Positions 1 through 64,000 of a stretch of 64,000 nucleotides of DNA are shown here, one piece after another. How positions within the stretch are numbered: the stretch's first letter is position 1; every line of letters begins with the position of its first letter. A model generated the notes under the pieces. The model had not been told where the DNA came from and ran no database searches. It saw nothing but the letters and a program-made list of their open reading frames with translations. The position numbers and the translations under genes were made by a program. Source of the DNA: an uncultured Planctomycetales bacterium (lineage in GTDB: Bacteria; Omnitrophota; Gorgyraeia; Zapsychrales; JAHFFX01); contig CAYJRN010000002.1 in NCBI GenBank assembly GCA_964372915.1, positions 65,409 through 129,408 on the forward strand. Direction: 5' to 3'.

Positions 1-180
1 TCTTTATTGGCATTTTGTCGATTTGGTCTGGATATTCTTGTTCCCGGTTCTGTATTTATTGTAGGTTTTAGTAGTCCTTTTGAGGTAATCCCTCGCGCTC
101 AAAGAATAAACCATAAGCGCTCGGGACGTTCGTCCCTTAAACCTCGAGAGACAACGAAAGGGACTCTCGGGAGAGAGCTG

Positions 181-498
181 ATGAGCGTTTCGCACAGTCA
201 GGATATTCGAAAAGAAGTCAACCGATACATGATGGTATTCGCCTCGCTGGCGTTTTTGACCGTTGTGACTGTTCTTATCAGTAGACTTCATTTTGGTCTC
301 GCCGGGAATATCACGATTGCCTTGATTATCGCGACTTTTAAGGCGACGCTGGTGGCCGGTTATTTCATGCATCTTATTTCCGAGAAGAAATTCATTTATA
401 CTATCTTGGTTGTGACGGGATTTTTTCTTCTGGCGCTCATTGCGTTATTATTGTCGGGGCATTATGATCCTTTGATGGGAACTAAACTTGTCTCTTAA
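181..498 (+). CDS. Cytochrome oxidase subunit IV family protein (CyoD/COX4_pro-like, 3 TM helices)
   Basis: Short hydrophobic protein matching the prokaryotic subunit IV pattern (K.Y..VF..L...T...H...IA..KA.LV..YFMHL..E). In-frame ATG at 181 within ORF 7..498. It sits immediately upstream of the coxB/ctaA/ctaB cluster. Confidence 0.5.
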   Translation: MSVSHSQDIRKEVNRYMMVFASLAFLTVVTVLISRLHFGLAGNITIALIIATFKATLVAGYFMHLISEKKFIYTILVVTGFFLLALIALLLSGHYDPLMGTKLVS

Positions 499-688
499 AA
501 ATTTCCATATCCTTTTTATCATCCTTTCGATTTTTTTGAGCGCGGGATTCAGCTTTTGGGCGTTTCATTACTCGAGAGATACAGGCAATCGCGGCTATGC
601 TTGGGCCGGGGCTGGCGCCTTACTGGTGGCAATTGCGCTTTTGGTTTATGGTTATAATTTTCTTAAGAAAATGAAGAATGTAAAATGA
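488..688 (+). CDS. Hypothetical small membrane protein (66 aa)
   Basis: ORF with two predicted TM segments. Start would be TTG and it overlaps the upstream gene. Weak support. Confidence 0.25.
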   Translation: MSLKNFHILFIILSIFLSAGFSFWAFHYSRDTGNRGYAWAGAGALLVAIALLVYGYNFLKKMKNVK

Positions 689-693
689 AAAAA

Positions 694-849
694 TGTCATT
701 GCGAGCGACTAAAGGGGAGCGTACTGACTTTTCTTCTATCAGATCTAGATGAAGTCAGTACGTACCGACTCCCTCTAAAATTTTTAAAGGAAAGTCGGCA
801 CGAAGCATCCTTTAAAAGATTGCTTCCCCGCCTCCGGCGGGTCGCAATG
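694..849. repeat. Palindromic repeat family A, copy 1 (tgtcattgcgagcga ... gggtcgcaatgaca), long variant
   Basis: Terminal inverted repeats tgtcattgcgagcga and tcgcaatgaca flank about 130 bp. The same termini plus the internal motif aaaggattgcttc recur at 16483-16561. The first 53 codons of ORF 685..1053 are simply a translation of this element. Confidence 0.7.
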
Positions 850-1053
850 ACACTTGTCATGCTCGTAATAGCAGGGGCACTTCAAAGTGCCCAGGCCTGT
901 AGCGTGTGTTTTGGCGTCCCTAAGACTCCCCAGACGACAGCTCTTAAGTTTAGTGTTCTTACTCTTTTGATTATTCTTTTAGGGGTTTTGGTTGGTTTTG
1001 CATGGTTTTTTATCGGTCTTATGAAACGCTCCAGAGAAGGAGATTTAAGGTGA
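844..1053 (+). CDS. Hypothetical small Cys-containing membrane protein (CSVCFG motif)
   Basis: Internal ATG at 844, which lies inside the right arm of the family A repeat. One TM helix. Stop overlaps the coxB GTG start. The real start and whether the gene is real are both uncertain. Confidence 0.3.
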   Translation, partial: AMTLVMLVIAGALQSAQACSVCFGVPKTPQTTALKFSVLTLLIILLGVLVGFAWFFIGLMKRSREGDLR

Positions 1054-1823
1054 TTCAAAAAATCCTAGGGCTTCCACCGCTGGCTTCCGCTCACGGCGGG
1101 GAAATTGATTTCATGATTTTCCTGCTGCACGTCTTGGTGCTCATCCTTTTTATCGGGTGGGGCATATTCTTTGTGATTGTCCTTTTGAAATTCAACAGGT
1201 TCAAAAATCCCAAAGCGAATTATCATGGAGTCACCAACCATTATTCCACGTATATCGAAGTGGGTGTAGCGATTGCCGAGATTGTTCTGTTGGTGGCTTT
1301 TTCAGTTCCTTTTTGGGCTAAAAACGTAAGTGCTTTACCAACCGCCAAAGATCCAGTCGTTGTCCGCGTGGTTGCGGAACAATTCGTTTGGAATATCCAT
1401 TATCCCGGGAAAGACGGCGTCTTCGGTCGGAGTGATATGAAATTCTTCGATAAACAGTCGAACCCTTTGGGTCTCGACCCCAGTGACGCGGCAGGAAAAG
1501 ACGACATCATTACCATCAACCAATTATATTTACCCATGAATCGGCAAGCCGTTATTCACCTTTCCTCAAAAGACGTCATTCATTCTTTTTCTTTGAATGT
1601 TATGCGCGTCAAGCAAGACGTGATCCCGGGGATGAGCATTCCGGCGTGGTTCACGCCTATCAAAACCGGGAACTTCGAGATCAGCTGCGCTCAATTATGC
1701 GGACTCGGCCATTACCGTATGAGGGGATATCTCACCATCCAAACCCAAAGAGAGTTTGATCAATGGCTGGATACCCAATCGGCCGCCCAATCCCAATCTT
1801 CTGGTGACGATTTTTGGAACTAG
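1050..1823 (+). CDS. coxB: Cytochrome c oxidase subunit II (CuA-binding)
   Basis: CuA ligand motif H....CAQLCGLGHYRM. Two N-terminal TM helices. GTG start at 1050 is preceded by GAAGGAG at -7. A longer ATG start at 1002 is also possible. Confidence 0.8.
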   Translation: MIQKILGLPPLASAHGGEIDFMIFLLHVLVLILFIGWGIFFVIVLLKFNRFKNPKANYHGVTNHYSTYIEVGVAIAEIVLLVAFSVPFWAKNVSALPTAKDPVVVRVVAEQFVWNIHYPGKDGVFGRSDMKFFDKQSNPLGLDPSDAAGKDDIITINQLYLPMNRQAVIHLSSKDVIHSFSLNVMRVKQDVIPGMSIPAWFTPIKTGNFEISCAQLCGLGHYRMRGYLTIQTQREFDQWLDTQSAAQSQSSGDDFWN

Positions 1824-1847
1824 AGCGTCCTTCAAAGACTTCCGAAT

Positions 1848-2849
1848 ATGGCTTTCTTTAAGTTGAGCTCAAATCACAATAGGATTTGGTTGAGAAGGTT
1901 TTCCAAACTCACCTGCTTCTCAACGCTTTTTCTTGTATTTGTAGGAGGCATGGTGACCAGTACGGGTTCTGGATTGGCCGTCCCTGATTGGCCGCTTTCC
2001 TACGGAATGCTTTTTCCTCCCATGGTCGGTGGTGTCTTTTATGAGCATGGCCATCGGCTGGTGGCTTTGGTCGTGGGATTTTTTATGTTGATTTTAGCCG
2101 TTTGGTTGGGGATAGCCGAGAGACGCCGCTGGGTAAAAAATTTAGGGTTTCTGGCCCTGGGCGCGGTTATCTTACAAGGAATCCTCGGCGGCATCACGGT
2201 TAAGTTCTTTTTACCCACAGCCGTTTCAGTTGCCCATGGGGTCTTGGCTCAAACATTTTTTATTTTGACGATTATTATTGCTTATAGCCAGTCGATGGAA
2301 CGCTCAAAACGCATTGGACACGCTGAGCTCGAAAATAACCTGGCGATAAAATTGAGTTTACTGCTGGTTTGCTTCATCTATGTACAACTTATCATTGGCG
2401 CTGTCATGAGACACACTCATTCAGGCCTGGCGATTCCTGATTTTCCAAGGATGGGAGGAAGTTTCTTCCCCCAATTCGATACCTCCATGCTTAAGAGAAT
2501 CAACCTCTGGCGGTTTGACAATAATTTGGATCCCGTGACCTTGGGGCAGGTCCTCATCCATTTTTTGCATCGATTATGGGCCGTGGCCATCTTAGGGTTA
2601 ACTGGATTTCTGGCGTTTTATATTGTGCAATCGGATTCTCCCATGAAAAATTTGAAGAGTACGGTTTTCTGGATGGGTCATTTGATCTGGGTGCAGGTGA
2701 TCTTAGGCATTCTTAGCGTCATGACGCAAAAAGCGCCCGTTATTACGAGTTCGCATGTGGCCATGGGGGCAGCCTTGTTGGGATTGAGCGTAGTGCTATC
2801 TTTACGTTTATCGCCGCTTTCCATAAAACGTTTCATAGAAACCATTTGA
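1848..2849 (+). CDS. ctaA: Heme A synthase (COX15/CtaA family)
   Basis: Signature GSGLAVPDWPL plus conserved His-containing TM helices. Polytopic membrane protein adjacent to ctaB. Confidence 0.8.
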   Translation: MAFFKLSSNHNRIWLRRFSKLTCFSTLFLVFVGGMVTSTGSGLAVPDWPLSYGMLFPPMVGGVFYEHGHRLVALVVGFFMLILAVWLGIAERRRWVKNLGFLALGAVILQGILGGITVKFFLPTAVSVAHGVLAQTFFILTIIIAYSQSMERSKRIGHAELENNLAIKLSLLLVCFIYVQLIIGAVMRHTHSGLAIPDFPRMGGSFFPQFDTSMLKRINLWRFDNNLDPVTLGQVLIHFLHRLWAVAILGLTGFLAFYIVQSDSPMKNLKSTVFWMGHLIWVQVILGILSVMTQKAPVITSSHVAMGAALLGLSVVLSLRLSPLSIKRFIETI

Positions 2850-2850
2850 A

Positions 2851-3720
2851 ATGAAGAAAAGTAACTCAGTACTATCCGCTTATATCGAATTGTCAAAACC
2901 CAGTATCTTGAACCTTATCCTGGTGACCACCGCCCTGGGATTCTTTTTAGGGGGGGAAGGCATTTCATCGTGGCCGCTTTTTTTAAATACGCTTTTGGGC
3001 GCGGCCTGTGTTTGCGCCGGAGCCTCGGCTTTGAATCATTATCTCGAGAGAGATTCTGATTGTAAAATGGTGAGGACAAGAAATAGACCCATTCCCGCGG
3101 GAATCATTTCTCCCCCGAATGCGATGAGTTACGGAATGATTATGATCCTAATCGGAGTTTTGATCTTAGTCGTCCAGGTTAATCTTTTAACCGCTTTTTT
3201 AAGTCTTCTGACGGCCTTTCTCTATGTGCTGGTCTATACCCCCATGAAAAAATTGAGCTGGCTGAATACCTCGATCGGGGCCATTCCCGGCGCCATTCCG
3301 CCGATGGGGGGATGGGCGGCCGCCACCGGCGAGCTTAACGCCGGCGCTTGGATCCTTTTTCTTATTTTATTTATTTGGCAGCATCCACATTTTTACGCCA
3401 TTGCCTGGATGTTCAAGGAGGATTACAAATCGGGGGGATTCAAAATGCTTCCCGTCGTCAAACCCGATGGCAAAGCGACCTTCGCCCAGATCAACGCATT
3501 CTCCTTACTCTTGATTCCGGTTTCTATGTTACCAACTGTCATTGGGATGTCTGGATGGTTTTATTTTTTTGGGGCATTGCTTCTAGGAATGATTCTGTGG
3601 TTGACCGGCAAATCCTTGCAGAAAAGCCGTTCTATCCTGGATGCCAGGAAACTCCTGCGCGCAACGGTTGTGTACTTACCCCTATTACTTCTTTTGATCG
3701 TCATCGACATGTCCTTTTAG
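2851..3720 (+). CDS. ctaB: Protoheme IX farnesyltransferase (heme O synthase)
   Basis: UbiA-superfamily prenyltransferase motifs (NHYLERDSD..M.RT..RPIP.G). Nine TM helices. Operon context. Confidence 0.85.
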   Translation: MKKSNSVLSAYIELSKPSILNLILVTTALGFFLGGEGISSWPLFLNTLLGAACVCAGASALNHYLERDSDCKMVRTRNRPIPAGIISPPNAMSYGMIMILIGVLILVVQVNLLTAFLSLLTAFLYVLVYTPMKKLSWLNTSIGAIPGAIPPMGGWAAATGELNAGAWILFLILFIWQHPHFYAIAWMFKEDYKSGGFKMLPVVKPDGKATFAQINAFSLLLIPVSMLPTVIGMSGWFYFFGALLLGMILWLTGKSLQKSRSILDARKLLRATVVYLPLLLLLIVIDMSF

Positions 3721-3740
3721 CCCCCCTCCTCTAAATCTTT

Positions 3741-4334
3741 ATGCCTAAAAAAAATCTTATTATAGGAATTGTGTTAACAGCCTGTATCTTTTCTTTGGGA
3801 TTCTTTTTTTATTTTTTAAAAGAAGAGGCCAAGGTCAGGCCGTTACCATTCCTGGGACAGGTTGAGGCGTTTGGGCTGACCGACAGTAACGCTCGAGCTT
3901 TCACTCAAGTTCCATTAGAAGGAAAAGTGTGGGTCGCGAATTTCATTTTTACCACCTGCTCAGGAATTTGCCCTTTGATGACCAAGAACATGGCCCAATT
4001 GTATCGGTCTTATCTTTTGATTGATGGGGTGGACTTCGTTTCCTTTTCCGTCAATCCCGAGAACGATACGCCCCAAGCCCTTTCGCAATACGCCAAAGAA
4101 AAGAAAGCCGATACTCGCCGCTGGCACTTTTTAACCGGAACAAGGGAAGCCATTCAGGCTGTTGCCGTCAAGAGTTTCAAACTGGGGACAATCGAGGAAC
4201 CGATTTTCCACAGCGGCAAATTTGCGCTCGTGGATAGGCACTTGCGGATTCGCGGGTATTATGAAGGGACGAGCGCTGAGGAACTTCCGAAATTATTCAA
4301 GGATGTTGCAGCTCTCTTAAGAGAAAGGGAATAA
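3741..4334 (+). CDS. SCO1/SenC copper chaperone (thioredoxin fold)
   Basis: N-terminal TM anchor and CxxxCP motif (FTTCSGICPLMT). Downstream of ctaB, as is typical for oxidase assembly genes. Confidence 0.8.
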   Translation: MPKKNLIIGIVLTACIFSLGFFFYFLKEEAKVRPLPFLGQVEAFGLTDSNARAFTQVPLEGKVWVANFIFTTCSGICPLMTKNMAQLYRSYLLIDGVDFVSFSVNPENDTPQALSQYAKEKKADTRRWHFLTGTREAIQAVAVKSFKLGTIEEPIFHSGKFALVDRHLRIRGYYEGTSAEELPKLFKDVAALLRERE

Positions 4335-4338
4335 TGCG

Positions 4339-4755
4339 ATGGACGTTACAGTATTGCCGGCTGTGAATGCCGCCTTGAACGGCATTGCCGGCATTTTTCT
4401 TTTCTTAGGTTGGAGGGCCATCAAATCCGGGAATAGGAGGCTCCATCAGACCATGATGATGTGCGCGCTTTGCGCCTCGGCGCTTTTTCTGGTTTCCTAC
4501 GTCACTTATCACGTCTTGATTCACGGAGTGACGCATTATCAAAAGCAGGGAGTTTTACGAGCCATTTATTTTTTTATCCTTGGAACGCACACGCCTCTGG
4601 CCATGATCATTGTGCCCTTTAGCTTGATGGCGCTTCGGTTTGCTTTACAGGGAAAGTTCGACAAGCACGTGAAGATCACGCGCTGGTTATGGCCCGCGTG
4701 GATGTACGTGTCTTTGACGGGGGTTTTGATTTATTTGATGCTGTATGTATTTTAA
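4339..4755 (+). CDS. DUF420 family membrane protein (oxidase-cluster associated)
   Basis: Four TM helices with conserved His/Tyr pattern (HQTMM...YVTYHVL). RBS GAGAAAGGGA precedes the ATG. Confidence 0.6.
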   Translation: MDVTVLPAVNAALNGIAGIFLFLGWRAIKSGNRRLHQTMMMCALCASALFLVSYVTYHVLIHGVTHYQKQGVLRAIYFFILGTHTPLAMIIVPFSLMALRFALQGKFDKHVKITRWLWPAWMYVSLTGVLIYLMLYVF

Positions 4756-5096
4756 GTGGTTTCTTTAAGAGAAGCTTGTTCAGGCATTCTGAAAATTACC
4801 CGCCTAAAGGCTTTCGCCAATTGTTTCTGCCTTTTCCAAAAGAAGGAAAACTGCCCTAGAAGTGTCCCAAAGAAAAGCGTGGAAAGTTGATACAAGGGGA
4901 TAAAAACGCAGATGGAAACAACGATTTGAAGCCATAAGGGGGCGTGCCCCAAGCCCGTCAAAGCGAAAAGTAACCGACGAGAAAAGGCCGCGCCCATGCC
5001 GGCCATGGAATAGACCGTAAAAATAAGCGCCACATCCCAGTCGGAAGGGATGTCATATTTTATTTTGATCTTATTAACAAAGTTTCTTAGGGACAT
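4752..5096 (-). CDS. Hypothetical membrane protein (114 aa)
   Basis: ORF with 3 predicted TM helices. No family recognised. Confidence 0.4.
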   Translation of the reverse strand: MSLRNFVNKIKIKYDIPSDWDVALIFTVYSMAGMGAAFSRRLLFALTGLGHAPLWLQIVVSICVFIPLYQLSTLFFGTLLGQFSFFWKRQKQLAKAFRRVIFRMPEQASLKETT

Positions 5097-5124
5097 ATTG
5101 AACCTTTCCTGTAAATAACATTCC

Positions 5125-5246
5125 TAAAATACAAAGAATAAAAAGTATATTCCAAGAGCCAAAACGGCAACCGTCGTCAAGGCCAAGACGTAAATCATCT
5201 TCATAAAACCATCCGCACCGGTATCAAATTTAAGAATCGTCTTCAT
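5125..5246 (-). CDS. Possible tiny membrane protein (40 aa)
   Basis: Manual translation of the minus strand gives MKTILKFDTGADGFMKMIYVLALTTVAVLALGIYFLFFVF. It is below the ORF-track length cutoff and speculative. Confidence 0.15.
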
Positions 5247-5253
5247 GGGCTCT

Positions 5254-5415
5254 CTAATTTTTAAGCAAAATTTTTTGGATCATCCAACCGAAGAAAAAAA
5301 CAATGATCCCCGTCATTAAAACTTTTCGGCTCATTAAGCCGGGAAGCGAACTGACATATCCCAAGAGGATGATTGTGAGTCCCGTAGCTTGGGCGATTTT
5401 AGCCAAATAATACAT
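5254..5415 (-). CDS. Possible small membrane protein (53 aa)
   Basis: Manual translation of the minus strand gives MYYLAKIAQATGLTIILLGYVSSLPGLMSRKVLMTGIIVFFFGWMIQKILLKN. Below the ORF-track cutoff and speculative. Confidence 0.2.
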   Translation of the reverse strand: MYYLAKIAQATGLTIILLGYVSSLPGLMSRKVLMTGIIVFFFGWMIQKILLKN

Positions 5416-5420
5416 ATTTT

Positions 5421-5900
5421 TCAACAAGAATTTATTTTAGACATTTTAAGCACGGCCTCTGTGGTCGCCTTGAAAGATTCATGCTGGATCTTGATTGTGT
5501 ACAGGAAGTGAAGGAGGCACACCCAGTAGAAAAGGCCGTGAATCCAGCCCTTCAGATGTCCGGTATCAACCGCGCCACCGCTAATGAACAAAATGCTCAC
5601 CAGGGACATATTGAGAAGAAGCGGCGGGTAAAGCTTCATTTTGATAGCGAAGGACTGGCGGGTAAATTCATTCCCTAGTTTTCTTTCTTGAGAGTATTCC
5701 TTGATGCTCATTCCGATCCCCACAAAGAAAAACATGACGAGCGTTTCCGTAAAAAGATAAATGATCGTTGCCAGAAGTGCGAATGTTGCGTGGTTGGCAT
5801 TGAGGATTTTGAAAGGAAAATATCCTTGCGCTCCACTCAGAATGAGCATCCCAAACGAGAGGGCGGTGAGAAGATAACAGGAATTCATGAAAAACCACAT
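5421..5900 (-). CDS. Hypothetical polytopic membrane protein
   Basis: ORF 5421..5948 with 4-5 TM helices. Start is probably the internal ATG (MWFFMNS...) at 5900. Confidence 0.45.
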   Translation of the reverse strand: MWFFMNSCYLLTALSFGMLILSGAQGYFPFKILNANHATFALLATIIYLFTETLVMFFFVGIGMSIKEYSQERKLGNEFTRQSFAIKMKLYPPLLLNMSLVSILFISGGAVDTGHLKGWIHGLFYWVCLLHFLYTIKIQHESFKATTEAVLKMSKINSC

Positions 5901-5945
5901 CGTTGTTTTCCTTATTGACCTTTTTTTAAATACACATGAGGTAGT

Positions 5946-6003
5946 CAATATCTCGACGATTGTTATCTTGGGAAAACATTTTTTAGAGGAACAATCGTCA
6001 ATA
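5946..6003. repeat. Palindromic repeat family B, copy a (atatctcgacgattgttatcttgg ... agaggaacaatcgtcaata)
   Basis: Hairpin with about 14-bp arms, cgacgattgtt.tc and gaggaacaatcgtc. It is nearly identical to the copies at 34216-34264, 38170-38227 and 47522-47579. Confidence 0.75.
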
Positions 6004-6019
6004 GCTCAAGAAAGAGACG

Positions 6020-6376
6020 TCAAGATTTTGAGGATGCATGAAACGTTTCGGTGATCTGGATATTGAATAACTTCTCGACTTTTTCGGTAGGTTCCATACG
6101 AATGGCATCCCAGGTGAGCTTAGTGCAGACGCGAGCGCAAATCTGGCAGCCGATGCATTCGTTGTAGCGGATTTGAACCGGAGGGATGGGAATGTTAAAT
6201 TTTTCTTTAGGGGCAACTTCAATGCAATCCACCGGGCAAAAAGGTACGCAGGCTTGACAGCCCGTGCAGTTGTCGACATCAACGACCGCGAGCAGCTTAG
6301 GCTTTTTTTTCTTGGAAGTGATTTTATCAGGAAGTTCTGGGATAGTTTTGTAGAAACTACTCGATGGAGTCGCCAT
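6020..6376 (-). CDS. Ferredoxin, 2 x [4Fe-4S] (two CxxCxxCxxxCP motifs)
   Basis: CTGCQACVPFCP and CIGCQICARVC motifs. Confidence 0.75.
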   Translation of the reverse strand: MATPSSSFYKTIPELPDKITSKKKKPKLLAVVDVDNCTGCQACVPFCPVDCIEVAPKEKFNIPIPPVQIRYNECIGCQICARVCTKLTWDAIRMEPTEKVEKLFNIQITETFHASSKS

Positions 6377-6411
6377 AAAATTCTTTCAAAAACATCCTTT
6401 AAAAGAATTGA

Positions 6412-6696
6412 TTAAGTCTTGGGAGGCGCTAAAGGTGTTTTCTTTTCCGTAATGACCGGTAAGTTGGGAGATTTGGTTTTGTTGAGCTCAATGTAACTTT
6501 TCCATTTCTCCGGGACATCACTTTCAGCGTAAATGGCCTGGACGGGACATTCGGGAATGCAGGCACCACAATCAATGCAGACATCCGGGTCGATCACGAC
6601 CATTTCTGCATCTTCATGAAAGCAATCAACGGGGCAAACCGTAACGCAATCCGTATAACGGCATTTTATGCAAGGTTCGGCAACGATGTGAGCCAT
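6412..6696 (-). CDS. fdxA: 7Fe ferredoxin (FdxA type, [3Fe-4S][4Fe-4S])
   Basis: N-terminus [25 protein letters not shown]...[12 protein letters not shown] matches Azotobacter-type ferredoxin I. Confidence 0.8.
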
Positions 6697-6851
6697 TTCA
6701 AATTCCTCCGGGTGATGTTTTATGTAGTAATCTCAAAAACCGGTTTCACTATATCAAAGTCAAAAATATTTGTCAACATCCCATTTTGGTATTTTGTGAG
6801 AGAAAAAGTAATTTTCAACCCCTTTGGACTTGACATGAATCAAATCAGATA

Positions 6852-6880
6852 TTGACGGTAGAACACGGATTCTTTATAAT
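6852..6880 (+). promoter_or_regulatory. Sigma70-like promoter for acnA (TTGACG - 17 nt - TATAAT)
   Basis: Near-consensus -35 and -10 hexamers with a 17-nt spacer, about 58 nt upstream of the acnA ATG. Confidence 0.5.
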
Positions 6881-6937
6881 GAAAATCTCGTCCGGATCGA
6901 CATTTTTCCATCAGTTGGATTTCGTAAGAGCGCTAGA

Positions 6938-9646
6938 ATGAATTCAATTTTCAGTAATGAAGAAACTTGTAAGACCCTCAAAACGCAACAGGGGAGTTTT
7001 ACTTATTTTAAGATTTCAGAACTCAACAGGCTGGGAATTAAAGTTAATGAAAGGCTCCCCTTTTCGATCAAGGTCCTCCTGGAAAGCGCCTTGCGCAATT
7101 ACGACAATGATCAGGTGACCCTGACGGACATAGAAAGACTGGCTTCCTGGTCGCCTAAAACAACCCAACCTGCCGAAATCGCCTTCAAGCCTGGGCGTGT
7201 CATCCTGCAGGATTTTACCGGAGTTCCCTGCGTCGTCGACTTGGCTGCCATGCGTTCGGCGATGAAGAAAATGGGCGGGGATTATCACAAGATTAATCCG
7301 TTGGTGCCTTGTGATCTGGTCATTGACCATTCCGTGCAGGTGGACGCGTTCGGCTCCAGAGGAGCCGCGAAAATCAATGTGACCAAGGAATTCGAACGCA
7401 ACATCGAGCGTTATGAATTTCTCAAGTGGGGTCAACAGGCCTTCCGGAATTTCCGCGTCGTACCGCCGGCCACGGGCATTGTTCATCAAGTGAATTTGGA
7501 ATATTTGGCTAAAGGCGTTCTGCGAAAAAAATCCGCTAAAGAGATCGTCGTCTATCCGGACAGCTTGGTTGGCACCGACAGTCATACCACCATGATTAAT
7601 GGTCTGGGCATTGTGGGCTGGGGGGTCGGAGGCATTGAGGCCGAAGCCGTCATGCTGGGCGAACCCATTTATCTGTTGGTGCCGGAAGTCATCGGATTCC
7701 AATTGACCGGAAAATTGCCAGAGGGGATTACCGCGACCGACTTGGTTTTGACCGTGACCCAAATTTTGCGTAAAAAGGGCGTCGTCGATAAATTTGTTGA
7801 ATTCTTTGGCAGCGGGCTTGAACATTTGAGTTTACCGGATCGCGCCACGATTTCCAATATGTCACCGGAATACGGGGCCACCATGGGATTCTTCCCGGTG
7901 GATGAAGAAACCCTTAATTATTACAAACTCACGGGCCGAACTTCTCAAGAAGTCAATTTGATCGAGCGTTATATGAAGGCTCAAGGGATGTTTTATGACC
8001 CCAACAACGAGCCGGAATTTACGGATGTTCTGACGCTGGATCTTTCGGCCGTCACCCCCAGCCTCGCGGGCCCCAAGCGACCGCAGGATCGGGTCGCGAT
8101 GAGCGACATGAAATCCACCTTTGAAAAAGCTTTGGAAGCCCCTCTTGAAGAGCGCGGGTTTGGGTTAGAGAGAGCGGCCTTAAGGAATTCCGCGACCATC
8201 ACGAATGGTTCACCCGAAAAGATTTCCCACGGGTCCGTCGTGATCGCTGCCATTACCAGTTGCACGAATACTTCCAATCCATCGGTTTTAATCGGCGCCG
8301 GGTTGTTGGCCAGAAACGCCGTCCAAAAAGGTTTAAGGGTCAAAAGTTTTGTGAAAACAAGTTTCGCCCCGGGCTCCAAGGTTGTTGAAGAATATTTGAA
8401 AAAGGCCGGACTGCTTCCCTTTCTTGAGAAGCTGGGATTTTATATTGTCGGGTATGGCTGCACAACCTGCATCGGTAACAGCGGGCCGTTGCCGGAAAAA
8501 GTCGCGCAAGCCATCGAGAGTTCGAATTTGGTGGTGGCAAGCGTTCTGAGCGGCAACCGGAATTTCGAAGGACGCATCAATCCTTTGACGCGAGCCAGTT
8601 ATTTGGCCAGTCCACCCTTGGTTGTTGCTTATGCCTTGGCCGGCTCCGTGCATATTGATTTGACAAAGGAACCACTCGGCAAAGGCAAAAACGGCCAGGA
8701 TGTCTATTTGAAAGATATTTGGCCTTCGCAGAAAGAAATCAGCCGCCTCATCCTCAAAGTGGTCAAGGCCTCGCAATTCCGGGATCGCTACAAAGATGTT
8801 CTCAAAGGCAATAGCAACTGGAATAAAATCAAAACCGTGAAGTCCGATTTGTATGATTGGAAACCGCAAAGCACCTATATCCAGGAGCCGCCGTATTTTG
8901 AACAGATCAATGATCGGCCGGGGATTATCAAAGACTTAAAAGGAGCCAAAGTCCTGATGATGGTCACAGATTCCATCACGACCGATCACATCTCTCCGGC
9001 CGGCGACATCGCTTGGAATTCTCCCGCCGGACTTTACCTCAAAAGTCTGGGGGTAGATCCCGCGGATTTTAATAGTTATGGGGCTCGTCGGGGAAATGAC
9101 CGGGTGATGACCCGTGGGACGTTTGCCAATATTCGTTTGCGCAATTTTCTAGCGCCGGGCACGGAAGGCCCCTGGACAATGTATTTCCCGGAAAACAAAA
9201 TAATGACGGTGTATGATGCCGCGCAATTGTATAAAAAGAACCAGACGCCTTTGATTGTTCTGGCCGGGAAAGAATATGGGGCAGGTTCCAGCCGCGACTG
9301 GGCCGCGAAAGGGACGGCCCTCTTGGGCGTGAAGGCCGTTTTAGCCCAGAGTTACGAGCGCATTCATCGTAGCAATTTGGTGGGGATGGGCGTTTTGCCC
9401 CTCGTTTACACGTCGGGGCAAAACGCCCAGAGTTTAGGTTTGAAAGGCGACGAGACTTTTGATTTTCTGGGTCTCAGCTCTTCGATGAAACCCCGACAGG
9501 AGATCAAGGTTGTTGCAACGACCAATGACGGTTCCAAGAAAGAATTTAGCGCCACAATGCGCTTGGATACTCCCGTGGAGATCGATTATTACCGTAACGG
9601 CGGCATTCTGCCGACGGTCTTGCGTAAACTTGCCAAAAGCAAGTAG
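6938..9646 (+). CDS. acnA: Aconitate hydratase A
   Basis: 902 aa with aconitase family motifs ([17 protein letters not shown]) and Fe-S Cys ligands. Confidence 0.9.
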
Positions 9647-9678
9647 ACCTTCCTAAAAGCTGGAACCCGTGATATATT

Positions 9679-9812
9679 GAGCCATCGGGAAATTTTTAGA
9701 CTACCTTACCCGATGGCTCATCCTGAGAAGCGGAGCGACGAAGGATCCTTCGCCCTTCGGGCTTTAGGATGACCAGTCGGGTGGGGTAGTCTGAAAACGC
9801 CCGACTGGTCAT
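9679..9812. repeat. Complex nested palindromic element (family D) in the acnA-leuC intergenic region
   Basis: Two 29-nt segments, gactaccttacccgatggctcatcctgag and its imperfect inverse ctttaggatgaccagtcgggtggggtagtc, flank the palindromes gaaggatccttc and gcccttcgggc. Outer hairpins are gccatcggg/cccgatggc and atgaccagtcggg/cccgactggtcat. Confidence 0.6.
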
Positions 9813-9851
9813 ATTTGTTGAGATTGCTTAAAATAAGTCAGGAAGAAGTCT

Positions 9852-11267
9852 ATGGGAAAAACAATGTATGAAAAAATATGGGAGGATCATCTCGTTTACG
9901 ACAGTAAAGGCGAGACCTCCGTGATTTACGCGGATCGGCATCTGGTGCATGAGGTGACGTCCCCTCAGGCCTTTGAGGGACTCCGCTTAACTCAAAGAAA
10001 GGTGCGCGCCCCGCAGAAAACATTTGCGACGATGGACCACAACGTTTCCACGCGCACCAAGGATTTTTCCCGCACAGAAACAATGTCTCGAATTCAAATG
10101 GAAACCTTGACGAAGAATTGCGAGGAATTCGGCATCACTCTTTATGATTTTCAGCATCACGACCAAGGCATTGTCCATGTGATTGGGCCGGAACTGGGGA
10201 TCACTCAACCCGGGATGGTGATCGTTTGTGGAGATTCGCATACGTCCACTCACGGGGCGTTCGGAGCGCTCGCTTTTGGGATCGGCACCTCGGAAGTCGA
10301 ACATGTCCTGGCCACACAAACGCTTCAGCAGCAAAAAGCCAAAGCCATGCTGATTTCCATCGATGGGAACTTAGGTTTTGGCGTCACCCCCAAAGATATC
10401 ATCCTTTATATCATCGGCCAAATCGGAACGGCTGGGGCCACCGGTTATGTCGTTGAGTATGCCGGCAGTGCCATTCGAAATTTCAGTATGGAAGGCCGGA
10501 TGACGATTTGTAATATGAGTATCGAGGCGGGGGCTCGGGCCGGAATGATCGCGCCGGATGAAATCACTTTTGAATATTTGAATGGTCGGGATTTTGCTCC
10601 GAAGAACACAGATTGGAAAAAAGCGGTTGCCTATTGGAAAAAGCTCCCTAGCGATACGGATGCCAAATTCGACAAAGTGATCAAAATTAAAGCGGAAGAG
10701 ATCGAACCGCAAGTCACCTGGGGCACGAGTCCTGGGCAGGTAACCTCAATTAATGGGGTAGTTCCGAATCCGGAAACCATTTCTAATCCGGTCGAACGGG
10801 CGGCGGCAAGAGACGCGCTTCAATATATGGGTCTTCAACCCAACACTCCCATGACGGCCATTCCCGTTGACAAAGTCTTCATAGGTTCCTGTACCAACGC
10901 GCGGATTGAAGACCTTCGTCTAGCCGCTTCATTAGCTAAGGGCAAAAAGGTGGCTTCGAAGGTGTATGCCATCGTCGTGCCAGGCTCCGGCCGGGTGCGT
11001 GAGCAGGCCATGAAGGAAGGATTGGATAAAATTTTTACTGCCGCCGGATTTGAATGGCGCTTTGCCGGATGTTCGATGTGTCTGGGCATGAATGATGATC
11101 AGCTCAAAAAAGGCGAACGCTGCGCCTCGACGAGCAATCGGAACTTTGAAGGCCGTCAAGGTCCCGGCGGACGCACGCATCTGATGAGCCCGCAGATGGC
11201 CGTGGCGGCGGCCATTGAAGGCCACATCACCGATGTTCGAAAATTTCTCAAAAAGGAAACCCCGTAA
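9852..11267 (+). CDS. leuC: 3-isopropylmalate dehydratase large subunit
   Basis: N-terminus [15 protein letters not shown]. Aconitase-family Cys ligands. Confidence 0.9.
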
Positions 11268-11322
11268 AGCGGCTTTCTCTACGGGGTAAACGACGGGTGT
11301 TTAAAAATAAGGAATAGAAAAC

Positions 11323-11937
11323 GTGGAGCCGTTCAAAACACATACGGGAATTATCGCGCCTCTTGGTCGGGCCAACATTGACACCGACGCGATTATCCCA
11401 AAACAGTTCCTTCGCAAGATCGAGCGGACCGGTTTCGGCGTGCATCTTTTTCATGAATGGCGTTATTGGGATTATGAAGGCACCCAGGAGAATCCAGCTT
11501 TTGTTTTGAACCAAGCGCCGTATCGGAAAGCCAGCGTTCTTCTCACCAGGGACAATTTCGGTTGCGGGTCAAGCCGCGAGCACGCGCCGTGGGCGTTGGG
11601 CGATTTCGGTTTTAAAGTGATTATCGCGCCGAGCTTTGCCGACATCTTTGCCAATAACTGTGTCAAGAACGGAATTCTACTGGTTGTTTTAAAGTCCCAA
11701 GAAGTGGATGAGTTGTTCAAGATTGCTCAAACGGAAATTGGCGCGCGAGCGACGGTTGATCTAACGAAGCAAACCCTATTCGGTCCGCAGGGAAAGAGTT
11801 ATTCATTCGCGATCAATAGTTTTTCCAGAAATTGTTTGCTCAAGGGCTTGGATCAAATCGGTTGGACACTGCAATTTTCCAACCGAATCGAAGCTTATGA
11901 AAAGAAACTTGAAAAAGCAAAACCTTGGTTAGCATAA
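11323..11937 (+). CDS. leuD: 3-isopropylmalate dehydratase small subunit
   Basis: GTG start. Motif [16 protein letters not shown]. Immediately downstream of leuC. Confidence 0.85.
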
Positions 11938-11947
11938 AGGGATCTTT

Positions 11948-13639
11948 ATGAAGAAAAAAGAGAAACGAGATCTTCATCGCGCGGCTTCGAGTATCGTGAT
12001 TGACGGTTACGAACGCGCTCCCAGTCGGGCCATGTTAAGAGCCGTCGGTTTTAAAGACGCGGACTTCAAAAAATCCCAGATCGGCATTGCTTCCACCTGG
12101 AGCATGGTGACGCCATGCAATATGCACATCGATCAACTGGCCCAGAAAGCTGTTCAGGGCGTTGATGAAAACGGCGGCAAGGCGGTCATTTTTGGAACGA
12201 TCACCGTGTCGGATGGTATTTCCATGGGCACCGAAGGGATGAAATATTCCTTGGTGTCACGGGAAGTGATTGCCGATTCCATAGAAACCGTCGTGGGCTG
12301 CGAAGGATTCGATGGGCTCGTGGCCGTCGGGGGTTGTGACAAAAATATGCCCGGATGTGTGATGGCCATGGCGCGTTTGAACAGACCCGGGGTTTTTGTC
12401 TACGGCGGAACCATTTTGCCCGGATGTCACAAAAATAAAAACGTTGATATCGTTTCAGTCTTTGAAGCGGTGGGGGCGCGGGCCAATCATAGAATTGACG
12501 ATCAGGAATTGTTGGAAATTGAATCCTGCGCTATTCCCGGCCCGGGATCTTGCGGCGGGATGTACACGGCGAATACCATGGCCTCGGCCATTGAAGCCTT
12601 GGGGATGAGCCTGCCTAATTCTTGCGCGCAAGCCGCGATTTCTCCGGAAAAGGAAAAGGATTGCTATGAAGCCGGCAAGGCCGTTTTGAATTTAATCCAT
12701 CTGGGGATCAGGCCTAAAGACATCATGACCAAAAAGGCCTTTGAAAATGCCATTACGGTCGTGATTGCTTTAGGCGGCTCAACCAATGCCGTCTTGCATC
12801 TTCTGGCCATGGCGCATTCGGGGGGCGTTAAACTTACCATCGATGATTTCACGCGGATCGGCAAAAAAGTTCCGGTTCTGGCTGACTTAAAGCCCAGCGG
12901 CAAATACGTGATGGCTGAATTGGTCAATATTGGCGGTACATTGCCTTTGATGAAGATGCTTCTTGATGCCGGGTTTTTGCATGGGGATTGCCTGACCGTT
13001 ACTGGAAAAACCGTTCGCGAAAATCTCGCCAACGTGAATCCCTATCCCCGCGGGCAGAAAATTATCCATCCCTTTCATGATCCCATCAAAAAGAACAGTC
13101 ACATTATTATTCTTTATGGGAATTTGGCCCGCACCGGCGCGGTGGCCAAAATTTCCGGCAAAGAAGGGAATCAATTCAGTGGAACAGCCCGCGTCTTTGA
13201 ATCGGAGGAAACGGCTTTAAAAAGAATTCTGGATGGGACCATTCAAAAAGGCGATGTGATTGTGATCCGTTACGAAGGCCCCAAGGGCGGTCCGGGCATG
13301 AGGGAGATGCTCGCTCCTACTTCTGCCGTGATGGGGAAAGGTTTGGGTAAAGATGTCGCTCTGATTACCGATGGACGTTTTTCCGGAGGCAGTCACGGAT
13401 TCGTCGTGGGCCATATTACGCCGGAGGCGTATGTCGGCGGAGTTTTGGCCATCGTCAAGAATGGCGATATGATTACGATCGATGCCGGTAAGCGCGAAAT
13501 CAATCTGAATGTTTCGCAAGCCGAAATTAAAAAAAGGCTAAAGCAATGGAAACAACCCAAGCCCCAATATACAATGGGGGTGTTAAGTAAATACCTGAAG
13601 GCTGTTAGTTCCGCGCATTTAGGCGCGGTGACGGATTGA
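11948..13639 (+). CDS. ilvD: Dihydroxy-acid dehydratase
   Basis: 563 aa ILVD/EDD family with a CPGxG Fe-S cluster motif region. Confidence 0.9.
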
Positions 13640-13711
13640 TTTGGTGGTTCGTTGTTCGGTGTTCGTCATTCGTTGACGAACAACGAGCCACGAACAACAA
13701 ACAACGGAAAT

Positions 13712-14779
13712 ATGGCAAGTAATTCATTCGGACAAATTTTTCGTATCACAACCTTTGGCGAAAGCCACGGGCCCGCTATCGGTGTTGTTATCGATGGCGT
13801 TCCGCCGGGCCTTGCTATTAGTGAAGCCGATATTCAAATCGACTTAGATCGCCGCCGCCCTGGGCAAAGTACCATTACGACCCAGCGCCAAGAGACGGAC
13901 AAAGCGGAAATCCTTTCCGGGATTTATGAAGGTAAAACCACCGGCTCACCGGTAGCCATCCTTATCCGTAATGAAGACCAGCGCTCCAAAGATTATTCCA
14001 ACATCAAAGACGTGTTTCGTCCGGGGCACGCGGATTTCACGTATTTTGTCAAATACGGTATCCGCGATTACCGCGGCGGCGGGCGTTCCTCCGGCCGGGA
14101 GACGGCTTGCCGTGTGGCCGCCGGCGCTATTGCCAAAAAATTCCTTGCCCGAGAGGGTATGACCATAACCGCCTATACTTTGGCTGTTAACGGCATTTAT
14201 GCCAAAAGAATCGATTTGTCGGTGATTGAAAAGAATCTCGTACGCGCTCCCGATCTTGAAGGGGCGGAATTGATGATCAAAAGAATTGAAGAAGCGCGCA
14301 AGGATGGAGATTCGTTGGGCGGGATTGTCGAGGCTCTCATCAAAGGCACTCCAGCGGGCTTAGGCGATCCCATCTATGACAAGCTCTCGGCCAAATTGGC
14401 TTATGGTCTCATGTCTATCGGAACAATTAAGGGCGTTGAAATTGGTTCCGGTTTTGAAGTCGCCAAGCTGCGCGGCAGTGAAGCCAACGATATCTTCTAT
14501 ACGAAAGATGGAAAAGTCCATACTAAAACCAATCATTGCGGCGGCATCCTGGGAGGGATTTCGACCGGAGAAGATATCGTGGTGCGCGTGGCCGTTAAAC
14601 CGGCTTCCTCCATCGCCAAATTTCAAGACACGATCGACCAAAATCTACAAAAGACCAATGTCCAAGTCAAAGGCCGCCATGACCCTTGCATTTGTCCACG
14701 GGTGGTTCCCGTCGTGGAGGCCATGATAGCCGTCACCCTTGCCGATTGTCTGCTGCTCCAAAAAAGTATTCAGAAATAA
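13712..14779 (+). CDS. aroC: Chorismate synthase
   Basis: N-terminus SFGQIFRITTFGESHGPAIGVVIDGVPPGL. ATG at 13712 chosen over the longer ORF start. Confidence 0.85.
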   Translation: MASNSFGQIFRITTFGESHGPAIGVVIDGVPPGLAISEADIQIDLDRRRPGQSTITTQRQETDKAEILSGIYEGKTTGSPVAILIRNEDQRSKDYSNIKDVFRPGHADFTYFVKYGIRDYRGGGRSSGRETACRVAAGAIAKKFLAREGMTITAYTLAVNGIYAKRIDLSVIEKNLVRAPDLEGAELMIKRIEEARKDGDSLGGIVEALIKGTPAGLGDPIYDKLSAKLAYGLMSIGTIKGVEIGSGFEVAKLRGSEANDIFYTKDGKVHTKTNHCGGILGGISTGEDIVVRVAVKPASSIAKFQDTIDQNLQKTNVQVKGRHDPCICPRVVPVVEAMIAVTLADCLLLQKSIQK

Positions 14780-14805
14780 TCCAGCTTCCCTCGATCAATT
14801 CTTCT

Positions 14806-15687
14806 ATGAATAAATCTCTTCAACCTAAAGTCATTTTGATTACAGGCTGCTCCAGCGGATTTGGTTTTTTGACGGCCGCCCGCTTGGCGGCAAGCGGTCA
14901 TTATGTTTTTGCGACCATGAGAGACTTGAGTAAGAAGGAAGCGCTTTTCGAGGAAGTCGATCGCCGTCATGGAAAAATCAACCTTCTACCATTGGATGTG
15001 ACGAGTCAAGAATCTATCCGTTCAGCGGTTAAGAGTATCGCCGGTCAACATGGAACCATCGATGTCCTGGTTAACAATGCCGGCTACGGAATCGGAGGGG
15101 CCTTTGAGGATTTGAGCGATGAGGATATCCGTCGACAAATGGACGTCAATTTTTTTGGCGTTCAAAATGTGACGCGTCAGGTTATTCCGCTTATGCGATC
15201 AAGGAAAAGCGGCAGGATCATTAATATTTCCAGCCTCGCGGGAATTCAGGCGAGCCCTTGTTTCGGAGCCTACAACGCCAGCAAATGGGCGCTGGAGGGT
15301 TTTTCCGAAAGTCTTCGCTATGAGCTTAAATCTTTCGGCATCGACGTGCTTTTGGTGGAGCCGGGAACGTATCGCACGCCTATTTTCTATGCCAATGCCC
15401 GGTATGCTCAGAATTTTCATAATCCTTCGAGTCCGTATTATTCTCTTAACCAATTTCTTTTAAAAAAAGTAATGACTCACCTCGATCGCTGCCGAAAAAA
15501 TCCTGAAAATGTGGCTACTCTCGTGGAAGAGCTTATCTCTGCAGCCAATCCGTCCTTTAGAAATCATCCCGACTTTGAAGCCAAGGCTATTTATCTTTTG
15601 AGGAAGATACTGCCATTTGGCGTTTACGAAAGGATGATGAAAAGTTTCTTATTGAGCGGTTTTAAGGGTTCGCCGTCCGGGCGCTAA
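14806..15687 (+). CDS. SDR family NAD(P)-dependent oxidoreductase
   Basis: TGCSSGFG Rossmann motif and YxxxK (YNASK) catalytic motif. Confidence 0.7.
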   Translation: MNKSLQPKVILITGCSSGFGFLTAARLAASGHYVFATMRDLSKKEALFEEVDRRHGKINLLPLDVTSQESIRSAVKSIAGQHGTIDVLVNNAGYGIGGAFEDLSDEDIRRQMDVNFFGVQNVTRQVIPLMRSRKSGRIINISSLAGIQASPCFGAYNASKWALEGFSESLRYELKSFGIDVLLVEPGTYRTPIFYANARYAQNFHNPSSPYYSLNQFLLKKVMTHLDRCRKNPENVATLVEELISAANPSFRNHPDFEAKAIYLLRKILPFGVYERMMKSFLLSGFKGSPSGR

Positions 15688-15698
15688 AGTTTTTCCTA

Positions 15699-16358
15699 TC
15701 AGGCCATTCCCATTCTTTCCCCGAGAAATTCTTTGAGGTTCCGATACTGAAGATAGGGGTTGGTGCGTTTTTGATTGGCGAGGGTGTCAAATTCCAAGGG
15801 GCCGTAATTGTGCCCGGGGTAAAGAACTGTTTGATCCGGCAGCTTCATGATCACAGTGTCAAGGGAGTGATACATTTGTTTGGGGTCGCTTCCGGGCAGA
15901 TCACAACGCCCGCAGCCGTCAATAAAAATCGTGTCACCGGAAATAAGGATATCGTGTTCTGGAGAATAAAAACACTGACAGCCCGGCGAATGGCCCGGGG
16001 TGTGGAGGCACTCAAGTTCAAGATTGCCGACTCGGAGTTTTTCGTTGGCAGCGACTTCTTTGAGATTTTTGTGACGGGGTTTGTAAATCGTTGCTTCGTG
16101 TCGAGAAATAAACGCCGGGACATTGTGGAGGGAAAGGATTTCCGCAAGACCGTTGACGTGATCAGGGTGGCCGTGGGTTAAAAGAACACTGGTGACTTTA
16201 TAGTTTAATTTTTGAGCCTGCTGTACAAGAAAATCAACATCCCAGGCCGGGTCAACGACAGCGATTTCCTTGCTTAAAGGATCCCCGATGAAATAAAGGA
16301 AATTCTGTAAGGGCCCGAGTTCAAATTGTTCAAGGATGATTTTAGAAGGTTTAGTCAT
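15699..16358 (-). CDS. MBL-fold metallo-hydrolase (glyoxalase II-like)
   Basis: HxHxDH motif (LLTHGHPDHVNG). Confidence 0.7.
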   Translation of the reverse strand: MTKPSKIILEQFELGPLQNFLYFIGDPLSKEIAVVDPAWDVDFLVQQAQKLNYKVTSVLLTHGHPDHVNGLAEILSLHNVPAFISRHEATIYKPRHKNLKEVAANEKLRVGNLELECLHTPGHSPGCQCFYSPEHDILISGDTIFIDGCGRCDLPGSDPKQMYHSLDTVIMKLPDQTVLYPGHNYGPLEFDTLANQKRTNPYLQYRNLKEFLGERMGMA

Positions 16359-16482
16359 GAGTTTATAAATTTGAATCCATTATATTCCCTTGAGGAAAGA
16401 CCCACAAGGGGAATTTGTAACCCTGTCAAGCCAAATGAGAAATGTCCTAGTATGGTGCATCTAACGCTTCTTGACATTTGGG

Positions 16483-16561
16483 TGTCATTGCGAGCGAAGC
16501 GAAGCAATCTCTTAAAGGATTGCTTCGTCGTCGCTGTAAAACGCTCCTCCTCGCGATGACA
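16483..16561. repeat. Palindromic repeat family A, copy 2 (short variant)
   Basis: tgtcattgcgagcgaagcgaagcaatctcttaaaggattgcttcgtcgtcgc...ctcgcgatgaca. ORF 16326..16559 is merely its translation. Confidence 0.7.
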
Positions 16562-16667
16562 CAATAACAAGAATTCAAATATAAATAGATTTATGACGCG
16601 CCACGCTAGGTAGTAAGATGTCCATAGCGAACGTAGGCGGTCGTTATGGAGATCGGGAAGGACATAA

Positions 16668-17027
16668 TCATGATGAGCAGCGAAGAGTTAAGGCGGATAG
16701 GAATCATCAAGAAGGTGTTGGCCCAAGAGATCAATCAGCAAGAAGCGAGTGAAGTGATAGGGGTCAGTGATCGGTAAGTGAGGAGAATCGTAGCGCGGGT
16801 AAGAAAAGAAGGAGAACGAGGGGTGATACACCGGTTGCGTGGGCAAGAAGGAAACATATCGGGAATGGCTGTTCCGAGATGTTGAAGAATTAACGCAGTT
16901 TGGGCGGGCCTGCCGGCAGTTAGGAGTCGAGTTGATTTATGCGGATACCCCGCAGGCCAAAGGGCGGGTTGAACGATTGTTTGAGGCGTTTCAAGATCGG
17001 CTGGTCAAAGAGATGCGTGCAGCTTAA
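16668..17027 (+). pseudogene. Transposase remnant (ISNCY/IS481 family): N-terminal HTH with internal stop fused to a C-terminal fragment, with the DDE core deleted
   Basis: The N-terminus MMSSEELRRIGIIKKVLAQEINQQEASEVIGVSDR is followed by a TAA stop and then VRRIVARVRKEGERGVIHRLRGQEGN, which resembles the MSxxELKRxxIxxxVLEGRLTQxEAAxxLGLSxRQVRRLLKRYREEG N-termini of this family. The C-terminal fragment LGVELIYADTPQAKGRVERLFEAFQDRLVKEMR resembles the conserved integrase-like tail. Confidence 0.55.
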
Positions 17028-17077
17028 CCCAAAATTAGGACATTTCTAATTTGGCTTGACAGCCTTTGTTTTACCGC

Positions 17078-17106
17078 TTGACATTTCATCCCGAAATACT
17101 TATATT
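17078..17106 (+). promoter_or_regulatory. Sigma70-like promoter (TTGACA - 17 nt - TATATT) upstream of the guaB-like gene
   Basis: Consensus -35 with a 17-nt spacer, located just outside the IS remnant's right inverted repeat. Confidence 0.45.
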
Positions 17107-17193
17107 ATAGGTCATTATTTACTGCTCAATTTTGCCGATGATCAACGATTCAACGATTTTCGTTTTATTTTCTCCAGGGGGTTTTAAGAGTCT

Positions 17194-18354
17194 ATGGCGG
17201 AGTGGATAGGCATTGGCCGTAGGGCCAGAAGATGTTACGGTTTTGATGAGATAGCCCTTGTGCCGGGCAGGCTAACCGTTAATCCCAATGAAGTCGACGT
17301 CACCTGGAAGATTGACGGCCTCAAATTCGAAATTCCCATTCTTGCCGCAGCGATGGATGGTGTTGTGGACGTTAAGTTTGCGGCTGCCATGGGGCAGTTG
17401 GGAGGGATCGCGGTTTTAAATCTGGATGGTGTCCAAACCCGTTACGAACATCCGGATAAGGTCTTAGGCGAAATTGCCAGGGCATCCTCTGAAGAAGCCA
17501 CCAAACTCGTTCAAACTATTTATCTCCAACCGGTTAAGGAAAAACTCATCGCCAAGCGCATCAAAGAAATCAAAACAAAAAAAGTCCCCGCCGTTGTCAG
17601 TTGCATCCCTCAAAATGCCAAGAAATTCGCTGAAATTGCCCAAGACGCCGGGTGCGATATTTTCGTCGTTCAATCCACCGTCGCGACCGTCAAGCACGTT
17701 TCCAAAGAATACAAGGTTTTTGATCTACAGAAATTCTGCAAGGAAACAAAAATCCCCGTCATCATCGGCAATTGTGTGACCTACGACGTGGCCTTGGAAT
17801 TGATGGAAGCCGGCGCCTCGGGGCTTTTGGTCGGCATTGGGCCGGGCGCCGCCTGTACGACCCGCGGTGTTTTGGGCATCGGCATTCCGCAGATCACCTC
17901 GACGGTGGATTCGGCGGCAGCCAGAGATTATCATTTTAAGAAGACCGGGAAGTATATTCCTATCATCACCGATGGCGGCATGCGCATCGGTGGAGAAATC
18001 TGCAAGGCCTTTGCCGCCGGCGCTGATGCCTGCATGGTGGGTTCCGCGTTTGCCAAAGCCATCGAAGCTCCCGGAAAAGGATTTCATTGGGGCATGGCCA
18101 CCTCGCATTCCAATCTTCCTCGCGGCACCCGTATCAAAGTGGGGACGACCGGTTCCGTCAAGGAAATTCTGTTCGGTCCTGCCAAAGTGGACGACGGATC
18201 CCAGAATCTCGTCGGGGCCCTCAAAACCTCGATGGGTTCCCTGGGCGCCGCCAACATCAAAGAGATGCATGATGTCGAAATCATCATCGCGCCTTCCATT
18301 CAAACGGAAGGAAAAGTCTTTCAGGTCGGCCAGCGTGTCGGCATGGGCAAGTAG
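17194..18354 (+). CDS. guaB: IMP dehydrogenase family protein lacking the CBS subdomain
   Basis: IMPDH/GMPR TIM-barrel motifs (PILAAAMDGVVD, GGIAVL, active-site loop GIGPGAACTTR, GGMRIGGEICKAFAAGADACMVGS). 386 aa with no CBS pair. Immediately upstream of guaA. Confidence 0.75.
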   Translation: MAEWIGIGRRARRCYGFDEIALVPGRLTVNPNEVDVTWKIDGLKFEIPILAAAMDGVVDVKFAAAMGQLGGIAVLNLDGVQTRYEHPDKVLGEIARASSEEATKLVQTIYLQPVKEKLIAKRIKEIKTKKVPAVVSCIPQNAKKFAEIAQDAGCDIFVVQSTVATVKHVSKEYKVFDLQKFCKETKIPVIIGNCVTYDVALELMEAGASGLLVGIGPGAACTTRGVLGIGIPQITSTVDSAAARDYHFKKTGKYIPIITDGGMRIGGEICKAFAAGADACMVGSAFAKAIEAPGKGFHWGMATSHSNLPRGTRIKVGTTGSVKEILFGPAKVDDGSQNLVGALKTSMGSLGAANIKEMHDVEIIIAPSIQTEGKVFQVGQRVGMGK

Positions 18355-18387
18355 TTTCCCAGCCATCATCAAGAAAAGATAAAGACC

Positions 18388-20199
18388 ATGGCAAAACGAA
18401 AATTGAAGAAAAGAAAAAAGTTGGGCGGCAGGGCTTCCCGAAAGATTTTCAGAAGGGCTTCCCGAAAGACTTCCAGAAGGGCTTCCAGGAAGATTCCCAG
18501 AAAGATTTCCAAAAAGATTTTTAGAAGGATTCCCAGAAAGATTTATAGAACAGTTTCCAAGAAGAGGAGAACCGTCCGAAAGCTCCGAAAAACTTCGAGC
18601 CCGCGGCTGTGGCTCAGGTCGACGGTGACCTCGAACGCCACAACCCTCAAAGGTCCGCGCTATAAAGAGGTGGTCCTGGTTCTTGATTTCGGTTCGCAGT
18701 ACACCCAGCTCATTGCCCGTCGGGTGCGCGAAAGCAAAGTCTTCAGTAAGATCGTCCCCTACAACATCACCCCGGAACAAGTCACGGAAATAGGCGCCAA
18801 GGGCCTTATCTTTTCCGGTGGCCCGATGAGCGTCTACGATAAAGGCGCTCCCCTGCCCAACAAAGGGCTTTTCAAGCTTGGAATTCCCATTCTAGGGATT
18901 TGCTACGGTATGCAGGCCTTGACCGAGATCTATGGCGGCAAAGTGGATAAAAGCAAAGAACGGGAATTCGGCAGCGCCGAATTGTTCGTTGACAGCAACC
19001 GGGATTTGTTTGTGAATCTGCCGACCAACCTCACCTGTTGGATGAGTCACGGGGATTCCATCAAAAAACTTCCCGAAGGATTTGTTGCGATCGCCCACAC
19101 GCTCAACGCCCCCATTGCGGCGATTGCCAACCGCGCCAAGAAAATTTACGGCGTCCAATTCCATCCCGAGGTTGCTCACACGCAGCGGGGAGGCCAGATC
19201 CTAGTCAACTTTCTCTTTCAGATTTGTGGATGTCTGCCCCGCTGGACCATGGATAAATTCATCCATTCCACCATCAAGAATATGAAAGAAGTGGTGGCCC
19301 GTAAAAAAGTGGTGCTGGGGTTAAGCGGGGGAGTGGATTCTTCGGTCACGGCCATGCTCATCCAGCAGTCGCTGGGCAAACAACTGCACTGCATTTTCGT
19401 CGACAACGGTTTGCTGCGCAAAAATGAAGTGGCCTCGGTGGAGAGAACCTTCAAGGGCAACTTCAAAATGAACCTGACGGTCGTGGATGCCCAAAAAAGA
19501 TTTTTGACGCGGCTTAAAGGTGTCGAGGACCCGGAAGAGAAACGCAAAATCATCGGCGATGAGTTCATCAAAGTGTTCCAGGACACGGCCAAGAAAATCA
19601 AAAATGTTGATTTTCTGGCCCAGGGGACCTTGTATCCGGACGTCATCGAGTCTTTTTCTCCCATCGGCGGGCCTTCGGCCGTCATCAAGAGTCATCACAA
19701 CGTCGGGGGCTTGCCTAAAAACATGAAATTTAAGCTTGTCGAACCCTTGCGCGAACTTTTCAAAGATGAGGTGCGTCAGATCGGCAAAAGTTTAGGCCTC
19801 CCCGAAGCGGTCCTCAAACGTCAGCCGTTCCCGGGGCCGGGCTTGGCCATTCGCGTGATCGGCGAAGTCACCGAAGAACGCCTCAACATCTTAAGGGAGG
19901 CCGATGAGATCGTCCTCGATGAAATCAAAAAGGCCAACCTGTACCATGAGGTCTGGCAATCGTTCGCGGTGCTTTTGCCCATCAAGACCGTGGGGGTCAT
20001 GGGCGATCAGAGGACTTACGAGAACGTCATTGCCATCCGCTGTGTCAGCAGCGTCGATGGGATGACCGCCGACTGGGTCAAGTTGCCCTATGAGCTTTTA
20101 GGAAAAATGGCCAACCGCATCATCAACCAGGTCCGCGGCGTCAACCGCGTCGTCTATGATGTTAGCTCTAAACCCCCTGCGACTATAGAATGGGAATAA
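18388..20199 (+). CDS. guaA: GMP synthase (glutamine-hydrolysing) with an about 94-aa Lys/Arg-rich repeat-containing N-terminal extension
   Basis: Canonical GuaA begins at [21 protein letters not shown] (aa 95). Downstream are the GATase domain, ATP-PPase SGGVDSS motif and C-terminal dimerisation domain. There is no in-frame stop between ATG 18388 and the catalytic domain. Confidence 0.85.
18430..18549 (+). repeat. Five tandem 24-nt repeats (agaagggcttcccgaaagattttc-like) encoding (R/K)ASRKI.R octapeptides in frame with guaA
   Basis: Direct reading of the sequence: ggcttcccgaaagattttcagaa / gggcttcccgaaagacttccagaa / gggcttccaggaagattcccagaa / agatttccaaaaagatttttagaa / ggattcccagaaagatttatagaa. 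Confidence 0.8.
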
Positions 20200-20320
20200 T
20201 GTCTGGGGTTTAGACAATCCCCACTCGTGTCATGTCTGGGGACAGCTCGAAGCCTCCCGCAACGATAGAATGGGAATAAGCCCGTAGGGGCACGGCATGC
20301 CGTGTCCCTACAGTTTCACC

Positions 20321-23300
20321 ATGAACTACCACTCCGATTTCGTCCACCTGCACGTTCACACGCAATACAGTCTTCTCGACGGAGCCTGCCGCATCAAAGA
20401 GCTCATCCAAAAAGCCGCCGAATATAAAATGCCGGCACTGGGCATGACCGATCATGGTAACATGTTTGGCGCCATCGATTTTTACCAGACGGCCGTGAAG
20501 TGCGGCGTCAAACCCATCATCGGCTGTGAGGCCTATATCGCGCCGGGGAGCCGTTTCGATAAAAGTGCCGGCAAAGGGGGAGGATCCTCGCATCTGGTTT
20601 TATTTTCGCGCGATGAGGTTGGTTACAAGAATTTGATGAAGCTTGTTTCCTTAGGGTATCTCGAAGGGTTCTATTATCGTCCGCGCATGGACAAAGAAAT
20701 TCTGGCGCAATATGCAGAAGGACTTCTGGGCACTTCCGCGTGTTTACGCGGTGAAATTGCCTGGAATATCCGGCAAGGCAATACCGCGGCGGCCTTAAAG
20801 GCCGCCGATGAGTTCCACAATATTTTCGGTAAAGGAAATTTTTATCTGGAACTCATGGAAAATGGTCTCGCCGACCAGAAAATCGTCAACGAAGGACTTC
20901 TCAATATTTCCAAGGACCTTAACCTGCCGTTGGTCGCGACCAACGACGTTCATTATCTGGAAAAATCCCAATCCATGGCCCACGAAGCGCTTCTGTGTAT
21001 CCAGACGCAAACGACCCTCGATGACCCCAACCGCATGCGTCTAAAAACCGAAGAATTTTATTTCAAAGATCCGAGCCTAATGAAGGAGATGTTCAGCTGG
21101 TGCCCGAAGGCTATTGCCAATACGCTTGAGATCGCGGATAAGTGCAATCTGGAACTGCAATTCGACAAGATCCATCTGCCGCGTTACGAAGCGCCCGTCG
21201 GCATTTCCAAAGAGGATTACCTCAAAGAGTTGTGCTTAGAAGGCATCAAGGAGCGTTACGGCACGCCGTCTTTTGAAATCAATGAGCGCCTGGAACATGA
21301 GCTCGCGGTCATCAACAAGATGGGATTTGGCAGTTATTTCCTCATCGTTTGGGATTTTATCCATTATGCCAAACAAAACGGGATTCCCGTCGGGCCGGGA
21401 AGGGGTTCCGCCGCCGGAAGCCTGGTAAGCTATTGTTTGGGAATCACGGATTTGGATCCTTTGAAGTACGGATTACTGTTTGAGCGGTTTCTTAACCCGG
21501 AACGCCTGGGGATGCCGGATATCGACATTGATTTTTGTTTCGAACGCAGAGGCGAGGTCATCAATTACGTCACCAACAAGTACGGCAAGGACAACGTCGC
21601 CCAGATTATTACCTTCGGAACGATGCAGGCGCGCGCGGCCATCCGCGATGTCGGACGCGTCATGGGAATGCCGTACCCGGACGTCGATAAAATCGCCAAA
21701 TTGATTCCCCCGGATCCCAACATCAATATCACCGAAGCCCTTAAAATCGAGCCGCAGTTGGCGCAGATATATAAACAGGATGAGAAGGCGGCCCGGCTCA
21801 TGGATACCGCCAAAGTTTTGGAAGGATTAAGCCGCCACGCCTCCATCCACGCGGCGGGGGTCGTTATTTCGGACAAACCGTTGAATGAATACGTGCCGCT
21901 TTTTAAATCGACGGACGGCCAGATCACGACGGGGTTTTCCATGGACGGGATCGCCAAGATCGGACTTCTCAAAATGGATTTCTTGGGGCTAAGGACCTTG
22001 ACCGTCATCAGCGAGACCATCAAGCTCATTAAGAAAAAGCGCAACATCGATCTGGATATCAACAAGATCCCGCTCGATGACAAAAAAACCTACGCGCTTT
22101 TGGGCCAGGCCAACGCGTTCGGCATCTTCCAGCTGGAAAGTTCCGGCATGCGCGATCTTCTCAAGCGTATTCGACCGACGCAATTTGAAGATCTCATTTC
22201 CATTTTGGCGCTGTATCGTCCCGGGCCCATCGGTTCGGGGATGCTCGATGATTTTATCAAACGAAAAAAAGGCGAAGTCCAAGTCAGGTACGATCATCCA
22301 AAACTCGAGTCGGTTCTTAAAGAGACCTACGGGATCATCGTTTATCAGGAACAGGTTATGCAGATGGCGAGCGTCCTGGCCGGCTTCTCGATGACGCAGG
22401 CCGATCACCTCCGTCGAGCCATGAGCAAGAAGAATCCCTCCGAGATGGATACCATGCGCAAGGCTTTTGTGGAAGGGTGTCAAAAGGCCAACGCCATTAA
22501 AGAAGAATTGGCCAACAAACTGTTTGATCTCATCGATTATTTTTCGGGTTACGGTTTTAATCGCAGCCACAGCGCGGCGTACGCGCTCATCTCTTACCGG
22601 ACGGCGTATTTGAAAGCGAATTATCCGGTGGAATTTATGTGCGCGCTTTTGACCAGTGAAAAAGACAACACCGATAAGGTCGTGGAATACGTGAAGGAAT
22701 CCGCCGCGATGGGCTTGAGGATCTTGCCGCCGGATGTGAACGCGAGTCTTGCGCCCTTTGACGTGGTGGACGAGCGCTCCATCCGGTTTGGATTGATGGC
22801 GGTCAAGAACGTCGGGGCCGGGACCATCGAATCCATCGTTGAAAAACGTAAAGACGGCCCCTTTCAATCGATTTTTGATTTCTGTCAGCGCGTGGATTTG
22901 CGGCTCACGAACCGAAAAGTGATCGAAAGCCTCATCAAGTGCGGGGCCTTGGACTGTTTTAAGTCGGCGCGCGCCTCGATGATGGCGGCCCTCGATCCGG
23001 CCATGGGACAAGGGGCGAAAACCCAAAAAGAAAAATCTTCGGGTCAATTCTCTTTTTTTGATGGGAACATGGACAATGGATTCAAACCGGGAGACAAAGA
23101 ATTGCCGGAACTGAAGGAATGGTCCCAATCCCAAATCCTTGCTTTTGAAAAAGAAGTGTTAGGGTTTTACGTGAGCGGTCACCCCTTGGCGCATTATAAA
23201 GTGGAGATCAAGGAGTTCGCCGATTACTCGACGTCCAAATTGAGACTTGCGACCGACGGGCAGGAAGTCAAGGTCGTGGGATTGCTCAATACCGTTAAAC

Positions 23301-23755
23301 TCACCACCACCCGCAAGACCAATGAGCGTATGGCGATTTGTAAGCTGGAAGACTTAGACGGCGCCGTGGAAGTGTTGGTTTTTCCATCGACCTATCCAAC
23401 GGTGGCTGCCATTCTTAAAGAAGGGGATGTGGTGTTGGTCAAGGGCCGGATCAGCCTGCGGGAAGAATCGCCCAAAATCATCGCCGGCGACATCAAGCCC
23501 ATTGATGAAGTTTATAAAGCGATCAAATCCATCAATGTGGATTTAAGCGCCGTGGGGGAAGAGGCCTTAAAGAGCCTCAAGGAAAAACTTTTGCTTTATC
23601 CGGGCAAGGTTCCGGTGTACTTGAGTTTGGACACCAAGTCTTATAAAAGCGTGCAGATCCTCGTTGGCGAAGATCTTTATGTGTCTGTGACCGAGCCCCT
23701 CATGGAAGATCTTAAAAGCCTGCTGGGCGAAGACCGGTTTTCGCTCAAGGTTTGA
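20321..23755 (+). CDS. dnaE: DNA polymerase III subunit alpha
   Basis: PHP domain N-terminus FVHLHVHTQYSLLDG, polymerase core and OB-fold. ATG 20321 chosen; the upstream in-frame ATG at 20297 is an alternative. Confidence 0.9.
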   Translation: MNYHSDFVHLHVHTQYSLLDGACRIKELIQKAAEYKMPALGMTDHGNMFGAIDFYQTAVKCGVKPIIGCEAYIAPGSRFDKSAGKGGGSSHLVLFSRDEVGYKNLMKLVSLGYLEGFYYRPRMDKEILAQYAEGLLGTSACLRGEIAWNIRQGNTAAALKAADEFHNIFGKGNFYLELMENGLADQKIVNEGLLNISKDLNLPLVATNDVHYLEKSQSMAHEALLCIQTQTTLDDPNRMRLKTEEFYFKDPSLMKEMFSWCPKAIANTLEIADKCNLELQFDKIHLPRYEAPVGISKEDYLKELCLEGIKERYGTPSFEINERLEHELAVINKMGFGSYFLIVWDFIHYAKQNGIPVGPGRGSAAGSLVSYCLGITDLDPLKYGLLFERFLNPERLGMPDIDIDFCFERRGEVINYVTNKYGKDNVAQIITFGTMQARAAIRDVGRVMGMPYPDVDKIAKLIPPDPNINITEALKIEPQLAQIYKQDEKAARLMDTAKVLEGLSRHASIHAAGVVISDKPLNEYVPLFKSTDGQITTGFSMDGIAKIGLLKMDFLGLRTLTVISETIKLIKKKRNIDLDINKIPLDDKKTYALLGQANAFGIFQLESSGMRDLLKRIRPTQFEDLISILALYRPGPIGSGMLDDFIKRKKGEVQVRYDHPKLESVLKETYGIIVYQEQVMQMASVLAGFSMTQADHLRRAMSKKNPSEMDTMRKAFVEGCQKANAIKEELANKLFDLIDYFSGYGFNRSHSAAYALISYRTAYLKANYPVEFMCALLTSEKDNTDKVVEYVKESAAMGLRILPPDVNASLAPFDVVDERSIRFGLMAVKNVGAGTIESIVEKRKDGPFQSIFDFCQRVDLRLTNRKVIESLIKCGALDCFKSARASMMAALDPAMGQGAKTQKEKSSGQFSFFDGNMDNGFKPGDKELPELKEWSQSQILAFEKEVLGFYVSGHPLAHYKVEIKEFADYSTSKLRLATDGQEVKVVGLLNTVKLTTTRKTNERMAICKLEDLDGAVEVLVFPSTYPTVAAILKEGDVVLVKGRISLREESPKIIAGDIKPIDEVYKAIKSINVDLSAVGEEALKSLKEKLLLYPGKVPVYLSLDTKSYKSVQILVGEDLYVSVTEPLMEDLKSLLGEDRFSLKV

Positions 23756-23878
23756 TTTAAAAGGTCCAAAAAGTTTTGTCAGGGGACGCCCTTCAAGGGC
23801 GTCCACCCCACCGTTGGCGGAATGGGAATGTATTGCTCGTAAAATTCTCCAAATCATAGAGATACAGTGAATTTCCCC

Positions 23879-23907
23879 TTGACAGTAAAGGGGTTATTGA
23901 CTATACT
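23879..23907 (+). promoter_or_regulatory. Sigma70-like promoter (TTGACA - 17 nt - TATACT) upstream of the HU/IHF gene
   Basis: Consensus -35, 17-nt spacer and a good -10. RBS GAGGAGG precedes ATG 24001. Confidence 0.45.
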
Positions 23908-24000
23908 TCTCTACAAGTTCTTCAGGAAATTTTTTACTGACTTTCTCTGATAACATTATTAAGGAAAAGGCTAGTAGAATGTGGTGTAAATGAGGAGGTA

Positions 24001-24279
24001 ATGGGAATGACCAAGAAAGACATCGTGTTGAAAATTACGGACATGACCGGCATTAAGCAAGTCGATGTCAAAAGGATTGTCCAAAAGACTTTTGATGTGA
24101 TTGTGGAGAGTTTGATCAGAAACGAGAAGGTTGAGCTTAGAAATTTTGGGGTCTTTAAGATCAAGGAGCGCCGGGCCAGGTTCGGCCGTAACCCGCGCAC
24201 GGGCCAAAGCGTTCCCGTCCCGCCCCGCAAGGTGGCTGTTTTTAAGCCCGGCTTGGAAATGAAGCAGAGGATTAAGTAA
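24001..24279 (+). CDS. HU/IHF family DNA-binding protein (IHF beta-like)
   Basis: 92 aa with HU-fold motifs (GFGKF-like NFGVFKIKERRARFGRNPRTGQSV.VP.RKV..FKPG). Confidence 0.8.
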   Translation: MGMTKKDIVLKITDMTGIKQVDVKRIVQKTFDVIVESLIRNEKVELRNFGVFKIKERRARFGRNPRTGQSVPVPPRKVAVFKPGLEMKQRIK

Positions 24280-24406
24280 GATTCCCACTACCTTAAGAAA
24301 TAGTGAAGGTTTTAAAAAGTAAAAATAAGGCCCCCACAGCTCCGCTGCTTGTTTGCACAAGCAAACAGCGGAGCAAGACGCGGGGGCCTTCAAGCTGAAT
24401 ACGGCT

Positions 24407-25714
24407 ATGAAGAAAAAATTTTCCGTCGCTCGAGGCACAAACGATATCCTCCCAGAAGAAGTATCCCGCTGGCAGACCCTTGAGAAAAAAGCCCACGAGA
24501 TTTTTCGAATTTACGGATACAAAGAAATCCGCACGCCGATTTTTGAGGAGACAGCGTTATTTGCCCGTTCTTTAGGGCCGACCAGTGATGTTGTACAAAA
24601 GCAAATGCTGACGCTGGCAAAAAGCGGCCAAGGAGATGAGGAAGATAAAAATATTTTTTCATTGCGGCCGGAAGGCACGGCCTCCATCGTGCGTTCTTAC
24701 ATTGAGAACAGCGTCGATAAAAAAGAAAGTTTAACGAAGCTCTATTACATCGGAGCGATGTTCCGCGGCGAGCGGCCACAAAAGGGGCGCCTGCGTCAAT
24801 TCCATCAAATTGGCGTGGAGGCAATTGGCCCCGGCTCTTCAAATTCTTATTTAGATGCCGAGGTGATCACTCTTGCCGTCCGCCTTTTAAGCGAGGCCGG
24901 CATCAAAACGTTCAAACTCAAAATCAATAGTTTGGGGGCGCCGGGCGACAAAGAAATCTTTGCCGGCATTTTAAGAGAGAAACTTAAAAGCCATTTGAAT
25001 CATTTGTGCGAGGACTGCAAAGACCGTTTTGAACGAAACATTTTTCGGATCCTCGATTGCAAGAATAAAGAATGCGAAAAAGTTGTGGAGCATTTGGACT
25101 TGGGCCAGTCTCATCTTTCCCAAGAGAGTCAAAAATATTTCAAGGAAGTTCAACAGGCGCTTAAAGTCCTTAAGATTCCTTTCGAAGTTTCGCCGCTCCT
25201 GGTCCGCGGTTTGGACTACTACACGCACACGGTGTTTGAGATTTCTGGTGAAGGTTTAGGCAGTCAGGACGCGCTGGGCGCCGGCGGCCGGTACAATCAG
25301 CTTGTCCATGAATTGGGCGGCGATGAGAAAGGCACTATCGGCGCCGTCGGATTCGCGCTGGGAATGGAACGGATTCTTATGGCCACTGGGGAGCGAACGA
25401 CGAACAACGAACGACGAACGACGAATTTAGATGTTTTCATCGTCTCGCTTGATGCGGTCGGCGAAAAAAAGGCCTACGAAGCCGCCTTCAAGCTTTTGAA
25501 CGACTTGCGCGCCGGCGACGTTGCCGCCGATATGAGTTATGCCCAAGGATCGATGAAAAGTCAGATGCGACTGGCCGATAAAACGGGTAGCCGGTATTGT
25601 CTGATCATCGGTGAAGATGAGCTCAAGGAAGGCGCTTACACGCTTAAGGACATGCGGTCTGGCGATCAGAAGAAAGTAAAACTGGAAAATATCATCAAGA
25701 CGATAAAAGGATAG
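24407..25714 (+). CDS. hisS: Histidine--tRNA ligase
   Basis: Class II aaRS motifs, HisA/HisB regions and C-terminal anticodon-binding domain. Contains an in-frame 2 x 18-nt tandem repeat (ERTTNN ERRTTN) at 25391-25426. Confidence 0.85.
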   Translation: MKKKFSVARGTNDILPEEVSRWQTLEKKAHEIFRIYGYKEIRTPIFEETALFARSLGPTSDVVQKQMLTLAKSGQGDEEDKNIFSLRPEGTASIVRSYIENSVDKKESLTKLYYIGAMFRGERPQKGRLRQFHQIGVEAIGPGSSNSYLDAEVITLAVRLLSEAGIKTFKLKINSLGAPGDKEIFAGILREKLKSHLNHLCEDCKDRFERNIFRILDCKNKECEKVVEHLDLGQSHLSQESQKYFKEVQQALKVLKIPFEVSPLLVRGLDYYTHTVFEISGEGLGSQDALGAGGRYNQLVHELGGDEKGTIGAVGFALGMERILMATGERTTNNERRTTNLDVFIVSLDAVGEKKAYEAAFKLLNDLRAGDVAADMSYAQGSMKSQMRLADKTGSRYCLIIGEDELKEGAYTLKDMRSGDQKKVKLENIIKTIKG

Positions 25715-25720
25715 CAACAC

Positions 25721-27103
25721 ATGCTGCGCACACATACCTGCGGCGAATTAAACACGACCCATAAAGATCAAGAAGTCACTTTATGCGGCTGGGTGCATCG
25801 CCGCCGAGATCATGGAAAATTGATCTTCATCGACTTAAGAGACCGCTACGGGCTCACGCAAGTGGTGTTTGTCCCTTCCCTGGGCCCCGAGGCGCATAAA
25901 GTGGCGCAAGGGTTGGGCCCGGAATTCGTCGTGCGCTTGACCGGCAAGATCGGCATCCGCCCCAAGAATAACATCAACCCGAACCTGCCTACGGGAGAAG
26001 TGGAGCTCGCCGCCACCAAGCTTGAGATCCTCAACCCCGCCAAGGTCCCGGTCTTTGAGATCGATGACAACGTTCAGGTCTCGGAAGAGATCACGCTCGA
26101 ATACCGCTATCTTGATATCCGTCGCTCGAAGATCTTGAACGCGCTTAAGGTCCGTCACAAACTTTGCTCGACGATTCGAAGTTTTTTTAACCGTGAAGGG
26201 TTCATGGAAATTGAGACACCGGTGCTGACCAAGTCTACCCCCGAAGGCGCGCGCGACTTTTTGGTACCCTCGCGCCTTAAGACAGGCGAATTTTTTGCCC
26301 TGCCGCAATCCCCACAACTTTTCAAACAGATTTTGATGGTCTCGGGTATTGACAAGTATTTTCAAATCGTCAAATGTTTCCGCGATGAAGACCTGCGTGC
26401 CGATCGCCAGCCGGAATTCACCCAAATCGATATGGAGATGTCCTTCATCGAGGAAGAAGACATTTACGCTTTGACCGAGCGGATGTACAAGGAAATCTTC
26501 AAGGAGGTCAAAGGAATAGATCTTCCCGCGCCGTTTCCCAGGATGACCCACGCCGAAGCGATGGCGAAGTACAAGAGCGATAAACCCGATATCCGTCAAG
26601 CCGGCCAGGAGTACGCCTTCGTTTGGATTGTCGACTTCCCGCTTTTTAAATACAACCAAGAAGAAAAGCGCTGGGACAGCGAACATCATCCGTTTACCTC
26701 CGTCAAGCCCGATGACAGGGAGGCTTTTGAAAAAGGGCAGTTGGAAAAGGTGCGGGCGCGCTCCTATGATCTGGTGTTAAACGGCAATGAGATTGGCAGC
26801 GGTTCCATCCGTATCCATGACAGCGCGATGCAGCAGAAAATTTTTGATATTTTGGGATTGGGAAAAGAAGAAGCGCGCAAGCGCTTTGGGTTTCTTTTGA
26901 AGGCCTTCCAGTATGGAGCGCCCCCGCATGGCGGGGTGGCCTATGGCATTGACCGTTTGACGGCCATTCTCTGCGGACTCGATTCGATTCGCGACACGAT
27001 CGCTTTTCCAAAAACCCAGAGCGGAAGTTGTCTGTTAACCGATGCTCCATCGGAAGTGGATGCCAAACAGTTAAAAGAGTTAGGATTATCTGTACGAAAG
27101 TGA
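25721..27103 (+). CDS. aspS: Aspartate--tRNA ligase, bacterial-type core but lacking the GAD insertion domain (460 aa)
   Basis: N-terminus MLRTHTCGELN...VTLCGWVHRRRDHGKLIFIDLRDRYG. Motif 2 is QSPQLFKQILMVSGIDKYFQIVKCFRDEDLRADRQPEFTQIDMEMSF. The sequence then passes directly from KSDKPDIRQ to WIVDFPLF...HHPFTS, the segments that flank the roughly 130-aa GAD domain in E. coli AspRS. Confidence 0.8.
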   Translation: MLRTHTCGELNTTHKDQEVTLCGWVHRRRDHGKLIFIDLRDRYGLTQVVFVPSLGPEAHKVAQGLGPEFVVRLTGKIGIRPKNNINPNLPTGEVELAATKLEILNPAKVPVFEIDDNVQVSEEITLEYRYLDIRRSKILNALKVRHKLCSTIRSFFNREGFMEIETPVLTKSTPEGARDFLVPSRLKTGEFFALPQSPQLFKQILMVSGIDKYFQIVKCFRDEDLRADRQPEFTQIDMEMSFIEEEDIYALTERMYKEIFKEVKGIDLPAPFPRMTHAEAMAKYKSDKPDIRQAGQEYAFVWIVDFPLFKYNQEEKRWDSEHHPFTSVKPDDREAFEKGQLEKVRARSYDLVLNGNEIGSGSIRIHDSAMQQKIFDILGLGKEEARKRFGFLLKAFQYGAPPHGGVAYGIDRLTAILCGLDSIRDTIAFPKTQSGSCLLTDAPSEVDAKQLKELGLSVRK

Positions 27104-27110
27104 GGTTGTT

Positions 27111-27641
27111 ATGTCTCATAAAATTCTGGTAGGGTTGCTGATGGGATCTCTCATTGGCGTTCTTTCCGGTTGCTGGCTTCATGCGCGGATGTATTCCCAG
27201 GATCGAGCGAGGGTTGATCAGGAACTTCCTGCCGGGACTCCGACGGAAGGGCGCAAGCTTACCCGTAAGGTGTATTTCCTTGAAATCATCAAGGACGTGC
27301 CGCAAGAGAAGCAAAAGAAGACAGAGGCAGCAGCCAAGCCCCAGGAAGCTCAAGCGCAGCAACCTCCCCAACCCTCTCAACCCGTCGATCAGAATTTACC
27401 CTGGAGCGCGATACCGTCAACTGCTCCGACACCTTCGTCCCCGGCGAGCGAGTCGTCGGTACCAAACGTTCAATTGCCCACGACCTACACCATTGAAAAG
27501 GACGACACGCTGCAGTCGATCGCGAAAAAATTTTATAATTCCCATGGGAAGTGGACCAAGATTTATGATGCCAACCGGGACAAGATTCCGGACCCTAACC
27601 GGATTAAGGCCGGTACCGTGATAGCGATCCCTCAATTATAG
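27111..27641 (+). CDS. Lipoprotein with Pro/Gln-rich linker and C-terminal LysM domain
   Basis: Lipobox LSGC. LysM consensus YTIEKDDTLQSIAKKFY...W..I...N......I..G..I.IP. Confidence 0.6.
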   Translation: MSHKILVGLLMGSLIGVLSGCWLHARMYSQDRARVDQELPAGTPTEGRKLTRKVYFLEIIKDVPQEKQKKTEAAAKPQEAQAQQPPQPSQPVDQNLPWSAIPSTAPTPSSPASESSVPNVQLPTTYTIEKDDTLQSIAKKFYNSHGKWTKIYDANRDKIPDPNRIKAGTVIAIPQL

Positions 27642-27687
27642 ATAAAGATAAAAGTAGGCCTACACTACCGGTAGGCCTAGAGAAGTT

Positions 27688-28641
27688 ATGGAAAAAAACA
27701 TACAGTTTGATAATAACCGTGATTTACAGTTATTGTTCGGGAAATATGACCAGAATTTAAAGCTCATCGAAGAGGGCTTGAAGGTTCGCATTCATCGTAA
27801 TGGCGGCGGGCTTAAGGTCAGCGGTGCCCAGAGTCAGATCGCCAAGATGGAAGAACTCTTTGGTTATCTTTTTGCCATTGTTGACAGTGGCCGCGACGTT
27901 AAGAAACACGACGTGGTCTATGCTTTGAAAGTCACGGAAGATGAAAAGGAGGAGCTCAACCTCAAGCGTCTGACCAAAGAAAAGATCGACGTGCCCGTCA
28001 AGGGCGTCGTGGTCATGCCCAAGACCAAAGGGCAGATTGAATATGTGGAAGCCATCAAGCAGTACGATATTGTGTTCGGCATCGGTCCGGCGGGAACGGG
28101 AAAGACGTATCTGGCCATGGCGATGGCGGTGAATGCCCTTAAAAAAGGATTGGTCCGACGGATTATTTTGACCCGTCCTGCGATTGAAGCCGGTGAGAAC
28201 TTAGGGTTTTTGCCCGGGGACATGGTCGAGAAAGTCCTTCCCTATTTGCGGCCGCTGTATGACGCGCTCTACGATATGATGGAGGCCGAAAAAGTTGAGC
28301 AGTACACCGAAAAAGGCGTTATCGAAGTGGCCCCCTTGGCCTATATGCGCGGACGCACGCTTAACGACGCGTTCATTATCCTAGATGAAGCGCAAAATAG
28401 CACTCCCTACCAGATGAAAATGTTTTTGACGCGTCTGGGGTTCGATTCCAAAACGGTCATCACCGGTGATATCACGCAAAGCGATCTTCCCGCGGGCGAA
28501 CCCATCGGTCTTATCGACGCCCAAAAAGTTCTAAAAGATATTGAGGGAATCAAGTTCGTGTATCTGACGCGTGAAGATATCGTCCGGCATGAACTCATCC
28601 AGAAAATCATCGAGGCCTATGGAAACACAAATAAAATTTAA
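27688..28641 (+). CDS. ybeZ: PhoH family ATPase
   Basis: Walker A GPAGTGKTYLA. PhoH-like architecture. First gene of a phoH-pgpH-ybeY-recO block. Confidence 0.85.
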   Translation: MEKNIQFDNNRDLQLLFGKYDQNLKLIEEGLKVRIHRNGGGLKVSGAQSQIAKMEELFGYLFAIVDSGRDVKKHDVVYALKVTEDEKEELNLKRLTKEKIDVPVKGVVVMPKTKGQIEYVEAIKQYDIVFGIGPAGTGKTYLAMAMAVNALKKGLVRRIILTRPAIEAGENLGFLPGDMVEKVLPYLRPLYDALYDMMEAEKVEQYTEKGVIEVAPLAYMRGRTLNDAFIILDEAQNSTPYQMKMFLTRLGFDSKTVITGDITQSDLPAGEPIGLIDAQKVLKDIEGIKFVYLTREDIVRHELIQKIIEAYGNTNKI

Positions 28642-30055
28642 GAATAACGCGTTTCATATCGCGCTCACTGTGATCGTCGTGGCGGCCTTGGAGGGTTTTT
28701 GCTACCTCGCCCGCTTGCCGCTGGTCATTCCGCTCATTCTTTTGTACTTAGGCGTTCATCTTCAGTTTTTTAGGAAAGCGAGCATCAAACTTTTTATGCA
28801 TCTGGGGCTCTTGTTGGCGATCGTCGTGGCCGGCACTTACGCCATCGAGAGCTACTCCTCGATTTCCAATTTTTATATTCCCGTCGCTGCCGTCCCCATG
28901 CTGACGATGCTTCTTTTTGTCGATCTGCAGCTGGCCTTTTTGATGGCCTTTATCAGCAGCATCCTGGTGGGGCTGCTTACGGGCAACGAATTTAATCTGA
29001 CGCTCATCTATTTTCTGGGTGGCTTGACGAGCGTTTATACGGTCAAGGGCGCGCGCAACCGCGGACAGCTCATCCTAGCCGGTTTTTTTACCGGCCTCAT
29101 CCAGGTGTTATGCGCCGCGCTCCTTAACATCGAGATGATCCAAATTCTTCCCCAAGACTTTCTATTGCGCTACGCCCAGCCGCTGTTGTTCAACGGGGTC
29201 ATTTCGGTGTTCGTGGTCATGACGACGTCCAAGATTTTTGAGTGGCTCTTTGGAGTCCTGACCAATTTCAGCCTCTTGGAACTTTCTGATTTCAACCAGC
29301 CGCTGTTAAGACAAATGATCTTGGAGGCCCCGGGCACGTATCATCATAGTTTGCTCGTCAGCAATTTAGCGGAAGCGGCCGCCGAGGCCATCGGGGCTAA
29401 TTCGCTTTTGGTGCGCGTGGGCGCTTATTATCATGACATCGGCAAACTGGTAAAGCCCGAATATTTCACCGAGAATCAGCTGGCGACTGGAAACGTCCAC
29501 GACGATTTGGAACCCTCGATGAGCCGGCTCGTCATCCTTAACCACGTGAAAGAAGGAATTGAACTCGGGAAAAAGTATAAGCTGAACCCAATGATCTTGG
29601 ATTTTATCCCTCAGCATCATGGGACAAGCATCATCTATTACTTTTATCAGAAAGCCCTCGAAGGGGCAGAAGTGGGAGAAACCATCGAAGAGGAAGAATT
29701 CCGTTACCCGGGGCCCAAGCCGCAAACCCGCGAGACGGCGGTCGTTCTTTTGGCCGATTCGGTGGAGGGTGCCACCCGTGCCATGGATGAGCCCACCCCG
29801 GCCAGGATCAATGATTTGGTCAGGAAAGTCATCAACAACAAATTCATCGACGGGCAATTGGATGAATGCCCCTTAACTCTTAAAGACATTGAGAAAATTT
29901 CTGTCACCTTCAGCCATGTCTTGGCGGCCATGCATCATGGCCGCGTCAAATATCCGGAAAAGAAAGCGAATGATGACAATAACGGTCGAAAATCTGCAGA
30001 AGAAAATCCCAATAAATCCCGCCCGAATCAAAGGGAGCGCAAGAAAGATTCTTGA
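28619..30055 (+). CDS. 7TM receptor with intracellular HD phosphohydrolase domain (PgpH/YqfF-like)
   Basis: Seven TM helices followed by the HD domain (YHHSLLVSNLAE...YYHDIGKLVKPEYF). Lacks the long extracellular N-terminal domain of B. subtilis PgpH. ATG 28619 overlaps the phoH 3' end. Confidence 0.7.
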   Translation: METQIKFKNNAFHIALTVIVVAALEGFCYLARLPLVIPLILLYLGVHLQFFRKASIKLFMHLGLLLAIVVAGTYAIESYSSISNFYIPVAAVPMLTMLLFVDLQLAFLMAFISSILVGLLTGNEFNLTLIYFLGGLTSVYTVKGARNRGQLILAGFFTGLIQVLCAALLNIEMIQILPQDFLLRYAQPLLFNGVISVFVVMTTSKIFEWLFGVLTNFSLLELSDFNQPLLRQMILEAPGTYHHSLLVSNLAEAAAEAIGANSLLVRVGAYYHDIGKLVKPEYFTENQLATGNVHDDLEPSMSRLVILNHVKEGIELGKKYKLNPMILDFIPQHHGTSIIYYFYQKALEGAEVGETIEEEEFRYPGPKPQTRETAVVLLADSVEGATRAMDEPTPARINDLVRKVINNKFIDGQLDECPLTLKDIEKISVTFSHVLAAMHHGRVKYPEKKANDDNNGRKSAEENPNKSRPNQRERKKDS

Positions 30056-30401
30056 AAGAGAGCGAGTTCGGGGCGGAACTCTTTCCATCACCTTTGTTTC
30101 CGATCAAAAGATCAAGGCGCTCAATAAAAAATATTTAAAACGCGAATACATAACGGATGTCCTAGCGTTTGATTTGCGGGGGAAGTCTGCCGGGTGTCTT
30201 CCCATGGCAGGAGAGATCGTTATTTCCGCCGACACCGCTTTCAAGAATTCTGCCGCTTTTGGAAATTCGCTTGAGAAAGAAATCCTGCTTTACGTCATTC
30301 ACGGCATTCTGCATCTGTCGGGCTACGACGATCACGCGATCGCCGATATCAAGAGAATGAGAGCCCGTGAACAGTTTCATTTGAAAGCCCTTAAATTATG
30401 A
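29970..30401 (+). CDS. ybeY: rRNA maturation endoribonuclease YbeY
   Basis: Zinc-binding motif HGILHLSGYDDH. 144 aa from the internal ATG. Confidence 0.8.
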   Translation: MMTITVENLQKKIPINPARIKGSARKILERERVRGGTLSITFVSDQKIKALNKKYLKREYITDVLAFDLRGKSAGCLPMAGEIVISADTAFKNSAAFGNSLEKEILLYVIHGILHLSGYDDHAIADIKRMRAREQFHLKALKL

Positions 30402-31132
30402 TCGTTCGTACCGAGGGCGTCGTTCTTAAAAGTTTTGATTTCCGCGAAACCAGCCGCATCGTGACCTTTTTCACTCAGGACCATGGTAAGCTCAAAGGGA
30501 TTTTTAAAGGCATTCGCAAAGACCCGAAGAAGTTCGGCAGCAGCGTCGATAAGTTCACCGTTAACGATATCGTCTATTATCATCACCGCAATTCCGAGAT
30601 CCATTTGGTCGGTCAGTGCGATTTAAAAGCGTTTTTCTTGCCCATCCGTCAAGATTTTAAACGTACGATAGCGGCTTCTTATGTGCTGGAACTTGTTGAT
30701 GCCATCATGCCCCTGGAAGAACCCAATAAAGAGGTTTACGATCTTTTGATGAATTATTTCGCGAGTCTGCAAACGGTTAGAGATATCGGCAAACTCGTGC
30801 ATATCTTTCAGATCAAAATTCTTTTTTTGTCCGGTTTTCGTCCGCATCTGGATTCCTGTGTGGTCTGCGGCAAAAAAATCAAAGTGAAAGCCAGGTTTAG
30901 TTTAAAACAGGGGGGGCTGGTCTGCCCGCATTGTGAAACGGACGAGCCGTCCTTGAGTTTATTGTCGCCAGGGGCGGTCGCTTCACTGCTTCACATCGAA
31001 AAAAGCCGTTGGGAAGAGAGTTTAAGGTTGGGGATCTCGGGGCCCATCAAAAAGGAACTCAAATTCATCTTGAACCATTTTCTGGTGTATCACTTAGAGA
31101 GAAGGCTTAAGTCTGAAAGATTTTTAAGTTAA
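30398..31132 (+). CDS. recO: DNA repair protein RecO
   Basis: N-terminal OB-fold (GVVLKSFDFRETSRIVTFFT) and C-terminal zinc ribbon CVVCGKK...CPHCE. ATG overlaps the ybeY stop (ATGA). Confidence 0.75.
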   Translation: MIVRTEGVVLKSFDFRETSRIVTFFTQDHGKLKGIFKGIRKDPKKFGSSVDKFTVNDIVYYHHRNSEIHLVGQCDLKAFFLPIRQDFKRTIAASYVLELVDAIMPLEEPNKEVYDLLMNYFASLQTVRDIGKLVHIFQIKILFLSGFRPHLDSCVVCGKKIKVKARFSLKQGGLVCPHCETDEPSLSLLSPGAVASLLHIEKSRWEESLRLGISGPIKKELKFILNHFLVYHLERRLKSERFLS

Positions 31133-31202
31133 AAAAATTACGTAAATTTAATCTTGATTCTGGTGCATCACTTATGATACACTTGAAGCGGAGGTTAAAA
31201 AA

Positions 31203-31430
31203 ATGTCTACAAAAAATCCTCGGTTAAATGTTGTCCTGGAACCCATCCTTTATAACGGAATCAGCCAATTATCCAAGAAGGCGGGAGTTTCTTTATCCTT
31301 GATGGCGCGTGATCTTATCAAGGAAGCCCTTGAATTCCACGAAGACTTGCATTGGCAGAAAGAAGCTCAAAAACGCGAGAAAAGCTTTTCCTACCCGAAA
31401 GCCCTCTCTCATAAAGACGTCTGGAAGTAA
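31203..31430 (+). CDS. Type II antitoxin (RHH/RelB-like)
   Basis: 75-aa protein immediately upstream of a RelE-like toxin, with a TAATG stop/start overlap. Confidence 0.55.
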   Translation: MSTKNPRLNVVLEPILYNGISQLSKKAGVSLSLMARDLIKEALEFHEDLHWQKEAQKREKSFSYPKALSHKDVWK

Positions 31431-31708
31431 TGCTTTATCAGATTTTTTATCATCCTGAAATAAAAAACGACGTTGCCAAGTTTCCTCAAAATGTCAAAGA
31501 CCGTATTCAGCGGGCCATTGAGGAAAGGCTTTTGGTTCACCCTACCCATTTTGGAATTCCTCTACGGCGAAGTTTACAAGGCTATCACAAGATGAGAGTA
31601 GGGGACTATCGGATTATTTTTAAAATGGGGCATGATAATATTATTGTGCTGATGATTGGGCATCGCAAAGATGTTTATCGCCTGATTCCGAAACGGGGTG
31701 GACCTTGA
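31430..31708 (+). CDS. Type II toxin, RelE/ParE family
   Basis: Motifs YRIIFKMGHDNIIVLMIGHRKDVY, typical of RelE/StbE mRNA interferases. Confidence 0.7.
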   Translation: MLYQIFYHPEIKNDVAKFPQNVKDRIQRAIEERLLVHPTHFGIPLRRSLQGYHKMRVGDYRIIFKMGHDNIIVLMIGHRKDVYRLIPKRGGP

Positions 31709-31851
31709 GAACAATTTCTATTGCCGAAGCAAAAAGGACCTTTTTCAGCCTTTTAAAAAATTTGCTGTCTGTTCCTGGGATGAGAGAGTCTATTCGAAAA
31801 GGTCTGAAAACGCCGGTGAGGCGCTGCTTTCAGAAATTATGAATGTATCCT

Positions 31852-34071
31852 TTACTCCACCCAATCCATCGCCTCCTGAATTTCTTCCTGCAGTCGCTGC
31901 TTGATGCGTTTACCAGTGGCTTGATTGAGGATGTCCTGGGCGAGAGCGCGGCCGACGCTGGGGACTTTGGCGAGTTCATCGACAGAGGTGAACTTAAGGT
32001 CGGAAATTTTTTTGTACCCTTTCCTGAAAAGGCTGCGGCCACGTACACGGCCCACGCCTTTTAAGTTGCACAACTCCAATAATTCTTCCTTGATGCCGTA
32101 ATGCACGCGTTGACGTAGATCGTCCAGAACAAACGTCATCTTTTTAAAATTCATCAGTTCCGCGACGTTGCCGCCAGCGTGTAAAAGCCATTGAGCAGAT
32201 TCAATGTGCCGGTAGACATCGCCGGGCCCGATGCCGAATTCATCGCAGATCACCTCTTCCTTTTCTTCTTCGATCCAGCGCAGCAACAACCAAGTTGTTT
32301 TGAGACTCGCCCAATAACCGTAGAGATCATCCAAGAGCGGCGTGTCGCCTTCTTTTAAAATCAATTCCTCCCGACAATTCGAAGCAAAGATTTCCAATTC
32401 TTCATAATCGCTTTTGCCGACGTTGAGGATTTCGCTGTCCGGACAACAGATCATCAGATGCAAAATCCCGACGTTAGAGAATGATTTTCCGTGCTCGACG
32501 CGTTTAAGTCCATCGCGCAGCGTCATGGCCGTCAAGGGGTCGATGTATAACCTCGAGGTGAGGCTGCCGAAAGGGGTTGGGGAAAAATGGAAACCGCTTT
32601 TTTCAATGAAGCCTTCGCGCAAAAGAAAATCGAAGATGTTTCCGACCATTTCGATCAGATTGTACGTTTGTTTTTGGTAGGCGAGGAACGTATGATTGAT
32701 GAATTCAAGCATGCCATTGACATCATGCACAAAGCCGCCGGCGATAGAGGCCAAGACGTGCATCCGTAGCGCCGCCTCGCCGTTTAATTTTGAGGTGATT
32801 GGTTCGGGATCGGCGTTGATGTAACGGTCAAACAAGGAGCTGGTTTCGGAAAAAGATTTGGCAATGAGAATCGCTTCGCCGTACTCATCGTACTGGGGGC
32901 GTCCGGCGCGCCCGGCGCATTGTTTGTATTCGGAGGTGGGGATGTAGGCGCTCCCCACTCCGCTTTCAAAACGTTTGCAGTCGCGGATAATGGCTCGCCG
33001 GGCCGGCAAATTGACGCCCGCGGCCAGCGTCGGGGTGGAGCAAATCACTTTAATCAGATTCTTTTTGAAACTGTCTTCGATGAGTTTGCGTTGTTTGGGT
33101 TTGAGGCCCGCATGGTGAAACGCCGCGCCGCGCAAGACAACTTCAGCGAGCTTGCGGCAGACTTTGGTGGAATCGGCCAGGGACCCGGCGACTTCTTTGG
33201 AGATCTCACTCAGGCGCCGGCGCTCGTCTTCGGTTAAAAGCCCGGCGACGGAATCAGAAACCTGTTTGCTCGCGGCTTGCGCCGAGCGCCGGCTGTTGAC
33301 GAAAATGAGGACCTGTCCTTTTCCCCTCAGCGTGTCGGCGGTGAGCTTGCTGATGTCATCGGGCGCGGATTCTTGGATGAGTTTGACGCCGCTGTGGTTG
33401 AAGATGATTTTTTCGTTGTAATAGACGCCTTCTTTTAAGGGAATGGGGCGCCACGTGCTTAAAACGAGTTTAGCCCCGAGCCATCCGGCGATCTCATTGG
33501 CATTTTTAACGGTCGCGCTCAAGGCAAGGATTTGTATTTTGGGATTCAACTGCTTGAGGCGGGCCGTCAATATTTCCAACGTCGGCCCGCGCTCAGCGTC
33601 GTTGATGAAATGGATTTCATCGAGGATGACGACCGAGAGGGCGTCGATAAGCCACTTGGCGCGCGAGCGCAAAAGGGAATCGACTTTCTCGGCGGTCGCG
33701 ATCAGGATTTGATAACGGTTAAGCATTTTGCTGGGACTGTCCAAGTCGCCGGTCGCGATCCCCACCTTAATGCCCAGCGCCGAGTATTTTTCCTTAAAGT
33801 CTTCGTACTTTTCACTCGCCAGGGCTTTTAAGGGCGCGATGTACAGACAGCGCCCGTTATCGTGCAGGATTTTTTTGAGCATGCACAATTCCGCCATCAA
33901 AGTCTTTCCGGCCGCCGTTGGAACCGACATCAAAAGGTTTTCGCCATCGAGCAGGCCTTTTTCAATGGCCTGGGCCTGCGGTGGATAGAGTTCCGTAATG
34001 CCTGAATTTTTTAGAATGTGGGCGACTTCTGCCGGGAAGTGATATTTAGTGAGGACGGTTTCAAGTTTCAT
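31852..34071 (-). CDS. Ski2-family DNA helicase, Hel308-like (SF2 core, winged helix, ratchet and HhH domains)
   Basis: Start [36 protein letters not shown]. Walker [15 protein letters not shown] box [12 protein letters not shown]-terminal HhH ([17 protein letters not shown]). The internal ATG at 34071 was chosen; the 84 codons further upstream in the ORF overlap family B repeat copy b. Confidence 0.7.
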
Positions 34072-34084
34072 GGAAGAATTTCGT

Positions 34085-34264
34085 CTTACTGGCTTTTTCT
34101 TTTCCAAATACACTTGTGGTAACCAGTATCTCGCCCTCACTTTCCTTTGAAAAATTTCTAGAGGAAGTGAGGGCTGCCCCAGTTTCCTCTGAATATGTTT
34201 TAAGGAAAACAGGGGCGACGATTGTTCTCTTGGTAAAACTCTCTTTAGAGGAATAATCGTCAAG
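34085..34264. repeat. Palindromic repeat family B, composite copy b: shared 5' module cttactggctttttctttt...ccagtatctcg, an inserted nested hairpin, and the core hairpin
   Basis: 34085-34133 matches 38137-38172 (cttactggctttttcttt ... tggta[a/g]ccagtatctcg). The core cgacgattgttctcttgg ... agaggaataatcgtcaag lies at 34216-34264. 34134-34215 is an extra nested palindrome (ccctcacttcc/ggaagtgaggg, ccccagtttcc/ggaaaacagggg). Confidence 0.7.
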
Positions 34265-34314
34265 AATTGAAATCTATTGTACAGGTTACAGGGTCTGCAA
34301 ATCAAGATAAATGA

Positions 34315-36198
<1,884 letters not shown>

Positions 36199-36281
36199 AT
36201 AGGTCTGATTTTAAGGAAACGATAAGGGGCTCCGCGCCGTACGGCGCGGAGCCCCTTTAAATTTTCTTTCGTTCACTTACT

Positions 36282-38111
36282 TTAGACAGCGGCAGGTATC
36301 AGCGAATCGCTAAAAATTTCCTTACGTTCATCAGTAAGCTCTTCTAATTTATTTTTAAAATCCATGAGCTCTTCAAACATTCTTTTCCGATATTCCTCGT
36401 TTTCCTCGATCAGCTTCGGAATGAGCGTGCGGTAATATTCAATCCCGTCAAAAATGTTTTTCTTAAACTCGCGGAAATATTCCTTTTGTTTTTCCGTTGG
36501 TTCAACGTGCTTCTGAATATCTCTGGCTAAATACTCGATGTACATCTTGAGCTCTTTGATGAACATATTGGGCCGATAAGTGGAGTTGAGGAGATTGACG
36601 CGGCCGTAAATATGACCGACCATTTCCGCCAGCGTGCAGATCTTTGAAAAGTAGGCGAGATTGGGGCCCGGGCAAACGGCGCTAAAGCGCTGAAACGTAT
36701 TTTTAATATTGTTCTTAATCATCGCCGGTTCGCCCAGGTCGTTACAGATGCAGGCCTTCATAATGATAGAATTGTAAAGCTTTCTAAACTGCTGGGGCTC
36801 GAGATTCATTTTGGCAATCTGGTCCAGTTTGAGCTTTTGATACTGACGGGAGGCCGTACAAATAGGTTCCGGGGTAAATTCGGTGTTGGAAACAAGATGG
36901 CCCTTGGGGCAGGCGCTTCCCGGGCGTCCGGTTTGGGCGCGGCGTTCTTTTTCTGCGTCGCTGCTGGAATCGCGGAGATTATTGAAAGGAACCCCTAAAG
37001 GAGAGACGTTGCTTAAATAAAGATCGTCTTCCCCGGCGGCGGCCAATTTTTTGAGCGTTACATCATCGACATTGGTCACTTCCGGACACAACAGAAACGG
37101 CGTGGCCCAACCGGTTCCATCCAATTGATAGTAGTTGAGCAAAAATTTATCTTCCTTAACCGTTCCGATGCCGCCCTGGGCGGTGATTTTCACATATGGG
37201 GGATTCAAGAAAGGAATTTTGTTCTTGAGCTTCAATGCCTCGTTGCACATCGCGTGCAGTGTCTCGATCAATTCCTTTTTCTTTTGTTTAAATTCTTCAA
37301 GAATAGGGCCCATCAAATAGCCGTCGGTGGCAAAGGCGTGCCCGCCGCAATTCAACCCCGATTCGACGCGGTATTCCGAAATCCACAGACCTTTTTTGGC
37401 AAAGAACTTTCCCTGGGTAATGGAGGAGCGAAAATCACTGACCTTGAGTATGATTTTTTTCTTGAGAAAACCCGCCGCGTCGGCATAAAAATCTTTAAAG
37501 TTTTCGACATAACTGTAAAGCCGGCGATTGATCCCGGCGGAGAAAACGATAGAAGAGTTGAGTGTGCTGTTGGCAAACCCGCGCAACGCCGCCAAGGCAT
37601 CGGAATATTCCGCGGGAAGTTCTTTGCCGTCCTTAGAATAGTTGGCCCGGTCTAACTTAGTCATGATGTTGACGTTGATGTCACCGGGACGAATCATCTC
37701 TCGCAATTCAGTTTGCAGTTGGGATTTTTTTGCGGGATCTTCGGTGGCGAGCATTGTTCGGTAGGAGAGTTTTAAAGGAGAATCATCGGCCAAAAGTTCG
37801 AAATATTTGGTGATTTCCGTCCCCGGCTCGAAAGCAGAAGTCTTTAAGGTTTCGAATTGATTTTTTACGATTTTATTCACTAAATTCAAGTAGGCGGTGA
37901 TGCGGCGGGCCCGGTAGTCCTCCTCATCCTTGGTGATGGCCTGATAAGGTTCTCCGGTAAGCACACAATAAAACTGGCGCATCTCCTCAACCAAGGTGTC
38001 GTCCACAAGGGAAATCACAGAAGAGATTCCGTATTTGGCGACCTTGATGGGAGTATCGATGGAGAAGGCAGTCCCCATAACGGGGATGTGAACTGAATGG
38101 ATGTTTTTCAT
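36282..38111 (-). CDS. Hypothetical FMN-type TIM-barrel protein (NMO/IMPDH superfamily-like) with a Cys-rich C-terminal extension
   Basis: Start MKNIHSVHIPVMGTAFSIDTPIKVAKYGISSV. Motifs NCGGHAF and ITAQGGIGT resemble the GGHRG and AAGGI.DG motifs of nitronate monooxygenase/FabK enzymes. About 230 extra C-terminal residues carry several Cys. Function unknown. Confidence 0.45.
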   Translation of the reverse strand: MKNIHSVHIPVMGTAFSIDTPIKVAKYGISSVISLVDDTLVEEMRQFYCVLTGEPYQAITKDEEDYRARRITAYLNLVNKIVKNQFETLKTSAFEPGTEITKYFELLADDSPLKLSYRTMLATEDPAKKSQLQTELREMIRPGDINVNIMTKLDRANYSKDGKELPAEYSDALAALRGFANSTLNSSIVFSAGINRRLYSYVENFKDFYADAAGFLKKKIILKVSDFRSSITQGKFFAKKGLWISEYRVESGLNCGGHAFATDGYLMGPILEEFKQKKKELIETLHAMCNEALKLKNKIPFLNPPYVKITAQGGIGTVKEDKFLLNYYQLDGTGWATPFLLCPEVTNVDDVTLKKLAAAGEDDLYLSNVSPLGVPFNNLRDSSSDAEKERRAQTGRPGSACPKGHLVSNTEFTPEPICTASRQYQKLKLDQIAKMNLEPQQFRKLYNSIIMKACICNDLGEPAMIKNNIKNTFQRFSAVCPGPNLAYFSKICTLAEMVGHIYGRVNLLNSTYRPNMFIKELKMYIEYLARDIQKHVEPTEKQKEYFREFKKNIFDGIEYYRTLIPKLIEENEEYRKRMFEELMDFKNKLEELTDERKEIFSDSLIPAAV

Positions 38112-38136
38112 TAATGTGTTGGGCCGTTTAAAAAGC

Positions 38137-38227
38137 CTTACTGGCTTTTTCTTTTTGTGGTAGCCAGTATCTCGACGGTTGTTTTCTTGGATGGATCTGC
38201 TATCTTTTGAGGAACAACCGTCAATAA
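38137..38227. repeat. Palindromic repeat family B, copy c, in the 5' leader of the minus-strand TIM-barrel gene
   Basis: cttactggctttttctttttgtggtagccagtatctcgacggttgttttcttgg ... gaggaacaaccgtcaata. The arms carry compensatory changes (cgacgGttgtt / aacaaCcgtc) relative to the other copies. Confidence 0.7.
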
Positions 38228-38455
38228 ATCGACCAACGGCTTGAATACAATCATATACCAATCTACCTAAAAGGCAAGGAAAATAATATCTATATTACTC
38301 GAACTTGGTAGGCTTGAAAAGACAGAAATATGAAAAATAAAACGCCTATTATTTGCTTTATGCAGGTTTTTGTACTAGAATATTCTAAAATTTGACATTT
38401 TTGAAGCTTAACCCCACGCTCCTCCTGTGCGTCGGAGCTTTGGGGTAAATTCCGG

Positions 38456-38498
38456 CTTACAACTTATGTCGCACCCTTTGGGCGCTCCATAAGTTGTG
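38456..38498. repeat. Hairpin family C, copy 1 (cttacaacttatg - 19 nt - cataagttgtg) in the bioB leader
   Basis: 10-bp perfect stem. The same stem sequence occurs at 62382-62419. Confidence 0.6.
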
Positions 38499-38516
38499 CC
38501 GTCATTTAAGGGATCC

Positions 38517-39626
38517 ATGAACCGTTCGTATTATTGTCAACTCGCAGAAAAATCGATTGCCACAGACACCCTTTCTTTCTCAGAGTCTTATGAAATCTTG
38601 ACTTCCCAAGATATCGAACTTTTGCCGCTTTTGGATGCCGCCTTTCAAGTGCGAAAAAAGTTTACAGGCAAGGAAGTTTCCGTCCATATCATTAACAATG
38701 CGCAAAACGGCTTTTGCCCGGAAGACTGTCATTACTGCGCCCAGGCTAAGACCTCAACAGCCGATATTGAAGAATATCCCTTAAAACCGGATCAGGAAAT
38801 ACTGGCGGAAGCCAAAAACGCTTATGAAAAAGGAGCTTTCCGCTATTGCATGGTGTTCGCTGGACGTGGGCCGTCGGCGCGGCGCGTGGAGCACCTGGCG
38901 AGATTGATCCGTGAAATTAAAGTTCGATACCCCATACAGATTTGTGTTTCGGCTGGGATCATGGATGAAGCCGCAACCCGCACGCTCAAAGAAGCCGGTC
39001 TCGACCGTTTGAATCACAACCTCAACACCTCCGAGCGTCATTATCCCAACATTTGCACGACCCACACGTATGAGGAGAGAATCAATACCCTCTTGGCGGC
39101 AAAAAAGGTGGGATTGGAAATGTGCTCAGGCATTATCGTCGGCCTGGGGGAAAAAGTCGATGATATTATTGAAGTGGGGATGAATTTAAGAAGATTAACG
39201 GCTCGTTCCATTCCGGTTAATTTTTTGATTCCCATTGAAGGCAATCAACTCAAAAAAATTACCAGCTTAACGCCGGAATATTGTTTACGAATTTTGTGTT
39301 TGTACCGTTTTTTAAATCCCGACTCGGAATTGCGCGCGGCCGCCGGACGGGAAGGCCACTTAAGGAGCCTGGAGGTGATGGCGCTGTATCCGGCGAATTC
39401 GCTCTTTTTGGACGGGTATTTGAACACCAAAGGTTCCAGCCGTGCCAAGACTTTACAAATGATCAAGGATGCCGGGTTTACCATCAAATCGGAATTTACC
39501 GTGGATGAAGTTTTAGAAAATGAAACTTTGCCCAAGACGGCTTACAGGGTTGACGACGGCCAAACATTGATGAAGGGACTTAAAGAATTACGACCGCAGT
39601 TGGAAGCTCAACCCACCAAAAAATAA
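38517..39626 (+). CDS. bioB: Biotin synthase (radical SAM)
   Basis: CPEDCHYCAQ radical-SAM motif. Auxiliary-cluster ligand contexts (YCMVFAGRG, ICVSAGIM, CSGIIVGLGE, AAGRE). RBS TAAGGGA precedes ATG 38517. Confidence 0.75.
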   Translation: MNRSYYCQLAEKSIATDTLSFSESYEILTSQDIELLPLLDAAFQVRKKFTGKEVSVHIINNAQNGFCPEDCHYCAQAKTSTADIEEYPLKPDQEILAEAKNAYEKGAFRYCMVFAGRGPSARRVEHLARLIREIKVRYPIQICVSAGIMDEAATRTLKEAGLDRLNHNLNTSERHYPNICTTHTYEERINTLLAAKKVGLEMCSGIIVGLGEKVDDIIEVGMNLRRLTARSIPVNFLIPIEGNQLKKITSLTPEYCLRILCLYRFLNPDSELRAAAGREGHLRSLEVMALYPANSLFLDGYLNTKGSSRAKTLQMIKDAGFTIKSEFTVDEVLENETLPKTAYRVDDGQTLMKGLKELRPQLEAQPTKK

Positions 39627-39645
39627 AGTCAGAAGGAAGCTTAAG

Positions 39646-41472
39646 ATGTTAAAAGAAAAGAAAAAAATATCCCGTTTCGAATTATTGATGGATGCCGGCT
39701 TCGGGGCACAAAAAGCCGGGGACATCTTGATCAGCGCTTTTGCCGCGACCGGCAAATATGTTTATATTGAACCTATGATTCCAGCGGAGATCAGCCCGCC
39801 TCCGCGGACTCGGCCGGCGCTTTCTGGGGTTATTATCCGAGTCGCCGATTTTGACATCACGAACATCGGCAACGATGCCGACTTGATTCTGGCCTCGCAC
39901 GAAATCGTGCTCGACCGCCGGCTGGATGATGCCGAGCATAATCCCAGCTGCCGCGTGCTTCTGGATATGGGAGATAAAGCCGCCAACGAAGAATCCTACG
40001 ACAAAGTTTGTAAAAGAGTCCATCAGCTGGGGCTTTCGATTATTCCTTTTGAGATCGATGCCGACTCAAAAACCATCATTCAAAGTATGGCCGGCGCGGG
40101 AACGAATATGTATTATTTGGGGATGCTCGCCTGTATTTATTCGACCCCTGTGGACATCGTCAAAGTCAAGATTGAAAAGACGTTCGGCAAAAAACTGAAA
40201 GAAGAAATTCTTGCCAGGAACTTGAAGGTTTTTGAACATGGCTATCAATATGCCCGGGAACACATATCCTTTTCTTTTGAAATTGAATCCAGGTCCAGAG
40301 AAGGAGAGAAGATTCTTATCGACGGCAACACGTCTTTGAGCATGGGGATTATCGACGCGGGAATCAAATTATTCTCCGGCTATCCGATTACACCGGCCTC
40401 TTCCATTATGCACACTTTGGCGAAACTTTTCCCCTCCTATGGCGGAATCGTGCATCAGGCGGAGGATGAAATCGCGGCGATCGGCACCGCCATCGGCGCG
40501 TATTTCGGCGGAGTTCCGGCGATCACCTGCACTTCCGGTCCGGGTTTATCGCTGAAACAGGAATTCATCGGTTATGCCTCGGCGGCGGAAATCCCCATTA
40601 TCATCATCGATGCCCAGCGCTCCGGCCCCTCGACCGGCATGCCCACCAAGACCGAACAGTCCGACTTGCCGGCGGTGATCTTTGGTTGTCACGGGGATAA
40701 TACAAAAATCGTTTTTAGTGTGGCTAATGTCATCGATTGCTTTTACGCTCCGCAAATGGCGCGTTACCTGACTGAAAAATTGCGCATTCCGGTTTTCATC
40801 ATGACCGACTTTCAAACAGCCAACAGCTACAAGATCATCGATAAGTTGAAGGTCAATGAAATCAAGGATGTGGAGGAAGTCCCGGATTTTGTTTTTGAGC
40901 GTTTTCATTTGAAACGTTTCTCCAACCACATCGAAATGATCCGGGACGTTCAGTCCATTCCCGGGACGCCCGGGGCCTTGCGTCGGGTCACGGGACTGAA
41001 TACCGATAAAGAGGGGAAGATTAGTTATTTCTCCGAAACAAACCAGCGTTCGCATGCCATCCGCAACGAAAAACTGCACATCGTCCAACGGAATTTAACC
41101 AAGCCCGAAATGTTCGGCAAAGAAGAAGGGGAGCTTTTGATCGTTGGATGGGGAAGCAGCCGCGGCGCCATTGAGGAGGCCATCAATCTTTGTCAGGCAG
41201 AAGGCCTGCCGATTGCGGGGATGCACATCAAATTCGTATACCCCTTGCCTTTGATGCTTAAAGAAATATTTTCCAAATACAAAAAAGTCTTGACGGTGGA
41301 AGTCGCTTACGGAGACGATCTTAAATCCGCGCCTTTGGCCATGCTTTTAAGGAACGAAACCCTGATCGACATTCATTCCTTGATCTCACAAGCCACGGGG
41401 CGGCCCATTCGTCCGAAAATCATTTATCAGAAAGCCAAGGAGTATATTCATGAATACGCCAGTAATCAATAA
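39646..41472 (+). CDS. korA: 2-oxoacid:ferredoxin oxidoreductase alpha subunit (fused gamma-alpha type, KorA)
   Basis: 608 aa with the large-subunit architecture of two-subunit OFORs. Followed by a TPP-binding beta subunit. Confidence 0.8.
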   Translation: MLKEKKKISRFELLMDAGFGAQKAGDILISAFAATGKYVYIEPMIPAEISPPPRTRPALSGVIIRVADFDITNIGNDADLILASHEIVLDRRLDDAEHNPSCRVLLDMGDKAANEESYDKVCKRVHQLGLSIIPFEIDADSKTIIQSMAGAGTNMYYLGMLACIYSTPVDIVKVKIEKTFGKKLKEEILARNLKVFEHGYQYAREHISFSFEIESRSREGEKILIDGNTSLSMGIIDAGIKLFSGYPITPASSIMHTLAKLFPSYGGIVHQAEDEIAAIGTAIGAYFGGVPAITCTSGPGLSLKQEFIGYASAAEIPIIIIDAQRSGPSTGMPTKTEQSDLPAVIFGCHGDNTKIVFSVANVIDCFYAPQMARYLTEKLRIPVFIMTDFQTANSYKIIDKLKVNEIKDVEEVPDFVFERFHLKRFSNHIEMIRDVQSIPGTPGALRRVTGLNTDKEGKISYFSETNQRSHAIRNEKLHIVQRNLTKPEMFGKEEGELLIVGWGSSRGAIEEAINLCQAEGLPIAGMHIKFVYPLPLMLKEIFSKYKKVLTVEVAYGDDLKSAPLAMLLRNETLIDIHSLISQATGRPIRPKIIYQKAKEYIHEYASNQ

Positions 41473-42370
41473 GTCCGCGCCACCCGCGAACATCAAAGAA
41501 TTAAATACGGAAAACCCGCGTTGGTGTATAGGTTGCGGTGATTTTGGAATCATCGCGGCGGTCAAACGTTTTATGGTCGATCAAAAAATTATCGCTGCCG
41601 ATACAGTGAACGTCTCAGGCATCGGCTGCTCGGGTCGCGCCCCTAACTATATCAACACCTACGGCGTACACGCGATCCACGGCCGCCCCATTACCGTCGC
41701 GACGGGATTGGCGCTGGCGCGTCCGGATATCAACCTTTTCGTCCATTCCGGAGATGGCGATGCGCTGAGCATCGGAGGGAACCACTTAATTCACGGTATC
41801 AATAAAAATTTCAAATGCGTTTTTCTTTTGTATGATAACGAACTGTATGCCTTAACGAAAAATCAAACGTCTCCGACGACCCGTAAGGATTATATGACGA
41901 ATACTCAACCCCTGGGAACCTATTTGGATCCGATCAATCCGGTTCGTCTCGCCTTAGGCTTAGGCGCTTCGTTTGTGGCAAGTACGACCGACTGGATGCC
42001 GGATCACTTGGCCAGCACACTCAACTTGGCTTTCCAACATCCTGGATTTGCTTTTATCCATATTTCCCAGCGTTGCCCGCATTTTGACCCGGAAAATTTT
42101 GACCACAAAACATCGTCCTGGTTCACCTTCCTCAAGCACCCCGACGGCATTGCTCCCGATAAACGCCTGGCCGATAAAACGGAGGCGATCGAGCACGATC
42201 CAACGAATCTCGAGAATGCCTTCAAGTATGCCAATGCCGAACGGCGTTATTTCGGGTTATTCTTTCAGGATAAAAAGAAACCGCGTTATGACGAAATCAT
42301 GCGCGGCCTTATTCACAAAGCCGAGCAGAAACCTCGCTCCAAAATTTTGGACAGATTCCAGCTGGAATAA
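41450..42370 (+). CDS. korB: 2-oxoacid:ferredoxin oxidoreductase beta subunit (TPP-binding, KorB)
   Basis: CIGCGDFG iron-sulfur motif and GDGD TPP-binding motif ([13 protein letters not shown]). Confidence 0.8.
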
Positions 42371-43311
42371 TGGAAAATGTCGTCATTATAGGATCCGGTC
42401 CGGCGGCGCACACCGCCGCCATTTACGCGGGCCGCGCCAAACTCAACCCTTTGGTGTTTGAGGGATTTTTGGCCGGAGGTGTCGCGGCCGGCGGACAACT
42501 CACCACAACTACCGAGGTCGAGAATTATCCCGGATTTTCCAAAGGAATTTCCGGTCCGGATTTAATGCTTCAGATGCGGGAGCAGTCGATCCACTGCGGC
42601 GCGCGCATCAAAACAGTCACGATTGACAGGGTAGACTTAAAAGTAAGGCCCTTCAAAGTGTTTGCCGGCTCAGAAAACCTGGAAACCAAAACCCTCATCA
42701 TCGCCACGGGTGCCACGGCTAAACGCATGAACGTTCCCGGAGAAGAAAAACTCTGGCAAAAGGGGATTTCCGCCTGTGCCGTCTGCGACGGGGCGCTGCC
42801 CATCTTCCGAAATAAAATTGTCGCGGTCGTGGGCGGCGGCGATTCTGCCGTGGAAGAGTCAACCTACATGACCAAGTATGCCCAAAAAGTTCTGTTGCTG
42901 GTGCGCCGGAACGCCTTGCGCGCTTCCAAGGCCATGCAGGAGCGCGTATTCGCCAACAAAAAAATCGAAGTTTTTTGGAATACGCTTCTCTTGGAAGTCA
43001 TTGGCGATAAATCCTTAACCGGTCTTAAAGTTAAGGACCTCAAATCCTCTCAAGAAAAAATCCTTGAGGCCGGGGGTTTGTTTTACGCCATCGGCCACCT
43101 GCCCAATACCGGCTTTTTAAACGGCCAACTGGAACTGGATGAGGCCGGTTACGTTAAAACCAAGCCAGGTACGACCTTCACAAACGTTGAGGGCGTCTTT
43201 GCCTGCGGCGATGTTCAAGACAAAGTCTATCGCCAAGCGGTGACCGCGGCCGGAACCGGCTGCATGGCCGCGCTGGACGCGGAACGATATTTAAGCCATT
43301 CCCACGCCTGA
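42370..43311 (+). CDS. trxB: Thioredoxin-disulfide reductase
   Basis: [18 protein letters not shown]-binding motif, redox-active CAVCDG, and NADPH motif GGGDSAVEE. Confidence 0.85.
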
Positions 43312-43341
43312 TCTTTTTGATTATTTTATTGTTACATATCC

Positions 43342-44292
43342 ATGCCTGAACCAATTGTTATAAAAATTCCTCAGTATTTTGTTCATCAGAATTTCGATTC
43401 GTTTTTACAACAGGTCAAAGTTCTTGAACCGGTTTTTAAAAATACACCGCAGGATGTTATTTTTGATTTTTCGGAAAATGAATACACATCTGTTTTAGGG
43501 GTTTTATTGCTCGCACAGGCTGCGGACCATTTTTCCAATTTACAATGTAAATCTTTAGTTCGTTCGATGGATGCTGAAAGAAGTAATCGACGGTGGTTTC
43601 TTCAAGTTATGGATTTTATAAAAGGAGATGACAGCAAGGAATTACAAAACTATTTTGATACCTTTCGAGTTCCAATACAACGCTGTTATCAGGAAAAAGA
43701 AGTCTACGAAGCTTTGAACAAAAGGTTAATCCCTTTAATCCGGAAAGAATTTAATCCACCGGAGCCAATCTTAAAAGCCATTAACTGGGTGTTGTGGGAA
43801 GCTATTGGGAATTCCATCGTGCATGGATATTCGATTGCAAATTATGAAGGAATGTATCCTTATCCAGTTTATTTCTGTGCCTTTTCCTATAAACAATCCA
43901 TAGATATTGCAATTTTGGATGTGGGACAAGGGATTCATAAATCATTGACGTCTATAGAAGAATATAAAAATTTTTCAAACGCTGATGCATTAAAATTGGC
44001 TATTCAAAATGGAGTTTCTGGTAGCAAAGAAGGAAGTCCCGGGTTCGGATTGTATGGCTCCGCTGAGATTGCAAAACAATCAAATGGGGAACTAATTATA
44101 ATATCCGGTGCTAGTAAATTGGTGTTGCAAAACAGTGTGCTAACTTTGGAAAGTTCTTCTTATTATCAAGGGACTATGTTACAATTAACCATTCCTGCAG
44201 GGATTAATCTTGATTTGGCCCAAATATTTGGCCAAGGACATTTGATGACTACTGAAGATACTGATACATTAATGGGTAATTTTGATGAATAA
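43342..44292 (+). CDS. GHKL-type ATPase (histidine-kinase-like ATP-binding fold) with an N-terminal STAS-like region
   Basis: N-box-like EAIGNSIVHG, D-box ILDVGQGI and G-box GSPGFGLYG. The N-terminal roughly 150 aa resembles anti-sigma antagonist/STAS folds. Sits in an AT-rich segment. Confidence 0.5.
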   Translation: MPEPIVIKIPQYFVHQNFDSFLQQVKVLEPVFKNTPQDVIFDFSENEYTSVLGVLLLAQAADHFSNLQCKSLVRSMDAERSNRRWFLQVMDFIKGDDSKELQNYFDTFRVPIQRCYQEKEVYEALNKRLIPLIRKEFNPPEPILKAINWVLWEAIGNSIVHGYSIANYEGMYPYPVYFCAFSYKQSIDIAILDVGQGIHKSLTSIEEYKNFSNADALKLAIQNGVSGSKEGSPGFGLYGSAEIAKQSNGELIIISGASKLVLQNSVLTLESSSYYQGTMLQLTIPAGINLDLAQIFGQGHLMTTEDTDTLMGNFDE

Positions 44293-44608
44293 TAGAGAAA
44301 TTGAAACTATAAAGCTTTCAGAATTCGGTTCTTCATTGGGAACGAGAGAACTGGGGCGAAAAATTAGGGAAGATGTATTGTCTCGAGTGCGCGAACAAAA
44401 ACGTGTTCTGGTTAATTTTAAAGGCGTTCATATTATTTCGAGCGCTTTTGCTGATGAGATATTTGGTAAGCTTTTTATAGATTTGAAGGATTCTAAGTTT
44501 AAGGAGAGCATTAAGATTAATGGGTTTGATAACGAAGAAGACAAGAATTTAATTCTTTTGATTATCCAAAAAGCAATTGACTTCAGAAAAAGCAATCAAG
44601 ATGGTTAG
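44282..44608 (+). CDS. STAS-like small protein (DUF4325-like) partnered with the GHKL ATPase
   Basis: 108 aa. Overlaps the 3' end of the upstream ATPase, which suggests translational coupling. STAS-like pattern (KRVLVNFKGVHIISSAFADEIFGKL). Confidence 0.4.
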   Translation: MMNNREIETIKLSEFGSSLGTRELGRKIREDVLSRVREQKRVLVNFKGVHIISSAFADEIFGKLFIDLKDSKFKESIKINGFDNEEDKNLILLIIQKAIDFRKSNQDG

Positions 44609-44742
44609 TGGTTATACAACGGATCAAAATTGGCAATCATTTTGTATGGCAATAGTGGATCACCTTTTCAGGCTTTAGGAGAAGCTTTTTATTTTCAAAA
44701 TAAATTTTGTGATAGTTCATTTGGTCGAGAAAGGAGCCATCC

Positions 44743-45147
44743 ATGATAAAAAGGGTTTTAATTTTTGTTTGTTTTTTATTTTTTCTTGGTTGTTCCACAG
44801 CTAGTTCTCATCGTCAGCAAGTAAAAGATGATAAGGGGGACAGGCTGACTGTTGGCAAAGTACAAAGAGAAATACGCATAGGGATGCCATCTTCTCAGGT
44901 TATTGAAGCCTTGGGGTCTCCTAATGTCGTTTCAACAGATGAAAACAGATTAGAGGTTTGGATTTATGACAAGATTGCCACAGATGTGTCTTATTCCAAT
45001 AGCGAAGGAGGCGTTTGGCTTATACTTGGAAGTGTTGGTGGTTCTTCGGGAACAACTTCAACTTCCCAGAGAACATTAACGATAGTGGTTAAATTTGATG
45101 CGGATAAAAAAGTCAGAGATTTTGCATATCATTCCTCCAGCTTCTAA
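44743..45147 (+). CDS. Lipoprotein, BamE/SmpA-OmlA-like
   Basis: Lipobox FLGC. Motif LTVGKVQREIRIGMPSSQVIEALGSPNVVSTDENRLEVWIY resembles the BamE fold signature. Confidence 0.45.
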   Translation: MIKRVLIFVCFLFFLGCSTASSHRQQVKDDKGDRLTVGKVQREIRIGMPSSQVIEALGSPNVVSTDENRLEVWIYDKIATDVSYSNSEGGVWLILGSVGGSSGTTSTSQRTLTIVVKFDADKKVRDFAYHSSSF

Positions 45148-45160
45148 AAGTGAAAGTAGA

Positions 45161-45721
45161 ATGACAAAACAACATTGCTATTTTAGATGGTTACCCTTGC
45201 TGACGTTATGTGTTGGAATTGTAGGCTGTGAAACTACTCCAAATGGGTTTCTTAAGTCCTCAGAGGCGTATTTGCAAAAACGTCAACTCGAGATGAGACA
45301 ATACGATACCAAAGATGAGACGAAAATTCTTTCCTCGGTTGCCGGAGTTCTTCAAGATTTAGGTTTTACATTAGATGAAAGCGAGACCGAATTAGGTTTA
45401 GTGGCAGCTTCAAAAAAGGCTGATGCAAAAGATGGGGGTCAAATGGCAGGGGCTTTTTTTCTTGATGTCTTAGCTGCCCTTGGAGGGTCAGGTGGAAACG
45501 CCATGGCAACTGTAGATAAGTATCAGCATGTTAAGGTTTGTGTTGTTACAAAGTCTAGCCAAGATACCAATAAGACGGTTGTTCGAGTGACTTTTCAAAG
45601 AATTGTTTGGAATATGAGTAATCAAATAAGTCGGGTAGAAACAATAAATGATCCGCAAATATACCAAAAATTTTATGATAACCTATCGAAAGCCATCTTC
45701 TTAGAAGCTCAGCAAATATGA
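45161..45721 (+). CDS. Lipoprotein of unknown function (paralog 1)
   Basis: Lipobox IVGC (start chosen at MTKQH). Shares a C-terminal motif with the downstream gene: LQDLGFTLD...YQKFYDNLSKAIFLEAQQI versus MQDLDFVID...YQDFFIALEKALFLTAQQV. Confidence 0.45.
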   Translation: MTKQHCYFRWLPLLTLCVGIVGCETTPNGFLKSSEAYLQKRQLEMRQYDTKDETKILSSVAGVLQDLGFTLDESETELGLVAASKKADAKDGGQMAGAFFLDVLAALGGSGGNAMATVDKYQHVKVCVVTKSSQDTNKTVVRVTFQRIVWNMSNQISRVETINDPQIYQKFYDNLSKAIFLEAQQI

Positions 45722-46146
45722 AAAACTCAGTCCGTTACATGCTTTCAATAAGTATGTTTTGTGTGATTCTCGTTGGGTGTGCGACGACTACGGGAAAAGC
45801 GTTTGAAACCAATGAAAGCCAAGTTAAGTTGAGAGCAATGCAAACCAGGACATTTGATACTAACGATAAGAAAAAGATGATGCAGACTGTGATCAGCACA
45901 ATGCAGGATTTAGATTTTGTTATCGATAAGGCTGATTTTCTCCTTGGCTCAGTGAGTGGGACAAAATTTACAGGAAATGCTATTGTTCAGATGACCGTCA
46001 CAGTGAGGACCCGGGGAGAAAAGCAACTTTTGGTTAGGGCTAATGCACAATACGGCATTCAGTCAATTGAAGATGCGGCTACGTATCAGGATTTTTTTAT
46101 AGCGTTAGAAAAAGCTTTATTTTTGACAGCACAACAGGTGGATTAA
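45718..46146 (+). CDS. Lipoprotein of unknown function (paralog 2)
   Basis: Lipobox LVGC. Tandem paralog of the preceding gene. Confidence 0.45.
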   Translation: MKNSVRYMLSISMFCVILVGCATTTGKAFETNESQVKLRAMQTRTFDTNDKKKMMQTVISTMQDLDFVIDKADFLLGSVSGTKFTGNAIVQMTVTVRTRGEKQLLVRANAQYGIQSIEDAATYQDFFIALEKALFLTAQQVD

Positions 46147-46264
46147 AAAAATTCCTAGATTCAACCCCTGCCCCAGTAACTAGCTTGAAAAGCATTCATT
46201 GACTCCTTCCTTCACAAGCCTTTTGAAATATGTTAAGATGTCGCGTATTTTTTATACCTCTTTC

Positions 46265-46999
46265 ATGGAGAAAAATATGGAGCATCTTCAGGAAAATTTG
46301 CAAATTTCCAAGGCGGATTCCTGGCGCCTATTCGACGCCATTTCGCCTCGTTATGATTTTTTGAACCGACTGCTGTCCTGGGGACAGGATCTGCGTTGGC
46401 GACGAGAAATCGGACGATATCTCCCACAAAATGAAGAATTGACGGTCCTTGATTTGGCCACCGGAACCGCGGATGTTTTGATCACTTTGGTTGAACAGCA
46501 CAACATTGCTCAAGCCTACGGCCTGGACAGGTCGCACAAAATGCTTGAAATAGGACGCAAAAAAATAGCAGCGAAAGGTTTAACCGGGACCATTCGTTTG
46601 CAAGAAGGGGACGCGCACGCGATTTCCTATGCCGGCAACATGTTTTCCGCGGTCACGATGGCTTTCGGCATCCGCAATATGGCGAATCCCCAAAAAGTTT
46701 TAAAAGAATGTTTCAGGGTTTTAAAGATGGGCGGCAGGGCGCTCGTTTTAGAATTCTCCCTGCCGCCCAATCCTGTCGTCCGTTTTTTTCATCTGCTCTA
46801 TTTGCGGTACGTTGTTCCGTTCATCGGATACGTTTTTTCCGGTAACACCCAAGCCTATAAATATTTGAATGAAACGATCGAAACCTTTCCCTCTGGAGAT
46901 GATTTTCTCAAGATGATGCAAGACGCAGGCTTTAAAAATCTTCAAGTCCATCCGCTTCTTTTTGGCGCGGCTTCCATTTATCAGGGGGATAAGAGTTGA
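46265..46999 (+). CDS. menG: Demethylmenaquinone/ubiquinone methyltransferase (UbiE/MenG)
   Basis: UbiE family N-terminus (WRLFDAISPRYDFLNRLLSWGQDLRWRR), SAM motif LDLATGTADV and C-terminal YRYL-like motif (YKYLNETIETFP). Start uncertain (46238, 46265 or 46277). Confidence 0.75.
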   Translation: MEKNMEHLQENLQISKADSWRLFDAISPRYDFLNRLLSWGQDLRWRREIGRYLPQNEELTVLDLATGTADVLITLVEQHNIAQAYGLDRSHKMLEIGRKKIAAKGLTGTIRLQEGDAHAISYAGNMFSAVTMAFGIRNMANPQKVLKECFRVLKMGGRALVLEFSLPPNPVVRFFHLLYLRYVVPFIGYVFSGNTQAYKYLNETIETFPSGDDFLKMMQDAGFKNLQVHPLLFGAASIYQGDKS

Positions 47000-48474
47000 T
47001 GGAAATTCTCGTTAAATCCGAAAGCTGCTCTTTGAGTGAAGCCGCTTTAAAACTTAAAAAGCTGCTAGCTTCTCTTTCGACGAACAGCTCTTTTTCTAAA
47101 GACCGCCCAATCACGCGTCTTGAGGTAAAAGTCAACAAAGAAAATATTCTCGCCTGGCTAAAACAACAAAGCCAAGGACCGAAAATTTATTGGTCCAATC
47201 GCGAAGGAACAACGGAAACAGGAGGGGTGGGAGCAGCCGATTGTGTTGTGTGCGCAAACGCCAAAGAGATTTCCTTAGGGCTTCACAAAATTAATCAAAC
47301 GCTAAAAGATGCGGCGCAATCTCTCAAATATTTTGGAGGGATGTGTTTCGATGCGAACAATTTGAACAATGAATGGAGCGAGTTTGGCCCATTCTGGTTT
47401 GTCCTGCCGCGATTTGAACTTGTTCATCAAAAAAAAGAAAGTTTTTTGGCCTGCAACCTCATTCGCAACAACATTCAGCCCTTTATTGGTCTTTTCCCAT
47501 CCAATGACACAAAGGAAGACCAATATCTCGACGATTGTTCTCTTGGAAGAACCCTCTTTAGAGGAACAATCGTCAATAATGTCGATGCCATCATGAAAGA
47601 ACTTGATCTTCTCGATTTTGAAATTTCTTCAAGTTCTTTCGATGTGGCGCACTATCAAACCCGCATCGATCATCCCAACAAAGAAGAATGGCTGACAAAA
47701 AGCGTTCAATCGCTCAAGGCCATTAAAGAAGGCGTCCTTAAGAAAGTCGTCCTGGCTAAAAAAACACAATTCCATTTTAATGATCCTATCGATCCCTGGG
47801 ACCTTGTGAGCCAGCTCAAAAACGACAAGTCCGACTGCTATCATTATTGTTTCAGCCCCAATCCTTCCGTCGCATTTTTGGGCGCTTCCCCCGAAAGATT
47901 ATACGAGCGAAAAAATCGAGAAATAAAAACCGAGGCGATCGCTGGCACTCGCCCAAGAGGTACATCGACCGTTGAAGACGAACGTTTTAAAAACGAACTT
48001 TTGACTTCCCCCAAAGAGCTCAGGGAACATCAGCTGGTTGTGGATTTTATCGAGGAGCGATTGTCTTCATTGTGCTCGGAGCTTAAATGGAACAAACGCG
48101 CATCTTTATTGCGCTTAAAAGAAGGGCAGCATCTTTACTCGGCCTGCGAAGGACTTTTGAAAGCGAATGTGAGCGACGAAGAATTGATTTTTAAACTCCA
48201 TCCCACGCCAGCGGTGAGTGGTGTTCCTCAAGAGAAGGCGCTTAAAGCCATTTGGGAAACTGAACCCTTCAGCCGCGGCTGGTACGCCGGGCCTATCGGA
48301 TGGATCGCAAACGAGGAAGCCGAATTCGCCGTGGCCATTCGTTGCGGACTGCTTCAGGGATCAAAACTTTCTCTCTTTTCCGGAGCCGGGCTTGTGGAAG
48401 GTTCAACACCCGAAAGTGAATGGGAAGAAATCGAGCATAAGTTGGGAGTTTTTTTAAAAATCTTAAAGACATGA
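46999..48474 (+). CDS. menF: Isochorismate synthase
   Basis: Chorismate-binding motifs PTPAVSGVPQEKA and GWYAGPIGWI...AIRC. Contains an in-frame copy of the family B palindrome at 47522-47579. Confidence 0.8.
   Translation: MEILVKSESCSLSEAALKLKKLLASLSTNSSFSKDRPITRLEVKVNKENILAWLKQQSQGPKIYWSNREGTTETGGVGAADCVVCANAKEISLGLHKINQTLKDAAQSLKYFGGMCFDANNLNNEWSEFGPFWFVLPRFELVHQKKESFLACNLIRNNIQPFIGLFPSNDTKEDQYLDDCSLGRTLFRGTIVNNVDAIMKELDLLDFEISSSSFDVAHYQTRIDHPNKEEWLTKSVQSLKAIKEGVLKKVVLAKKTQFHFNDPIDPWDLVSQLKNDKSDCYHYCFSPNPSVAFLGASPERLYERKNREIKTEAIAGTRPRGTSTVEDERFKNELLTSPKELREHQLVVDFIEERLSSLCSELKWNKRASLLRLKEGQHLYSACEGLLKANVSDEELIFKLHPTPAVSGVPQEKALKAIWETEPFSRGWYAGPIGWIANEEAEFAVAIRCGLLQGSKLSLFSGAGLVEGSTPESEWEEIEHKLGVFLKILKT
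47522..47579. repeat. Palindromic repeat family B, copy d, located in frame inside menF
   Basis: caatatctcgacgattgttctcttggaagaaccctctttagaggaacaatcgtcaataat encodes QYLDDCSLGRTLFRGTIVNN. It is nearly identical to the intergenic copy a at 5946-6003. Confidence 0.75.
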
Positions 48475-50240
48475 ATCTCACGAAAGCAGCGAACATCAAT
48501 CACCTTTGGGGAAATTTGATCGTTGAAGAACTGATTCGTCTGGGCTGCGATTATTTTTGTCTCTCGCCGGGTTCGCGTTCTGCCCCTTTGGTTGTCCCCA
48601 TCGCCCAAAATCCTAACGCTAAAAGTTTTATCCATTACGATGAGCGGGGAACGGCGTTTCACGCGCTCGGGTACACTTCAGCAACCCTAAAACCTTCGGT
48701 CATCGTTTGCACGTCGGGAACAGCGGTTGCCAATTTCCTGCCGGCGGTCGTGGAAGCTTCCAAAAAGAAATTGCCTTTGATCGTTTTGACCGCCGATCGG
48801 CCTTCGGAATTACGAAAGACCGGCGGCGATCAGACGATCGATCAACCCGGGATTTTTGGGAAATACGTTCGCTGGCAGTTTGATATGCCATGCCCCACAG
48901 AAGAGATTCCGGCGGAATTTGTTTTAACCACCATCGATCAAGCGGTTTATCGTGCCCAACGTTCTCCCGGCGGACCCGTCCACTTAAACTGTATGTTCCG
49001 TGAGCCGCTCGCTCCCTTGCCGCACAAAGAAATTCATAACAACTATCTTAAAAGTCTCAAACGCTGGACGCAGACTCGTGAACCTTTCACGCACTACATT
49101 CCCGCTCAATCTCAAGCTAATGCTCAAGAGATCAAAGAACTGGCCAAGCGACTGCAAAAAGTCCGCCACGGGATTATCGCCGTTGGAAAATTGAGCAAGG
49201 AAGAGGACCGCAACGCCGCTTTGCGTTTGGCGCAAAAATTGAACTGGCCGGTTTTTGCGGATATCACCTCAGGCCTGCGCCTGGGTTCCAATCACAAGAA
49301 CATCATCCATCATTATGATCAAATTCTCTTGTCCGAAAAATTTCAAGCTAGCGCCAAGCTCGATGTGGTTTTACATTTGGGAGGAAAGATCAATTCCAAA
49401 CGCTTCAATCAATTTCTGATTTATAAAAGTCCAAACGATCACATCATGGTTTTGAATCATCCTTTGCGTAACGATCCGTCCCATAATGTCTCGCTGCGTT
49501 TTGAAACCAGCATCGATCAATTTTGCGAAAGTTTGACGCAGGAGCTTAAGAAATCCACCGGCAACGCTCAACTCAAGAAATATCAGCTTCTTTCCCAGAA
49601 AATCGATAGCGCGCTCACGCAATCGCTTCATGCAACTCAAAATTTGAGCGAGCCTGCCGTCGCACGGCTCATTTCAGAACACGCGCCTAAAGACAGCGCG
49701 CTGTTTTTGGCGAGCAGTATGCCGATCCGTGAAATGGACATGTACGCCGCGGTCCATAGCAAAAATGTCATCGTCGGCGCCAATCGCGGGGCAAGCGGGA
49801 TCGACGGCACGATTGCAACCGCAGCTGGATTTGCCAAAGGCTTAAACACAACAACGACGCTTCTTATCGGAGATTTGGCCTTCTTGCACGATCTTAATTC
49901 CCTCGTCATGCTGAAATCATCACTGAAACCGATCGTGGCGGTCGTTGTTAACAATGACGGCTGCGGGATTTTTTCGTTTTTGCCAATAGCACAGGCCAAA
50001 GACGTGTTCGAAAAATATTTCGGCACGCCGCACGGGATTCATTTTGAGAATGCGGCGCAATTATTCGACCTTAATTATTCCAAACCCAAAACTCGTTCAC
50101 AATTCATAAGCGAATATACCAAGGCGTTAAACTCAAAAACTTCGACCATTATTGAAGTAACAACGGATCGAAAAGAAAATTACGAACATCATCGGCAATG
50201 GCAGGAAAGAATTAGAAAGGTTGTGGAGGCTCAACTATGA
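48471..50240 (+). CDS. menD: 2-succinyl-5-enolpyruvyl-6-hydroxy-3-cyclohexene-1-carboxylate synthase
   Basis: TPP enzyme. N-terminus [33 protein letters not shown]. Confidence 0.85.
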
Positions 50241-51061
50241 AAAAGACAATTCACTGGAAACCCTCAGGCAAATTCACCGATATCAAATACGAGAAAGGGG
50301 AAGGGATCGCGAAGATCACGATCAATCGCCCTCAAGTTCGTAACGCGTTTCGGCCGCTCACCGTGAGCGAAATGTCGCAGGCGCTTTCGGAGGCTCGGGA
50401 TGATGAAAAGATCGGCGTGATTATTTTGACGGGTGAAGGTAAGCTCGCGTTTTGTTCCGGGGGGGATCAGAAAATCCGCGGCGACGCCGGTTACAAAGAT
50501 TTGAAAGGTGTCAATCGTTTGAATGTTCTGGATTTTCAACGGCAGATGCGAACGTGCCCCAAGCCTATCATCGCCATGGTCGCGGGTTATGCCATTGGCG
50601 GCGGACACATCCTGCATCTTTTGTGCGATCTGACGATCGCGGCGGACAATGCGATCTTCGGACAAACCGGACCGAAGGTTGGATCCTTCGATGGTGGTTA
50701 TGGCGCCAGTTACATGGCAAGAATTGTGGGACAGAAGAAAGCGCGCGAGATCTGGTTTCTCTGCCGTCAATACAACGCTAAGCAGGCACTTGAAATGGGA
50801 CTCGTGAATACGGTCGTTCCCTATGAGCGATTGGAAGAAGAGACTGTTCAGTGGTGCCGTGAAATCCTCGCCAATTCTCCCATGGCCATTCGCTGCCTCA
50901 AAGCCGCTTTAAATGCCGATTGCGACGGGCAGGCTGGGCTTCAAGAACTCGCCGGCAATGCCACGATGCTGTTTTATATGACGGAAGAAGGGCAAGAAGG
51001 TCGAAACGCTTTTATTGAAAAACGAAAACCGAACTTTTCAAAATTTCCGAGAAGGCCGTAA
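50237..51061 (+). CDS. menB: 1,4-dihydroxy-2-naphthoyl-CoA synthase
   Basis: Crotonase fold. Signature residues FCSGGDQK and GYAIGGGH. Confidence 0.85.
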
Positions 51062-51309
51062 ATTTAATTTCCTTGCTGGGCAACTCTCCGATCTATGAAG
51101 GAAGATATTGCATCAGGAAAAATATCACCTGACACTAGAATCATTATGGATTATTGAATTTCGTACAAAGACTCTTCAACGCTGGCGTGTAAAACTGTAT
51201 TGACAAACGGCCTCGGATCAATTATTTTCTGTTCGTTGACCGCGGAATCTCCCTAATAAAATTCTTTCCCTTAGCGCTTCTACCCACAATAAAACTCCCG
51301 TTTTCCATG

Positions 51310-51325
51310 CCATACTAAAGTATGG
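51310..51325. promoter_or_regulatory. Perfect 7-bp-arm palindrome ccatact-aa-agtatgg upstream of brnT (candidate toxin-antitoxin operator)
   Basis: Seen directly in the sequence, about 10-45 nt upstream of the candidate brnT starts. Confidence 0.35.
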
Positions 51326-51334
51326 TTAAAAGTA

Positions 51335-51661
51335 TTGCTTTATCGAGAAAGGAGGGGTATATTAACGGATGAAAGGAAACACGGGTTTGTTTGGGATGCG
51401 GGCAAGGAAGCGATCAACATTGAGAAGCACGGAGTTGATTTTGTCACCGCTACGAAAGCATTCAAAGATCCTCATTTAAGAATATTCGTTGATGCCAATC
51501 ATAGTCATCAAGAAGAACGGTTCTTTTGTTTCACGAAAGTTAAAGAGCGGGTCATTACGGTCCGGTTTAGTTACCGGGAGGGAAAGATCAGGATCATCGG
51601 CGTAGGTTTCTGGAGGAAAGGAGCGAAATATTATGATCAAAAAAAATACGAAAATAACTAA
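51335..51661 (+). CDS. brnT: BrnT family ribonuclease toxin (DUF497), with the start region disrupted by an apparent 1-nt frameshift
   Basis: The BrnT-frame protein reads GFVWDAGKEAINIEKHGVDFVTATKAFKDP....EERFFCFTKV..RVITVRFSYREGKIRIIGVGFWRKG. The strong SD GAAAGGAGGGG precedes ATG 51369, which is out of frame by 1 nt. Restoring one A in ggaaaCac yields the canonical MKGKHGFVWD start. Confidence 0.6.
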   Translation: MLYRERRGILTDERKHGFVWDAGKEAINIEKHGVDFVTATKAFKDPHLRIFVDANHSHQEERFFCFTKVKERVITVRFSYREGKIRIIGVGFWRKGAKYYDQKKYENN

Positions 51662-51875
51662 ATATGACGAGGATATGCCCATCGGTAAGCTTACCGAGGT
51701 TCCCAATTTTCTACCGCCGCCGGAGAAGCTGGTATTTCCTGAAGATACTGTTAAAGTGACGCTTTCTCTTACTAAATCGAGCATCGACTTCTTTAAACGA
51801 GAAGCTCATAAACACCACACCAAATATCAGAAAATGATCCGGGAAGTGGTGGACCGCTACGCTAGAAAGTTTTAA
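51633..51875 (+). CDS. brnA: BrnA antitoxin (CopG/RHH-like, partner of BrnT)
   Basis: 80 aa with C-terminal pattern (VTLSLTKSSIDFFKREAHKHHTKYQKMIREVV). Overlaps the brnT 3' end. Confidence 0.65.
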   Translation: MIKKNTKITKYDEDMPIGKLTEVPNFLPPPEKLVFPEDTVKVTLSLTKSSIDFFKREAHKHHTKYQKMIREVVDRYARKF

Positions 51876-51878
51876 CTC

Positions 51879-52757
51879 ATGAACAATCTCCAAGTCTGGT
51901 TAATGGCCGTTCGCTCCAAGACGTTACCCGCCGCGATCGCGCCGGTCCTCATGGGAACGGCGATGGCCTACGAAGATGGATCAGTGCATTGGTCTTCGGC
52001 TTTTTTATGCATGACGGCGGCTATTTTTATTCAGATTGGAACCAATCTTGCCAATGATTATTTTGATTGTCTGAAGGGGGTCGATGCGGCGGACCGCATC
52101 GGCCCCACTCGCGTCACGCAAGCCGGGCTCATCAAGCCCGAAATCGTGCTCGCGGGATTTGTGATTTCCTTCCTGATCGCGGCCATTGCGAGCGTGTTTC
52201 TAATCGCGCGCGGCGGCTGGCCATTGGCGCTCATCGGCGTGTTTTCTATCCTTTCAGGGATCTTCTACACCGCCGGACCTTATCCTCTGGGATATCTAGG
52301 ACTGGGAGAAATATTTGTTCTGATCTTTTTCGGCCCGGTGGCGGTTGCCGGAACCTATTACGTGCAGACCCTTGAAATCCATCCACCCATCATCGTGGCG
52401 GGCTTGGGACCCGGACTTTTGTCGGCGGCCATTCTTGTGGTCAATAATTTAAGGGATATTGACGGGGACCGCCGCGCCGGCAAAAAAACGCTCGCCGTCC
52501 GATTCGGCCGTTCGTTCGCGATGTCGGAATATTTAGGCTGTGTGCTTCTGGCGGGCCTGATTCCGGTGGCCGTGTTTCTTATGACCAGCGACTATGTTTA
52601 TTCTCTTTTGGCGGCGCTTACGATGTTTGTCGCCATTCCCACCATCAAAACCGTTTTGACCAGAACCGAAGGGACAGCCCTCAATGGGGCTCTGGCCGCG
52701 ACCGGGAAGTTACTCCTCCTTTATAGTGTTCTTTTCTCCATCGGGTGGATGTTGTGA
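51879..52757 (+). CDS. menA: 1,4-dihydroxy-2-naphthoate octaprenyltransferase
   Basis: UbiA-family motifs (NDYFD, NNLRDIDGDRRAGKKTLAV). Eight TM helices. Confidence 0.8.
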   Translation: MNNLQVWLMAVRSKTLPAAIAPVLMGTAMAYEDGSVHWSSAFLCMTAAIFIQIGTNLANDYFDCLKGVDAADRIGPTRVTQAGLIKPEIVLAGFVISFLIAAIASVFLIARGGWPLALIGVFSILSGIFYTAGPYPLGYLGLGEIFVLIFFGPVAVAGTYYVQTLEIHPPIIVAGLGPGLLSAAILVVNNLRDIDGDRRAGKKTLAVRFGRSFAMSEYLGCVLLAGLIPVAVFLMTSDYVYSLLAALTMFVAIPTIKTVLTRTEGTALNGALAATGKLLLLYSVLFSIGWML

Positions 52758-53851
52758 AGATCATCGCGTTTGATGTCTTCCGGTATTCGCTGCCGCTTGC
52801 GCTGCCTCTGATGTTTCAAGGAAAATCTTTGGCCCAGCGGGAAGGTCTCATTGTGCAACTGACCGGAGAGACCCACGCGATCGGCTTCGGCGAGATCGCG
52901 CCCTTGCCGGGCTTCAGCCAAGAACGCCTGCAGGAAGCGCAGAAGCAAACGCTCGAGCTTCGGGAAAATCTTTTGAACCGCCGGATCCCGGCGCGGGTCG
53001 AGGAATTGACCTGGCATTTTGAAACCTGGTTAAGGCCGTTTCGGTTGTTCCCCTCGGTGCGTTGCGGACTGGAAACGGCAGTCCTCAATCTCCTGGCCGA
53101 TTCCAGAGAAGTGACGCTCTGTGAGATTTTGGACGGCCGTCCAAAATCCACAGTCCCGATGAGCGCTCTTTTGCAGGGAACTCAAAAACAAATGACCAGA
53201 GAAGTGAAGCAATGCCTGCAGAAAGGAATCCATTCCTACAAGCTCAAGGTGGGAGCCAGCGATGTTTACTCCGACATCGAGAGGATCGCGATCGTGCGAA
53301 GCCTTATTCCTCAAAGCGCGGCTTTAAGGATCGATGCCAATCAAACCTGGGATTATGCCCAGGCTTCCAGTTTCGCGAAGGCGTTGACCAGAGAATACGT
53401 TGAATATATAGAGGAACCGACCAAGGACAATCTGATGCTCGGGGAATTCTTCAAGGTCACCCACTTACCTGTCGCGCTCGATGAATCCTTGAGGGAATTG
53501 CCGCTTACGGCGATCAAGGAATTGAAGGGAGTGAAGGCCTTTGTTTTGAAGCCGATGATGCTCGGCGGTTTTGAGAAAGTATTTGAGTGGGTAAGGTTGG
53601 CAAAGGAGTTGGGCATTGAGGCCGTCATTAGTTCTTCCTTTGAGAGCGGTGTTGGCGTGCGCGCTTTGGCCCATTTGGCGTCCGCCGCAGCGCCCGCCGT
53701 ACCCGCCGGGCTTGACACTTTGAAATGGTTCGAACGCGACCTTTATAAAAAAGAACTCAAAGTCCAAGAGGGAAGCATCGATTGGGAATCAATGTTGATC
53801 GAGAAGAATTCCATCGATTTCGGATGTTTGGAGCCGGTGAAGAAAGGATGA
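52745..53851 (+). CDS. menC: o-succinylbenzoate synthase (enolase superfamily)
   Basis: GTG start overlapping menA. MR/MLE-type fold with the KxK region (YKLKVG) and metal ligands (D..N...D). Position in the operon. Confidence 0.7.
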   Translation: MDVVKIIAFDVFRYSLPLALPLMFQGKSLAQREGLIVQLTGETHAIGFGEIAPLPGFSQERLQEAQKQTLELRENLLNRRIPARVEELTWHFETWLRPFRLFPSVRCGLETAVLNLLADSREVTLCEILDGRPKSTVPMSALLQGTQKQMTREVKQCLQKGIHSYKLKVGASDVYSDIERIAIVRSLIPQSAALRIDANQTWDYAQASSFAKALTREYVEYIEEPTKDNLMLGEFFKVTHLPVALDESLRELPLTAIKELKGVKAFVLKPMMLGGFEKVFEWVRLAKELGIEAVISSSFESGVGVRALAHLASAAAPAVPAGLDTLKWFERDLYKKELKVQEGSIDWESMLIEKNSIDFGCLEPVKKG

Positions 53852-55320
53852 ATTCGTCGTTCATGGATAAAATTATCTGTCCACTTTCACAAAGCGCTCA
53901 AAAGTACGCGAATGAGCCCGCGGTGATCGTGGGCGCGCGCGCGATTTCCTTTCGGCAGCTCGATCTGTGCGTCAGCTCGACGATCAAACAGCTCAAGAAA
54001 CTGGGTTTGAAAAAAGGACAGAGGGCCGCGCTCGTGGACAAGAATAGTCTCGAGTCCATCGTGGTGCTTTTGTCGTTGGGACGGATGGGAGTGGTGAGTG
54101 TTCTTGTGAGCCCTCGTCTTCCGGAAGATACGATCAGTACTCTCATCGTTAAGATGAACGTCCCCATCGTGTTCACTTCCCTTAAAAATCTTTTAATGAC
54201 CAAAAAGATTTCTACGCGCCGGTTTCGTCCGGAAGAGGTGATCAATTTCGATATCCGCAATACGATGGCCGGTGAAGAAGTATGGATACCGTTCGAACAA
54301 CCTTTAACGATTATGTTCACCTCCGGCACAACCACGACCCCCAAAGCCGTTTACCATTCTTTCGGCAATCATTATTTCAATGCCTTGGGTTCGAATGAGA
54401 ATATTGCCGTTGGCCCCGGCGACCGGTGGCTTTTGAGTCTGCCGCTGTATCACGTTGGCGGATTGGGGATTTTGTTTCGGACGATTCAAGGCGGCGGGGC
54501 GGCCGTCATTCCAACAGAAGACGACGAACTGGAGGAAGTCATCGCCAAACAAAAAATCAGCCAGGTTTCGCTGGTCACAACGCAACTTTACCGGCTGTTG
54601 AAGGAAGGCAGCGCCGAAAGCCTATCTGGATTGAAAGCCATTTTGCTCGGCGGCGGACCAATCCCAAAAGCTTTGATTGAACAATCCCGCGAGAAAAATC
54701 TTCCTGTTTATATCACCTACGGCCTTACGGAAATGTCATCGCAAGTCGCGACGTGTGCGGCTCCCTTAAATAAAATCGCGGGGGAGCCGCACACGAAAGT
54801 TTTGAATTACCGCCAAGTCAAAATTTCTGCGCAAGGAGAAATTCTCGTCAAAGGCGAGACTTTGTTTAAAGGTTACATCGAAGGGGAAAAATTGAAGCTG
54901 CCCGTTGATGCGGAAGGTTGGTTCGCAACCGGAGACTTAGGAACGCTCAATTCCACCGGAGAATTGAAAGTCATCGGCAGGAAAGACAACATGTTCATCT
55001 CGGGCGGCGAAAATATTCATCCGGAAGAGATCGAAGGCTTTTTAAAAAGTCTTAATCTTTTGGAAGAAGCTCTGGTTCTTGGACAACCCAGCAAAGAATT
55101 TGGATTTCGACCGGTCGCGTTTCTTAAAATAAAGAGTTCTGCCACAGTTGAAGCCCAAATTCTCAACAAAGAACTCGCAAAATCCTTTCCTAAATTCAAA
55201 ATCCCTATCCATTATTATTCCTGGCCCAAGGATTTAGAGAGCCAAGGCATTAAGGTCAGCCGAAAAGTTCTTGCGGATCTTCTTCAAAATTCCCCATCGG
55301 GACTCAAAGCAATCTCATAA
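53848..55320 (+). CDS. menE: o-succinylbenzoate--CoA ligase
   Basis: Adenylate-forming enzyme motifs (TSGTTTTPKAV, YGLTE, GDLG...G.L...GRKDN). ATGA overlap with menC. Confidence 0.75.
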   Translation: MNSSFMDKIICPLSQSAQKYANEPAVIVGARAISFRQLDLCVSSTIKQLKKLGLKKGQRAALVDKNSLESIVVLLSLGRMGVVSVLVSPRLPEDTISTLIVKMNVPIVFTSLKNLLMTKKISTRRFRPEEVINFDIRNTMAGEEVWIPFEQPLTIMFTSGTTTTPKAVYHSFGNHYFNALGSNENIAVGPGDRWLLSLPLYHVGGLGILFRTIQGGGAAVIPTEDDELEEVIAKQKISQVSLVTTQLYRLLKEGSAESLSGLKAILLGGGPIPKALIEQSREKNLPVYITYGLTEMSSQVATCAAPLNKIAGEPHTKVLNYRQVKISAQGEILVKGETLFKGYIEGEKLKLPVDAEGWFATGDLGTLNSTGELKVIGRKDNMFISGGENIHPEEIEGFLKSLNLLEEALVLGQPSKEFGFRPVAFLKIKSSATVEAQILNKELAKSFPKFKIPIHYYSWPKDLESQGIKVSRKVLADLLQNSPSGLKAIS

Positions 55321-55705
55321 GCGCCTGACGCATTTTGGGAGGAAGAGGGATTTTCTTGCCCGTCTTTTTGTCAACGGTCACGTGCACTGTTTGAGCGGTT
55401 CCCACCAACCCCTTTTTAGAATTTTTAAGCTCGTAGGCAAAGCTGAAGGATGTGGTTCCAATTTGAAGAACGCTCACGCTAATGGTGATGCGGTCTCCGA
55501 CGAACAGCGGCGACTTGTAATCGGATTCGGCGTGCACGATGGGGAGAAAAAAATTCGCCTTTTTGACCAGATAGGCAAAACTGAAACCGATTTTTTCAAG
55601 AAGGGCCTCGTAGGCATCGTGGATCATGGAAAACTGGTGGCTAAAAAATAAAAGTCCTGCGGCATCGGTCTCACGAAGTTTGATCGTGTGCTTATAGTGG
55701 AACAT
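55304..55705 (-). CDS. Hotdog-fold acyl-CoA thioesterase (4HBT family), candidate DHNA-CoA thioesterase
   Basis: 133 aa 4HBT-like (TVHVTVDKKTGKKIPLP). Convergent with and adjacent to the men operon. Confidence 0.6.
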   Translation of the reverse strand: MFHYKHTIKLRETDAAGLLFFSHQFSMIHDAYEALLEKIGFSFAYLVKKANFFLPIVHAESDYKSPLFVGDRITISVSVLQIGTTSFSFAYELKNSKKGLVGTAQTVHVTVDKKTGKKIPLPPKMRQALMRLL

Positions 55706-55886
55706 GTTTGGCTCCTTTATATAAGAGAAGAAATAATAAAGTCTTTATAAATGCTGGTTGGATTATAACACAGCCTTCAAAGCGGTTCTTTCTTATTGAC
55801 AAAATTATTAAAAATTGTAATATAGGGCATCGTGTCGAATCGAACCATCACAACAATTTCTACAACATCATTTCAATGGAGGAGAC

Positions 55887-56546
55887 ATGAATTATAAGGC
55901 TTTGATCGCGGAGTTTATCGGAACGTTAACCTTGATCTTTGTGGGAGTGGGCGCTATTGCCGGAAATTTCCTCAATGGCGGCGCGACCGGACTCACAGGC
56001 GTCGCGCTCGCGCATGGCCTTGCCATTGCCGTCATGGTTTCCGCGACTGCCGCCGTGAGCGGTGGACACCTTAACCCTGCCGTGACCGCTGGATTATTTG
56101 TCGCCAAGAAAATCAATCTCCAGAACGCCCTCGGATATATTGCGGCCCAATGTCTCGGGGGTATCGCAGGAGCGTTCCTTATTACTTTGGTTGTTCCATT
56201 AGCAGTCCTCAAAACCGTCGGTATGGGAACTCCATCACTGGCCGCCGGCATTACACCCGGAGCCGGGTTTCTTACGGAACTCATTCTCACCTTTTTTCTT
56301 GTCTTTGTCGTCTATGGCACGGCCGTGGATGCCCGAGCCCCCAAGTGCGGCGGGCTTTTTATCGGCCTCACCGTGACTTTGGATATTTTGATCGGCGGCC
56401 CCATAACCGGAGCGGCGATGAACCCGGCCAGATATTTGGGGCCGGCGCTTTTAGGCGGAGGATTGCAGAACTTTTGGCTGTACTGGATCGGGCCGATCCT
56501 CGGTGGAATTCTGGGAGCGGTTGTTTATCAAAAAGCCGTGGAATAA
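55887..56546 (+). CDS. aqpZ: Aquaporin (MIP family)
   Basis: Two NPA motifs (GHLNPAVT and NPARYLGP). Six TM helices. Confidence 0.8.
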   Translation: MNYKALIAEFIGTLTLIFVGVGAIAGNFLNGGATGLTGVALAHGLAIAVMVSATAAVSGGHLNPAVTAGLFVAKKINLQNALGYIAAQCLGGIAGAFLITLVVPLAVLKTVGMGTPSLAAGITPGAGFLTELILTFFLVFVVYGTAVDARAPKCGGLFIGLTVTLDILIGGPITGAAMNPARYLGPALLGGGLQNFWLYWIGPILGGILGAVVYQKAVE

Positions 56547-56588
56547 TTTTAAACGTCGATAATAAAAAATTGTTGAAAGGAGTTCTTT

Positions 56589-57104
56589 ATGGGGGATCGC
56601 AAAGGAGCAGTAACGATGAAAGGCAATCCTTTGACCTTATCTGGCAACGAGGTAAAGGTCGGGCAAGACGCGCCGGATTGCACGGTGGTGGCCAATGATC
56701 TTTCCGAGGTCAAACTCTCTTCTTACAAAGGAAAGAAGGTTATCCTCTTAACCGTCCCTTCGCTCGATACCGGGATTTGCGACACCGAAACCAAACGTTT
56801 CAATCAAGAGGCCGCCAAGCTCGGAGATAATGTGAAGGTCCTCGCCGTCAGCATGGATCTTCCGTTCGCGCAAAAGAGATGGTGCGCGGCCGCCAGGGCT
56901 CAAAATGTTCAGACCTTATCCGATTACAAAAATACCGAAGTCGGAACCAATTTTGGCGTCCTCATCAAGGAATTAAAATTGCTGGCTCGTTCGATTTTTG
57001 TTTTAGACAGCAAAGGGAAAATTCAATACACACAATTGGTCAAAGAAGTCACAACGGAACCCGATTACAACGCCGTCTTAGACGCCGTTAAGAAAGTGTC
57101 TTAA
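56589..57104 (+). CDS. tpx: Thiol peroxidase (atypical 2-Cys peroxiredoxin)
   Basis: Motif PSLDTGICDTE and resolving Cys in RWCAAA. RBS AAAGGAG upstream. Confidence 0.8.
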   Translation: MGDRKGAVTMKGNPLTLSGNEVKVGQDAPDCTVVANDLSEVKLSSYKGKKVILLTVPSLDTGICDTETKRFNQEAAKLGDNVKVLAVSMDLPFAQKRWCAAARAQNVQTLSDYKNTEVGTNFGVLIKELKLLARSIFVLDSKGKIQYTQLVKEVTTEPDYNAVLDAVKKVS

Positions 57105-57218
57105 GCCCCACGCCCAGGATCAAAACTTGGTTCCTGGGCGTGGAGTAAATTCCGTGCGCACTTTTTCCTAAAATATATTTTAGATGAAAAGTGCTACGTC
57201 ATTTAGGAGGAGAAAAAA

Positions 57219-57842
57219 ATGGCTTTCACATTACCGAAATTACCGTACGCGTACGACGCGCTCGAACCGCACATCGATGCGAAAACAATGGAAATTCATC
57301 ACACCAAACATCACCAGGCTTATGTTGATAACGTCAATAACGCCATCAAGGGAAAAGCGGATTTGGAAAATAAATCCGTTGAGCAGTTGATCTCTAAGAT
57401 TTCGGCTGTCCCGGAAGATATCCGCGGAGCCGTCAGAAATAACGGCGGTGGACATGCGAATCATTCGCTCTTTTGGAATGTTTTGGGAGCGAAGGCCGGG
57501 GGAGAGCCCAAAGGCGAGCTCGCCGAGGCGATCAAAAAAGACTTCGGTTCGTTTACCGCGTTCAAAGAAAAATTTGAGGCTGCCGCCAAAACCCGTTTCG
57601 GCAGTGGCTGGGCTTGGTTAGTGGTCAGTAACGGAAAGTTGGCCGTCGGTTCAACTCCCAATCAAGACAATCCCTTAATGGATGTTTCGGATCTTAAAGG
57701 AACCCCGATTCTGGGATTGGACGTTTGGGAGCACGCGTACTATCTCAAATATCAAAACCGCCGGCCGGAATATGTTGCGGCGTTCTGGAACGTTGTGAAT
57801 TGGAATGCGGTTGAGAATAATTTTAAGTCCGCGCAAAAATAA
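57219..57842 (+). CDS. Superoxide dismutase (Fe/Mn family)
   Basis: [28 protein letters not shown] with metal ligands H, H, D (DVWEHAYY). RBS AGGAGG. Confidence 0.85.
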
Positions 57843-57864
57843 CCCAAAAAAATCATCAAAGCGC

Positions 57865-57933
57865 TTGACATCATTCTGTAATATAATATACTACATCTTG
57901 TAGTTAAAAATTTAAGGCTTCAATATATAGTGG
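57865..57933 (+). promoter_or_regulatory. Candidate nrdAB promoter (TTGACA - 16 nt - TATACT) with two NrdR-box-like palindromes
   Basis: Box 1 is actacatcttgtagt (57890-57904). Box 2 is ttcaatatatagtgg (about 57919-57933). Centre-to-centre spacing is about 29-30 bp. Box 1 overlaps the -10. Confidence 0.4.
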
Positions 57934-57935
57934 CA

Positions 57936-57965
57936 GAGGAAGCTTCTTTATTCCTCGCCTTTTTT
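57936..57965 (+). terminator. Weak intrinsic-terminator-like hairpin (gaggaa-gcttcttta-ttcctc + TTTTTT) in the nrdA leader
   Basis: 6-bp stem followed by a T-run, about 170 nt upstream of the nrdA ATG and downstream of the candidate promoter. A possible attenuator. Confidence 0.3.
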
Positions 57966-58137
57966 ACTGACGGACATTTAACTTCTTAAGTCGGTTTCTG
58001 CAATGCGCGACATCATCATACAGCCCTCTGATTCCCTAAAGGGCAGCACTGACCACCTCAAACACCCTCAAACTTTTTGTAAAACTCATTTCCTCGCCCC
58101 AGTTTAGGGCGGACTAATTTTGGGAGGATGGCCCCGC

Positions 58138-61100
58138 ATGTCTCACGAAACGATGATCTCTTCGAACATGAAAGTCAAAAAAAGAAGTGGGCAGATCGTC
58201 ACTTTCAACCCTTCTCGTATTGCCAATGCCATTGCCAATGCCTTTAAAGAATTTCACCGGCTCCCGCGGGAAGTGGACCTGACCCCCGAAAATCTCCAGT
58301 CCGCGGAGAAGGTCACGCGCTGCGTTTTGTCCGTTCTTAAAGAACGTTCCCTCAATAAAGAATATTTGTCCGTGGAAGAAATTCAGGATGAAGTCATCCG
58401 CCAACTCTATGAGAACGCCTTCAAAGAAGTGGGAGAGCGTTACGCCAGTTACCGCCGTCATCATGCCGCGCGTCGAGCCCTTTTTGAATTGTATACCACC
58501 ACCAAACGCGACGGAAAAGCCGTTTCTTTTAAACCCGAAAAGATCACGCTCGCCATCGCCAAGGCTTTTCAGGCGAGCAACAATGACGAGCTCAACGAAA
58601 TTCTCATTGAAAAAGCCAGAGAACTTTCCGACAAAGTCGTCGCTGAAATCAAAAAACTTTGGCCGGAAGGAAAGTCCGTCAACATCGAAGAGATCCAGGA
58701 CATTGTTGAGCGAACGCTGATGTCCTCGGGTTATCATGACGTGGCCCGTCGGTATATCATCTACCGCGAAGAGCGCGCCAAAATCCGCCAAACCGAAAGC
58801 CGTCTGGAAGAAGTTTCCGTGGCCTGGGCCAAAAATCTCGTCATCAAAACCGATGCCGGCGAAGAACGACCCATTGATCTCGATAGTCTGCGCTTTCAGA
58901 TTGAAACCTGCTGCAAAGGACTGGCGGATGTCTCGGCGGAAAAAATCCTGCACGAATCTTTGAAAAATTATTACAACGGTATCACGGAGACCAAAATGGC
59001 CGCCTCTAACATCATGGCCGCCCGTTCCTTTATTGAGCGCGAGCCGAATTACAGTTTTGTCGCCGCGCGGCTTTTGTTGCTCATGGAATACCGCGAAGCC
59101 TTGGGACATGAAATCAATTTTGAACAGATGCAGGAAGAATACGCCGCCTATTTCTCCCAATACATCAAAAGAGCCGTTCAACTGGATCTTCTTAGTTTAG
59201 AGCTTTTGGGATTTGATCTTGAATTCTTAGGAAAACAGCTGGATACGACCAGGGATTTTCTTTTCCGTTACATGGGACTGCAAACGCTCTATGACCGCTA
59301 CTTCATCCATTGGGAGGAGCGGCGGATGGAATTGCCGCAAATCTTTTGGATGCGGGTAGCCATGGGGCTGGCCCAAAACGAAGGGGAAGAAAAGAATAGA
59401 AGGGCGGTGAAATTTTACAATATCCTCTCCACCTTTAGATTCATCTCGTCGACCCCGACGTTGTTCAACTCCGGCACGCGGCATTCCCAATTATCTTCCT
59501 GTTTTTTGACGACGGTCATGGACGACCTTTTTCACATTTTTAAATGTATTCAGGACGATGCCATGCTCTCCAAGTGGAGCGGAGGCCTCGGCAATGACTG
59601 GACCAACGTCCGCTCGATGGGCTCGCGCATCAAAGGCACCAACGGCCGCAGCCAGGGTGTGATTCCGTTTTTAAAAGTGGCCAACGATACCGCCTTGGCC
59701 GTCAATCAGGGCGGCAAACGACAGGGGGCCATGTGCGCGTACCTGGAAGTTTGGCATCTGGATATCGAAGAATTTCTTGAATTGCGCAAAAATACCGGTG
59801 ATGACCGCCGCCGCACCCATGACATGCACACCGCCAATTGGATCCCGGATCTTTTCATGAAACGGGTCAAAACCAACGGCAACTGGACGCTCTTTAGCCC
59901 CAGCGAAACGCCCGACCTTCACAGTCTTTTCGGTCAAGCCTTTGAAAAACGCTATGCAGAGTATGAGGCCCTGGCCCAACAGGGAAAAATCAAAATTTTT
60001 AAAACCGTCGCGGCGCTTCAACTGTGGAGAAAGATGCTCAGCATGCTTTTTGAGACGGGGCATCCATGGATTACTTTTAAGGATCCTTCCAATATTCGTT
60101 CGCCGCAGGATCACGTGGGGGTTGTTCATAGCTCCAATCTGTGCACGGAAATTCTCCTGAATACCTCCAAGGAGGAAACTGCCGTTTGCAATTTAGGTTC
60201 CATTAACTTATCCGTGCACACCACGATCGACGGTATCAACCGCGAGCTCCTCAAGGAAACGATCGCAACCGCCATTCGGATGCTCGACAATGTCATCGAT
60301 ACCAATTATTATCCGACGGTAGAATCACAAAAATCTAACGCGCGGCACCGTCCTGTCGGGCTTGGCATTATGGGATTCCAGGACGCGCTGTATCACCGGA
60401 ACATCAGTTACGCCTCGCAGGAGGCGGTTCGGTTCGCCGATGAAAGCATGGAGGCCGTTTCGTATTACGCGATCCTGGGCTCCATTAAACTTGCCGAGGA
60501 GCGCGGAAGCTATCCCACCTACACAGGCTCTAAATGGGATCGGGGATTTTTGCCGCTCGATACTTTGGATCTTTTGGAAAAAGAAAGAGGGGGATATTTA
60601 TCTGTTGATCGCTCCTCCACGATGGATTGGACCCCGCTGCGGCAAGAACTTAAAAAGCACGGGCTTCGTAACAGCCTCATCATGGCCATTGCGCCGACGG
60701 CTACCATTGCGAATATCGTTGGGGTTACGGCCTCCATCGAACCAGTGTATAAAAATGTTTTCGTCAAGAGCAACTTGTCCGGTGAATTTACCGTCGTTAA
60801 CGAATACCTCGTGGAAGATTTGAAAAAATTGGGGCTCTGGGACCAAGACATGATCAACGATCTCAAATATTTTGATGGAAGCGTGCAGGAAATTTCCAGG
60901 ATTCCCGAAAACCTCAAAGCCAAGTACGCGACGGCCTTCGAGGTGGATTATGAATGGATTATTGAGGCCGCCAGCCGCCGCCAGAAATGGATCGACATGG
61001 GCCAGTCACTCAATCTGTATCAGGCCAAACCCAGCGGCAAGAAAGTGAGCGATATGTACATGCTGGCCTGGGAACGGGGTTTGAAGACGACCTATTATCT

Positions 61101-61248
61101 GCGCTCGATGGGAGCGACCAGAATCGAGAAGAGCACGCTGGATATCACCAAGTACAGTAACGTCATCGGCCAGCGCCAGCGCGAAGAAAAGGGCAAGGTC
61201 AATTCGGGCAAGGGAGAATCGTCTCAGGATTGCGAAGCGTGTCAGTAA
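58138..61248 (+). CDS. nrdA: Ribonucleoside-diphosphate reductase alpha subunit (class I, with N-terminal ATP-cone domains)
   Basis: ATP-cone (KVKKRSGQIVTFNPSRIANAI). Catalytic core with NLCTEI and C-terminal redox tail (CEAC). RBS GGGAGGA before ATG 58138. Confidence 0.9.
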   Translation: MSHETMISSNMKVKKRSGQIVTFNPSRIANAIANAFKEFHRLPREVDLTPENLQSAEKVTRCVLSVLKERSLNKEYLSVEEIQDEVIRQLYENAFKEVGERYASYRRHHAARRALFELYTTTKRDGKAVSFKPEKITLAIAKAFQASNNDELNEILIEKARELSDKVVAEIKKLWPEGKSVNIEEIQDIVERTLMSSGYHDVARRYIIYREERAKIRQTESRLEEVSVAWAKNLVIKTDAGEERPIDLDSLRFQIETCCKGLADVSAEKILHESLKNYYNGITETKMAASNIMAARSFIEREPNYSFVAARLLLLMEYREALGHEINFEQMQEEYAAYFSQYIKRAVQLDLLSLELLGFDLEFLGKQLDTTRDFLFRYMGLQTLYDRYFIHWEERRMELPQIFWMRVAMGLAQNEGEEKNRRAVKFYNILSTFRFISSTPTLFNSGTRHSQLSSCFLTTVMDDLFHIFKCIQDDAMLSKWSGGLGNDWTNVRSMGSRIKGTNGRSQGVIPFLKVANDTALAVNQGGKRQGAMCAYLEVWHLDIEEFLELRKNTGDDRRRTHDMHTANWIPDLFMKRVKTNGNWTLFSPSETPDLHSLFGQAFEKRYAEYEALAQQGKIKIFKTVAALQLWRKMLSMLFETGHPWITFKDPSNIRSPQDHVGVVHSSNLCTEILLNTSKEETAVCNLGSINLSVHTTIDGINRELLKETIATAIRMLDNVIDTNYYPTVESQKSNARHRPVGLGIMGFQDALYHRNISYASQEAVRFADESMEAVSYYAILGSIKLAEERGSYPTYTGSKWDRGFLPLDTLDLLEKERGGYLSVDRSSTMDWTPLRQELKKHGLRNSLIMAIAPTATIANIVGVTASIEPVYKNVFVKSNLSGEFTVVNEYLVEDLKKLGLWDQDMINDLKYFDGSVQEISRIPENLKAKYATAFEVDYEWIIEAASRRQKWIDMGQSLNLYQAKPSGKKVSDMYMLAWERGLKTTYYLRSMGATRIEKSTLDITKYSNVIGQRQREEKGKVNSGKGESSQDCEACQ

Positions 61249-61290
61249 CACATTGAATTTTAATTTATTTCATTGACGAAGGAGCAAAGC

Positions 61291-62373
61291 ATGTCCGAAG
61301 TTATTCCTAAAGAAAAAGAATGCAAAACATCCAATTCAGTGATTCGTATGACCAAAATTCGCGTATCGGCGGAAAAAAAATTTCTGATTAACAACGGCCG
61401 AACCGTCGATGTCAATCAACTGGTCCCCATCAAATACAAATGGGCCTGGCACTTTTATCTGGACGGCTGCGCCAACCACTGGATGCCCACGGAAGTCTCC
61501 ATGCAAAGAGACATCGAGCAATGGAAAAACCCCAAGGCCTTTACGGCGGATGAACGCCACGTCATCAAAAGAAATCTGGGATTTTTTTCAACCGCCGAAA
61601 CTTTGGTCGGTAACAACATCGTTCTTTCCATTTATAAATTGGTGGATAATCCCGAATGCCGCCAATACCTTTTAAGGCAGGCTTTTGAAGAAGCCATCCA
61701 CGTGCACGCCTTCCAGTACATTATTGAATCTTTGTCCATGGACGAGGGAGAGCTTTTCAACATGTACCGCGAGAATAAAGAAATTTATGAGAAGGACGAA
61801 TTCTCGATGAGCTGTACCGACGGGATTCTCGATGAGAACGTGGATTTAACGACCTTGGAGGGTAAACAAAAATTCCTTAATAATCTCGTCAGTTTTTATG
61901 TCGTCACGGAAGGGATCTTTTTCTACAGCGGTTTTGTGACGATGCTTTCCTTCGGGCGGCAGAACCGCATGCCGGGGACCTGTGAGCAGATCCAGTACAT
62001 CTTGCGCGATGAAAGCATCCATATGAATTTCGGAATTCAACTCATTAACGGAATTATCGAGGAGAATCCGGAAATCTGGACTCCGGAATTTCAGACCCAT
62101 CTGATTCACCGCATCAAAACCGCCGTTGAGCTTGAAGTCAATTACGCCAAGGAATGCCTGCCCAACGGCGTTTTGGGTTTGAATGTGCCGCTGTTGCGTG
62201 AATACGTTCGATACATCGCCGACCGGCGCTTGGAAAAGCTCCACTTACCTAAGCAGTACAATTCTGATAATCCATTCCCTTGGATGAGCGAGGTCATTGA
62301 CTTAAAGAAAGAGAAAAATTTCTTCGAAACGCGGGTGACCGAGTATCAAACCGGCGGAGCTCTCGAGTGGTAA
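61291..62373 (+). CDS. nrdB: Ribonucleoside-diphosphate reductase beta subunit
   Basis: Di-iron/tyrosyl radical motifs ([21 protein letters not shown]). RBS GAAGGAG. Confidence 0.9.
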
Positions 62374-62381
62374 ATGACGAC

Positions 62382-62419
62382 GCAACTTATGGACGTGCAG
62401 AGCACGGAACATAAGTTGC
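62382..62419. repeat. Hairpin family C, copy 2 (gcaacttatg - 18 nt - cataagttgc) just 3' of nrdB
   Basis: Same 9-10-bp stem sequence as 38456-38498. The loop contains its own mini-hairpin (cgtgc aga gcacg). Confidence 0.6.
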
Positions 62420-62474
62420 AGTCGGAATTTATCCTGAGCGAACGCTAGTGAGCGAAGGATTACCTTAAAATAAA

Positions 62475-62510
62475 ACCCTGTCCCGGTTTAATGCCAGGGC
62501 AGGGTTTTTT
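62475..62510 (+). terminator. Rho-independent terminator after nrdAB (ccctgtcccgg ... ccagggcaggg + TTTTTTC)
   Basis: GC-rich hairpin followed by a T-run. Confidence 0.65.
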
Positions 62511-62582
62511 CTTTAGGAAATCGGTGTTTCACAAAACGATCGAACCCAATCGTTAGACGCACCAAAAAATTAGAAATCAAGT

Positions 62583-63389
62583 ATGGTAAATATTTCATCT
62601 CTTTCTTGGGATCAGAAACTTCGCATTGTCCTAAGCGCGATCTCCGAGAACAACGGCGTCGCAAAAATGTCCGAAATTTATCAAGCTGTTGAAAAGCACC
62701 TAGCTGGCTCAAGATTGTCAAAGCAAGATAAAGATAGTCTGCGTAATTTGGTTAACCGGCAAGCCGTGAGAAAGGGTTACATTTATCAGCACGACCGCCA
62801 AAAACCTGGATGGCGTAGGACACCTAAGGGAAGGCAACTACTTGACTCTGAAGCACCTTCAACGGCTGTTATGGTACCAGCGGCAATTTGTCTTTCGGGG
62901 CCACCAGTTCATGTTGAGACCAAGGATTTGGCCGATGAAGAGATTGATCAAGCGATTAAGGCAAATCGCCTTCGGATTGGAATTGTGGGGACAGCCAGTG
63001 AGTCAATCCTTGCTCGGCGTCGCATAGGTCAGCAACGACTCAGAGAACTGACTCTTTTCAATTACTCCTCGACCTGTGCGCTCTGCGATGTGAACGAATC
63101 TTCGTTACTGGTAGCCAGTCATATCGTTGGGTGGGCGGAAAATCCTGAGGCGCGCGGCATATTGTCCAACCTTATATGTCTCTGCCGATTTCATGACCCG
63201 TTGTTTGAGCTGGGCTATTGGTCTCTTACTGATGACCTTTCAGTCCTCAAAAAATCCTGCGAGAAAAGTCGCATCATTGCGCTGCTGCTCGATCTCTCGA
63301 TGCAGTTTCGAAGACCCCGCGATCATCCACCCGACCCGTCGTTTCTACGGCCGCATCGATTGCGTTGCGGTTTCGATGTAAGCATGTGA
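62583..63389 (+). CDS. HNH-family endonuclease (HNH_2-like: CxxC...HIVGW....G.....N.I.LC..HD..FE)
   Basis: C-terminal motif CALCDVNESSLLVASHIVGWAENPEARGILSNLICLCRFHDPLFELGYWSL. N-terminal roughly 150 aa of unknown function, possibly DNA-binding. Confidence 0.55.
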   Translation: MVNISSLSWDQKLRIVLSAISENNGVAKMSEIYQAVEKHLAGSRLSKQDKDSLRNLVNRQAVRKGYIYQHDRQKPGWRRTPKGRQLLDSEAPSTAVMVPAAICLSGPPVHVETKDLADEEIDQAIKANRLRIGIVGTASESILARRRIGQQRLRELTLFNYSSTCALCDVNESSLLVASHIVGWAENPEARGILSNLICLCRFHDPLFELGYWSLTDDLSVLKKSCEKSRIIALLLDLSMQFRRPRDHPPDPSFLRPHRLRCGFDVSM

Positions 63390-63461
63390 GTCGTCAAATA
63401 TTTTATTTTTTGAAGTTTAATTCTTCGGATGTTATACTATTGATAGTAAAGGAGAGGATTA

Positions 63462-63722
63462 GTGCCGGTCATATCAAGGTTTTATGGTATTGTGATTTTG
63501 ATGTTTTTTCAGGACCATCCTCCACCTCATTTTCATGCGAAGTATGAGGGACAGCTCGCAGTTTATAGCATAAAAAGTTGCCGTTTACTGGCAGGAAAAT
63601 TGCCGCCAAGAGCCACGAGACTTATAAAAGAATGGGCCGAGATTCATGAAAAAGAACTCATCGAAGATTGGGACATCGCCCAAAAGGAAGGTAAATTAAA
63701 AACAATCGAGCCATTATTATGA
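63462..63722 (+). CDS. DUF4160 family protein
   Basis: GTG start with RBS AAAGGAGAGG. Conserved N-terminus ISRFYGIVILMFFQDHPPPHFHAKY. Forms the frequent DUF4160/DUF2442 gene pair. Confidence 0.6.
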   Translation: MPVISRFYGIVILMFFQDHPPPHFHAKYEGQLAVYSIKSCRLLAGKLPPRATRLIKEWAEIHEKELIEDWDIAQKEGKLKTIEPLL

Positions 63723-63973
63723 AAATCATCATCGCCAGAGAAGTCATAGAAGCCAAAATTATCAAGGATTATACCGTTGAATTAGTTTTTAATGATTTTA
63801 AGAAAGGTATTATTGATCTCCGTAAGTATTTGGGCCGGGGGATTTTTAAAGGATTGTTAGACCAAAAGAAATTCCGCCAAATGAAAGTCGACGCTGAATT
63901 AGGGACCATTTGCTGGCCTAATGGCGCCGACATTGCCCCCGATACACTTTATTGGGAAGTACAATTCCGTTAA
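63719..63973 (+). CDS. DUF2442 family protein
   Basis: 84 aa. Start overlaps the stop of the DUF4160 gene. Typical paired arrangement. Confidence 0.6.
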   Translation: MKIIIAREVIEAKIIKDYTVELVFNDFKKGIIDLRKYLGRGIFKGLLDQKKFRQMKVDAELGTICWPNGADIAPDTLYWEVQFR

Positions 63974-64000
63974 AATCTGAAGAGGTTTACTCACATGCCT

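Follow-up and report, generated by a model that had tools for sequence, protein, structure and literature searches.

What is a short palindrome that recurs in a 64,000-nucleotide stretch of a Candidatus Omnitrophota genome (the window), inside a biosynthetic gene as well as in front of other genes: a mobile repeat that donates sequence where it lands, or a cis-regulatory RNA structure shared by its host genes? The original prediction had put forward both readings. Our results favour the first: the palindrome probably belongs to a lineage-specific, non-autonomous repeat of about 90 nt that has inserted at unrelated loci and behaves like RPEs and MITEs.

The hairpin located by the original prediction does stand at 5946-6003, 34208-34265, 38168-38227 and 47521-47578, but the 58-bp core described is only part of a two-part element of about 89-97 nt. 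This non-coding repeat consists of hairpin 1 (8-10 bp), a TCTC linker, hairpin 2 (14 bp) and an AATA tail (Table 1). Hairpin 1 had been noticed as an extra 5′ module of copies b and c; it exists, yet it is not restricted to these, being carried by all full copies (a, b1, c and d). Near-identical copies occupy four unrelated loci and provide five occurrences of the 58-nt hairpin, always on the plus strand, where chance would give none. The fifth unit, in b1 (34127-34174), keeps the scaffold TATCTCG..YCTTKG..AGAGGAA with six of nine lower-stem pairs replaced. Searching with a single arm and up to three mismatches returned 3-4 matches against 0.00-0.03 in shuffled sequences. With filters switched off, a covariance model searched against the entire window found the five units only, all on the plus strand, its remaining matches being either the reverse strand of the same palindromes or above E = 0.1.

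Table 1. Coordinates of the repeat copies, their hairpins and the neighbouring genes in the window.
Feature	Position	Strand	Remarks
159-aa membrane protein gene	5421..5900	-	follows copy a immediately in minus-strand direction
Copy a	5912..6003	+	full two-part element; flanked by the ferredoxin gene's stop (6020) and the membrane protein ATG (5900); 11 nt to the ATG
Copy a, hairpin 1	5913-5919 with 5944-5950	+	TATTGAC with GTCAATA
Copy a, TCTC; hairpin 2; AATA	5951-5954; 5955-5999; 6000-6003	+	
Hel308-like helicase gene	31852..34071	-	739 aa; b1 and b2 in its upstream region
Copy b1	34086..34174	+	14 nt between its left end and the minus-strand helicase ATG (34071)
Copy b1, hairpin 1	34087-34094 with 34121-34128	+	TACTGGCT with AACCAGTA, then TCTC
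Copy b1, variant hairpin 2′	34133-34174		stem GCCCTCACTT/AAGTGAGGGC; apical motifs of the family retained
Copy b2	34176..34265	+	tandem to b1; tail AAGA
Copy b2, 5′ hairpin	34176-34187 with 34204-34216	+	GCCCCAGTTTCC with GGAAAACAGGGGC; unlike the others
Copy b2, canonical hairpin 2	34217-34261		one G.T pair; abuts the b2 5′ hairpin
Gene of conserved 609-aa protein	36282..38111	-	no Pfam family; leader carries copy c
Copy c	38138..38226	+	within the 609-aa gene's 5′ leader; distance to ATG 38111, 26 nt
Copy c, hairpin 1	38139-38146 with 38162-38169	+	TACTGGCT with AGCCAGTA
Copy c, TCTC; hairpin 2; AATA	38170-38173; 38174-38222; 38223-38226		compensatory G-C pair in hairpin 2
Sigma-70-like promoter	38250..38277	-	TTGCCT-16-TATGAT; upstream of copy c
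menF, isochorismate synthase	46999..48474	+	491 aa; host gene of copy d
Copy d	47483..47578	+	in frame within menF, roughly residues 161-193
Copy d, hairpin 1	47484-47493 with 47516-47525	+	TATTGGTCTT with AAGACCAATA
Copy d, TCTC; hairpin 2; AATA	47526-47529; 47530-47574; 47575-47578		

The modules of the repeat are mosaic, the stem of hairpin 2 being swapped in b1 and hairpin 1 in b2. Tandem clusters, whose copies share one direction, are found at locus b and in P0241, an ORF of an ENA metagenome contig that spans two copies with conserved stems and diverged loops. Stems are preceded by TCTC or CTT, and GGTAG appears only in the loop of hairpin 1. None of the copies holds an ORF of its own; in size (89-97 nt), non-coding nature and presence at several loci (four, plus the pair in the ENA contig) they conform to MITEs. 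The repeat is a new family within a well-known class of selfish bacterial repeats.

Both hairpins fold in each full copy. As plus-strand single-stranded DNA, the full elements a, c and d reach z values of -4.1 to -4.9; as minus-strand RNA, four of the five units fold significantly (z -2.8 to -3.9), the b2 unit alone (34205-34272) not doing so (z -1.2). The stems remain paired through two-sided changes, which affect 10 of 22 stem pairs and include the A>G / T>C pair already recognised as compensatory in copy c; 94% of stem cells are paired and none of 500 shuffles was as good. Covarying pairs are Watson-Crick on both strands, with strand-specific wobbles split 3 to 2. As pairing is equally good on either strand, this covariation is no evidence for a functional RNA. 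The left end of the element varies together with its internal partner, the 3′ arm of hairpin 1, and not with the constant right end; long-range pairing between the two ends was rejected for this reason.

The insertion is clearest in menF. Copy d lies within this gene without breaking the frame, as had been claimed: no stop codon arises and all family-invariant columns of MenF are retained. The addition was underestimated at about 20 aa, since the extra segment comprises about 31 residues (93 nt). Alignment of the orthologs, the check advised by the original prediction, makes it look like an insertion, the segment being absent from 14 homologs. It is likewise missing from the syntenic nearest relative, whose MenF has 458 aa, and menF minus 93 nt has a homolog-like length. 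In the AlphaFold model (mean pLDDT 85.6), values below 50 are confined to residues 158-192; the insert is predicted to be a disordered loop, while the rest of the fold is modelled with confidence. MenF would in this way have gained a surface loop while keeping its fold.

Copy c offers a second such comparison. The 609-aa protein has homologs in Omnitrophota with 66-76% identity and 598-626 aa, nearly all covering 95-100%. Its gene has a leader of 138 nt against 24-48 nt in four relatives, where the promoter is conserved (TTGCNN-17-TATAGT) and the element is absent, and the excess equals the length of the element. Taken with the MenF homologs devoid of the segment, these orthologous leaders that lack the element despite a conserved promoter imply that the repeat adds leader sequence to genes. 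Such empty sites, seen here between species only (MenF of 14 homologs, the leader in four relatives), correspond to the presence/absence expected of a MITE. Promoter-like sites are found just upstream of copies b and c. Within the element, inspection by eye revealed no conserved −35/−10 pair among copies; one promoter-like match, at 34230-34257 in b2, agrees with the number expected by chance. Two mRNA leaders and one operon spacer would have gained two stable hairpins between promoter and ribosome-binding site, and the effects of the insertions are probably neutral or limited to a mild change of mRNA stability or translation.

Placement in front of minus-strand starts had been pointed out for copies b and c. 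The start codons concerned, 34071 and 38111, match independent gene calls and homolog lengths; the list was incomplete, copy a being similarly placed (ATG 5900), so that a minus-strand ATG follows copies a, b and c alike, at distances of 11-26 nt. Minus-strand genes number only about seven, and three of them are immediately preceded by these three intergenic copies (p roughly 0.001-0.004). This placement could reflect selection for a leader role instead of a target preference; if adjacency to ribosome-binding sites held genome-wide, it would be an unusual target preference.

Outside the window, the repeat appears confined to its lineage. No copy is present in 68 kb from four relatives. The exact pattern over both arms had no match in genome or metagenome contigs. 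A relaxed pattern independent of the stem gave 8 and 9 matches in these two sets, none with the hairpin of the family and about as many as expected by chance; their stem complementarity was 2-6/10, with one exception of 8/10 on an unrelated Ilumatobacteraceae contig. The relaxed pattern had no match in viral contigs, and blastn against plasmids returned nothing. Six-frame peptides queried against 5.8 billion proteins recovered MenF itself and no other host protein. Logan contigs of the same organism are all identical to the window, and no presence/absence polymorphism is therefore seen among them. Those matching window proteins exactly supply 13 kb of extra flank, in which there is no new copy; about 77 kb of this genome, with four loci, was thus read. 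One Logan contig (L023) ends in b1, which was considered as a repeat signature and found uninformative, as Logan contigs also break at unrelated palindromes.

How would such a repeat move? An ORF scan of the window and its 13 kb flanks revealed neither a transposase nor an autonomous parent, and copies would have spread via transposition catalysed in trans. The window also holds an IS remnant (16423-17062), with terminal repeats unrelated to the element, as well as further mini-elements. We lean towards a hairpin-dependent, strand-specific ssDNA mechanism of the REP/RAYT or IS200/IS605 kind rather than one based on DDE chemistry and terminal inverted repeats, on account of three features: a single orientation on the G-rich strand, a left end that is variable yet internally paired next to a constant right end (GTCAATA), and left flanks that all end in CTT. 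A positive GC skew along the entire window identifies the plus strand as leading-strand sequence. All five units lie on this strand, giving the orientation bias that had been suggested as a check, although with only four loci it is weak evidence (p ~0.125).

The strongest competitor, which we nevertheless consider unlikely, is a classical DDE-type MITE (a Correia or IS630/Tc1 derivative), whose transposase would read the short terminal inverted repeats TTATTGAC...GTCAATAA and duplicate TA, conservation of the hairpins being incidental. Among the bacterial MITEs known, this kind is the most common (PMC10969869). The terminal inverted repeats of copy a are indeed perfect over 8 nt, copies a, c and d have TA at either end (which may simply belong to the element), and the net insert of 93 nt in menF equals the element plus one TA. 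However, three of the eight left-end positions differ among copies, giving the left ends TTATTGAC, TTACTGGC and TTATTGGT, and the compensating changes are found in the internal 3′ arm of hairpin 1 and not in the right end. The two termini are thus not kept alike, and no terminal inverted repeat is common to all copies. The single orientation also speaks against this reading, as does the lack of a matching insertion sequence, the only IS remnant in the window having other ends. Mobility with RPE-like insertion, as originally predicted, is borne out by the menF homologs and the 609-aa leaders lacking the element; membership of the Correia type, with its long terminal inverted repeats, TA duplication and DDE transposase, finds no support in a left end that varies along with an internal partner and not with the constant right end.

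A more specific scheme, rather improbable as it stands, is that an HUH/Y1-like enzyme reading structure may move the element as ssDNA into lagging-strand template sites lying 3′ of (C)CTT, with a possible contribution of template switching. Since (C)CTT is the complement of the Shine-Dalgarno AAGG, copies would land by the ribosome-binding sites of genes whose transcription runs against replication. If true, such targeting would account for the three intergenic copies, and lineage-specific template switching would explain perfect 12-15 bp hairpins in conserved coding sequence and keep stems paired.

It is very doubtful that the repeat is a REP/BIME-like structural element retained by the host, in which mosaic hairpin modules are kept in transcribed extragenic space because they make mRNA more stable or serve as binding sites for nucleoid or topoisomerase proteins, and the copy in menF is a rare stray. 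Its modular make-up, the tandem clusters, the persistent pairing of stems and the location of all copies in probably transcribed regions would suit this proposal. On the other hand, there is no GTAG beside the stems, inverted doublets are lacking and no RAYT gene was seen in the about 77 kb read; moreover, two copies lie in 5′ leaders and one in an operon spacer, not at operon 3′ ends.

Least probable of all is a shared cis-regulatory RNA leader (riboswitch, protein-binding leader or translational control) acting on the minus strand for the membrane-protein, helicase and 609-aa genes, with an accidental menF copy, as the common orientation and distance of the intergenic copies to their ATGs, the promoter-like sites upstream of b and c and the strong covarying structure are outweighed by absence from the leader of the orthologue in four relatives despite a retained promoter, by the unrelated functions of the three genes, by copy d lying antisense within menF coding sequence, by the ENA contig, where the element has the same direction as the downstream gene, opposite to the arrangement in the window, by covariation and wobbles that fit either strand, and by the lack of any Rfam match at the gathering threshold or at E<=10. 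A TPP riboswitch was also considered, b and c being located upstream of plus-strand thiC and a radical-SAM/BATS gene, and was discarded: there is no match to TPP or other Rfam families, syntenic relatives do without the element, and a and d do not fit. Of the two alternatives first proposed, donation of leader sequence is supported and a shared regulatory RNA is not.

The mobile repeat favoured here adds a family from Omnitrophota; all knowledge of this phylum comes from metagenomes, and the literature searched contains no description of such elements in it. It provides a clean case outside Rickettsia of a palindromic repeat persisting in frame in a core biosynthetic enzyme, as well as a case of a repeat inserted downstream of a conserved promoter and ahead of the start codon. 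Its covariance model can also serve to detect breakpoints of assemblies and wrongly called ORFs in related metagenome genomes.

Among known systems, RPEs are small, palindromic and not known to have a transposase; they are found in frame in housekeeping genes where the fold tolerates the peptide (PMC10969869). The about 31 aa added to MenF as a low-confidence loop match this description. RPEs are however longer (~100-150 bp), belong to Rickettsia and are very often in ORFs (44 times in R. conorii), whereas here one of five units is within a gene, the six-frame peptide search of 5.8 billion proteins recovered no other host protein and the host is an Omnitrophota. Correia elements (CREE/NEMIS, Neisseria) and other DDE-type MITEs, ~100-150 bp and non-coding, often lie right upstream of genes and give rise to hairpin transcripts able to alter expression (PMC10969869). 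Our repeat shares with them its small non-coding nature, location upstream of genes and TA at both ends. A Correia element is bounded by 26-bp terminal inverted repeats, duplicates TA and carries an IHF site and promoters of its own, while here terminal complementarity is at most 7-8 nt and in one copy only, the left end co-varies with an internal partner and no conserved promoter is seen inside. As for REP/REPIN and BIME (RAYT, Y1/HUH) and IS200/IS605-derived PATEs, the family differs from REP/REPIN by the absence of GTAG 5′ of the stem and of inverted doublets, and from PATEs, whose left-end and right-end hairpins are similar, by its dissimilar hairpins 1 and 2; no Y1 transposase was found among the ORFs scanned in about 77 kb. 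Yet like these elements it is built from hairpins with little or no terminal inverted repeat, and conserves structure over stem sequence. Its mosaic and tandem arrangement is also theirs, and its one replication-strand orientation, with the CTT flank at one end, resembles strand-specific ssDNA transposition.

The palindromic sequences of the window make up a genuine repeat family that is restricted to one lineage and belongs to a known kind; a mobile, non-autonomous palindromic repeat is the best reading of the evidence. The four copies listed in the original prediction are present as described, and searches of the window with either arm (up to 3 mismatches) gave 3-4 matches against 0.00-0.03 in shuffled sequences. 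A covariance model built from copies a, c and d and run across the whole window, with filters off, retrieved exactly five units, all on the plus strand; every other match was the palindrome's own reverse strand or had E>0.1. The fifth unit, b1 (34127-34174), has the unpaired scaffold TATCTCG, YCTTKG and AGAGGAA in common with the other units, but replacement of six of the nine pairs in its lower stem has turned ACGATTGTT/AACAATCGT into CCCTCACTT/AAGTGAGGG. Locus b holds two units in tandem, b1 and then b2; in b2, the canonical hairpin 2 directly adjoins a 5′ hairpin of other sequence (GCCCC...GGGGC). Since GC skew is positive throughout the window, all units lie on leading-strand sequence.

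An ‘extra 5′ module’ had been attributed to copies b and c only. Alignment of the flanks placed it in all four full copies, where it is itself a hairpin (see table), which brings the length of the unit to about 89-97 nt, in the order hairpin 1, TCTC linker, hairpin 2 and AATA tail. Hairpin 1 has a loop of 15-26 nt, and hairpin 2 consists of 10-11 bp, a bulged G and then 3 bp. Pairing holds in 94% of stem cells when the copies are aligned to the model, and 10 of the 22 stem pairs carry changes on both sides; none of 500 shuffles reached these values, and sliding the partner by 1-3 columns lowered pairing to 30-53%.

Repeat units and other features of the window
Feature	Position	Hairpin 1, 5′ arm	Hairpin 1, 3′ arm	Context
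Copy a	5912-6003	TATTGAC	GTCAATA	intergenic
Copy b1	34086-34174	TACTGGCT	AACCAGTA	intergenic
Copy b2	34176-34265			intergenic
Copy c	38138-38226	TACTGGCT	AGCCAGTA	leader of 609-aa gene
Copy d	47483-47578	TATTGGTCTT	AAGACCAATA	inside menF
Perfect hairpin	9387-9429			conserved coding sequence, aconitase
Perfect hairpin	46728-46769			conserved coding sequence, ubiE
Perfect hairpin	47595-47640			conserved coding sequence, menF
Perfect hairpin	54752-54795			conserved coding sequence, menE
Related hairpins, 12-13 bp	9678-9720; 9769-9812			downstream of aconitase
Mini-elements	693-852; 16484-16561			TGTCATTGCGAGCGA... inverted repeats, internal hairpins
640-bp element	16423-17062			27-nt terminal inverted repeats, 96% complementary
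Partial guaA repeat	20226-20279			80 nt downstream of the guaA stretch it repeats
Aspartyl-tRNA synthetase ORF	25721-27103			460 aa
10-bp hairpin	38459-38497			overlaps annotated BATS gene start
Probably acquired insert, ~2.9 kb	43312-46198			between Pyr_redox gene and ubiE; five ORFs

In menF, an alignment of 15 sequences showed about 31 extra residues (PFIGLFPSNDTKEDQYLDDCSLGRTLFRGTIV) missing from every homolog. The segment looks like an insertion, as the original prediction had proposed, of about 31 and not ‘about 20’ aa. It takes in both hairpins, beyond the 58-nt core. The nearest relative, syntenic across thiC, a 611-aa gene, the BATS gene, the OFOR genes, ubiE, menF and menD, encodes a MenF of 458 aa versus 491 aa in the window, and taking out 93 nt between two TA dinucleotides joins ...IQPF to NVDAIM... 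at a homolog-like length. The window protein keeps all of the family's invariant columns (77/77), and in its AlphaFold2 model (mean pLDDT 85.6) the insert, residues 158-192, is the sole segment with pLDDT <50. Copy d is without stop codons in four of its six frames.

A similar comparison can be made for the region ahead of the 609-aa gene. The promoter conserved in four relatives, TTGCNN-17-TATAGT, stands before a 24-48-nt leader; its counterpart in the window, TTGCCT-16-TATGAT (38277-38250), stands before one of 138 nt, and the excess of about 90 nt corresponds to copy c. Because the promoter is conserved and the excess is copy c itself, the element appears to have inserted between promoter and start codon; judged from these sequences, copy c is an insertion rather than a conserved leader structure and, by its position, it should be transcribed.

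Homologs of the conserved 609-aa protein number in the hundreds (66-76% identity), and all named ones come from Candidatus Omnitrophota. NCBI has the window's MenF protein on a contig of 170,061 bp. The Logan contigs of ERR4904391-3 and ERR3478686-7 match the window exactly, and the 13 kb of flanking sequence gained from them contained no further copy. The element was found neither in 68 kb from four relatives, nor in viral contigs and plasmids, nor by two pattern scans of each of the genome and metagenome collections, where a relaxed pattern gave about as many matches as chance, none with the family's hairpin. With the 35-aa peptide of the menF frame as query, a full HMMER search added a single protein, P0241 (82 aa, E = 9e-9), encoded on a 1158-nt ENA contig (ERZ27296333). 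It spans two units, the first of b2 type (WGDDCSLVRTYVRGTIVNN) and the second a full unit of d type (SFIGLF..EDQYLDDCSPVGLYISGTIVN), with stem codons conserved and loops diverged. On this contig the element and the downstream gene run in the same direction, the opposite of the arrangement at loci a-c.

All three intergenic loci in the window lie beside minus-strand genes (very roughly p = 0.001-0.004), which is unexpected because only about 7 of about 60 genes, as counted from the ORF list and family scans, are on that strand. Copy a, in the spacer after the ferredoxin gene, is 11 nt upstream of the ATG (5900) of a 159-aa membrane protein, and copy b 14 nt upstream of the ATG (34071) of the helicase gene; for copy c the distance to the ATG (38111) is 26 nt. 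This placement may reflect a strand-specific target or selection for a role in the leader. In line with the former, the left flanks all end in CTT, three of four in CCTT, the complement of a Shine-Dalgarno AAGG. The shared cis-regulatory RNA leader that the original prediction had considered is disfavoured, since the element is missing from orthologous leaders, the three downstream genes are unrelated to each other, the copy in menF runs antisense to that gene, the orientation is reversed at the ENA locus and no Rfam match was found. Upstream of thiC or the radical-SAM/BATS gene (34072-34380, 38227-38520), neither a TPP riboswitch nor any other Rfam family was detected, even at E<=10.

Covariation in the element shows that pairing is maintained; it does not imply that RNA is the functional form. 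It is nearly all Watson-Crick, and the few strand-specific wobbles are shared almost equally between the strands: the plus strand is favoured by T.G at columns 62/90 (two copies) and by G.T in b2, the minus strand by C.A in b1 and in a (G.U if minus-strand RNA). The elements fold well both as minus-strand RNA and as plus-strand single-stranded DNA, the exception being the b2 hairpin alone.

Perfect hairpins are abundant in the window (23 of at least 10 bp, where shuffles give 2.1, and 8 of at least 12 bp, where they give 0.05). Those of 12-15 bp, with 13-22 nt loops, in the coding sequences of aconitase, ubiE, menF and menE involve no insertion. In the nearest relative, identical or similar residues of ubiE and menE are encoded with no hairpin, so that the arms in the window owe their complementarity to codons that are synonymous or nearly so. 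One candidate cause of these hairpins is template-switch mutation, as template switching during replication can both form and repair stems in a single step (PMC8794818), and a similar process could be the source of the element's paired changes too. The two hairpins downstream of aconitase have mutually reverse-complementary loops (TAGACTACC and GGTAGTCTG) and form a REPIN-like inverted doublet with a GAGCGACGAAG-type motif between them.

Other features were observed in the window. The guaA repeat reproduces the last 54 nt of the gene (20146-20199, ...PPATIEWE and stop) with 74% identity; a 10-bp hairpin separates the two, and the repeat may be a scar left by integration at the gene's 3′ end. 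The insert beside ubiE has a lower G+C (bin average 0.41 vs ~0.48) and one DUF4325 ORF, the others lacking a confident Pfam family; it was probably acquired, since only about 100 nt separate the Pyr_redox gene and ubiE in the syntenic relative. Matches of the aspartyl-tRNA synthetase to the bacterial model (590 positions) fall into two stretches, suggesting an enzyme without the inserted GAD domain. The 640-bp element, in which fragments resembling a helix-turn-helix and an integrase-type (rve-like) transposase ORF can be seen by eye, looks like a decayed insertion sequence. The mini-elements constitute a second, unrelated small-repeat family, one copy of which lies inside the IS remnant.

Terminal inverted repeats are not maintained across copies of the palindromic element, because the partner with which its left end co-varies is an internal arm. 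TA stands at both ends of copies a, c and d but may be part of the element rather than a duplicated target. The 77 kb read (window and added flanks) shows no transposase, and the sole IS remnant has ends unrelated to the element. We lean, with low confidence, towards a structure-dependent, strand-specific mobilisation. The mobile palindrome proposed in the original prediction is right in outline, its anatomy being corrected here. By its in-frame insertion the element resembles the Rickettsia palindromic elements, and by its landing in leaders the Correia elements and other MITEs (PMC10969869).

Follow-up and report, generated by a model that had tools for sequence, protein, structure and literature searches.

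The 64-kb stretch of DNA analysed here, hereafter the window, carries guaA, the gene for glutamine-hydrolysing GMP synthase, directly downstream of guaB3 (Table 1). The gene order guaB3-guaA-dnaE was found to be common to all relatives examined. The guaB3 product has no CBS/Bateman insert. A promoter candidate in front of guaB3 is, going by its match to the consensus, possibly the operon promoter, and the interval from guaB3 to guaA yielded neither a promoter-like nor a terminator-like site. Residues 96-603 of the guaA product align with positions 1-512 of the GMP synthase equivalog model NF000848 (818.5 bits, cut-off 400), the core beginning at residue 96, and Pfam recognized PF00117, PF02540 and PF00958 in it (E 1.5e-45 for PF00958). 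Residues C172 (in GICYGMQ), H259 and E261 (in HPE), which we take to be the Cys-His-Glu catalytic triad of this class-I amidotransferase, are invariant among 80 sequences. In the same set five positions of the PP-loop S313-G314-G315-V316-D317-S318 are invariant as well, and V316 is at least 90% conserved. Judged from its sequence this GMP synthase is otherwise canonical, the enzyme being intact and its activity predicted.

Table 1 Features of the guaB3-guaA locus (positions in the window)
Feature	Position	Strand	Description
Sigma-70-like promoter candidate upstream of guaB3	17078..17106	+	TTGACA-17-TATATT, 11/12 consensus matches
guaB3	17194..18354	+	IMP-dehydrogenase-related, 386 aa; TIGR01304 449 bits (cut-off 342); PF00478
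Spacer, guaB3 stop to extension ATG	18355..18387	+	33 nt, weak purine-rich context AAAGATAAAGACC
guaA ORF	18388..20199	+	603 aa, single ORF, ATG 18388 open into GuaA core
Polybasic N-terminal extension of GuaA	18388..18669	+	94 codons, predicted disordered
Five in-frame 24-nt tandem units	18430..18549	+	ten 12-nt units encoding [KR]-x-x-[KR]
Two degenerate repeat-like units	18550..18597	+	unit 6 vs five core units: 11-13 of 24 identities
Proximal junction segment	18598..18669	+	diverged version of conserved proximal basic motif P+L+L+ ... hKh.K.R.K[DE]
Canonical glutamine-hydrolysing GMP synthase core	18670..20199	+	GATase, PP-loop ATP pyrophosphatase and dimerisation domains

Few housekeeping enzymes are as well conserved as GuaA, whose N-terminus is, to our knowledge, essentially invariant in characterised bacteria. 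The window enzyme resembles canonical bacterial GuaA (E. coli 1GPM, T. thermophilus 2YWB) in its full equivalog match over residues 96-603. It differs from the solved bacterial structures and from the NCBIfam model, whose alignments start at query residue 92-96, in having a polybasic N-terminal tail. The first-pass annotation had described a frame free of stop codons from ATG 18388 to the canonical GuaA N-terminus at 18670, and this is borne out by the ORF listing. DNA identical to the window across the whole guaA gene is present in five independent assemblies (ERR4904391-3, ERR3478686-7); the extension and its repeats are therefore not an assembly artefact. A description of a GuaA tail was not found in the literature on Omnitrophota or on GMP synthase or guaA with a basic, lysine-rich or N-terminal extension. 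The 94 residues of the window tail include 22 Arg, 19 Lys and 1 Glu (net charge +40). The tail has no match in Pfam or NCBIfam, and four homologous tails gave nothing significant in Pfam. Searched alone against 5.8 billion proteins, it returned no match at E <= 1, itself included; the self-match was probably lost to composition filtering, and the search shows just that no similar repeat protein was detectable.

An open stretch of 94 codons is by itself only modestly improbable, and the decisive evidence is comparative. The comparison of guaA among related genomes that had been suggested at first pass was made with the 120 closest GuaA homologues (67-87% identity; all those with a named source are Omnitrophota). 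About 112 of these 120 carry an in-frame Lys/Arg-rich N-terminal extension of ~40-100 residues, starting M-[AKPRV]-K-K. Nei-Gojobori analysis of the extension gave a dN/dS of 0.13 for L082 and L083 (Fisher p 1e-5), and a pN of 0.13 versus a saturated pS of 0.88 for L091 and L092 (p 1.5e-18). At the codon level, the reading frame of the extension is thus under purifying selection in two independent pairs. Extension-bearing GuaA proteins are monophyletic in a neighbour-joining tree. The outgroup Omnitrophota L003, L004, L006, L007 and L008 have no extension, and their guaA abuts or overlaps the guaB3 stop, while P0031 and P0048, nested in the extension clade, have lost the tail in one secondary loss. 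Orthologues starting at the VVLVLDFG position, regarded beforehand as evidence against an extension, do exist in the outgroup and in this one nested lineage, but not in the sister lineages. The tail is retained in ~95% of the sampled lineages of a deep clade with core identities down to ~67%. These alignments and the tree show that the tail arose a single time, in the ancestor of a large Omnitrophota clade, at a junction where the guaB3 stop and the guaA start had previously abutted, and that purifying selection has maintained it ever since.

The same comparisons place the predicted translation start of guaA at ATG 18388 or within a few codons after it; one gene caller preferred TTG 18403. The sequence in front of ATG 18388 is like that of other genes in the window with a weak SD, the one at 48471 being an example. 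In L082, L083, L086, L091 and L092 the extension ATG is preceded, at a distance of 5-12 nt, by an SD-like sequence (AAGGTG or AAGGAAGG). The seemingly short P0076 and P0063 are start miscalls, since their frame can be followed upstream without a stop to an ATG 12-37 nt past the guaB3 stop, and the database entries P0010, P0049, P0063 and P0076 are probably N-terminally truncated. Among the explanations offered earlier, the tails of relatives, purifying selection, the SD motifs and the single gain support a true basic extension of GMP synthase. A separately translated small basic protein or leader is excluded, here and in the relatives, because no stop separates the extension from the GuaA core.

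Across 110 distinct homologous tails the median content of Lys plus Arg is 42% and that of Asp plus Glu 1.4%; most are Lys-rich (median 29%) and not Arg-rich (11%). Basic residues are spaced more evenly than in shuffles (lag-1 z = -9.3). A ++xx tetrad periodicity shared by all tails was rejected (lag-4 z = -0.2 across the 110 tails); some homologous tails have KKxx runs, and the window tail contains ten [KR]xx[KR] units. AlphaFold2 models gave a pLDDT of ~40 and no secondary structure for residues 1-90 of the window protein. For residues 1-79 of P0068 they gave a pLDDT below 50 nearly throughout, with one helical turn of 3 residues. The tail is accordingly predicted to be intrinsically disordered.

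Two parts can be distinguished in the tail. The distal part is hypervariable and of low complexity, only its richness in Lys and Arg and its lack of acidic residues being conserved, and its sequence turns over through in-frame slippage or duplication. The proximal part, which adjoins beta-strand 1 of the amidotransferase domain, holds a 39-residue motif that was defined by right-aligned comparison of 120 tails and has a mean column identity of 71%; the window segment and P0002 have ATLKGPRxKEV in common. Searched against 1.84 billion (1.84e9) representatives, the motif profile gave 6 matches, all of them GuaA N-terminal fragments. The motif displays a beta-like alternation, its strand-type hydrophobic moment ranking, for two of four tails tested, within the highest 3-5% of shuffled sequences, and AlphaFold2 gave no confident placement of it on the GuaA core of the representative P0068. 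Among the ~55 long ORFs of the window a polybasic N-terminus was found in none but GuaA, and within these 64 kb the idea of basic tails as a general feature of the proteome was rejected.

Five consecutive 24-nt repeats encoding RASRKIFR, RASRKTSR, RASRKIPR, KISKKIFR and RIPRKIYR had been reported in the distal tail, and they are indeed present. Tandem Repeats Finder recovered a 24-nt period in 4.8 copies at 18430-18544 (78% matches, score 123) on an underlying 12-nt period in 9.2 copies; a 48-nt row and a second 24-nt row reach 18565. Pairwise identity between the five units is 16-22 of 24 nt. The leader as a whole had been described as built from these repeats, but they make up just 40 of the 94 extension residues. 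Their perfect phasing, earlier taken to favour coding, carries no weight, since any 24-nt unit is automatically in phase. Allowing at most one mismatch, the 12-mer TTCCMGAAAGAT occurs seven times in the window (mean of shuffles 1.6; 0 of 100 shuffles reach 7), six times inside the array and once outside it, and the search for the unit elsewhere that had been proposed thus yielded little in these 64 kb. Variation in copy number between strains was likewise not found in the five identical Logan assemblies or in JGI metagenome contigs, where an exact scan for the unit-junction 33-mer gave 0 matches. The closest relatives P0002, P0003 and L001, all of which have a basic coding tail, lack the array, and L005 has a weaker 12/24-nt array. 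The five repeats are an Arg-rich, recent version of the distal tail in one lineage, the remodelling being lineage-specific. Of the 22 Arg codons of the window tail, 20 are AGA, AGG or CGA, codons that account for 23% of Arg usage across 12 window genes taken as reference; this atypical usage could reflect a translational role or a recent origin. The window repeats also contain three RRAS sites, presumably resembling a basophilic-kinase consensus.

Given a tail that is translated, selected and predicted to be disordered, we put at about even chances the proposal that it acts as an electrostatic tether of GMP synthase, for which composition, disorder and analogy are the grounds. The cationic tail would hold the enzyme on a cellular polyanion, RNA/ribosomes or the nucleoid being the most plausible targets and polyphosphate or an acidic membrane possible ones. 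Non-specific charge would come from the distal part and specificity from the proximal motif, with folding only upon binding. The good conservation of the proximal motif speaks against generic electrostatics and fits a specific partner better. That homologous tails do not share the tetrad periodicity of the window tail also counts against the tether, and the atypical Arg codons may do so. The GuaA cores of these organisms carry a net positive charge whether tailed or not (median +12), so the tail does not compensate an acidic enzyme, and a role as neutraliser of an acidic core or partner was rejected, GuaB3 having a charge of +8. A Sec/Tat signal peptide or membrane anchor was rejected as well, as there is no hydrophobic run of the kind expected of an h-region (about 10-15 residues behind a short basic n-region) and the longest stretch free of Lys and Arg is polar and 10 residues long. 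An amphipathic-helix membrane anchor met the same fate, the helical moment being unremarkable in the homologues and high only in the window repeats, which contain prolines.

Lys-rich disordered tails are known from bacterial nucleoid and DNA proteins, such as the C-termini of actinobacterial HupB/HupS, the Lys repeats of topoisomerase I, chlamydial Hc1/Hc2, and H1-like tails. Of these proteins, HupS features in PMC11229371. The GuaA tail resembles these in extreme Lys/Arg content, scarcity of acidic residues, predicted disorder and fast turnover with conserved composition. Short tandem repeats of the tetrapeptide type (e.g. PAKK/AKKA) may be a further resemblance, the window tail having its [KR]xx[KR] units and some homologues their KKxx runs, with no lag-4 excess across the 110 tails. 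With 41 Lys/Arg and 1 Glu in 94 residues, the window tail falls within the H1-like range of composition (at least ~30% Lys plus Arg, few acidic residues). The nucleoid-protein tails, however, are carried by DNA-binding proteins, whereas the GuaA tail is found on a soluble enzyme of purine biosynthesis and its nucleic-acid binding is putative; unlike the C-terminal tails of HupB/HupS it is N-terminal and includes a conserved GuaA-specific motif. A lineage-specific, long, cationic and disordered N-terminal extension on a universally conserved protein is likewise found in a chromosome-segregation/division protein of another phylum, but protein, phylum and process differ and there is no sequence relationship to the GuaA tail. 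Eukaryotic class IIb aminoacyl-tRNA synthetases (AspRS, LysRS) have Lys-rich N-terminal appended helices that add non-specific RNA affinity. These appendages may be the best functional analogy for a housekeeping enzyme with a polyanion tether, although they are shorter and helical and their substrate is RNA, while GuaA acts on XMP, ATP and glutamine. GuaA of Dehalococcoidia/Chloroflexota also has a clade-specific in-frame N-terminal extension (~40-60 aa) with a conserved motif, but this is acidic, D/E-rich (motif RVATSDDLEVSTYLEIA), belongs to another phylum and is unrelated in sequence to the Omnitrophota tail.

The strongest competitor, possible but rather unlikely in our estimate, is that the tail works via a specific protein contact instead of a polyanion. 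The proximal motif would then dock on GuaB3, a GuaA protomer, a protease adaptor or a kinase, and through this contact GuaA would be regulated in its activity, assembly or turnover, for instance by means of a disordered degradation-initiation site or, in the window lineage, a phospho-regulated RRAS/RKTS tail. The conservation of the motif and its exclusiveness to GuaA, the beta-like alternation just before strand 1, the restriction of the tail to one gene of the window and the three RRAS sites, if they resemble a basophilic-kinase consensus, all agree with such a contact. However, AlphaFold2 runs with 60-80 homologues docked neither motif nor tail on the core (pLDDT below 50), and no partner was identified. 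In addition GuaB3 has the same 386-residue form in tailed and tailless lineages, and the distal 30-60 residues keep charge alone, which a specific interface does not need.

Less probable still is a translated tail with no function of its own, a tolerated low-complexity expansion that is basic through mutational bias (A-rich, slippage-prone DNA) and selection against harmful residues. The hypervariable distal sequence, the variable length (~40-100 aa), the tandem slippage in the window and more weakly in L005, the Arg codons suggestive of young sequence, and the loss of the tail in P0031/P0048 with no obvious change in the core can all be read in this way. Such neutrality is difficult to reconcile with the ~95% retention across a deep clade, with a pN far below pS in both pairs, with a conserved proximal motif, and with a near absence of acidic residues combined with evenly spaced basic ones. 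Moreover, no other protein of the window has such a tail despite the same mutational background.

We consider it improbable that the main role of the tail lies in translation, where ribosomes entering guaA would be slowed or attenuated by its initial Lys codons, rare Arg codons and A-tracts, which would set or regulate GuaA output relative to GuaB3. The excess of AGA, AGG and CGA, the A6-A8 runs in the tails of the window, L001, L002 and L005, and the position of the tail where ancestors had tight guaB3-guaA translational coupling are in line with this. The repeat units descend from one another, however, and the rare-codon count is inflated because of this shared descent. Most homologous tails are also Lys-rich and not Arg-rich, and the amino-acid sequence is selected (low pN, saturated pS) and its peptide motif conserved, neither of which a codon-speed ramp requires.

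Very improbable is an extension that is not translated in this organism, with GuaA starting at GTG 18625 or GTG 18670 and 18388-18669 being a spacer or 5' leader open by chance. The weak context of ATG 18388, an AGG 6-8 nt upstream of GTG 18625 and the fact that a single open stretch of 94 codons is not very unlikely by chance would allow this. The first-pass annotation had judged GTG 18670 a poor independent start, and rightly so, as the AAAGAGG motif overlaps the start codon itself, a spacing unusable for a Shine-Dalgarno sequence. The other two forward frames of 18388-18669 are closed by 2 and 3 stops, a non-coding gap of 315 nt would be atypical for an operon with ancestrally overlapping or abutting genes, and the tails of ~112 relatives, their dN/dS and the SD motifs at their extension starts all oppose an internal start.

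That the repeats form an element at the RNA or DNA level, structured or protein-binding (a riboswitch-like leader or operator array) and misread as coding, as the 12/24-nt periodicity right upstream of a purine-biosynthesis gene might suggest, is hardly credible and largely refuted, since the closest relatives have the basic coding tail without the repeat, the 12-mer is essentially confined to the array, no Rfam match (18200-18800, E <= 1) falls on the extension and the minimum free energy does not improve on that of shuffles (z +0.56). The sole Rfam listing, a sub-threshold eukaryotic snoRNA model, lies on the minus strand inside guaB3 (18245-18292), and a known cis-regulatory RNA such as a purine-responsive leader was rejected on the Rfam and folding results.

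Returning to the electrostatic tether, a more far-reaching version may be put forward tentatively, as unlikely but worth stating: tail and proximal motif would together form a dedicated localisation module that docks GMP synthase on ribosomes/rRNA or the nucleoid in a major Omnitrophota clade. If this were true, guanine-nucleotide supply would be physically coupled to translation or nucleic-acid synthesis or, alternatively, GuaA would moonlight as a nucleoid- or RNA-associated protein, and in the window lineage phosphorylation of the Arg/Ser-rich RRAS repeats might act as an additional charge switch.

For annotation, the analysis means that tailed guaA genes are correctly read from their long start. 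The tail also provides a clean natural case for the birth of disordered polybasic tails, from a former gene junction followed by in-frame slippage growth and turnover, in which sequence drifts and composition is maintained. The five 24-nt repeats alone are no more than a lineage-specific detail. A clade-wide selected tail (+20 to +40) combined with a motif exclusive to GuaA among 1.84 billion representative proteins means that a large group of uncultured Omnitrophota uses GMP synthase differently, and this difference could be one of localisation, assembly or regulation.

Residues 96-603 of the window GuaA match NF000848, the equivalog model of glutamine-hydrolysing GMP synthase, over its full length (818 bits with a cut-off of 400); the GATase and PP-loop domains and the C-terminal dimerisation domain are all present. 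C172, H259, E261 and the SGGVDS loop were found to be invariant in an alignment of 80 sequences. Judged by its sequence, the core is a genuine GuaA, in which every testable defining feature is present. All solved bacterial GuaA structures align only from query residue 92-96 on, so the 94 residues ahead of the core have been added to an enzyme that is complete without them. The frame is open from the ATG at 18388 through these 94 codons into the core with zero stops, as stated in the first-pass annotation, and the remaining two plus-strand frames of the extension are closed by 2 and 3 stops. The first 60 residues comprise 31 Lys/Arg and no Asp/Glu; among ~55 long ORFs in the window, GuaA alone has a polybasic terminus.

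The leading reading of the first-pass annotation, a basic extension of GMP synthase, proved right. In the comparison with related guaA genes that it had proposed, the 120 best GuaA homologues were used (67-87 % identity, from Omnitrophota wherever the source is named). About 112 of these are 550-604 aa long and carry an in-frame basic extension of ~40-100 aa ahead of [ILV]xLDFGSQ. The homologous extensions begin with M-[AKPRV]-K-K, with median K+R and D+E contents of 42 % and 1.4 % (110 distinct tails). The extensions of two related loci, L082 and L083, showed a dN/dS of 0.13 (dS 0.79; Fisher p 1e-5; core 0.05), and those of L091 and L092 a pN of 0.13 vs a saturated pS of 0.88 (p 1.5e-18). In both pairs the extension is thus under purifying selection in the GuaA frame. 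Furthermore, a Shine-Dalgarno-like AAGGTG or AAGGAAGG lies 5-12 nt 5' of the extension ATG in L082, L083, L086, L091 and L092. Two apparently short entries, L085 (P0076) and L086 (P0063), are start miscalls: in each, an open, basic reading frame extends upstream as far as an ATG that lies 12-37 nt past the guaB3 stop. In L086, AAAGGAAGG is the Shine-Dalgarno sequence at this ATG. The database entries P0010 and P0049, like P0063 and P0076, also appear to be N-terminally truncated by start-codon miscalls. This comparative evidence is decisive for a coding extension, and the tail is very probably translated and selected.

Right-aligned tails revealed a two-part architecture. Within subfamilies, sequence is conserved over the proximal 25-40 residues (e.g. 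LKTRFKVNPKKRIGRLPKLKKVRSRIAASIKVRKIRSKD, KKKPLRLRLPKGKSKFTVKITKPRHKD and RFMRAKPRKPKELKLKMHKKSALLTMKIKKQRTKE), and these motifs have the skeleton P+L+L+ ... hKh.K.R.K[DE] in common, of which the proximal 24-residue segment in the window is a diverged version. A profile of a 39-aa proximal motif searched against 1.84 billion representative proteins gave six matches, all N-terminal GuaA fragments; it is thus a motif found in GuaA alone. In the distal part, which is hypervariable and of low complexity, composition alone is conserved. In the window it is unusually Arg-rich (24 % R vs a median of 11 %) and built from 12/24-nt repeats. In the closest relatives, P0002 and P0003 (locus L001; 85-87 % core identity), the distal sequences are unrelated and lack a DNA repeat, and L005 has a weaker 12/24-nt array.

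The earlier observation of an ORF with repeats is confirmed, with only two corrections. The five 24-nt units encode precisely the octapeptides reported and share 16-22 of 24 nt pairwise. A leader of repeats is an overstatement, since they account for 40 of the 94 tail residues, and the phasing of 24-nt repeats with the frame, formerly taken to favour coding, is no evidence for it. Two degenerate units follow the five, and a 12-nt period (9.2 copies, Tandem Repeats Finder) underlies the array. Six of the seven matches to the repeat 12-mer within the 64-kb window lie in the array, and 0 of 100 shuffles reach seven. The array is not an assembly artefact, because the entire gene has exactly the window's DNA sequence in five independent assemblies, which come from two run series; no copy-number variants were seen among them. 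An exact scan of JGI metagenomes gave zero matches to the unit-junction sequence. The tail itself is clade-wide, and the five repeats are a detail of it that is specific to the window lineage.

AlphaFold2 predictions (80 and 60 homologues) gave a pLDDT of ~35-45 for the tails, with confidently folded cores and essentially zero secondary structure in window residues 1-90 and in residues 1-79 of P0068, the homologue representing the conserved motif. A high helical hydrophobic moment was found only in the proline-containing repeats of the window; of three homologous proximal motifs, two showed a beta-like alternation instead. Compared with shuffled sequences, the spacing of basic residues is more even (lag-1 z = -9.3); the periodicity of four seen in the window tail is no general property of the tails (lag-4 z = -0.2, 110 tails). 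The tail has no hydrophobic segment and is therefore not a signal peptide or anchor. Its net charge is +40 and that of the window core +14; Omnitrophota GuaA cores are net positive with or without a tail, so charge compensation does not explain it. The enzyme itself is intact, and the appendage that it carries is polycationic, disordered and specific to GuaA.

It is proposed that the tail would tether GMP synthase to a cellular polyanion, most plausibly RNA or ribosomes, or the nucleoid. Non-specific charge would come from the distal part and specificity from the conserved proximal motif, which would fold on binding. Taken whole, a translated, selected tail that includes such a tether has roughly even chances of being correct. 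A possible, if unlikely, alternative is that the GuaA-exclusive proximal motif makes a specific contact with a protein, or acts in regulation or degradation. Less probable is a tolerated expansion without function, with a hypervariable distal part on one side and in-frame selection on the other. A translational ramp is more doubtful still; AGA, AGG and CGA make up 20 of 22 tail Arg codons vs 23 % of Arg codons in 12 window reference genes, a bias arising in part because the repeat units descend from one another. All six tail Ile codons are ATT, vs 40 % in the reference genes. It is very improbable that the extension is not translated in the window organism; the internal GTG at 18670 is indeed a poor start, as its AAAGAGG overlaps the start codon. 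An RNA or DNA element can practically be dismissed: the structured 5' element considered earlier has no credible Rfam match (at E <= 1 only a snoRNA model is listed, below threshold, on the other strand and outside the extension), and the fold of the leader RNA is no more stable than those of shuffled sequences (z = +0.56).

Extension-bearing GuaA proteins form one clade in a neighbour-joining tree of the cores, with L003, L004, L006, L007 and L008 as outgroups. The synteny groEL-guaB3-guaA-dnaE is conserved in relatives. The distant Omnitrophota loci L003, L004, L006 and L007 lack the extension, and their guaA begins right at the guaB3 stop, overlapping or adjoining it (ATGA, TAGATTATG, TAACAAATG); the tail-less L008 has a different gene upstream of guaA. 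Tail-less P0031 and P0048 are nested within the extension-bearing clade, and in L084 guaA abuts guaB3 again (TAATATG). These data are most simply read as one gain of the tail where two genes formerly met, kept in ~95 % of sampled lineages, with one secondary loss.

In the window, 33 nt separate the guaB3 stop from ATG 18388. A promoter-like site was found upstream of guaB3, and neither a promoter-like nor a terminator-like site in the guaB3-guaA interval. The guaB3-extension gap is ~7-60 nt in other tail-bearing lineages vs 176-313 nt in the P0005/P0008 lineage (L082, L083). In the window and in L082-L086, L091 and L092, guaB3 encodes a 386-aa GuaB3-family protein without a CBS/Bateman insert, and is the only IMPDH-type gene adjoining guaA in these Omnitrophota. 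A transposase remnant occupies the exact place of the relatives' groEL upstream of guaB3; the groEL-guaB3 linkage is therefore broken in the window genome.

Positions of features in the window and in two related loci
Feature	Sequence	Position	Strand	Remarks
ISNCY-family transposase remnant	window	16646-17027	+	fragmented
ORF, weak transposase match	window	16778-16882		profile 28-52
ORF matching NF033594	window	16839-17024		E 3.5e-23, profile 209-256 of 368
guaB3-family IMP-dehydrogenase-related gene	window	17194-18354	+	TIGR01304; upstream of guaA
guaA ORF	window	18388-20199	+	603 aa, single ORF
Extension	window	18388-18669	+	94 codons
24-nt tandem array	window	18430-18544	+	Tandem Repeats Finder: period 24 x 4.8 copies, score 123
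Five 24-nt units	window	18430-18549	+	
guaB3 to extension ATG	L082	2825-3000		non-coding GC-rich spacer
guaB3 to extension ATG	L083	2688-3000		non-coding GC-rich spacer

A different, acidic in-frame N-terminal extension, ~40-60 codons ahead of the core, was observed in Dehalococcoidia/Chloroflexota GuaA (near locus position 2850-3020 in L020, L023, L032, L033, L036, L041, L043, L044, L048, L055, L065 and L078). With its conserved motif R(V/I)(A/T)(T/S)SDD(L/I/V)EVS(T/A)YLEIA, it looks like a second, independent clade-specific GuaA appendage.

Lys-rich disordered tails are found on actinobacterial HU, topoisomerase I and chlamydial Hc1/Hc2, and eukaryotic class IIb aminoacyl-tRNA synthetases carry Lys-rich N-terminal appendages. 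The GuaA tail resembles the former in its properties and may functionally resemble the latter. In mycobacteria, FtsK has a positively charged N-terminal extension, described recently (PMC13277299), which the GuaA tail likewise resembles in its properties. The tail shares no descent with any of these. Tail-bearing proteins are already present in public databases, annotated plainly as GMP synthase, and a literature search turned up no account of a basic tail, either for GuaA or for Omnitrophota. That GMP synthases across an Omnitrophota clade carry a polybasic disordered tail, with a motif exclusive to GuaA, is apparently undescribed, and the tail would be of greater interest if it were a module dedicated to docking on ribosomes, RNA or the nucleoid.

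Follow-up and report, generated by a model that had tools for sequence, protein, structure and literature searches.

A putative two-gene phospho-switch of the VapK/VapS kind beside a lineage-conserved lipoprotein operon in an AT-rich stretch of a bacterial genome

The window, the whole 64,000-nucleotide stretch of DNA analysed here, contains five AT-rich genes between trxB and ubiE/menG, the latter coming after lipoprotein 3 (Table 1). GC content is 37.2% in positions 43312-46198 and 48.0% in the window as a whole, and no other 2,887-bp stretch of the window is as low. Thus the sharp drop between trxB and menG reported in the first-pass annotation, an earlier reading of the letters alone, is borne out by computation, and GC is not uniform. 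Against a baseline of 40 background genes (GC 0.493 ± 0.027, GC3 0.565 ± 0.050), the first gene, K, has a GC of 0.356 and a GC3 of 0.287 (z -5.1 and -5.5, respectively), the second gene, S, has values of 0.336 and 0.315, and the three lipoprotein genes have a GC of 0.39-0.40 and a GC3 of 0.30-0.41 (z about -3 to -5). All five open reading frames are real, run in one direction with tight spacing and share the low GC and GC3. K starts 30 nt past the trxB stop, within a co-directional string of housekeeping genes.

Table 1. Features of the AT-rich stretch and its upstream neighbour (positions in the window).
Feature	Position	Strand	Remark
trxB	42370-43311		upstream neighbour of K
K, 316-aa STAS + GHKL serine-kinase-like protein (VapK-like)	43342..44292	+	
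N-terminal STAS-fold domain of K, about residues 5-90	43354..43611	+	contains Y48
GHKL (Bergerat) kinase domain of K, about residues 110-300	43669..44241	+	
S, 107-aa DUF4325 STAS-like protein (VapS-like)	44285..44608	+	candidate phospho-acceptor S53
Lipoprotein 1, 134 aa, weakly BamE-like	44743..45147	+	first gene of trio
Lipoprotein 2, 186 aa, signal peptide + lipobox IVGC	45161..45721	+	second gene of trio
Lipoprotein 3, 142 aa, lipobox LVGC	45718..46146	+	third gene of trio

Pfam scans of the flanking genes, from about 31.8 kb to 57.8 kb, identified Hel308-like, ThiC, BioB, KorAB, TrxB, MenGFDBACE, aquaporin and SOD proteins, with one 658-aa open reading frame lacking any Pfam match. The pair of K and S (43342-44608, hereafter K-S) therefore sits in housekeeping surroundings and not in a defence island. 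The earlier annotation had seen in it the logic of an anti-sigma kinase and an anti-anti-sigma factor with neither a sigma factor nor a PP2C phosphatase nearby, and the same scans were indeed empty of both domains. A VapC-like PIN protein used as a tblastn query had no match within the window. Searches for flanking repeats or insertion scars around K-S returned only short AT-rich chance matches, and the window holds no tRNA gene that could serve as an integration site. Rfam gave a single sub-threshold chance match in the region, the predicted folding of the spacer between S and lipoprotein 1 is no stronger than that of shuffled controls (z 0.14), and the promoter and terminator scans gave no signal above shuffled controls, with no terminator found between trxB and K.

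The lipoprotein trio (44743-46146) is an ordinary, lineage-conserved Omnitrophota operon, unrelated to K-S and AT-rich by coincidence. Lipoprotein 2, whose true start as read from the sequence is ATG 45161 (186 aa, and not the 208-aa open reading frame), has more than 3,349 homologs, with identities of 60-74% among the matches listed; every listed homolog that bears a taxon name belongs to Candidatus Omnitrophota/Omnitrophica, and it is from these homologs that the host is assigned to Omnitrophota. Pfam assigns it to no family. Orthologs of lipoprotein 1 (62-78% identity) lead the same trio in other Omnitrophota genomes, at three loci (L035, L036 and L039/L040) from which K-S is absent, and lipoprotein 3 has orthologs of 71-81% identity in L035, L036 and L039. 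Conversely, the trio never lies beside K-S in the other K-S loci compared. An "empty site", with trxB joined directly to the trio, was not found, the three other trio contexts all being non-syntenic. In L036 too the trio is AT-richer than most of its neighbours, so low GC may be characteristic of this family as such. As had been proposed, lipoproteins 2 and 3 are paralogous (BLASTP E 3e-16, together with their alignment). The BamE-like character given to lipoprotein 1 is weak, the resemblance falling below threshold both in Pfam (a match of just 27 residues scoring 21.5 bits, where the gathering score is 23.2) and in NCBIfam (17.8 bits against 93).

The sequence of K predicts a GHKL serine kinase of the SpoIIAB type that carries a STAS domain of its own at the N-terminus. 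The Bergerat boxes recognised earlier in the 316-aa protein are real: they comprise an N-box (E153/N157/H161, with the N157 codon at 43810-43812), G1 (D193xGxG197), G2 (G234xG236L) and G3 (G277-T278). Across 18 clade members these residues do not vary, and of 117 superfamily representatives at least 113 keep each of them, a figure that rises to at least 116 for eight of them (E153, N157, D193, G195, G197, G234, G236 and G277). The best structural matches of K are SpoIIAB and RsbW. The check by profile searches that the earlier annotation had proposed came out differently for the two proteins, with DUF4325 matching S above its gathering score (E 1.1e-10, the sole Pfam match of S) and HATPase_c matching K below it (E 0.005); the NCBIfam model TIGR01925 (spIIAB) gave K 22.1 bits against a cut-off of 135. 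Nothing significant was retrieved when the K profile was run against the sequences of solved structures.

No domain other than STAS and GHKL was found in K. Strand beta-1 of the STAS domain begins at residue 5 and Pfam gives no HTH match, so that K has no N-terminal HTH. Within this domain, Y48 (codon 43483-43485) aligns with VapK F54 by hhalign; 13 of 18 clade members have an aromatic residue or His in this column, and an aromatic residue is absent from it in 5 of the 18. Ser50, also in the STAS domain, was considered as a general autophosphorylation site and rejected: conservation of at least 90% is confined to the close clade, and the corresponding column in the 117 superfamily representatives holds Ser in 38 and a gap in 31. 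The STAS domain of K and S are not demonstrably paralogous, since hhalign gave no significant match between the N-terminal domain of K and the S family.

For S, the earlier description of a translationally coupled STAS-like protein stands in its fold and in its overlap with K, but the length is 107 and not 108 aa, the start at ATG 44285 being favoured over TTG 44282 by gene callers and by our own reading. From this start, S shares 8 nt with the end of K, at its stop (ATGAATAA), an overlap through which S is translationally coupled to K. The AF2 model of S (pLDDT 92.9) has a STAS fold with one terminal helix and neither a C-terminal wHTH nor any other DNA-binding domain. Foldseek of this model against the PDB gave weak STAS matches (best E 0.037, TM about 0.5), the PDB copy probably being older than the VapS entry. 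The S profile does match PDB 9z7o_A ("Escherichia VapS") at E 7e-6, with S66 of the chain (native S48) aligned with S53. The S53 codon lies at 44441-44443; S53 adjoins S52 and both are invariant in 16 homologs, with the acceptor position shifting by ±1 in more distant S proteins. The profile alignment stops at S residue 102, equivalent to VapS native residue 96, with 5 S residues beyond it. Relative to VapS, about 15 C-terminal residues are missing from S, and with them most of the VapC-blocking tail.

The closest characterised relatives of the pair are CapK/CapS and VapK/VapS/VapC, which were described and biochemically tested by Chambers et al. (EMBO J 2026; PMC13373217), with ssDNA-dependent activation of the kinase and anti-phage protection demonstrated or supported for Escherichia and Enterobacter proteins only. 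VapK/VapS forms an anti-phage switch that senses DNA damage, in which VapS is a STAS antitoxin and VapC a PIN toxin (PMC13373217). In these systems ssDNA activates the kinase, a serine of the STAS protein is phosphorylated and a partner is released, a sequence of events shown for CapKS and supported for VapKSC; the STAS protein, not the kinase, bears the output in both (PMC13373217). VapK F54 is the proposed ssDNA-stacking residue, its F54A change abolished defence, and VapS S48 is the experimentally required acceptor, at a Ser/Thr position that is absolutely conserved (PMC13373217). CapK/CapS-type regulators control the operon downstream of them (PMC13373217).

Of the two, VapKSC is the nearer. 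By hhalign, the K profile matches Escherichia VapK (sequence taken from the AF3 file of that paper) with a probability of 91.9% and E 6.9e-7 over both domains, and K and S match their counterparts in a Deinococcus plasmid K-S-PIN operon at E 4.8e-8 and 4.4e-9, respectively. The link to VapK/VapS in sequence is thus remote (E 1e-6 to 1e-9). Like K, VapK consists of STAS and GHKL without an HTH and is directly followed by a small STAS protein; the catalytic motifs are intact in K, including the N-box Asn and T278, the acceptor is kept (VapS S48 corresponding to S53) and the F54 position is aromatic (Y48). In VapKSC, however, a vapC/PIN gene lies directly downstream, whereas here the next gene encodes a lipoprotein and no PIN gene was found in the window or beside the cassette in clade relatives, and the VapS C-terminal helix that blocks VapC is the part of which S falls short. 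CapK/CapS follows the same logic, a STAS-GHKL kinase beside a STAS-domain substrate, but the N-terminal HTH of CapK is missing from K and the C-terminal wHTH of CapS from S, and CapK/CapS sits upstream of a repressed immune operon, whereas K-S is followed by the lipoprotein trio and men genes, with PADLOC detecting nothing among the genes downstream. Comparison with Enterobacter CapK and CapS by hhalign was not significant (E 0.045 and 0.14). The K profile also retrieves HTH-STAS-HATPase proteins (P0178). None of the checked taxa with K-S-only cassettes appears in the capKS or vapKSC datasets of PMC13373217. A single "Alicyclobacillus" match in the data of that paper is a different species, in a Bub-operon table.

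We next consider the distribution of K-S. Close homologs of the pair number only 20, counted at cluster level among 5.8 billion proteins, while an exhaustive search with the K profile retrieved about 1,800 cluster representatives of the kinase. Both genes are intact in the window, as they are in about 25 related loci (38-73% identity). Conservation is slightly higher in S than in K (mean column identity 64% and 58%, respectively). Linkage is obligate: S directly follows K in the fetched clade loci with downstream sequence, the starts overlapping or abutting, and the exceptions to an intact pair are a frameshifted S (L010) and a locus with a K fragment only (L014). Natural K-S fusions occur in 11 of the 149 top superfamily representatives and in a Nostoc plasmid protein. 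All-against-all comparison of neighbours over about 20 non-redundant loci revealed no shared third gene, and no PIN gene was found in about 14 independent contexts of this clade. Loci that share flanking genes, or that have an HTH_3 gene adjoining the cassette, were the exceptions in the neighbour comparison.

The neighbourhoods of K-S are diverse and include housekeeping operons, a type III R-M system, a helicase-nuclease, RHS/Imm genes, TA genes and an integrase. Cassettes are found in Clostridioides, Marinitoga and Bacteroides phages (GenBank phages), in the inserted fragment IFa of the archaeal prophage psiM100 and on an Alicyclobacillus plasmid; the cassette also occupies prophage accessory slots beside integrases. 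A scan of IMG/VR with the K profile found no relative. With three exceptions among the loci compared, K is richer in AT than the locus around it, as in Deinococcus (0.29 compared with 0.57). A 90-nt repeat flanks the cassette in the closest relative (L021), but neither the window nor the other loci contain it. K-S is a rare, patchy, accessory and horizontally mobile pair, and the two-gene form is stably maintained and extends to plasmids, temperate phages and an archaeal prophage. The AT-rich "island" is therefore composite, joining this accessory pair to the lineage-conserved lipoprotein operon. The proposal that the whole stretch was a horizontally acquired accessory module is thus correct for K-S, in view of its foreign composition, its 20 homologs, its unrelated neighbourhoods and its presence on plasmids and phages, but not for the trio, a conserved operon that occurs without K-S.

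Our combined findings point, with moderate confidence, to K-S as a self-contained mobile two-gene phospho-switch of the VapK/VapS (CapK/CapS) kind. By analogy with these systems the switch is probably triggered by ssDNA. K would remain idle until ssDNA, arising through DNA damage or as a phage or plasmid replicates, enters a groove between the STAS and kinase domains, where Y48 lies. Active K would then phosphorylate the serine at the N-terminus of helix 2 of S, namely S53 or possibly S52, and phosphorylated S would let go of a partner held by the unphosphorylated form. Since the cassette has no toxin gene, and S has neither a DNA-binding domain nor most of the VapC-blocking tail, we infer that the partner released or switched by S is a protein encoded outside the cassette. 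More tentatively, K-S-only cassettes may form an autonomous, widespread two-gene system of bacteria, archaea, temperate phages and plasmids, in which ssDNA would activate the kinase, the kinase would flip a free STAS protein, and the latter would act on a conserved target, cellular or viral, that is encoded outside the cassette. If so, these cassettes would represent a new output class for the CapK/VapK family and might serve as a defence or superinfection-exclusion device, or as a DNA-damage sensor that times prophage induction.

Alternatively, K itself may be the effector, K-S being a two-gene toxin-antitoxin or abortive-infection pair in which S serves as a pseudo-substrate or inhibitor of K. 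On triggering, K would either phosphorylate essential proteins of the host or phage or tie up a host factor in the way that SpoIIAB sequesters sigma F. The conserved unit without any other gene, the prophage accessory slots beside integrases and the structural kinship of K with anti-sigma factors that bind a second partner besides their STAS antagonist are all consistent with this. However, the output lies with the STAS protein in both characterised relatives, K has nothing beyond STAS and GHKL, and the slightly better conservation of S fits a second interface on S; we therefore consider an effector kinase unlikely. That K-S is the functionless remnant of a VapKSC operon that lost its vapC toxin could explain why its nearest characterised relatives are three-gene K-S-PIN operons, why S is about 15 residues short, and the damaged copies in L010 and L014. 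This is highly improbable given that both genes are intact here and in the roughly 25 other loci with all catalytic and acceptor residues kept, that evidence of purifying selection is strong, that none of about 14 independent clade contexts holds a PIN gene and that cassettes of two genes turn up repeatedly, in phages, on plasmids and in an archaeal prophage.

The structural matches to SpoIIAB and RsbW, the weak NCBIfam spoIIAB match and the position 30 nt past trxB in a co-directional housekeeping string would also suit an ordinary chromosomal partner-switching pair, like RsbW/RsbV or SpoIIAB/SpoIIAA, whose host sigma factor is encoded elsewhere. K differs from these kinases in the extra STAS domain fused to it, as in VapK and CapK, and fails the curated spoIIAB model (22 bits against 135). 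The pair differs further in being mobile, with relatives on phages and plasmids, AT-rich, with a GC3 5 standard deviations under that of host genes, and extremely patchy, having 20 homologs where the lipoprotein next to it has more than 3,300; and no sigma-factor or PP2C domain was found by Pfam in the flanking genes scanned. Such a pair is thus improbable. Lastly, the 2.9 kb could be one acquired functional module, in which K-S would control the lipoprotein operon in the manner of Cap regulators, which do act on a downstream operon. All five genes are co-directional, tightly spaced and low in GC and GC3, but K-S is missing from at least three further genome contexts of the trio (L035, L036 and L039/L040) and is nowhere else accompanied by it, S has no DNA-binding domain, and the composition of the trio, AT-richer than most neighbours in L036 too, may belong to the family. 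We regard a single module as very improbable.

The CapK/VapK family was defined in 2026 from two architectures, one with a repressor output and one with a PIN-toxin output (PMC13373217). The effector-less K-S cassette of the window, taken with the roughly 25 related loci and the phage and plasmid examples, shows a third form beside them. The idea that the locus encodes an uncharacterised signalling or defence system thus holds in so far as its characterised relatives act in phage defence, but systems of this kind had already been described. The family is also larger than catalogued, with about 1,800 kinase cluster representatives here compared with roughly 730 operons so far. If the two-gene form is functional, S or K must act on something outside the cassette, and this target, once found, would add to what is known of immune and stress signalling triggered by ssDNA. 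The locus further cautions that an accessory cassette and a lineage-core operon can lie side by side within one compositional island.

K-S also matches the PADLOC model of the DISARM protein DrmA (PDLC02567), K at model positions 29-247 and S at 313-394. Since K and S match successive N-terminal positions, the model begins with a fused K-S module. Identification of K-S as DrmA was rejected: only about 395 of the 1,750 model positions are covered, and the helicase core and the partner genes of DISARM, including drmB and drmC, are absent. Matches of K-S proteins through this fused module may thus give rise to false DISARM calls.

The adjacent kinase/STAS gene pair 3' of trxB (K-S), which encodes K, a STAS and GHKL kinase-like protein, and S, a small DUF4325 protein, is an accessory, mobile two-gene cassette, since its neighbourhoods vary, copies lie on plasmids, phages and prophages, and it is AT-richer than its hosts. 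Among 5.8 billion proteins, a word-indexed search returned only 20 homologs of K (38-65% identity) and 17 of S, the named ones belonging to Candidatus Omnitrophota and Margulisiibacteriota MAGs. With a HMMER profile, an exhaustive search gave 1,825 cluster representatives of K below E 1e-3, of which 329 were below E 1e-10; those among the matches listed mostly have 300-320 aa. In fetched clade loci having sequence downstream of K, S lies directly 3' of K with overlapping or abutting starts, and 11 of the best 149 K representatives are natural K-S fusions. The genetic coupling of the two, natural fusions included, is obligate, with two exceptions that both show signs of decay: a Margulisiibacteriota contig (L010) in which a frameshift splits S and leaves K intact, and an Omnitrophota MAG (L014) that retains a K fragment and no S.

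The neighbourhood comparison proposed in the first-pass annotation, a reading of the sequence alone, found S kept beside K in surroundings that differ between loci. All-against-all comparison of neighbouring ORFs at ~20 non-redundant loci revealed no common third gene, apart from loci sharing flanking genes or an HTH_3 gene adjoining the cassette. The settings are heterogeneous: the cassette variously separates CdhD from RACo, neighbours a glucanotransferase or SpoU/Maf, adjoins an RHS toxin, a PLD nuclease, HTH_3 plus a helicase-nuclease or a PIN/RHH TA pair, accompanies the immunity genes Imm50 and Imm-NTF2, precedes HTH_3 and type III R-M genes, or follows a tyrosine recombinase. Pairs or relatives are carried by the Alicyclobacillus plasmid pAACI02 (adjoining IS elements), a Nostoc plasmid (as a fused protein) and Deinococcus gobiensis plasmid P5 (as a K-S-PIN operon). 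Pairs without an effector gene (K-S-only) are found in Clostridioides phage ES-S-0173-01, Marinitoga phage MPV1, near an integrase gene, and Bacteroides phage BF1-TP2, and K-S homologs ORFB/ORFC lie in "inserted fragment IFa" of the Methanothermobacter prophage psiM100. With three exceptions among the loci compared, K has a lower GC content than the remainder of its locus, and the gap reaches 28 percentage points (GC of 0.39 versus 0.52 in Margulisiibacteriota, 0.40 versus 0.56 in Alicyclobacillus and 0.29 versus 0.57 on the Deinococcus plasmid). The accessory nature originally proposed for the pair is thus borne out by patchy homologs, mixed contexts and mobile-element copies.

Coordinates of the features discussed, in the window and in fetched comparison loci (L numbers).
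Feature	Locus	Positions	Description
K gene	window	43342-44292 (+)	316 aa
K Ser50 codon	window	43489-43491	
S gene	window	44285-44608 (+)	107 aa; most likely start
Lipoprotein trio	window	44743-46146	
Lipoprotein trio	L035	6585-7986	
Lipoprotein trio	L036	6646-8055	
Lipoprotein trio	L039	5563-6969	
AT-rich patch	window	38000-38600	GC 0.38-0.42
AT-rich patch	window	5001-7000	GC 0.38-0.42
Unassigned ORF	window	36282-38261 (-)	658 aa
Split S	L010	8948-9281	
K fragment	L014	6694-7095	133 aa
K-S, HTH_3, type III R-M	L030	7426-12630	
Direct repeat	L021	1-90 and 2157-2246	90 nt
ORFB/ORFC	L044 (NC_002628.3)	2177-3308	psiM100

In the window, the sharp fall in GC reported between trxB and menG is large and is confirmed by computed GC and GC3. 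The GC content of positions 43312-46198 is 37.2%, compared with 48.0% across the 64-kb window, and is the lowest among window stretches of equal length. Against 40 background genes (GC 0.493 ± 0.027, GC3 0.565 ± 0.050), K has a GC of 0.356 (z -5.1) and a GC3 of 0.287 (z -5.5), S has 0.336 and 0.315, and the three lipoprotein genes 5' of menG (the trio) have 0.39-0.40 and 0.30-0.41, their GC3 lying 3-5 standard deviations under host genes. All the ORFs named in the first-pass annotation are present, with the starts of S and lipoprotein 2 corrected: S most likely begins at an ATG that overlaps the K stop by 8 nt (ATGAATAA), and lipoprotein 2 begins at ATG 45161 and encodes 186 aa with lipobox IVGC. 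Two more AT-rich patches occur in the window (see table). Pfam scans show housekeeping flanks: upstream lie a Hel308-like helicase, ThiC, BioB, KorAB and TrxB, and downstream lie MenG/F/D/B/A/C/E, an aquaporin and SOD. The same scans detected no sigma-factor or PP2C domain in flanking genes, in agreement with their absence as first noted, and no Pfam match for a 658-aa ORF. No further copy of K or S was found in the window.

The trio, which consists of a weakly BamE-like lipoprotein and two paralogs without a Pfam family, had been counted in the same accessory module as the pair; this does not hold, as the trio occurs without K-S and K-S occurs elsewhere without the trio. A profile of the two paralogs found more than 3,349 homologs, with 60-74% identity in the 120 listed, and all taxon-named homologs among the matches listed were Candidatus Omnitrophota or Omnitrophica. 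The three-gene operon is present without K-S in other Omnitrophota genomes (CP070684.1, JAZDFF010000031.1 and two ENA contigs); its proteins are of 134 aa, about 185-207 aa and about 133-144 aa, and its surroundings differ from one examined genome to the next. The trio is therefore a lineage-typical operon, and the bacterium that carries it here probably belongs to Omnitrophota. None of its three genes was found at other K-S loci. It is AT-richer than most neighbours in L036 and compositionally undistinctive in the low-GC loci L035 and L039; the trio and K-S may have been jointly acquired from a low-GC relative.

K folds as a SpoIIAB-type kinase, and its catalytic residues are intact. In its predicted structure (pLDDT 78, pTM 0.81), a beta-alpha-beta-alpha-beta-alpha domain at the N-terminus (about residues 5-90) is followed, after a linker of low confidence, by a Bergerat-fold domain (about 110-300). 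Matches to curated models were weak (Pfam HATPase_c, E 0.005; Pfam STAS, E 0.19; NCBIfam spoIIAB, 22 bits against a cut-off of 135). Nevertheless, the ATP-binding boxes recognized initially are borne out by conservation across the superfamily, with E153, N157, D193, G195, G197, G234, G236 and G277 kept in at least 116 of 117 representatives, H161 in 113 and T278 in 107. S passes the Pfam DUF4325 ("STAS-like domain") model at E 1e-10, which upholds its assigned identity; its predicted structure is confident (pLDDT 92.9) and gave only weak STAS matches in Foldseek. S52 and S53 are both invariant among homologs, and by its sequence S is a putative STAS substrate that has kept its acceptor serine. 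The partner-switching logic ascribed to the pair is right. Ser50 of K caps the N-terminus of helix 2 in K's own STAS domain, where STAS antagonists are phosphorylated. Its conservation is 90% or more within the close clade; beyond that the residue is often replaced, and just 38 of the 117 superfamily representatives have Ser there. The superfamily also includes an 838-aa protein (P0144) with two tandem GHKL regions and a C-terminal DUF4325 domain, and HTH_17-STAS-HATPase proteins of CapK architecture (P0178, 344 aa).

The description of CapK/CapS and VapKSC in 2026 has overtaken the view of this system as uncharacterised (Chambers et al., EMBO J 2026, PMC13373217). CapK (HTH-STAS-GHKL), once activated by ssDNA, phosphorylates CapS (STAS-wHTH) on a conserved serine and so takes the repressor off DNA; for VapK (STAS-GHKL) the proposed target is VapS S48, whose phosphorylation would free the PIN toxin VapC (PMC13373217). 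Phage protection was lost with VapK F54A, VapS S48A or VapC D28A, each alone (PMC13373217). Using the Escherichia VapK sequence from those authors' AF3 model file, the K profile aligned over both domains (hhalign, residues 33-282, probability 91.9%, E 6.9e-7), with K Y48 opposite VapK F54. The S profile matched PDB 9z7o ("Escherichia VapS") at E 7e-6, with S53 opposite VapS S48 (chain S66), and the Deinococcus K-S-PIN operon matched K at E 4.8e-8 and S at E 4.4e-9. Homology of K and S to VapK and VapS is thus evident from sequence comparison, whereas Enterobacter CapK and CapS gave no significant match. Unlike VapS, S stops ~15 residues earlier and so lacks most of the VapC-blocking helix, and a VapC-like PIN protein as tblastn query had no match anywhere in the window. 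The published vapKSC list is restricted to loci having all three genes (PMC13373217); none of the K-S-only taxa searched for is in its capKS or vapKSC supplementary lists, and the single "Alicyclobacillus" entry, in the Bub-operon table, is of another species. The K-S-only form is new relative to known kinase-STAS systems.

By analogy with tested relatives, ssDNA would bind near Y48 and activate K, active K would phosphorylate S53, or S52, and phosphorylated S would let its partner go. This partner is most likely encoded outside the cassette, because S has neither a DNA-binding domain nor a toxin partner. The main rival makes K itself the effector: it would be a toxin kinase or would sequester a target in the manner of an anti-sigma factor, and S would inhibit it. 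Conservation of K-S makes a functionless remnant unlikely, and a classical host sigma-factor switch is unlikely in view of the distribution, base composition and architecture of the pair. That the pair controls the lipoprotein genes next to it is also unlikely, as S has no HTH and the trio is present without K-S in other Omnitrophota genomes. The biochemical logic is already known; the widespread effector-less form and its output are a real, testable question.

In PADLOC, K and S match only the first ~395 of 1,750 positions of the "DrmA" model PDLC02567. Each of the nine K or K-S fusion proteins examined matched positions about 25-395 (E 3e-7 to 1e-37); two distant S proteins had no match, unlike the window S. 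The N-terminus of this model is a fused K-S module, and since K, S and fusions match it, some DISARM helicases carry such a module. It is both a link to DISARM helicases and a source of false DrmA calls.

Several individual loci have further features. At L030, a 63-aa HTH_3 gene lies 3' of K-S along with a type III R-M system whose Res subunit (1,053 aa) has a C-terminal Peptidase_S24 (LexA-like) domain, which would be a second DNA-damage-type sensor at one locus. At L008, an HTH_3 gene 83% identical to that of L030 lies after K-S and before a 1,191-aa helicase-nuclease. IFa distinguishes the archaeal prophage psiM100, and its ORFB/ORFC are said to resemble MTH315/MTH316; one phage K-S homolog (in the set L044, L041, L042 and L037) is annotated as a "putative anti-sigma factor". 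In L021, the closest cassette relative (K 62% and S about 72% identical), a direct repeat found neither in the window nor in other loci brackets a small TM ORF, K and S. Its copies are 98% identical, carry a terminator-like hairpin and may mark the cassette boundary.
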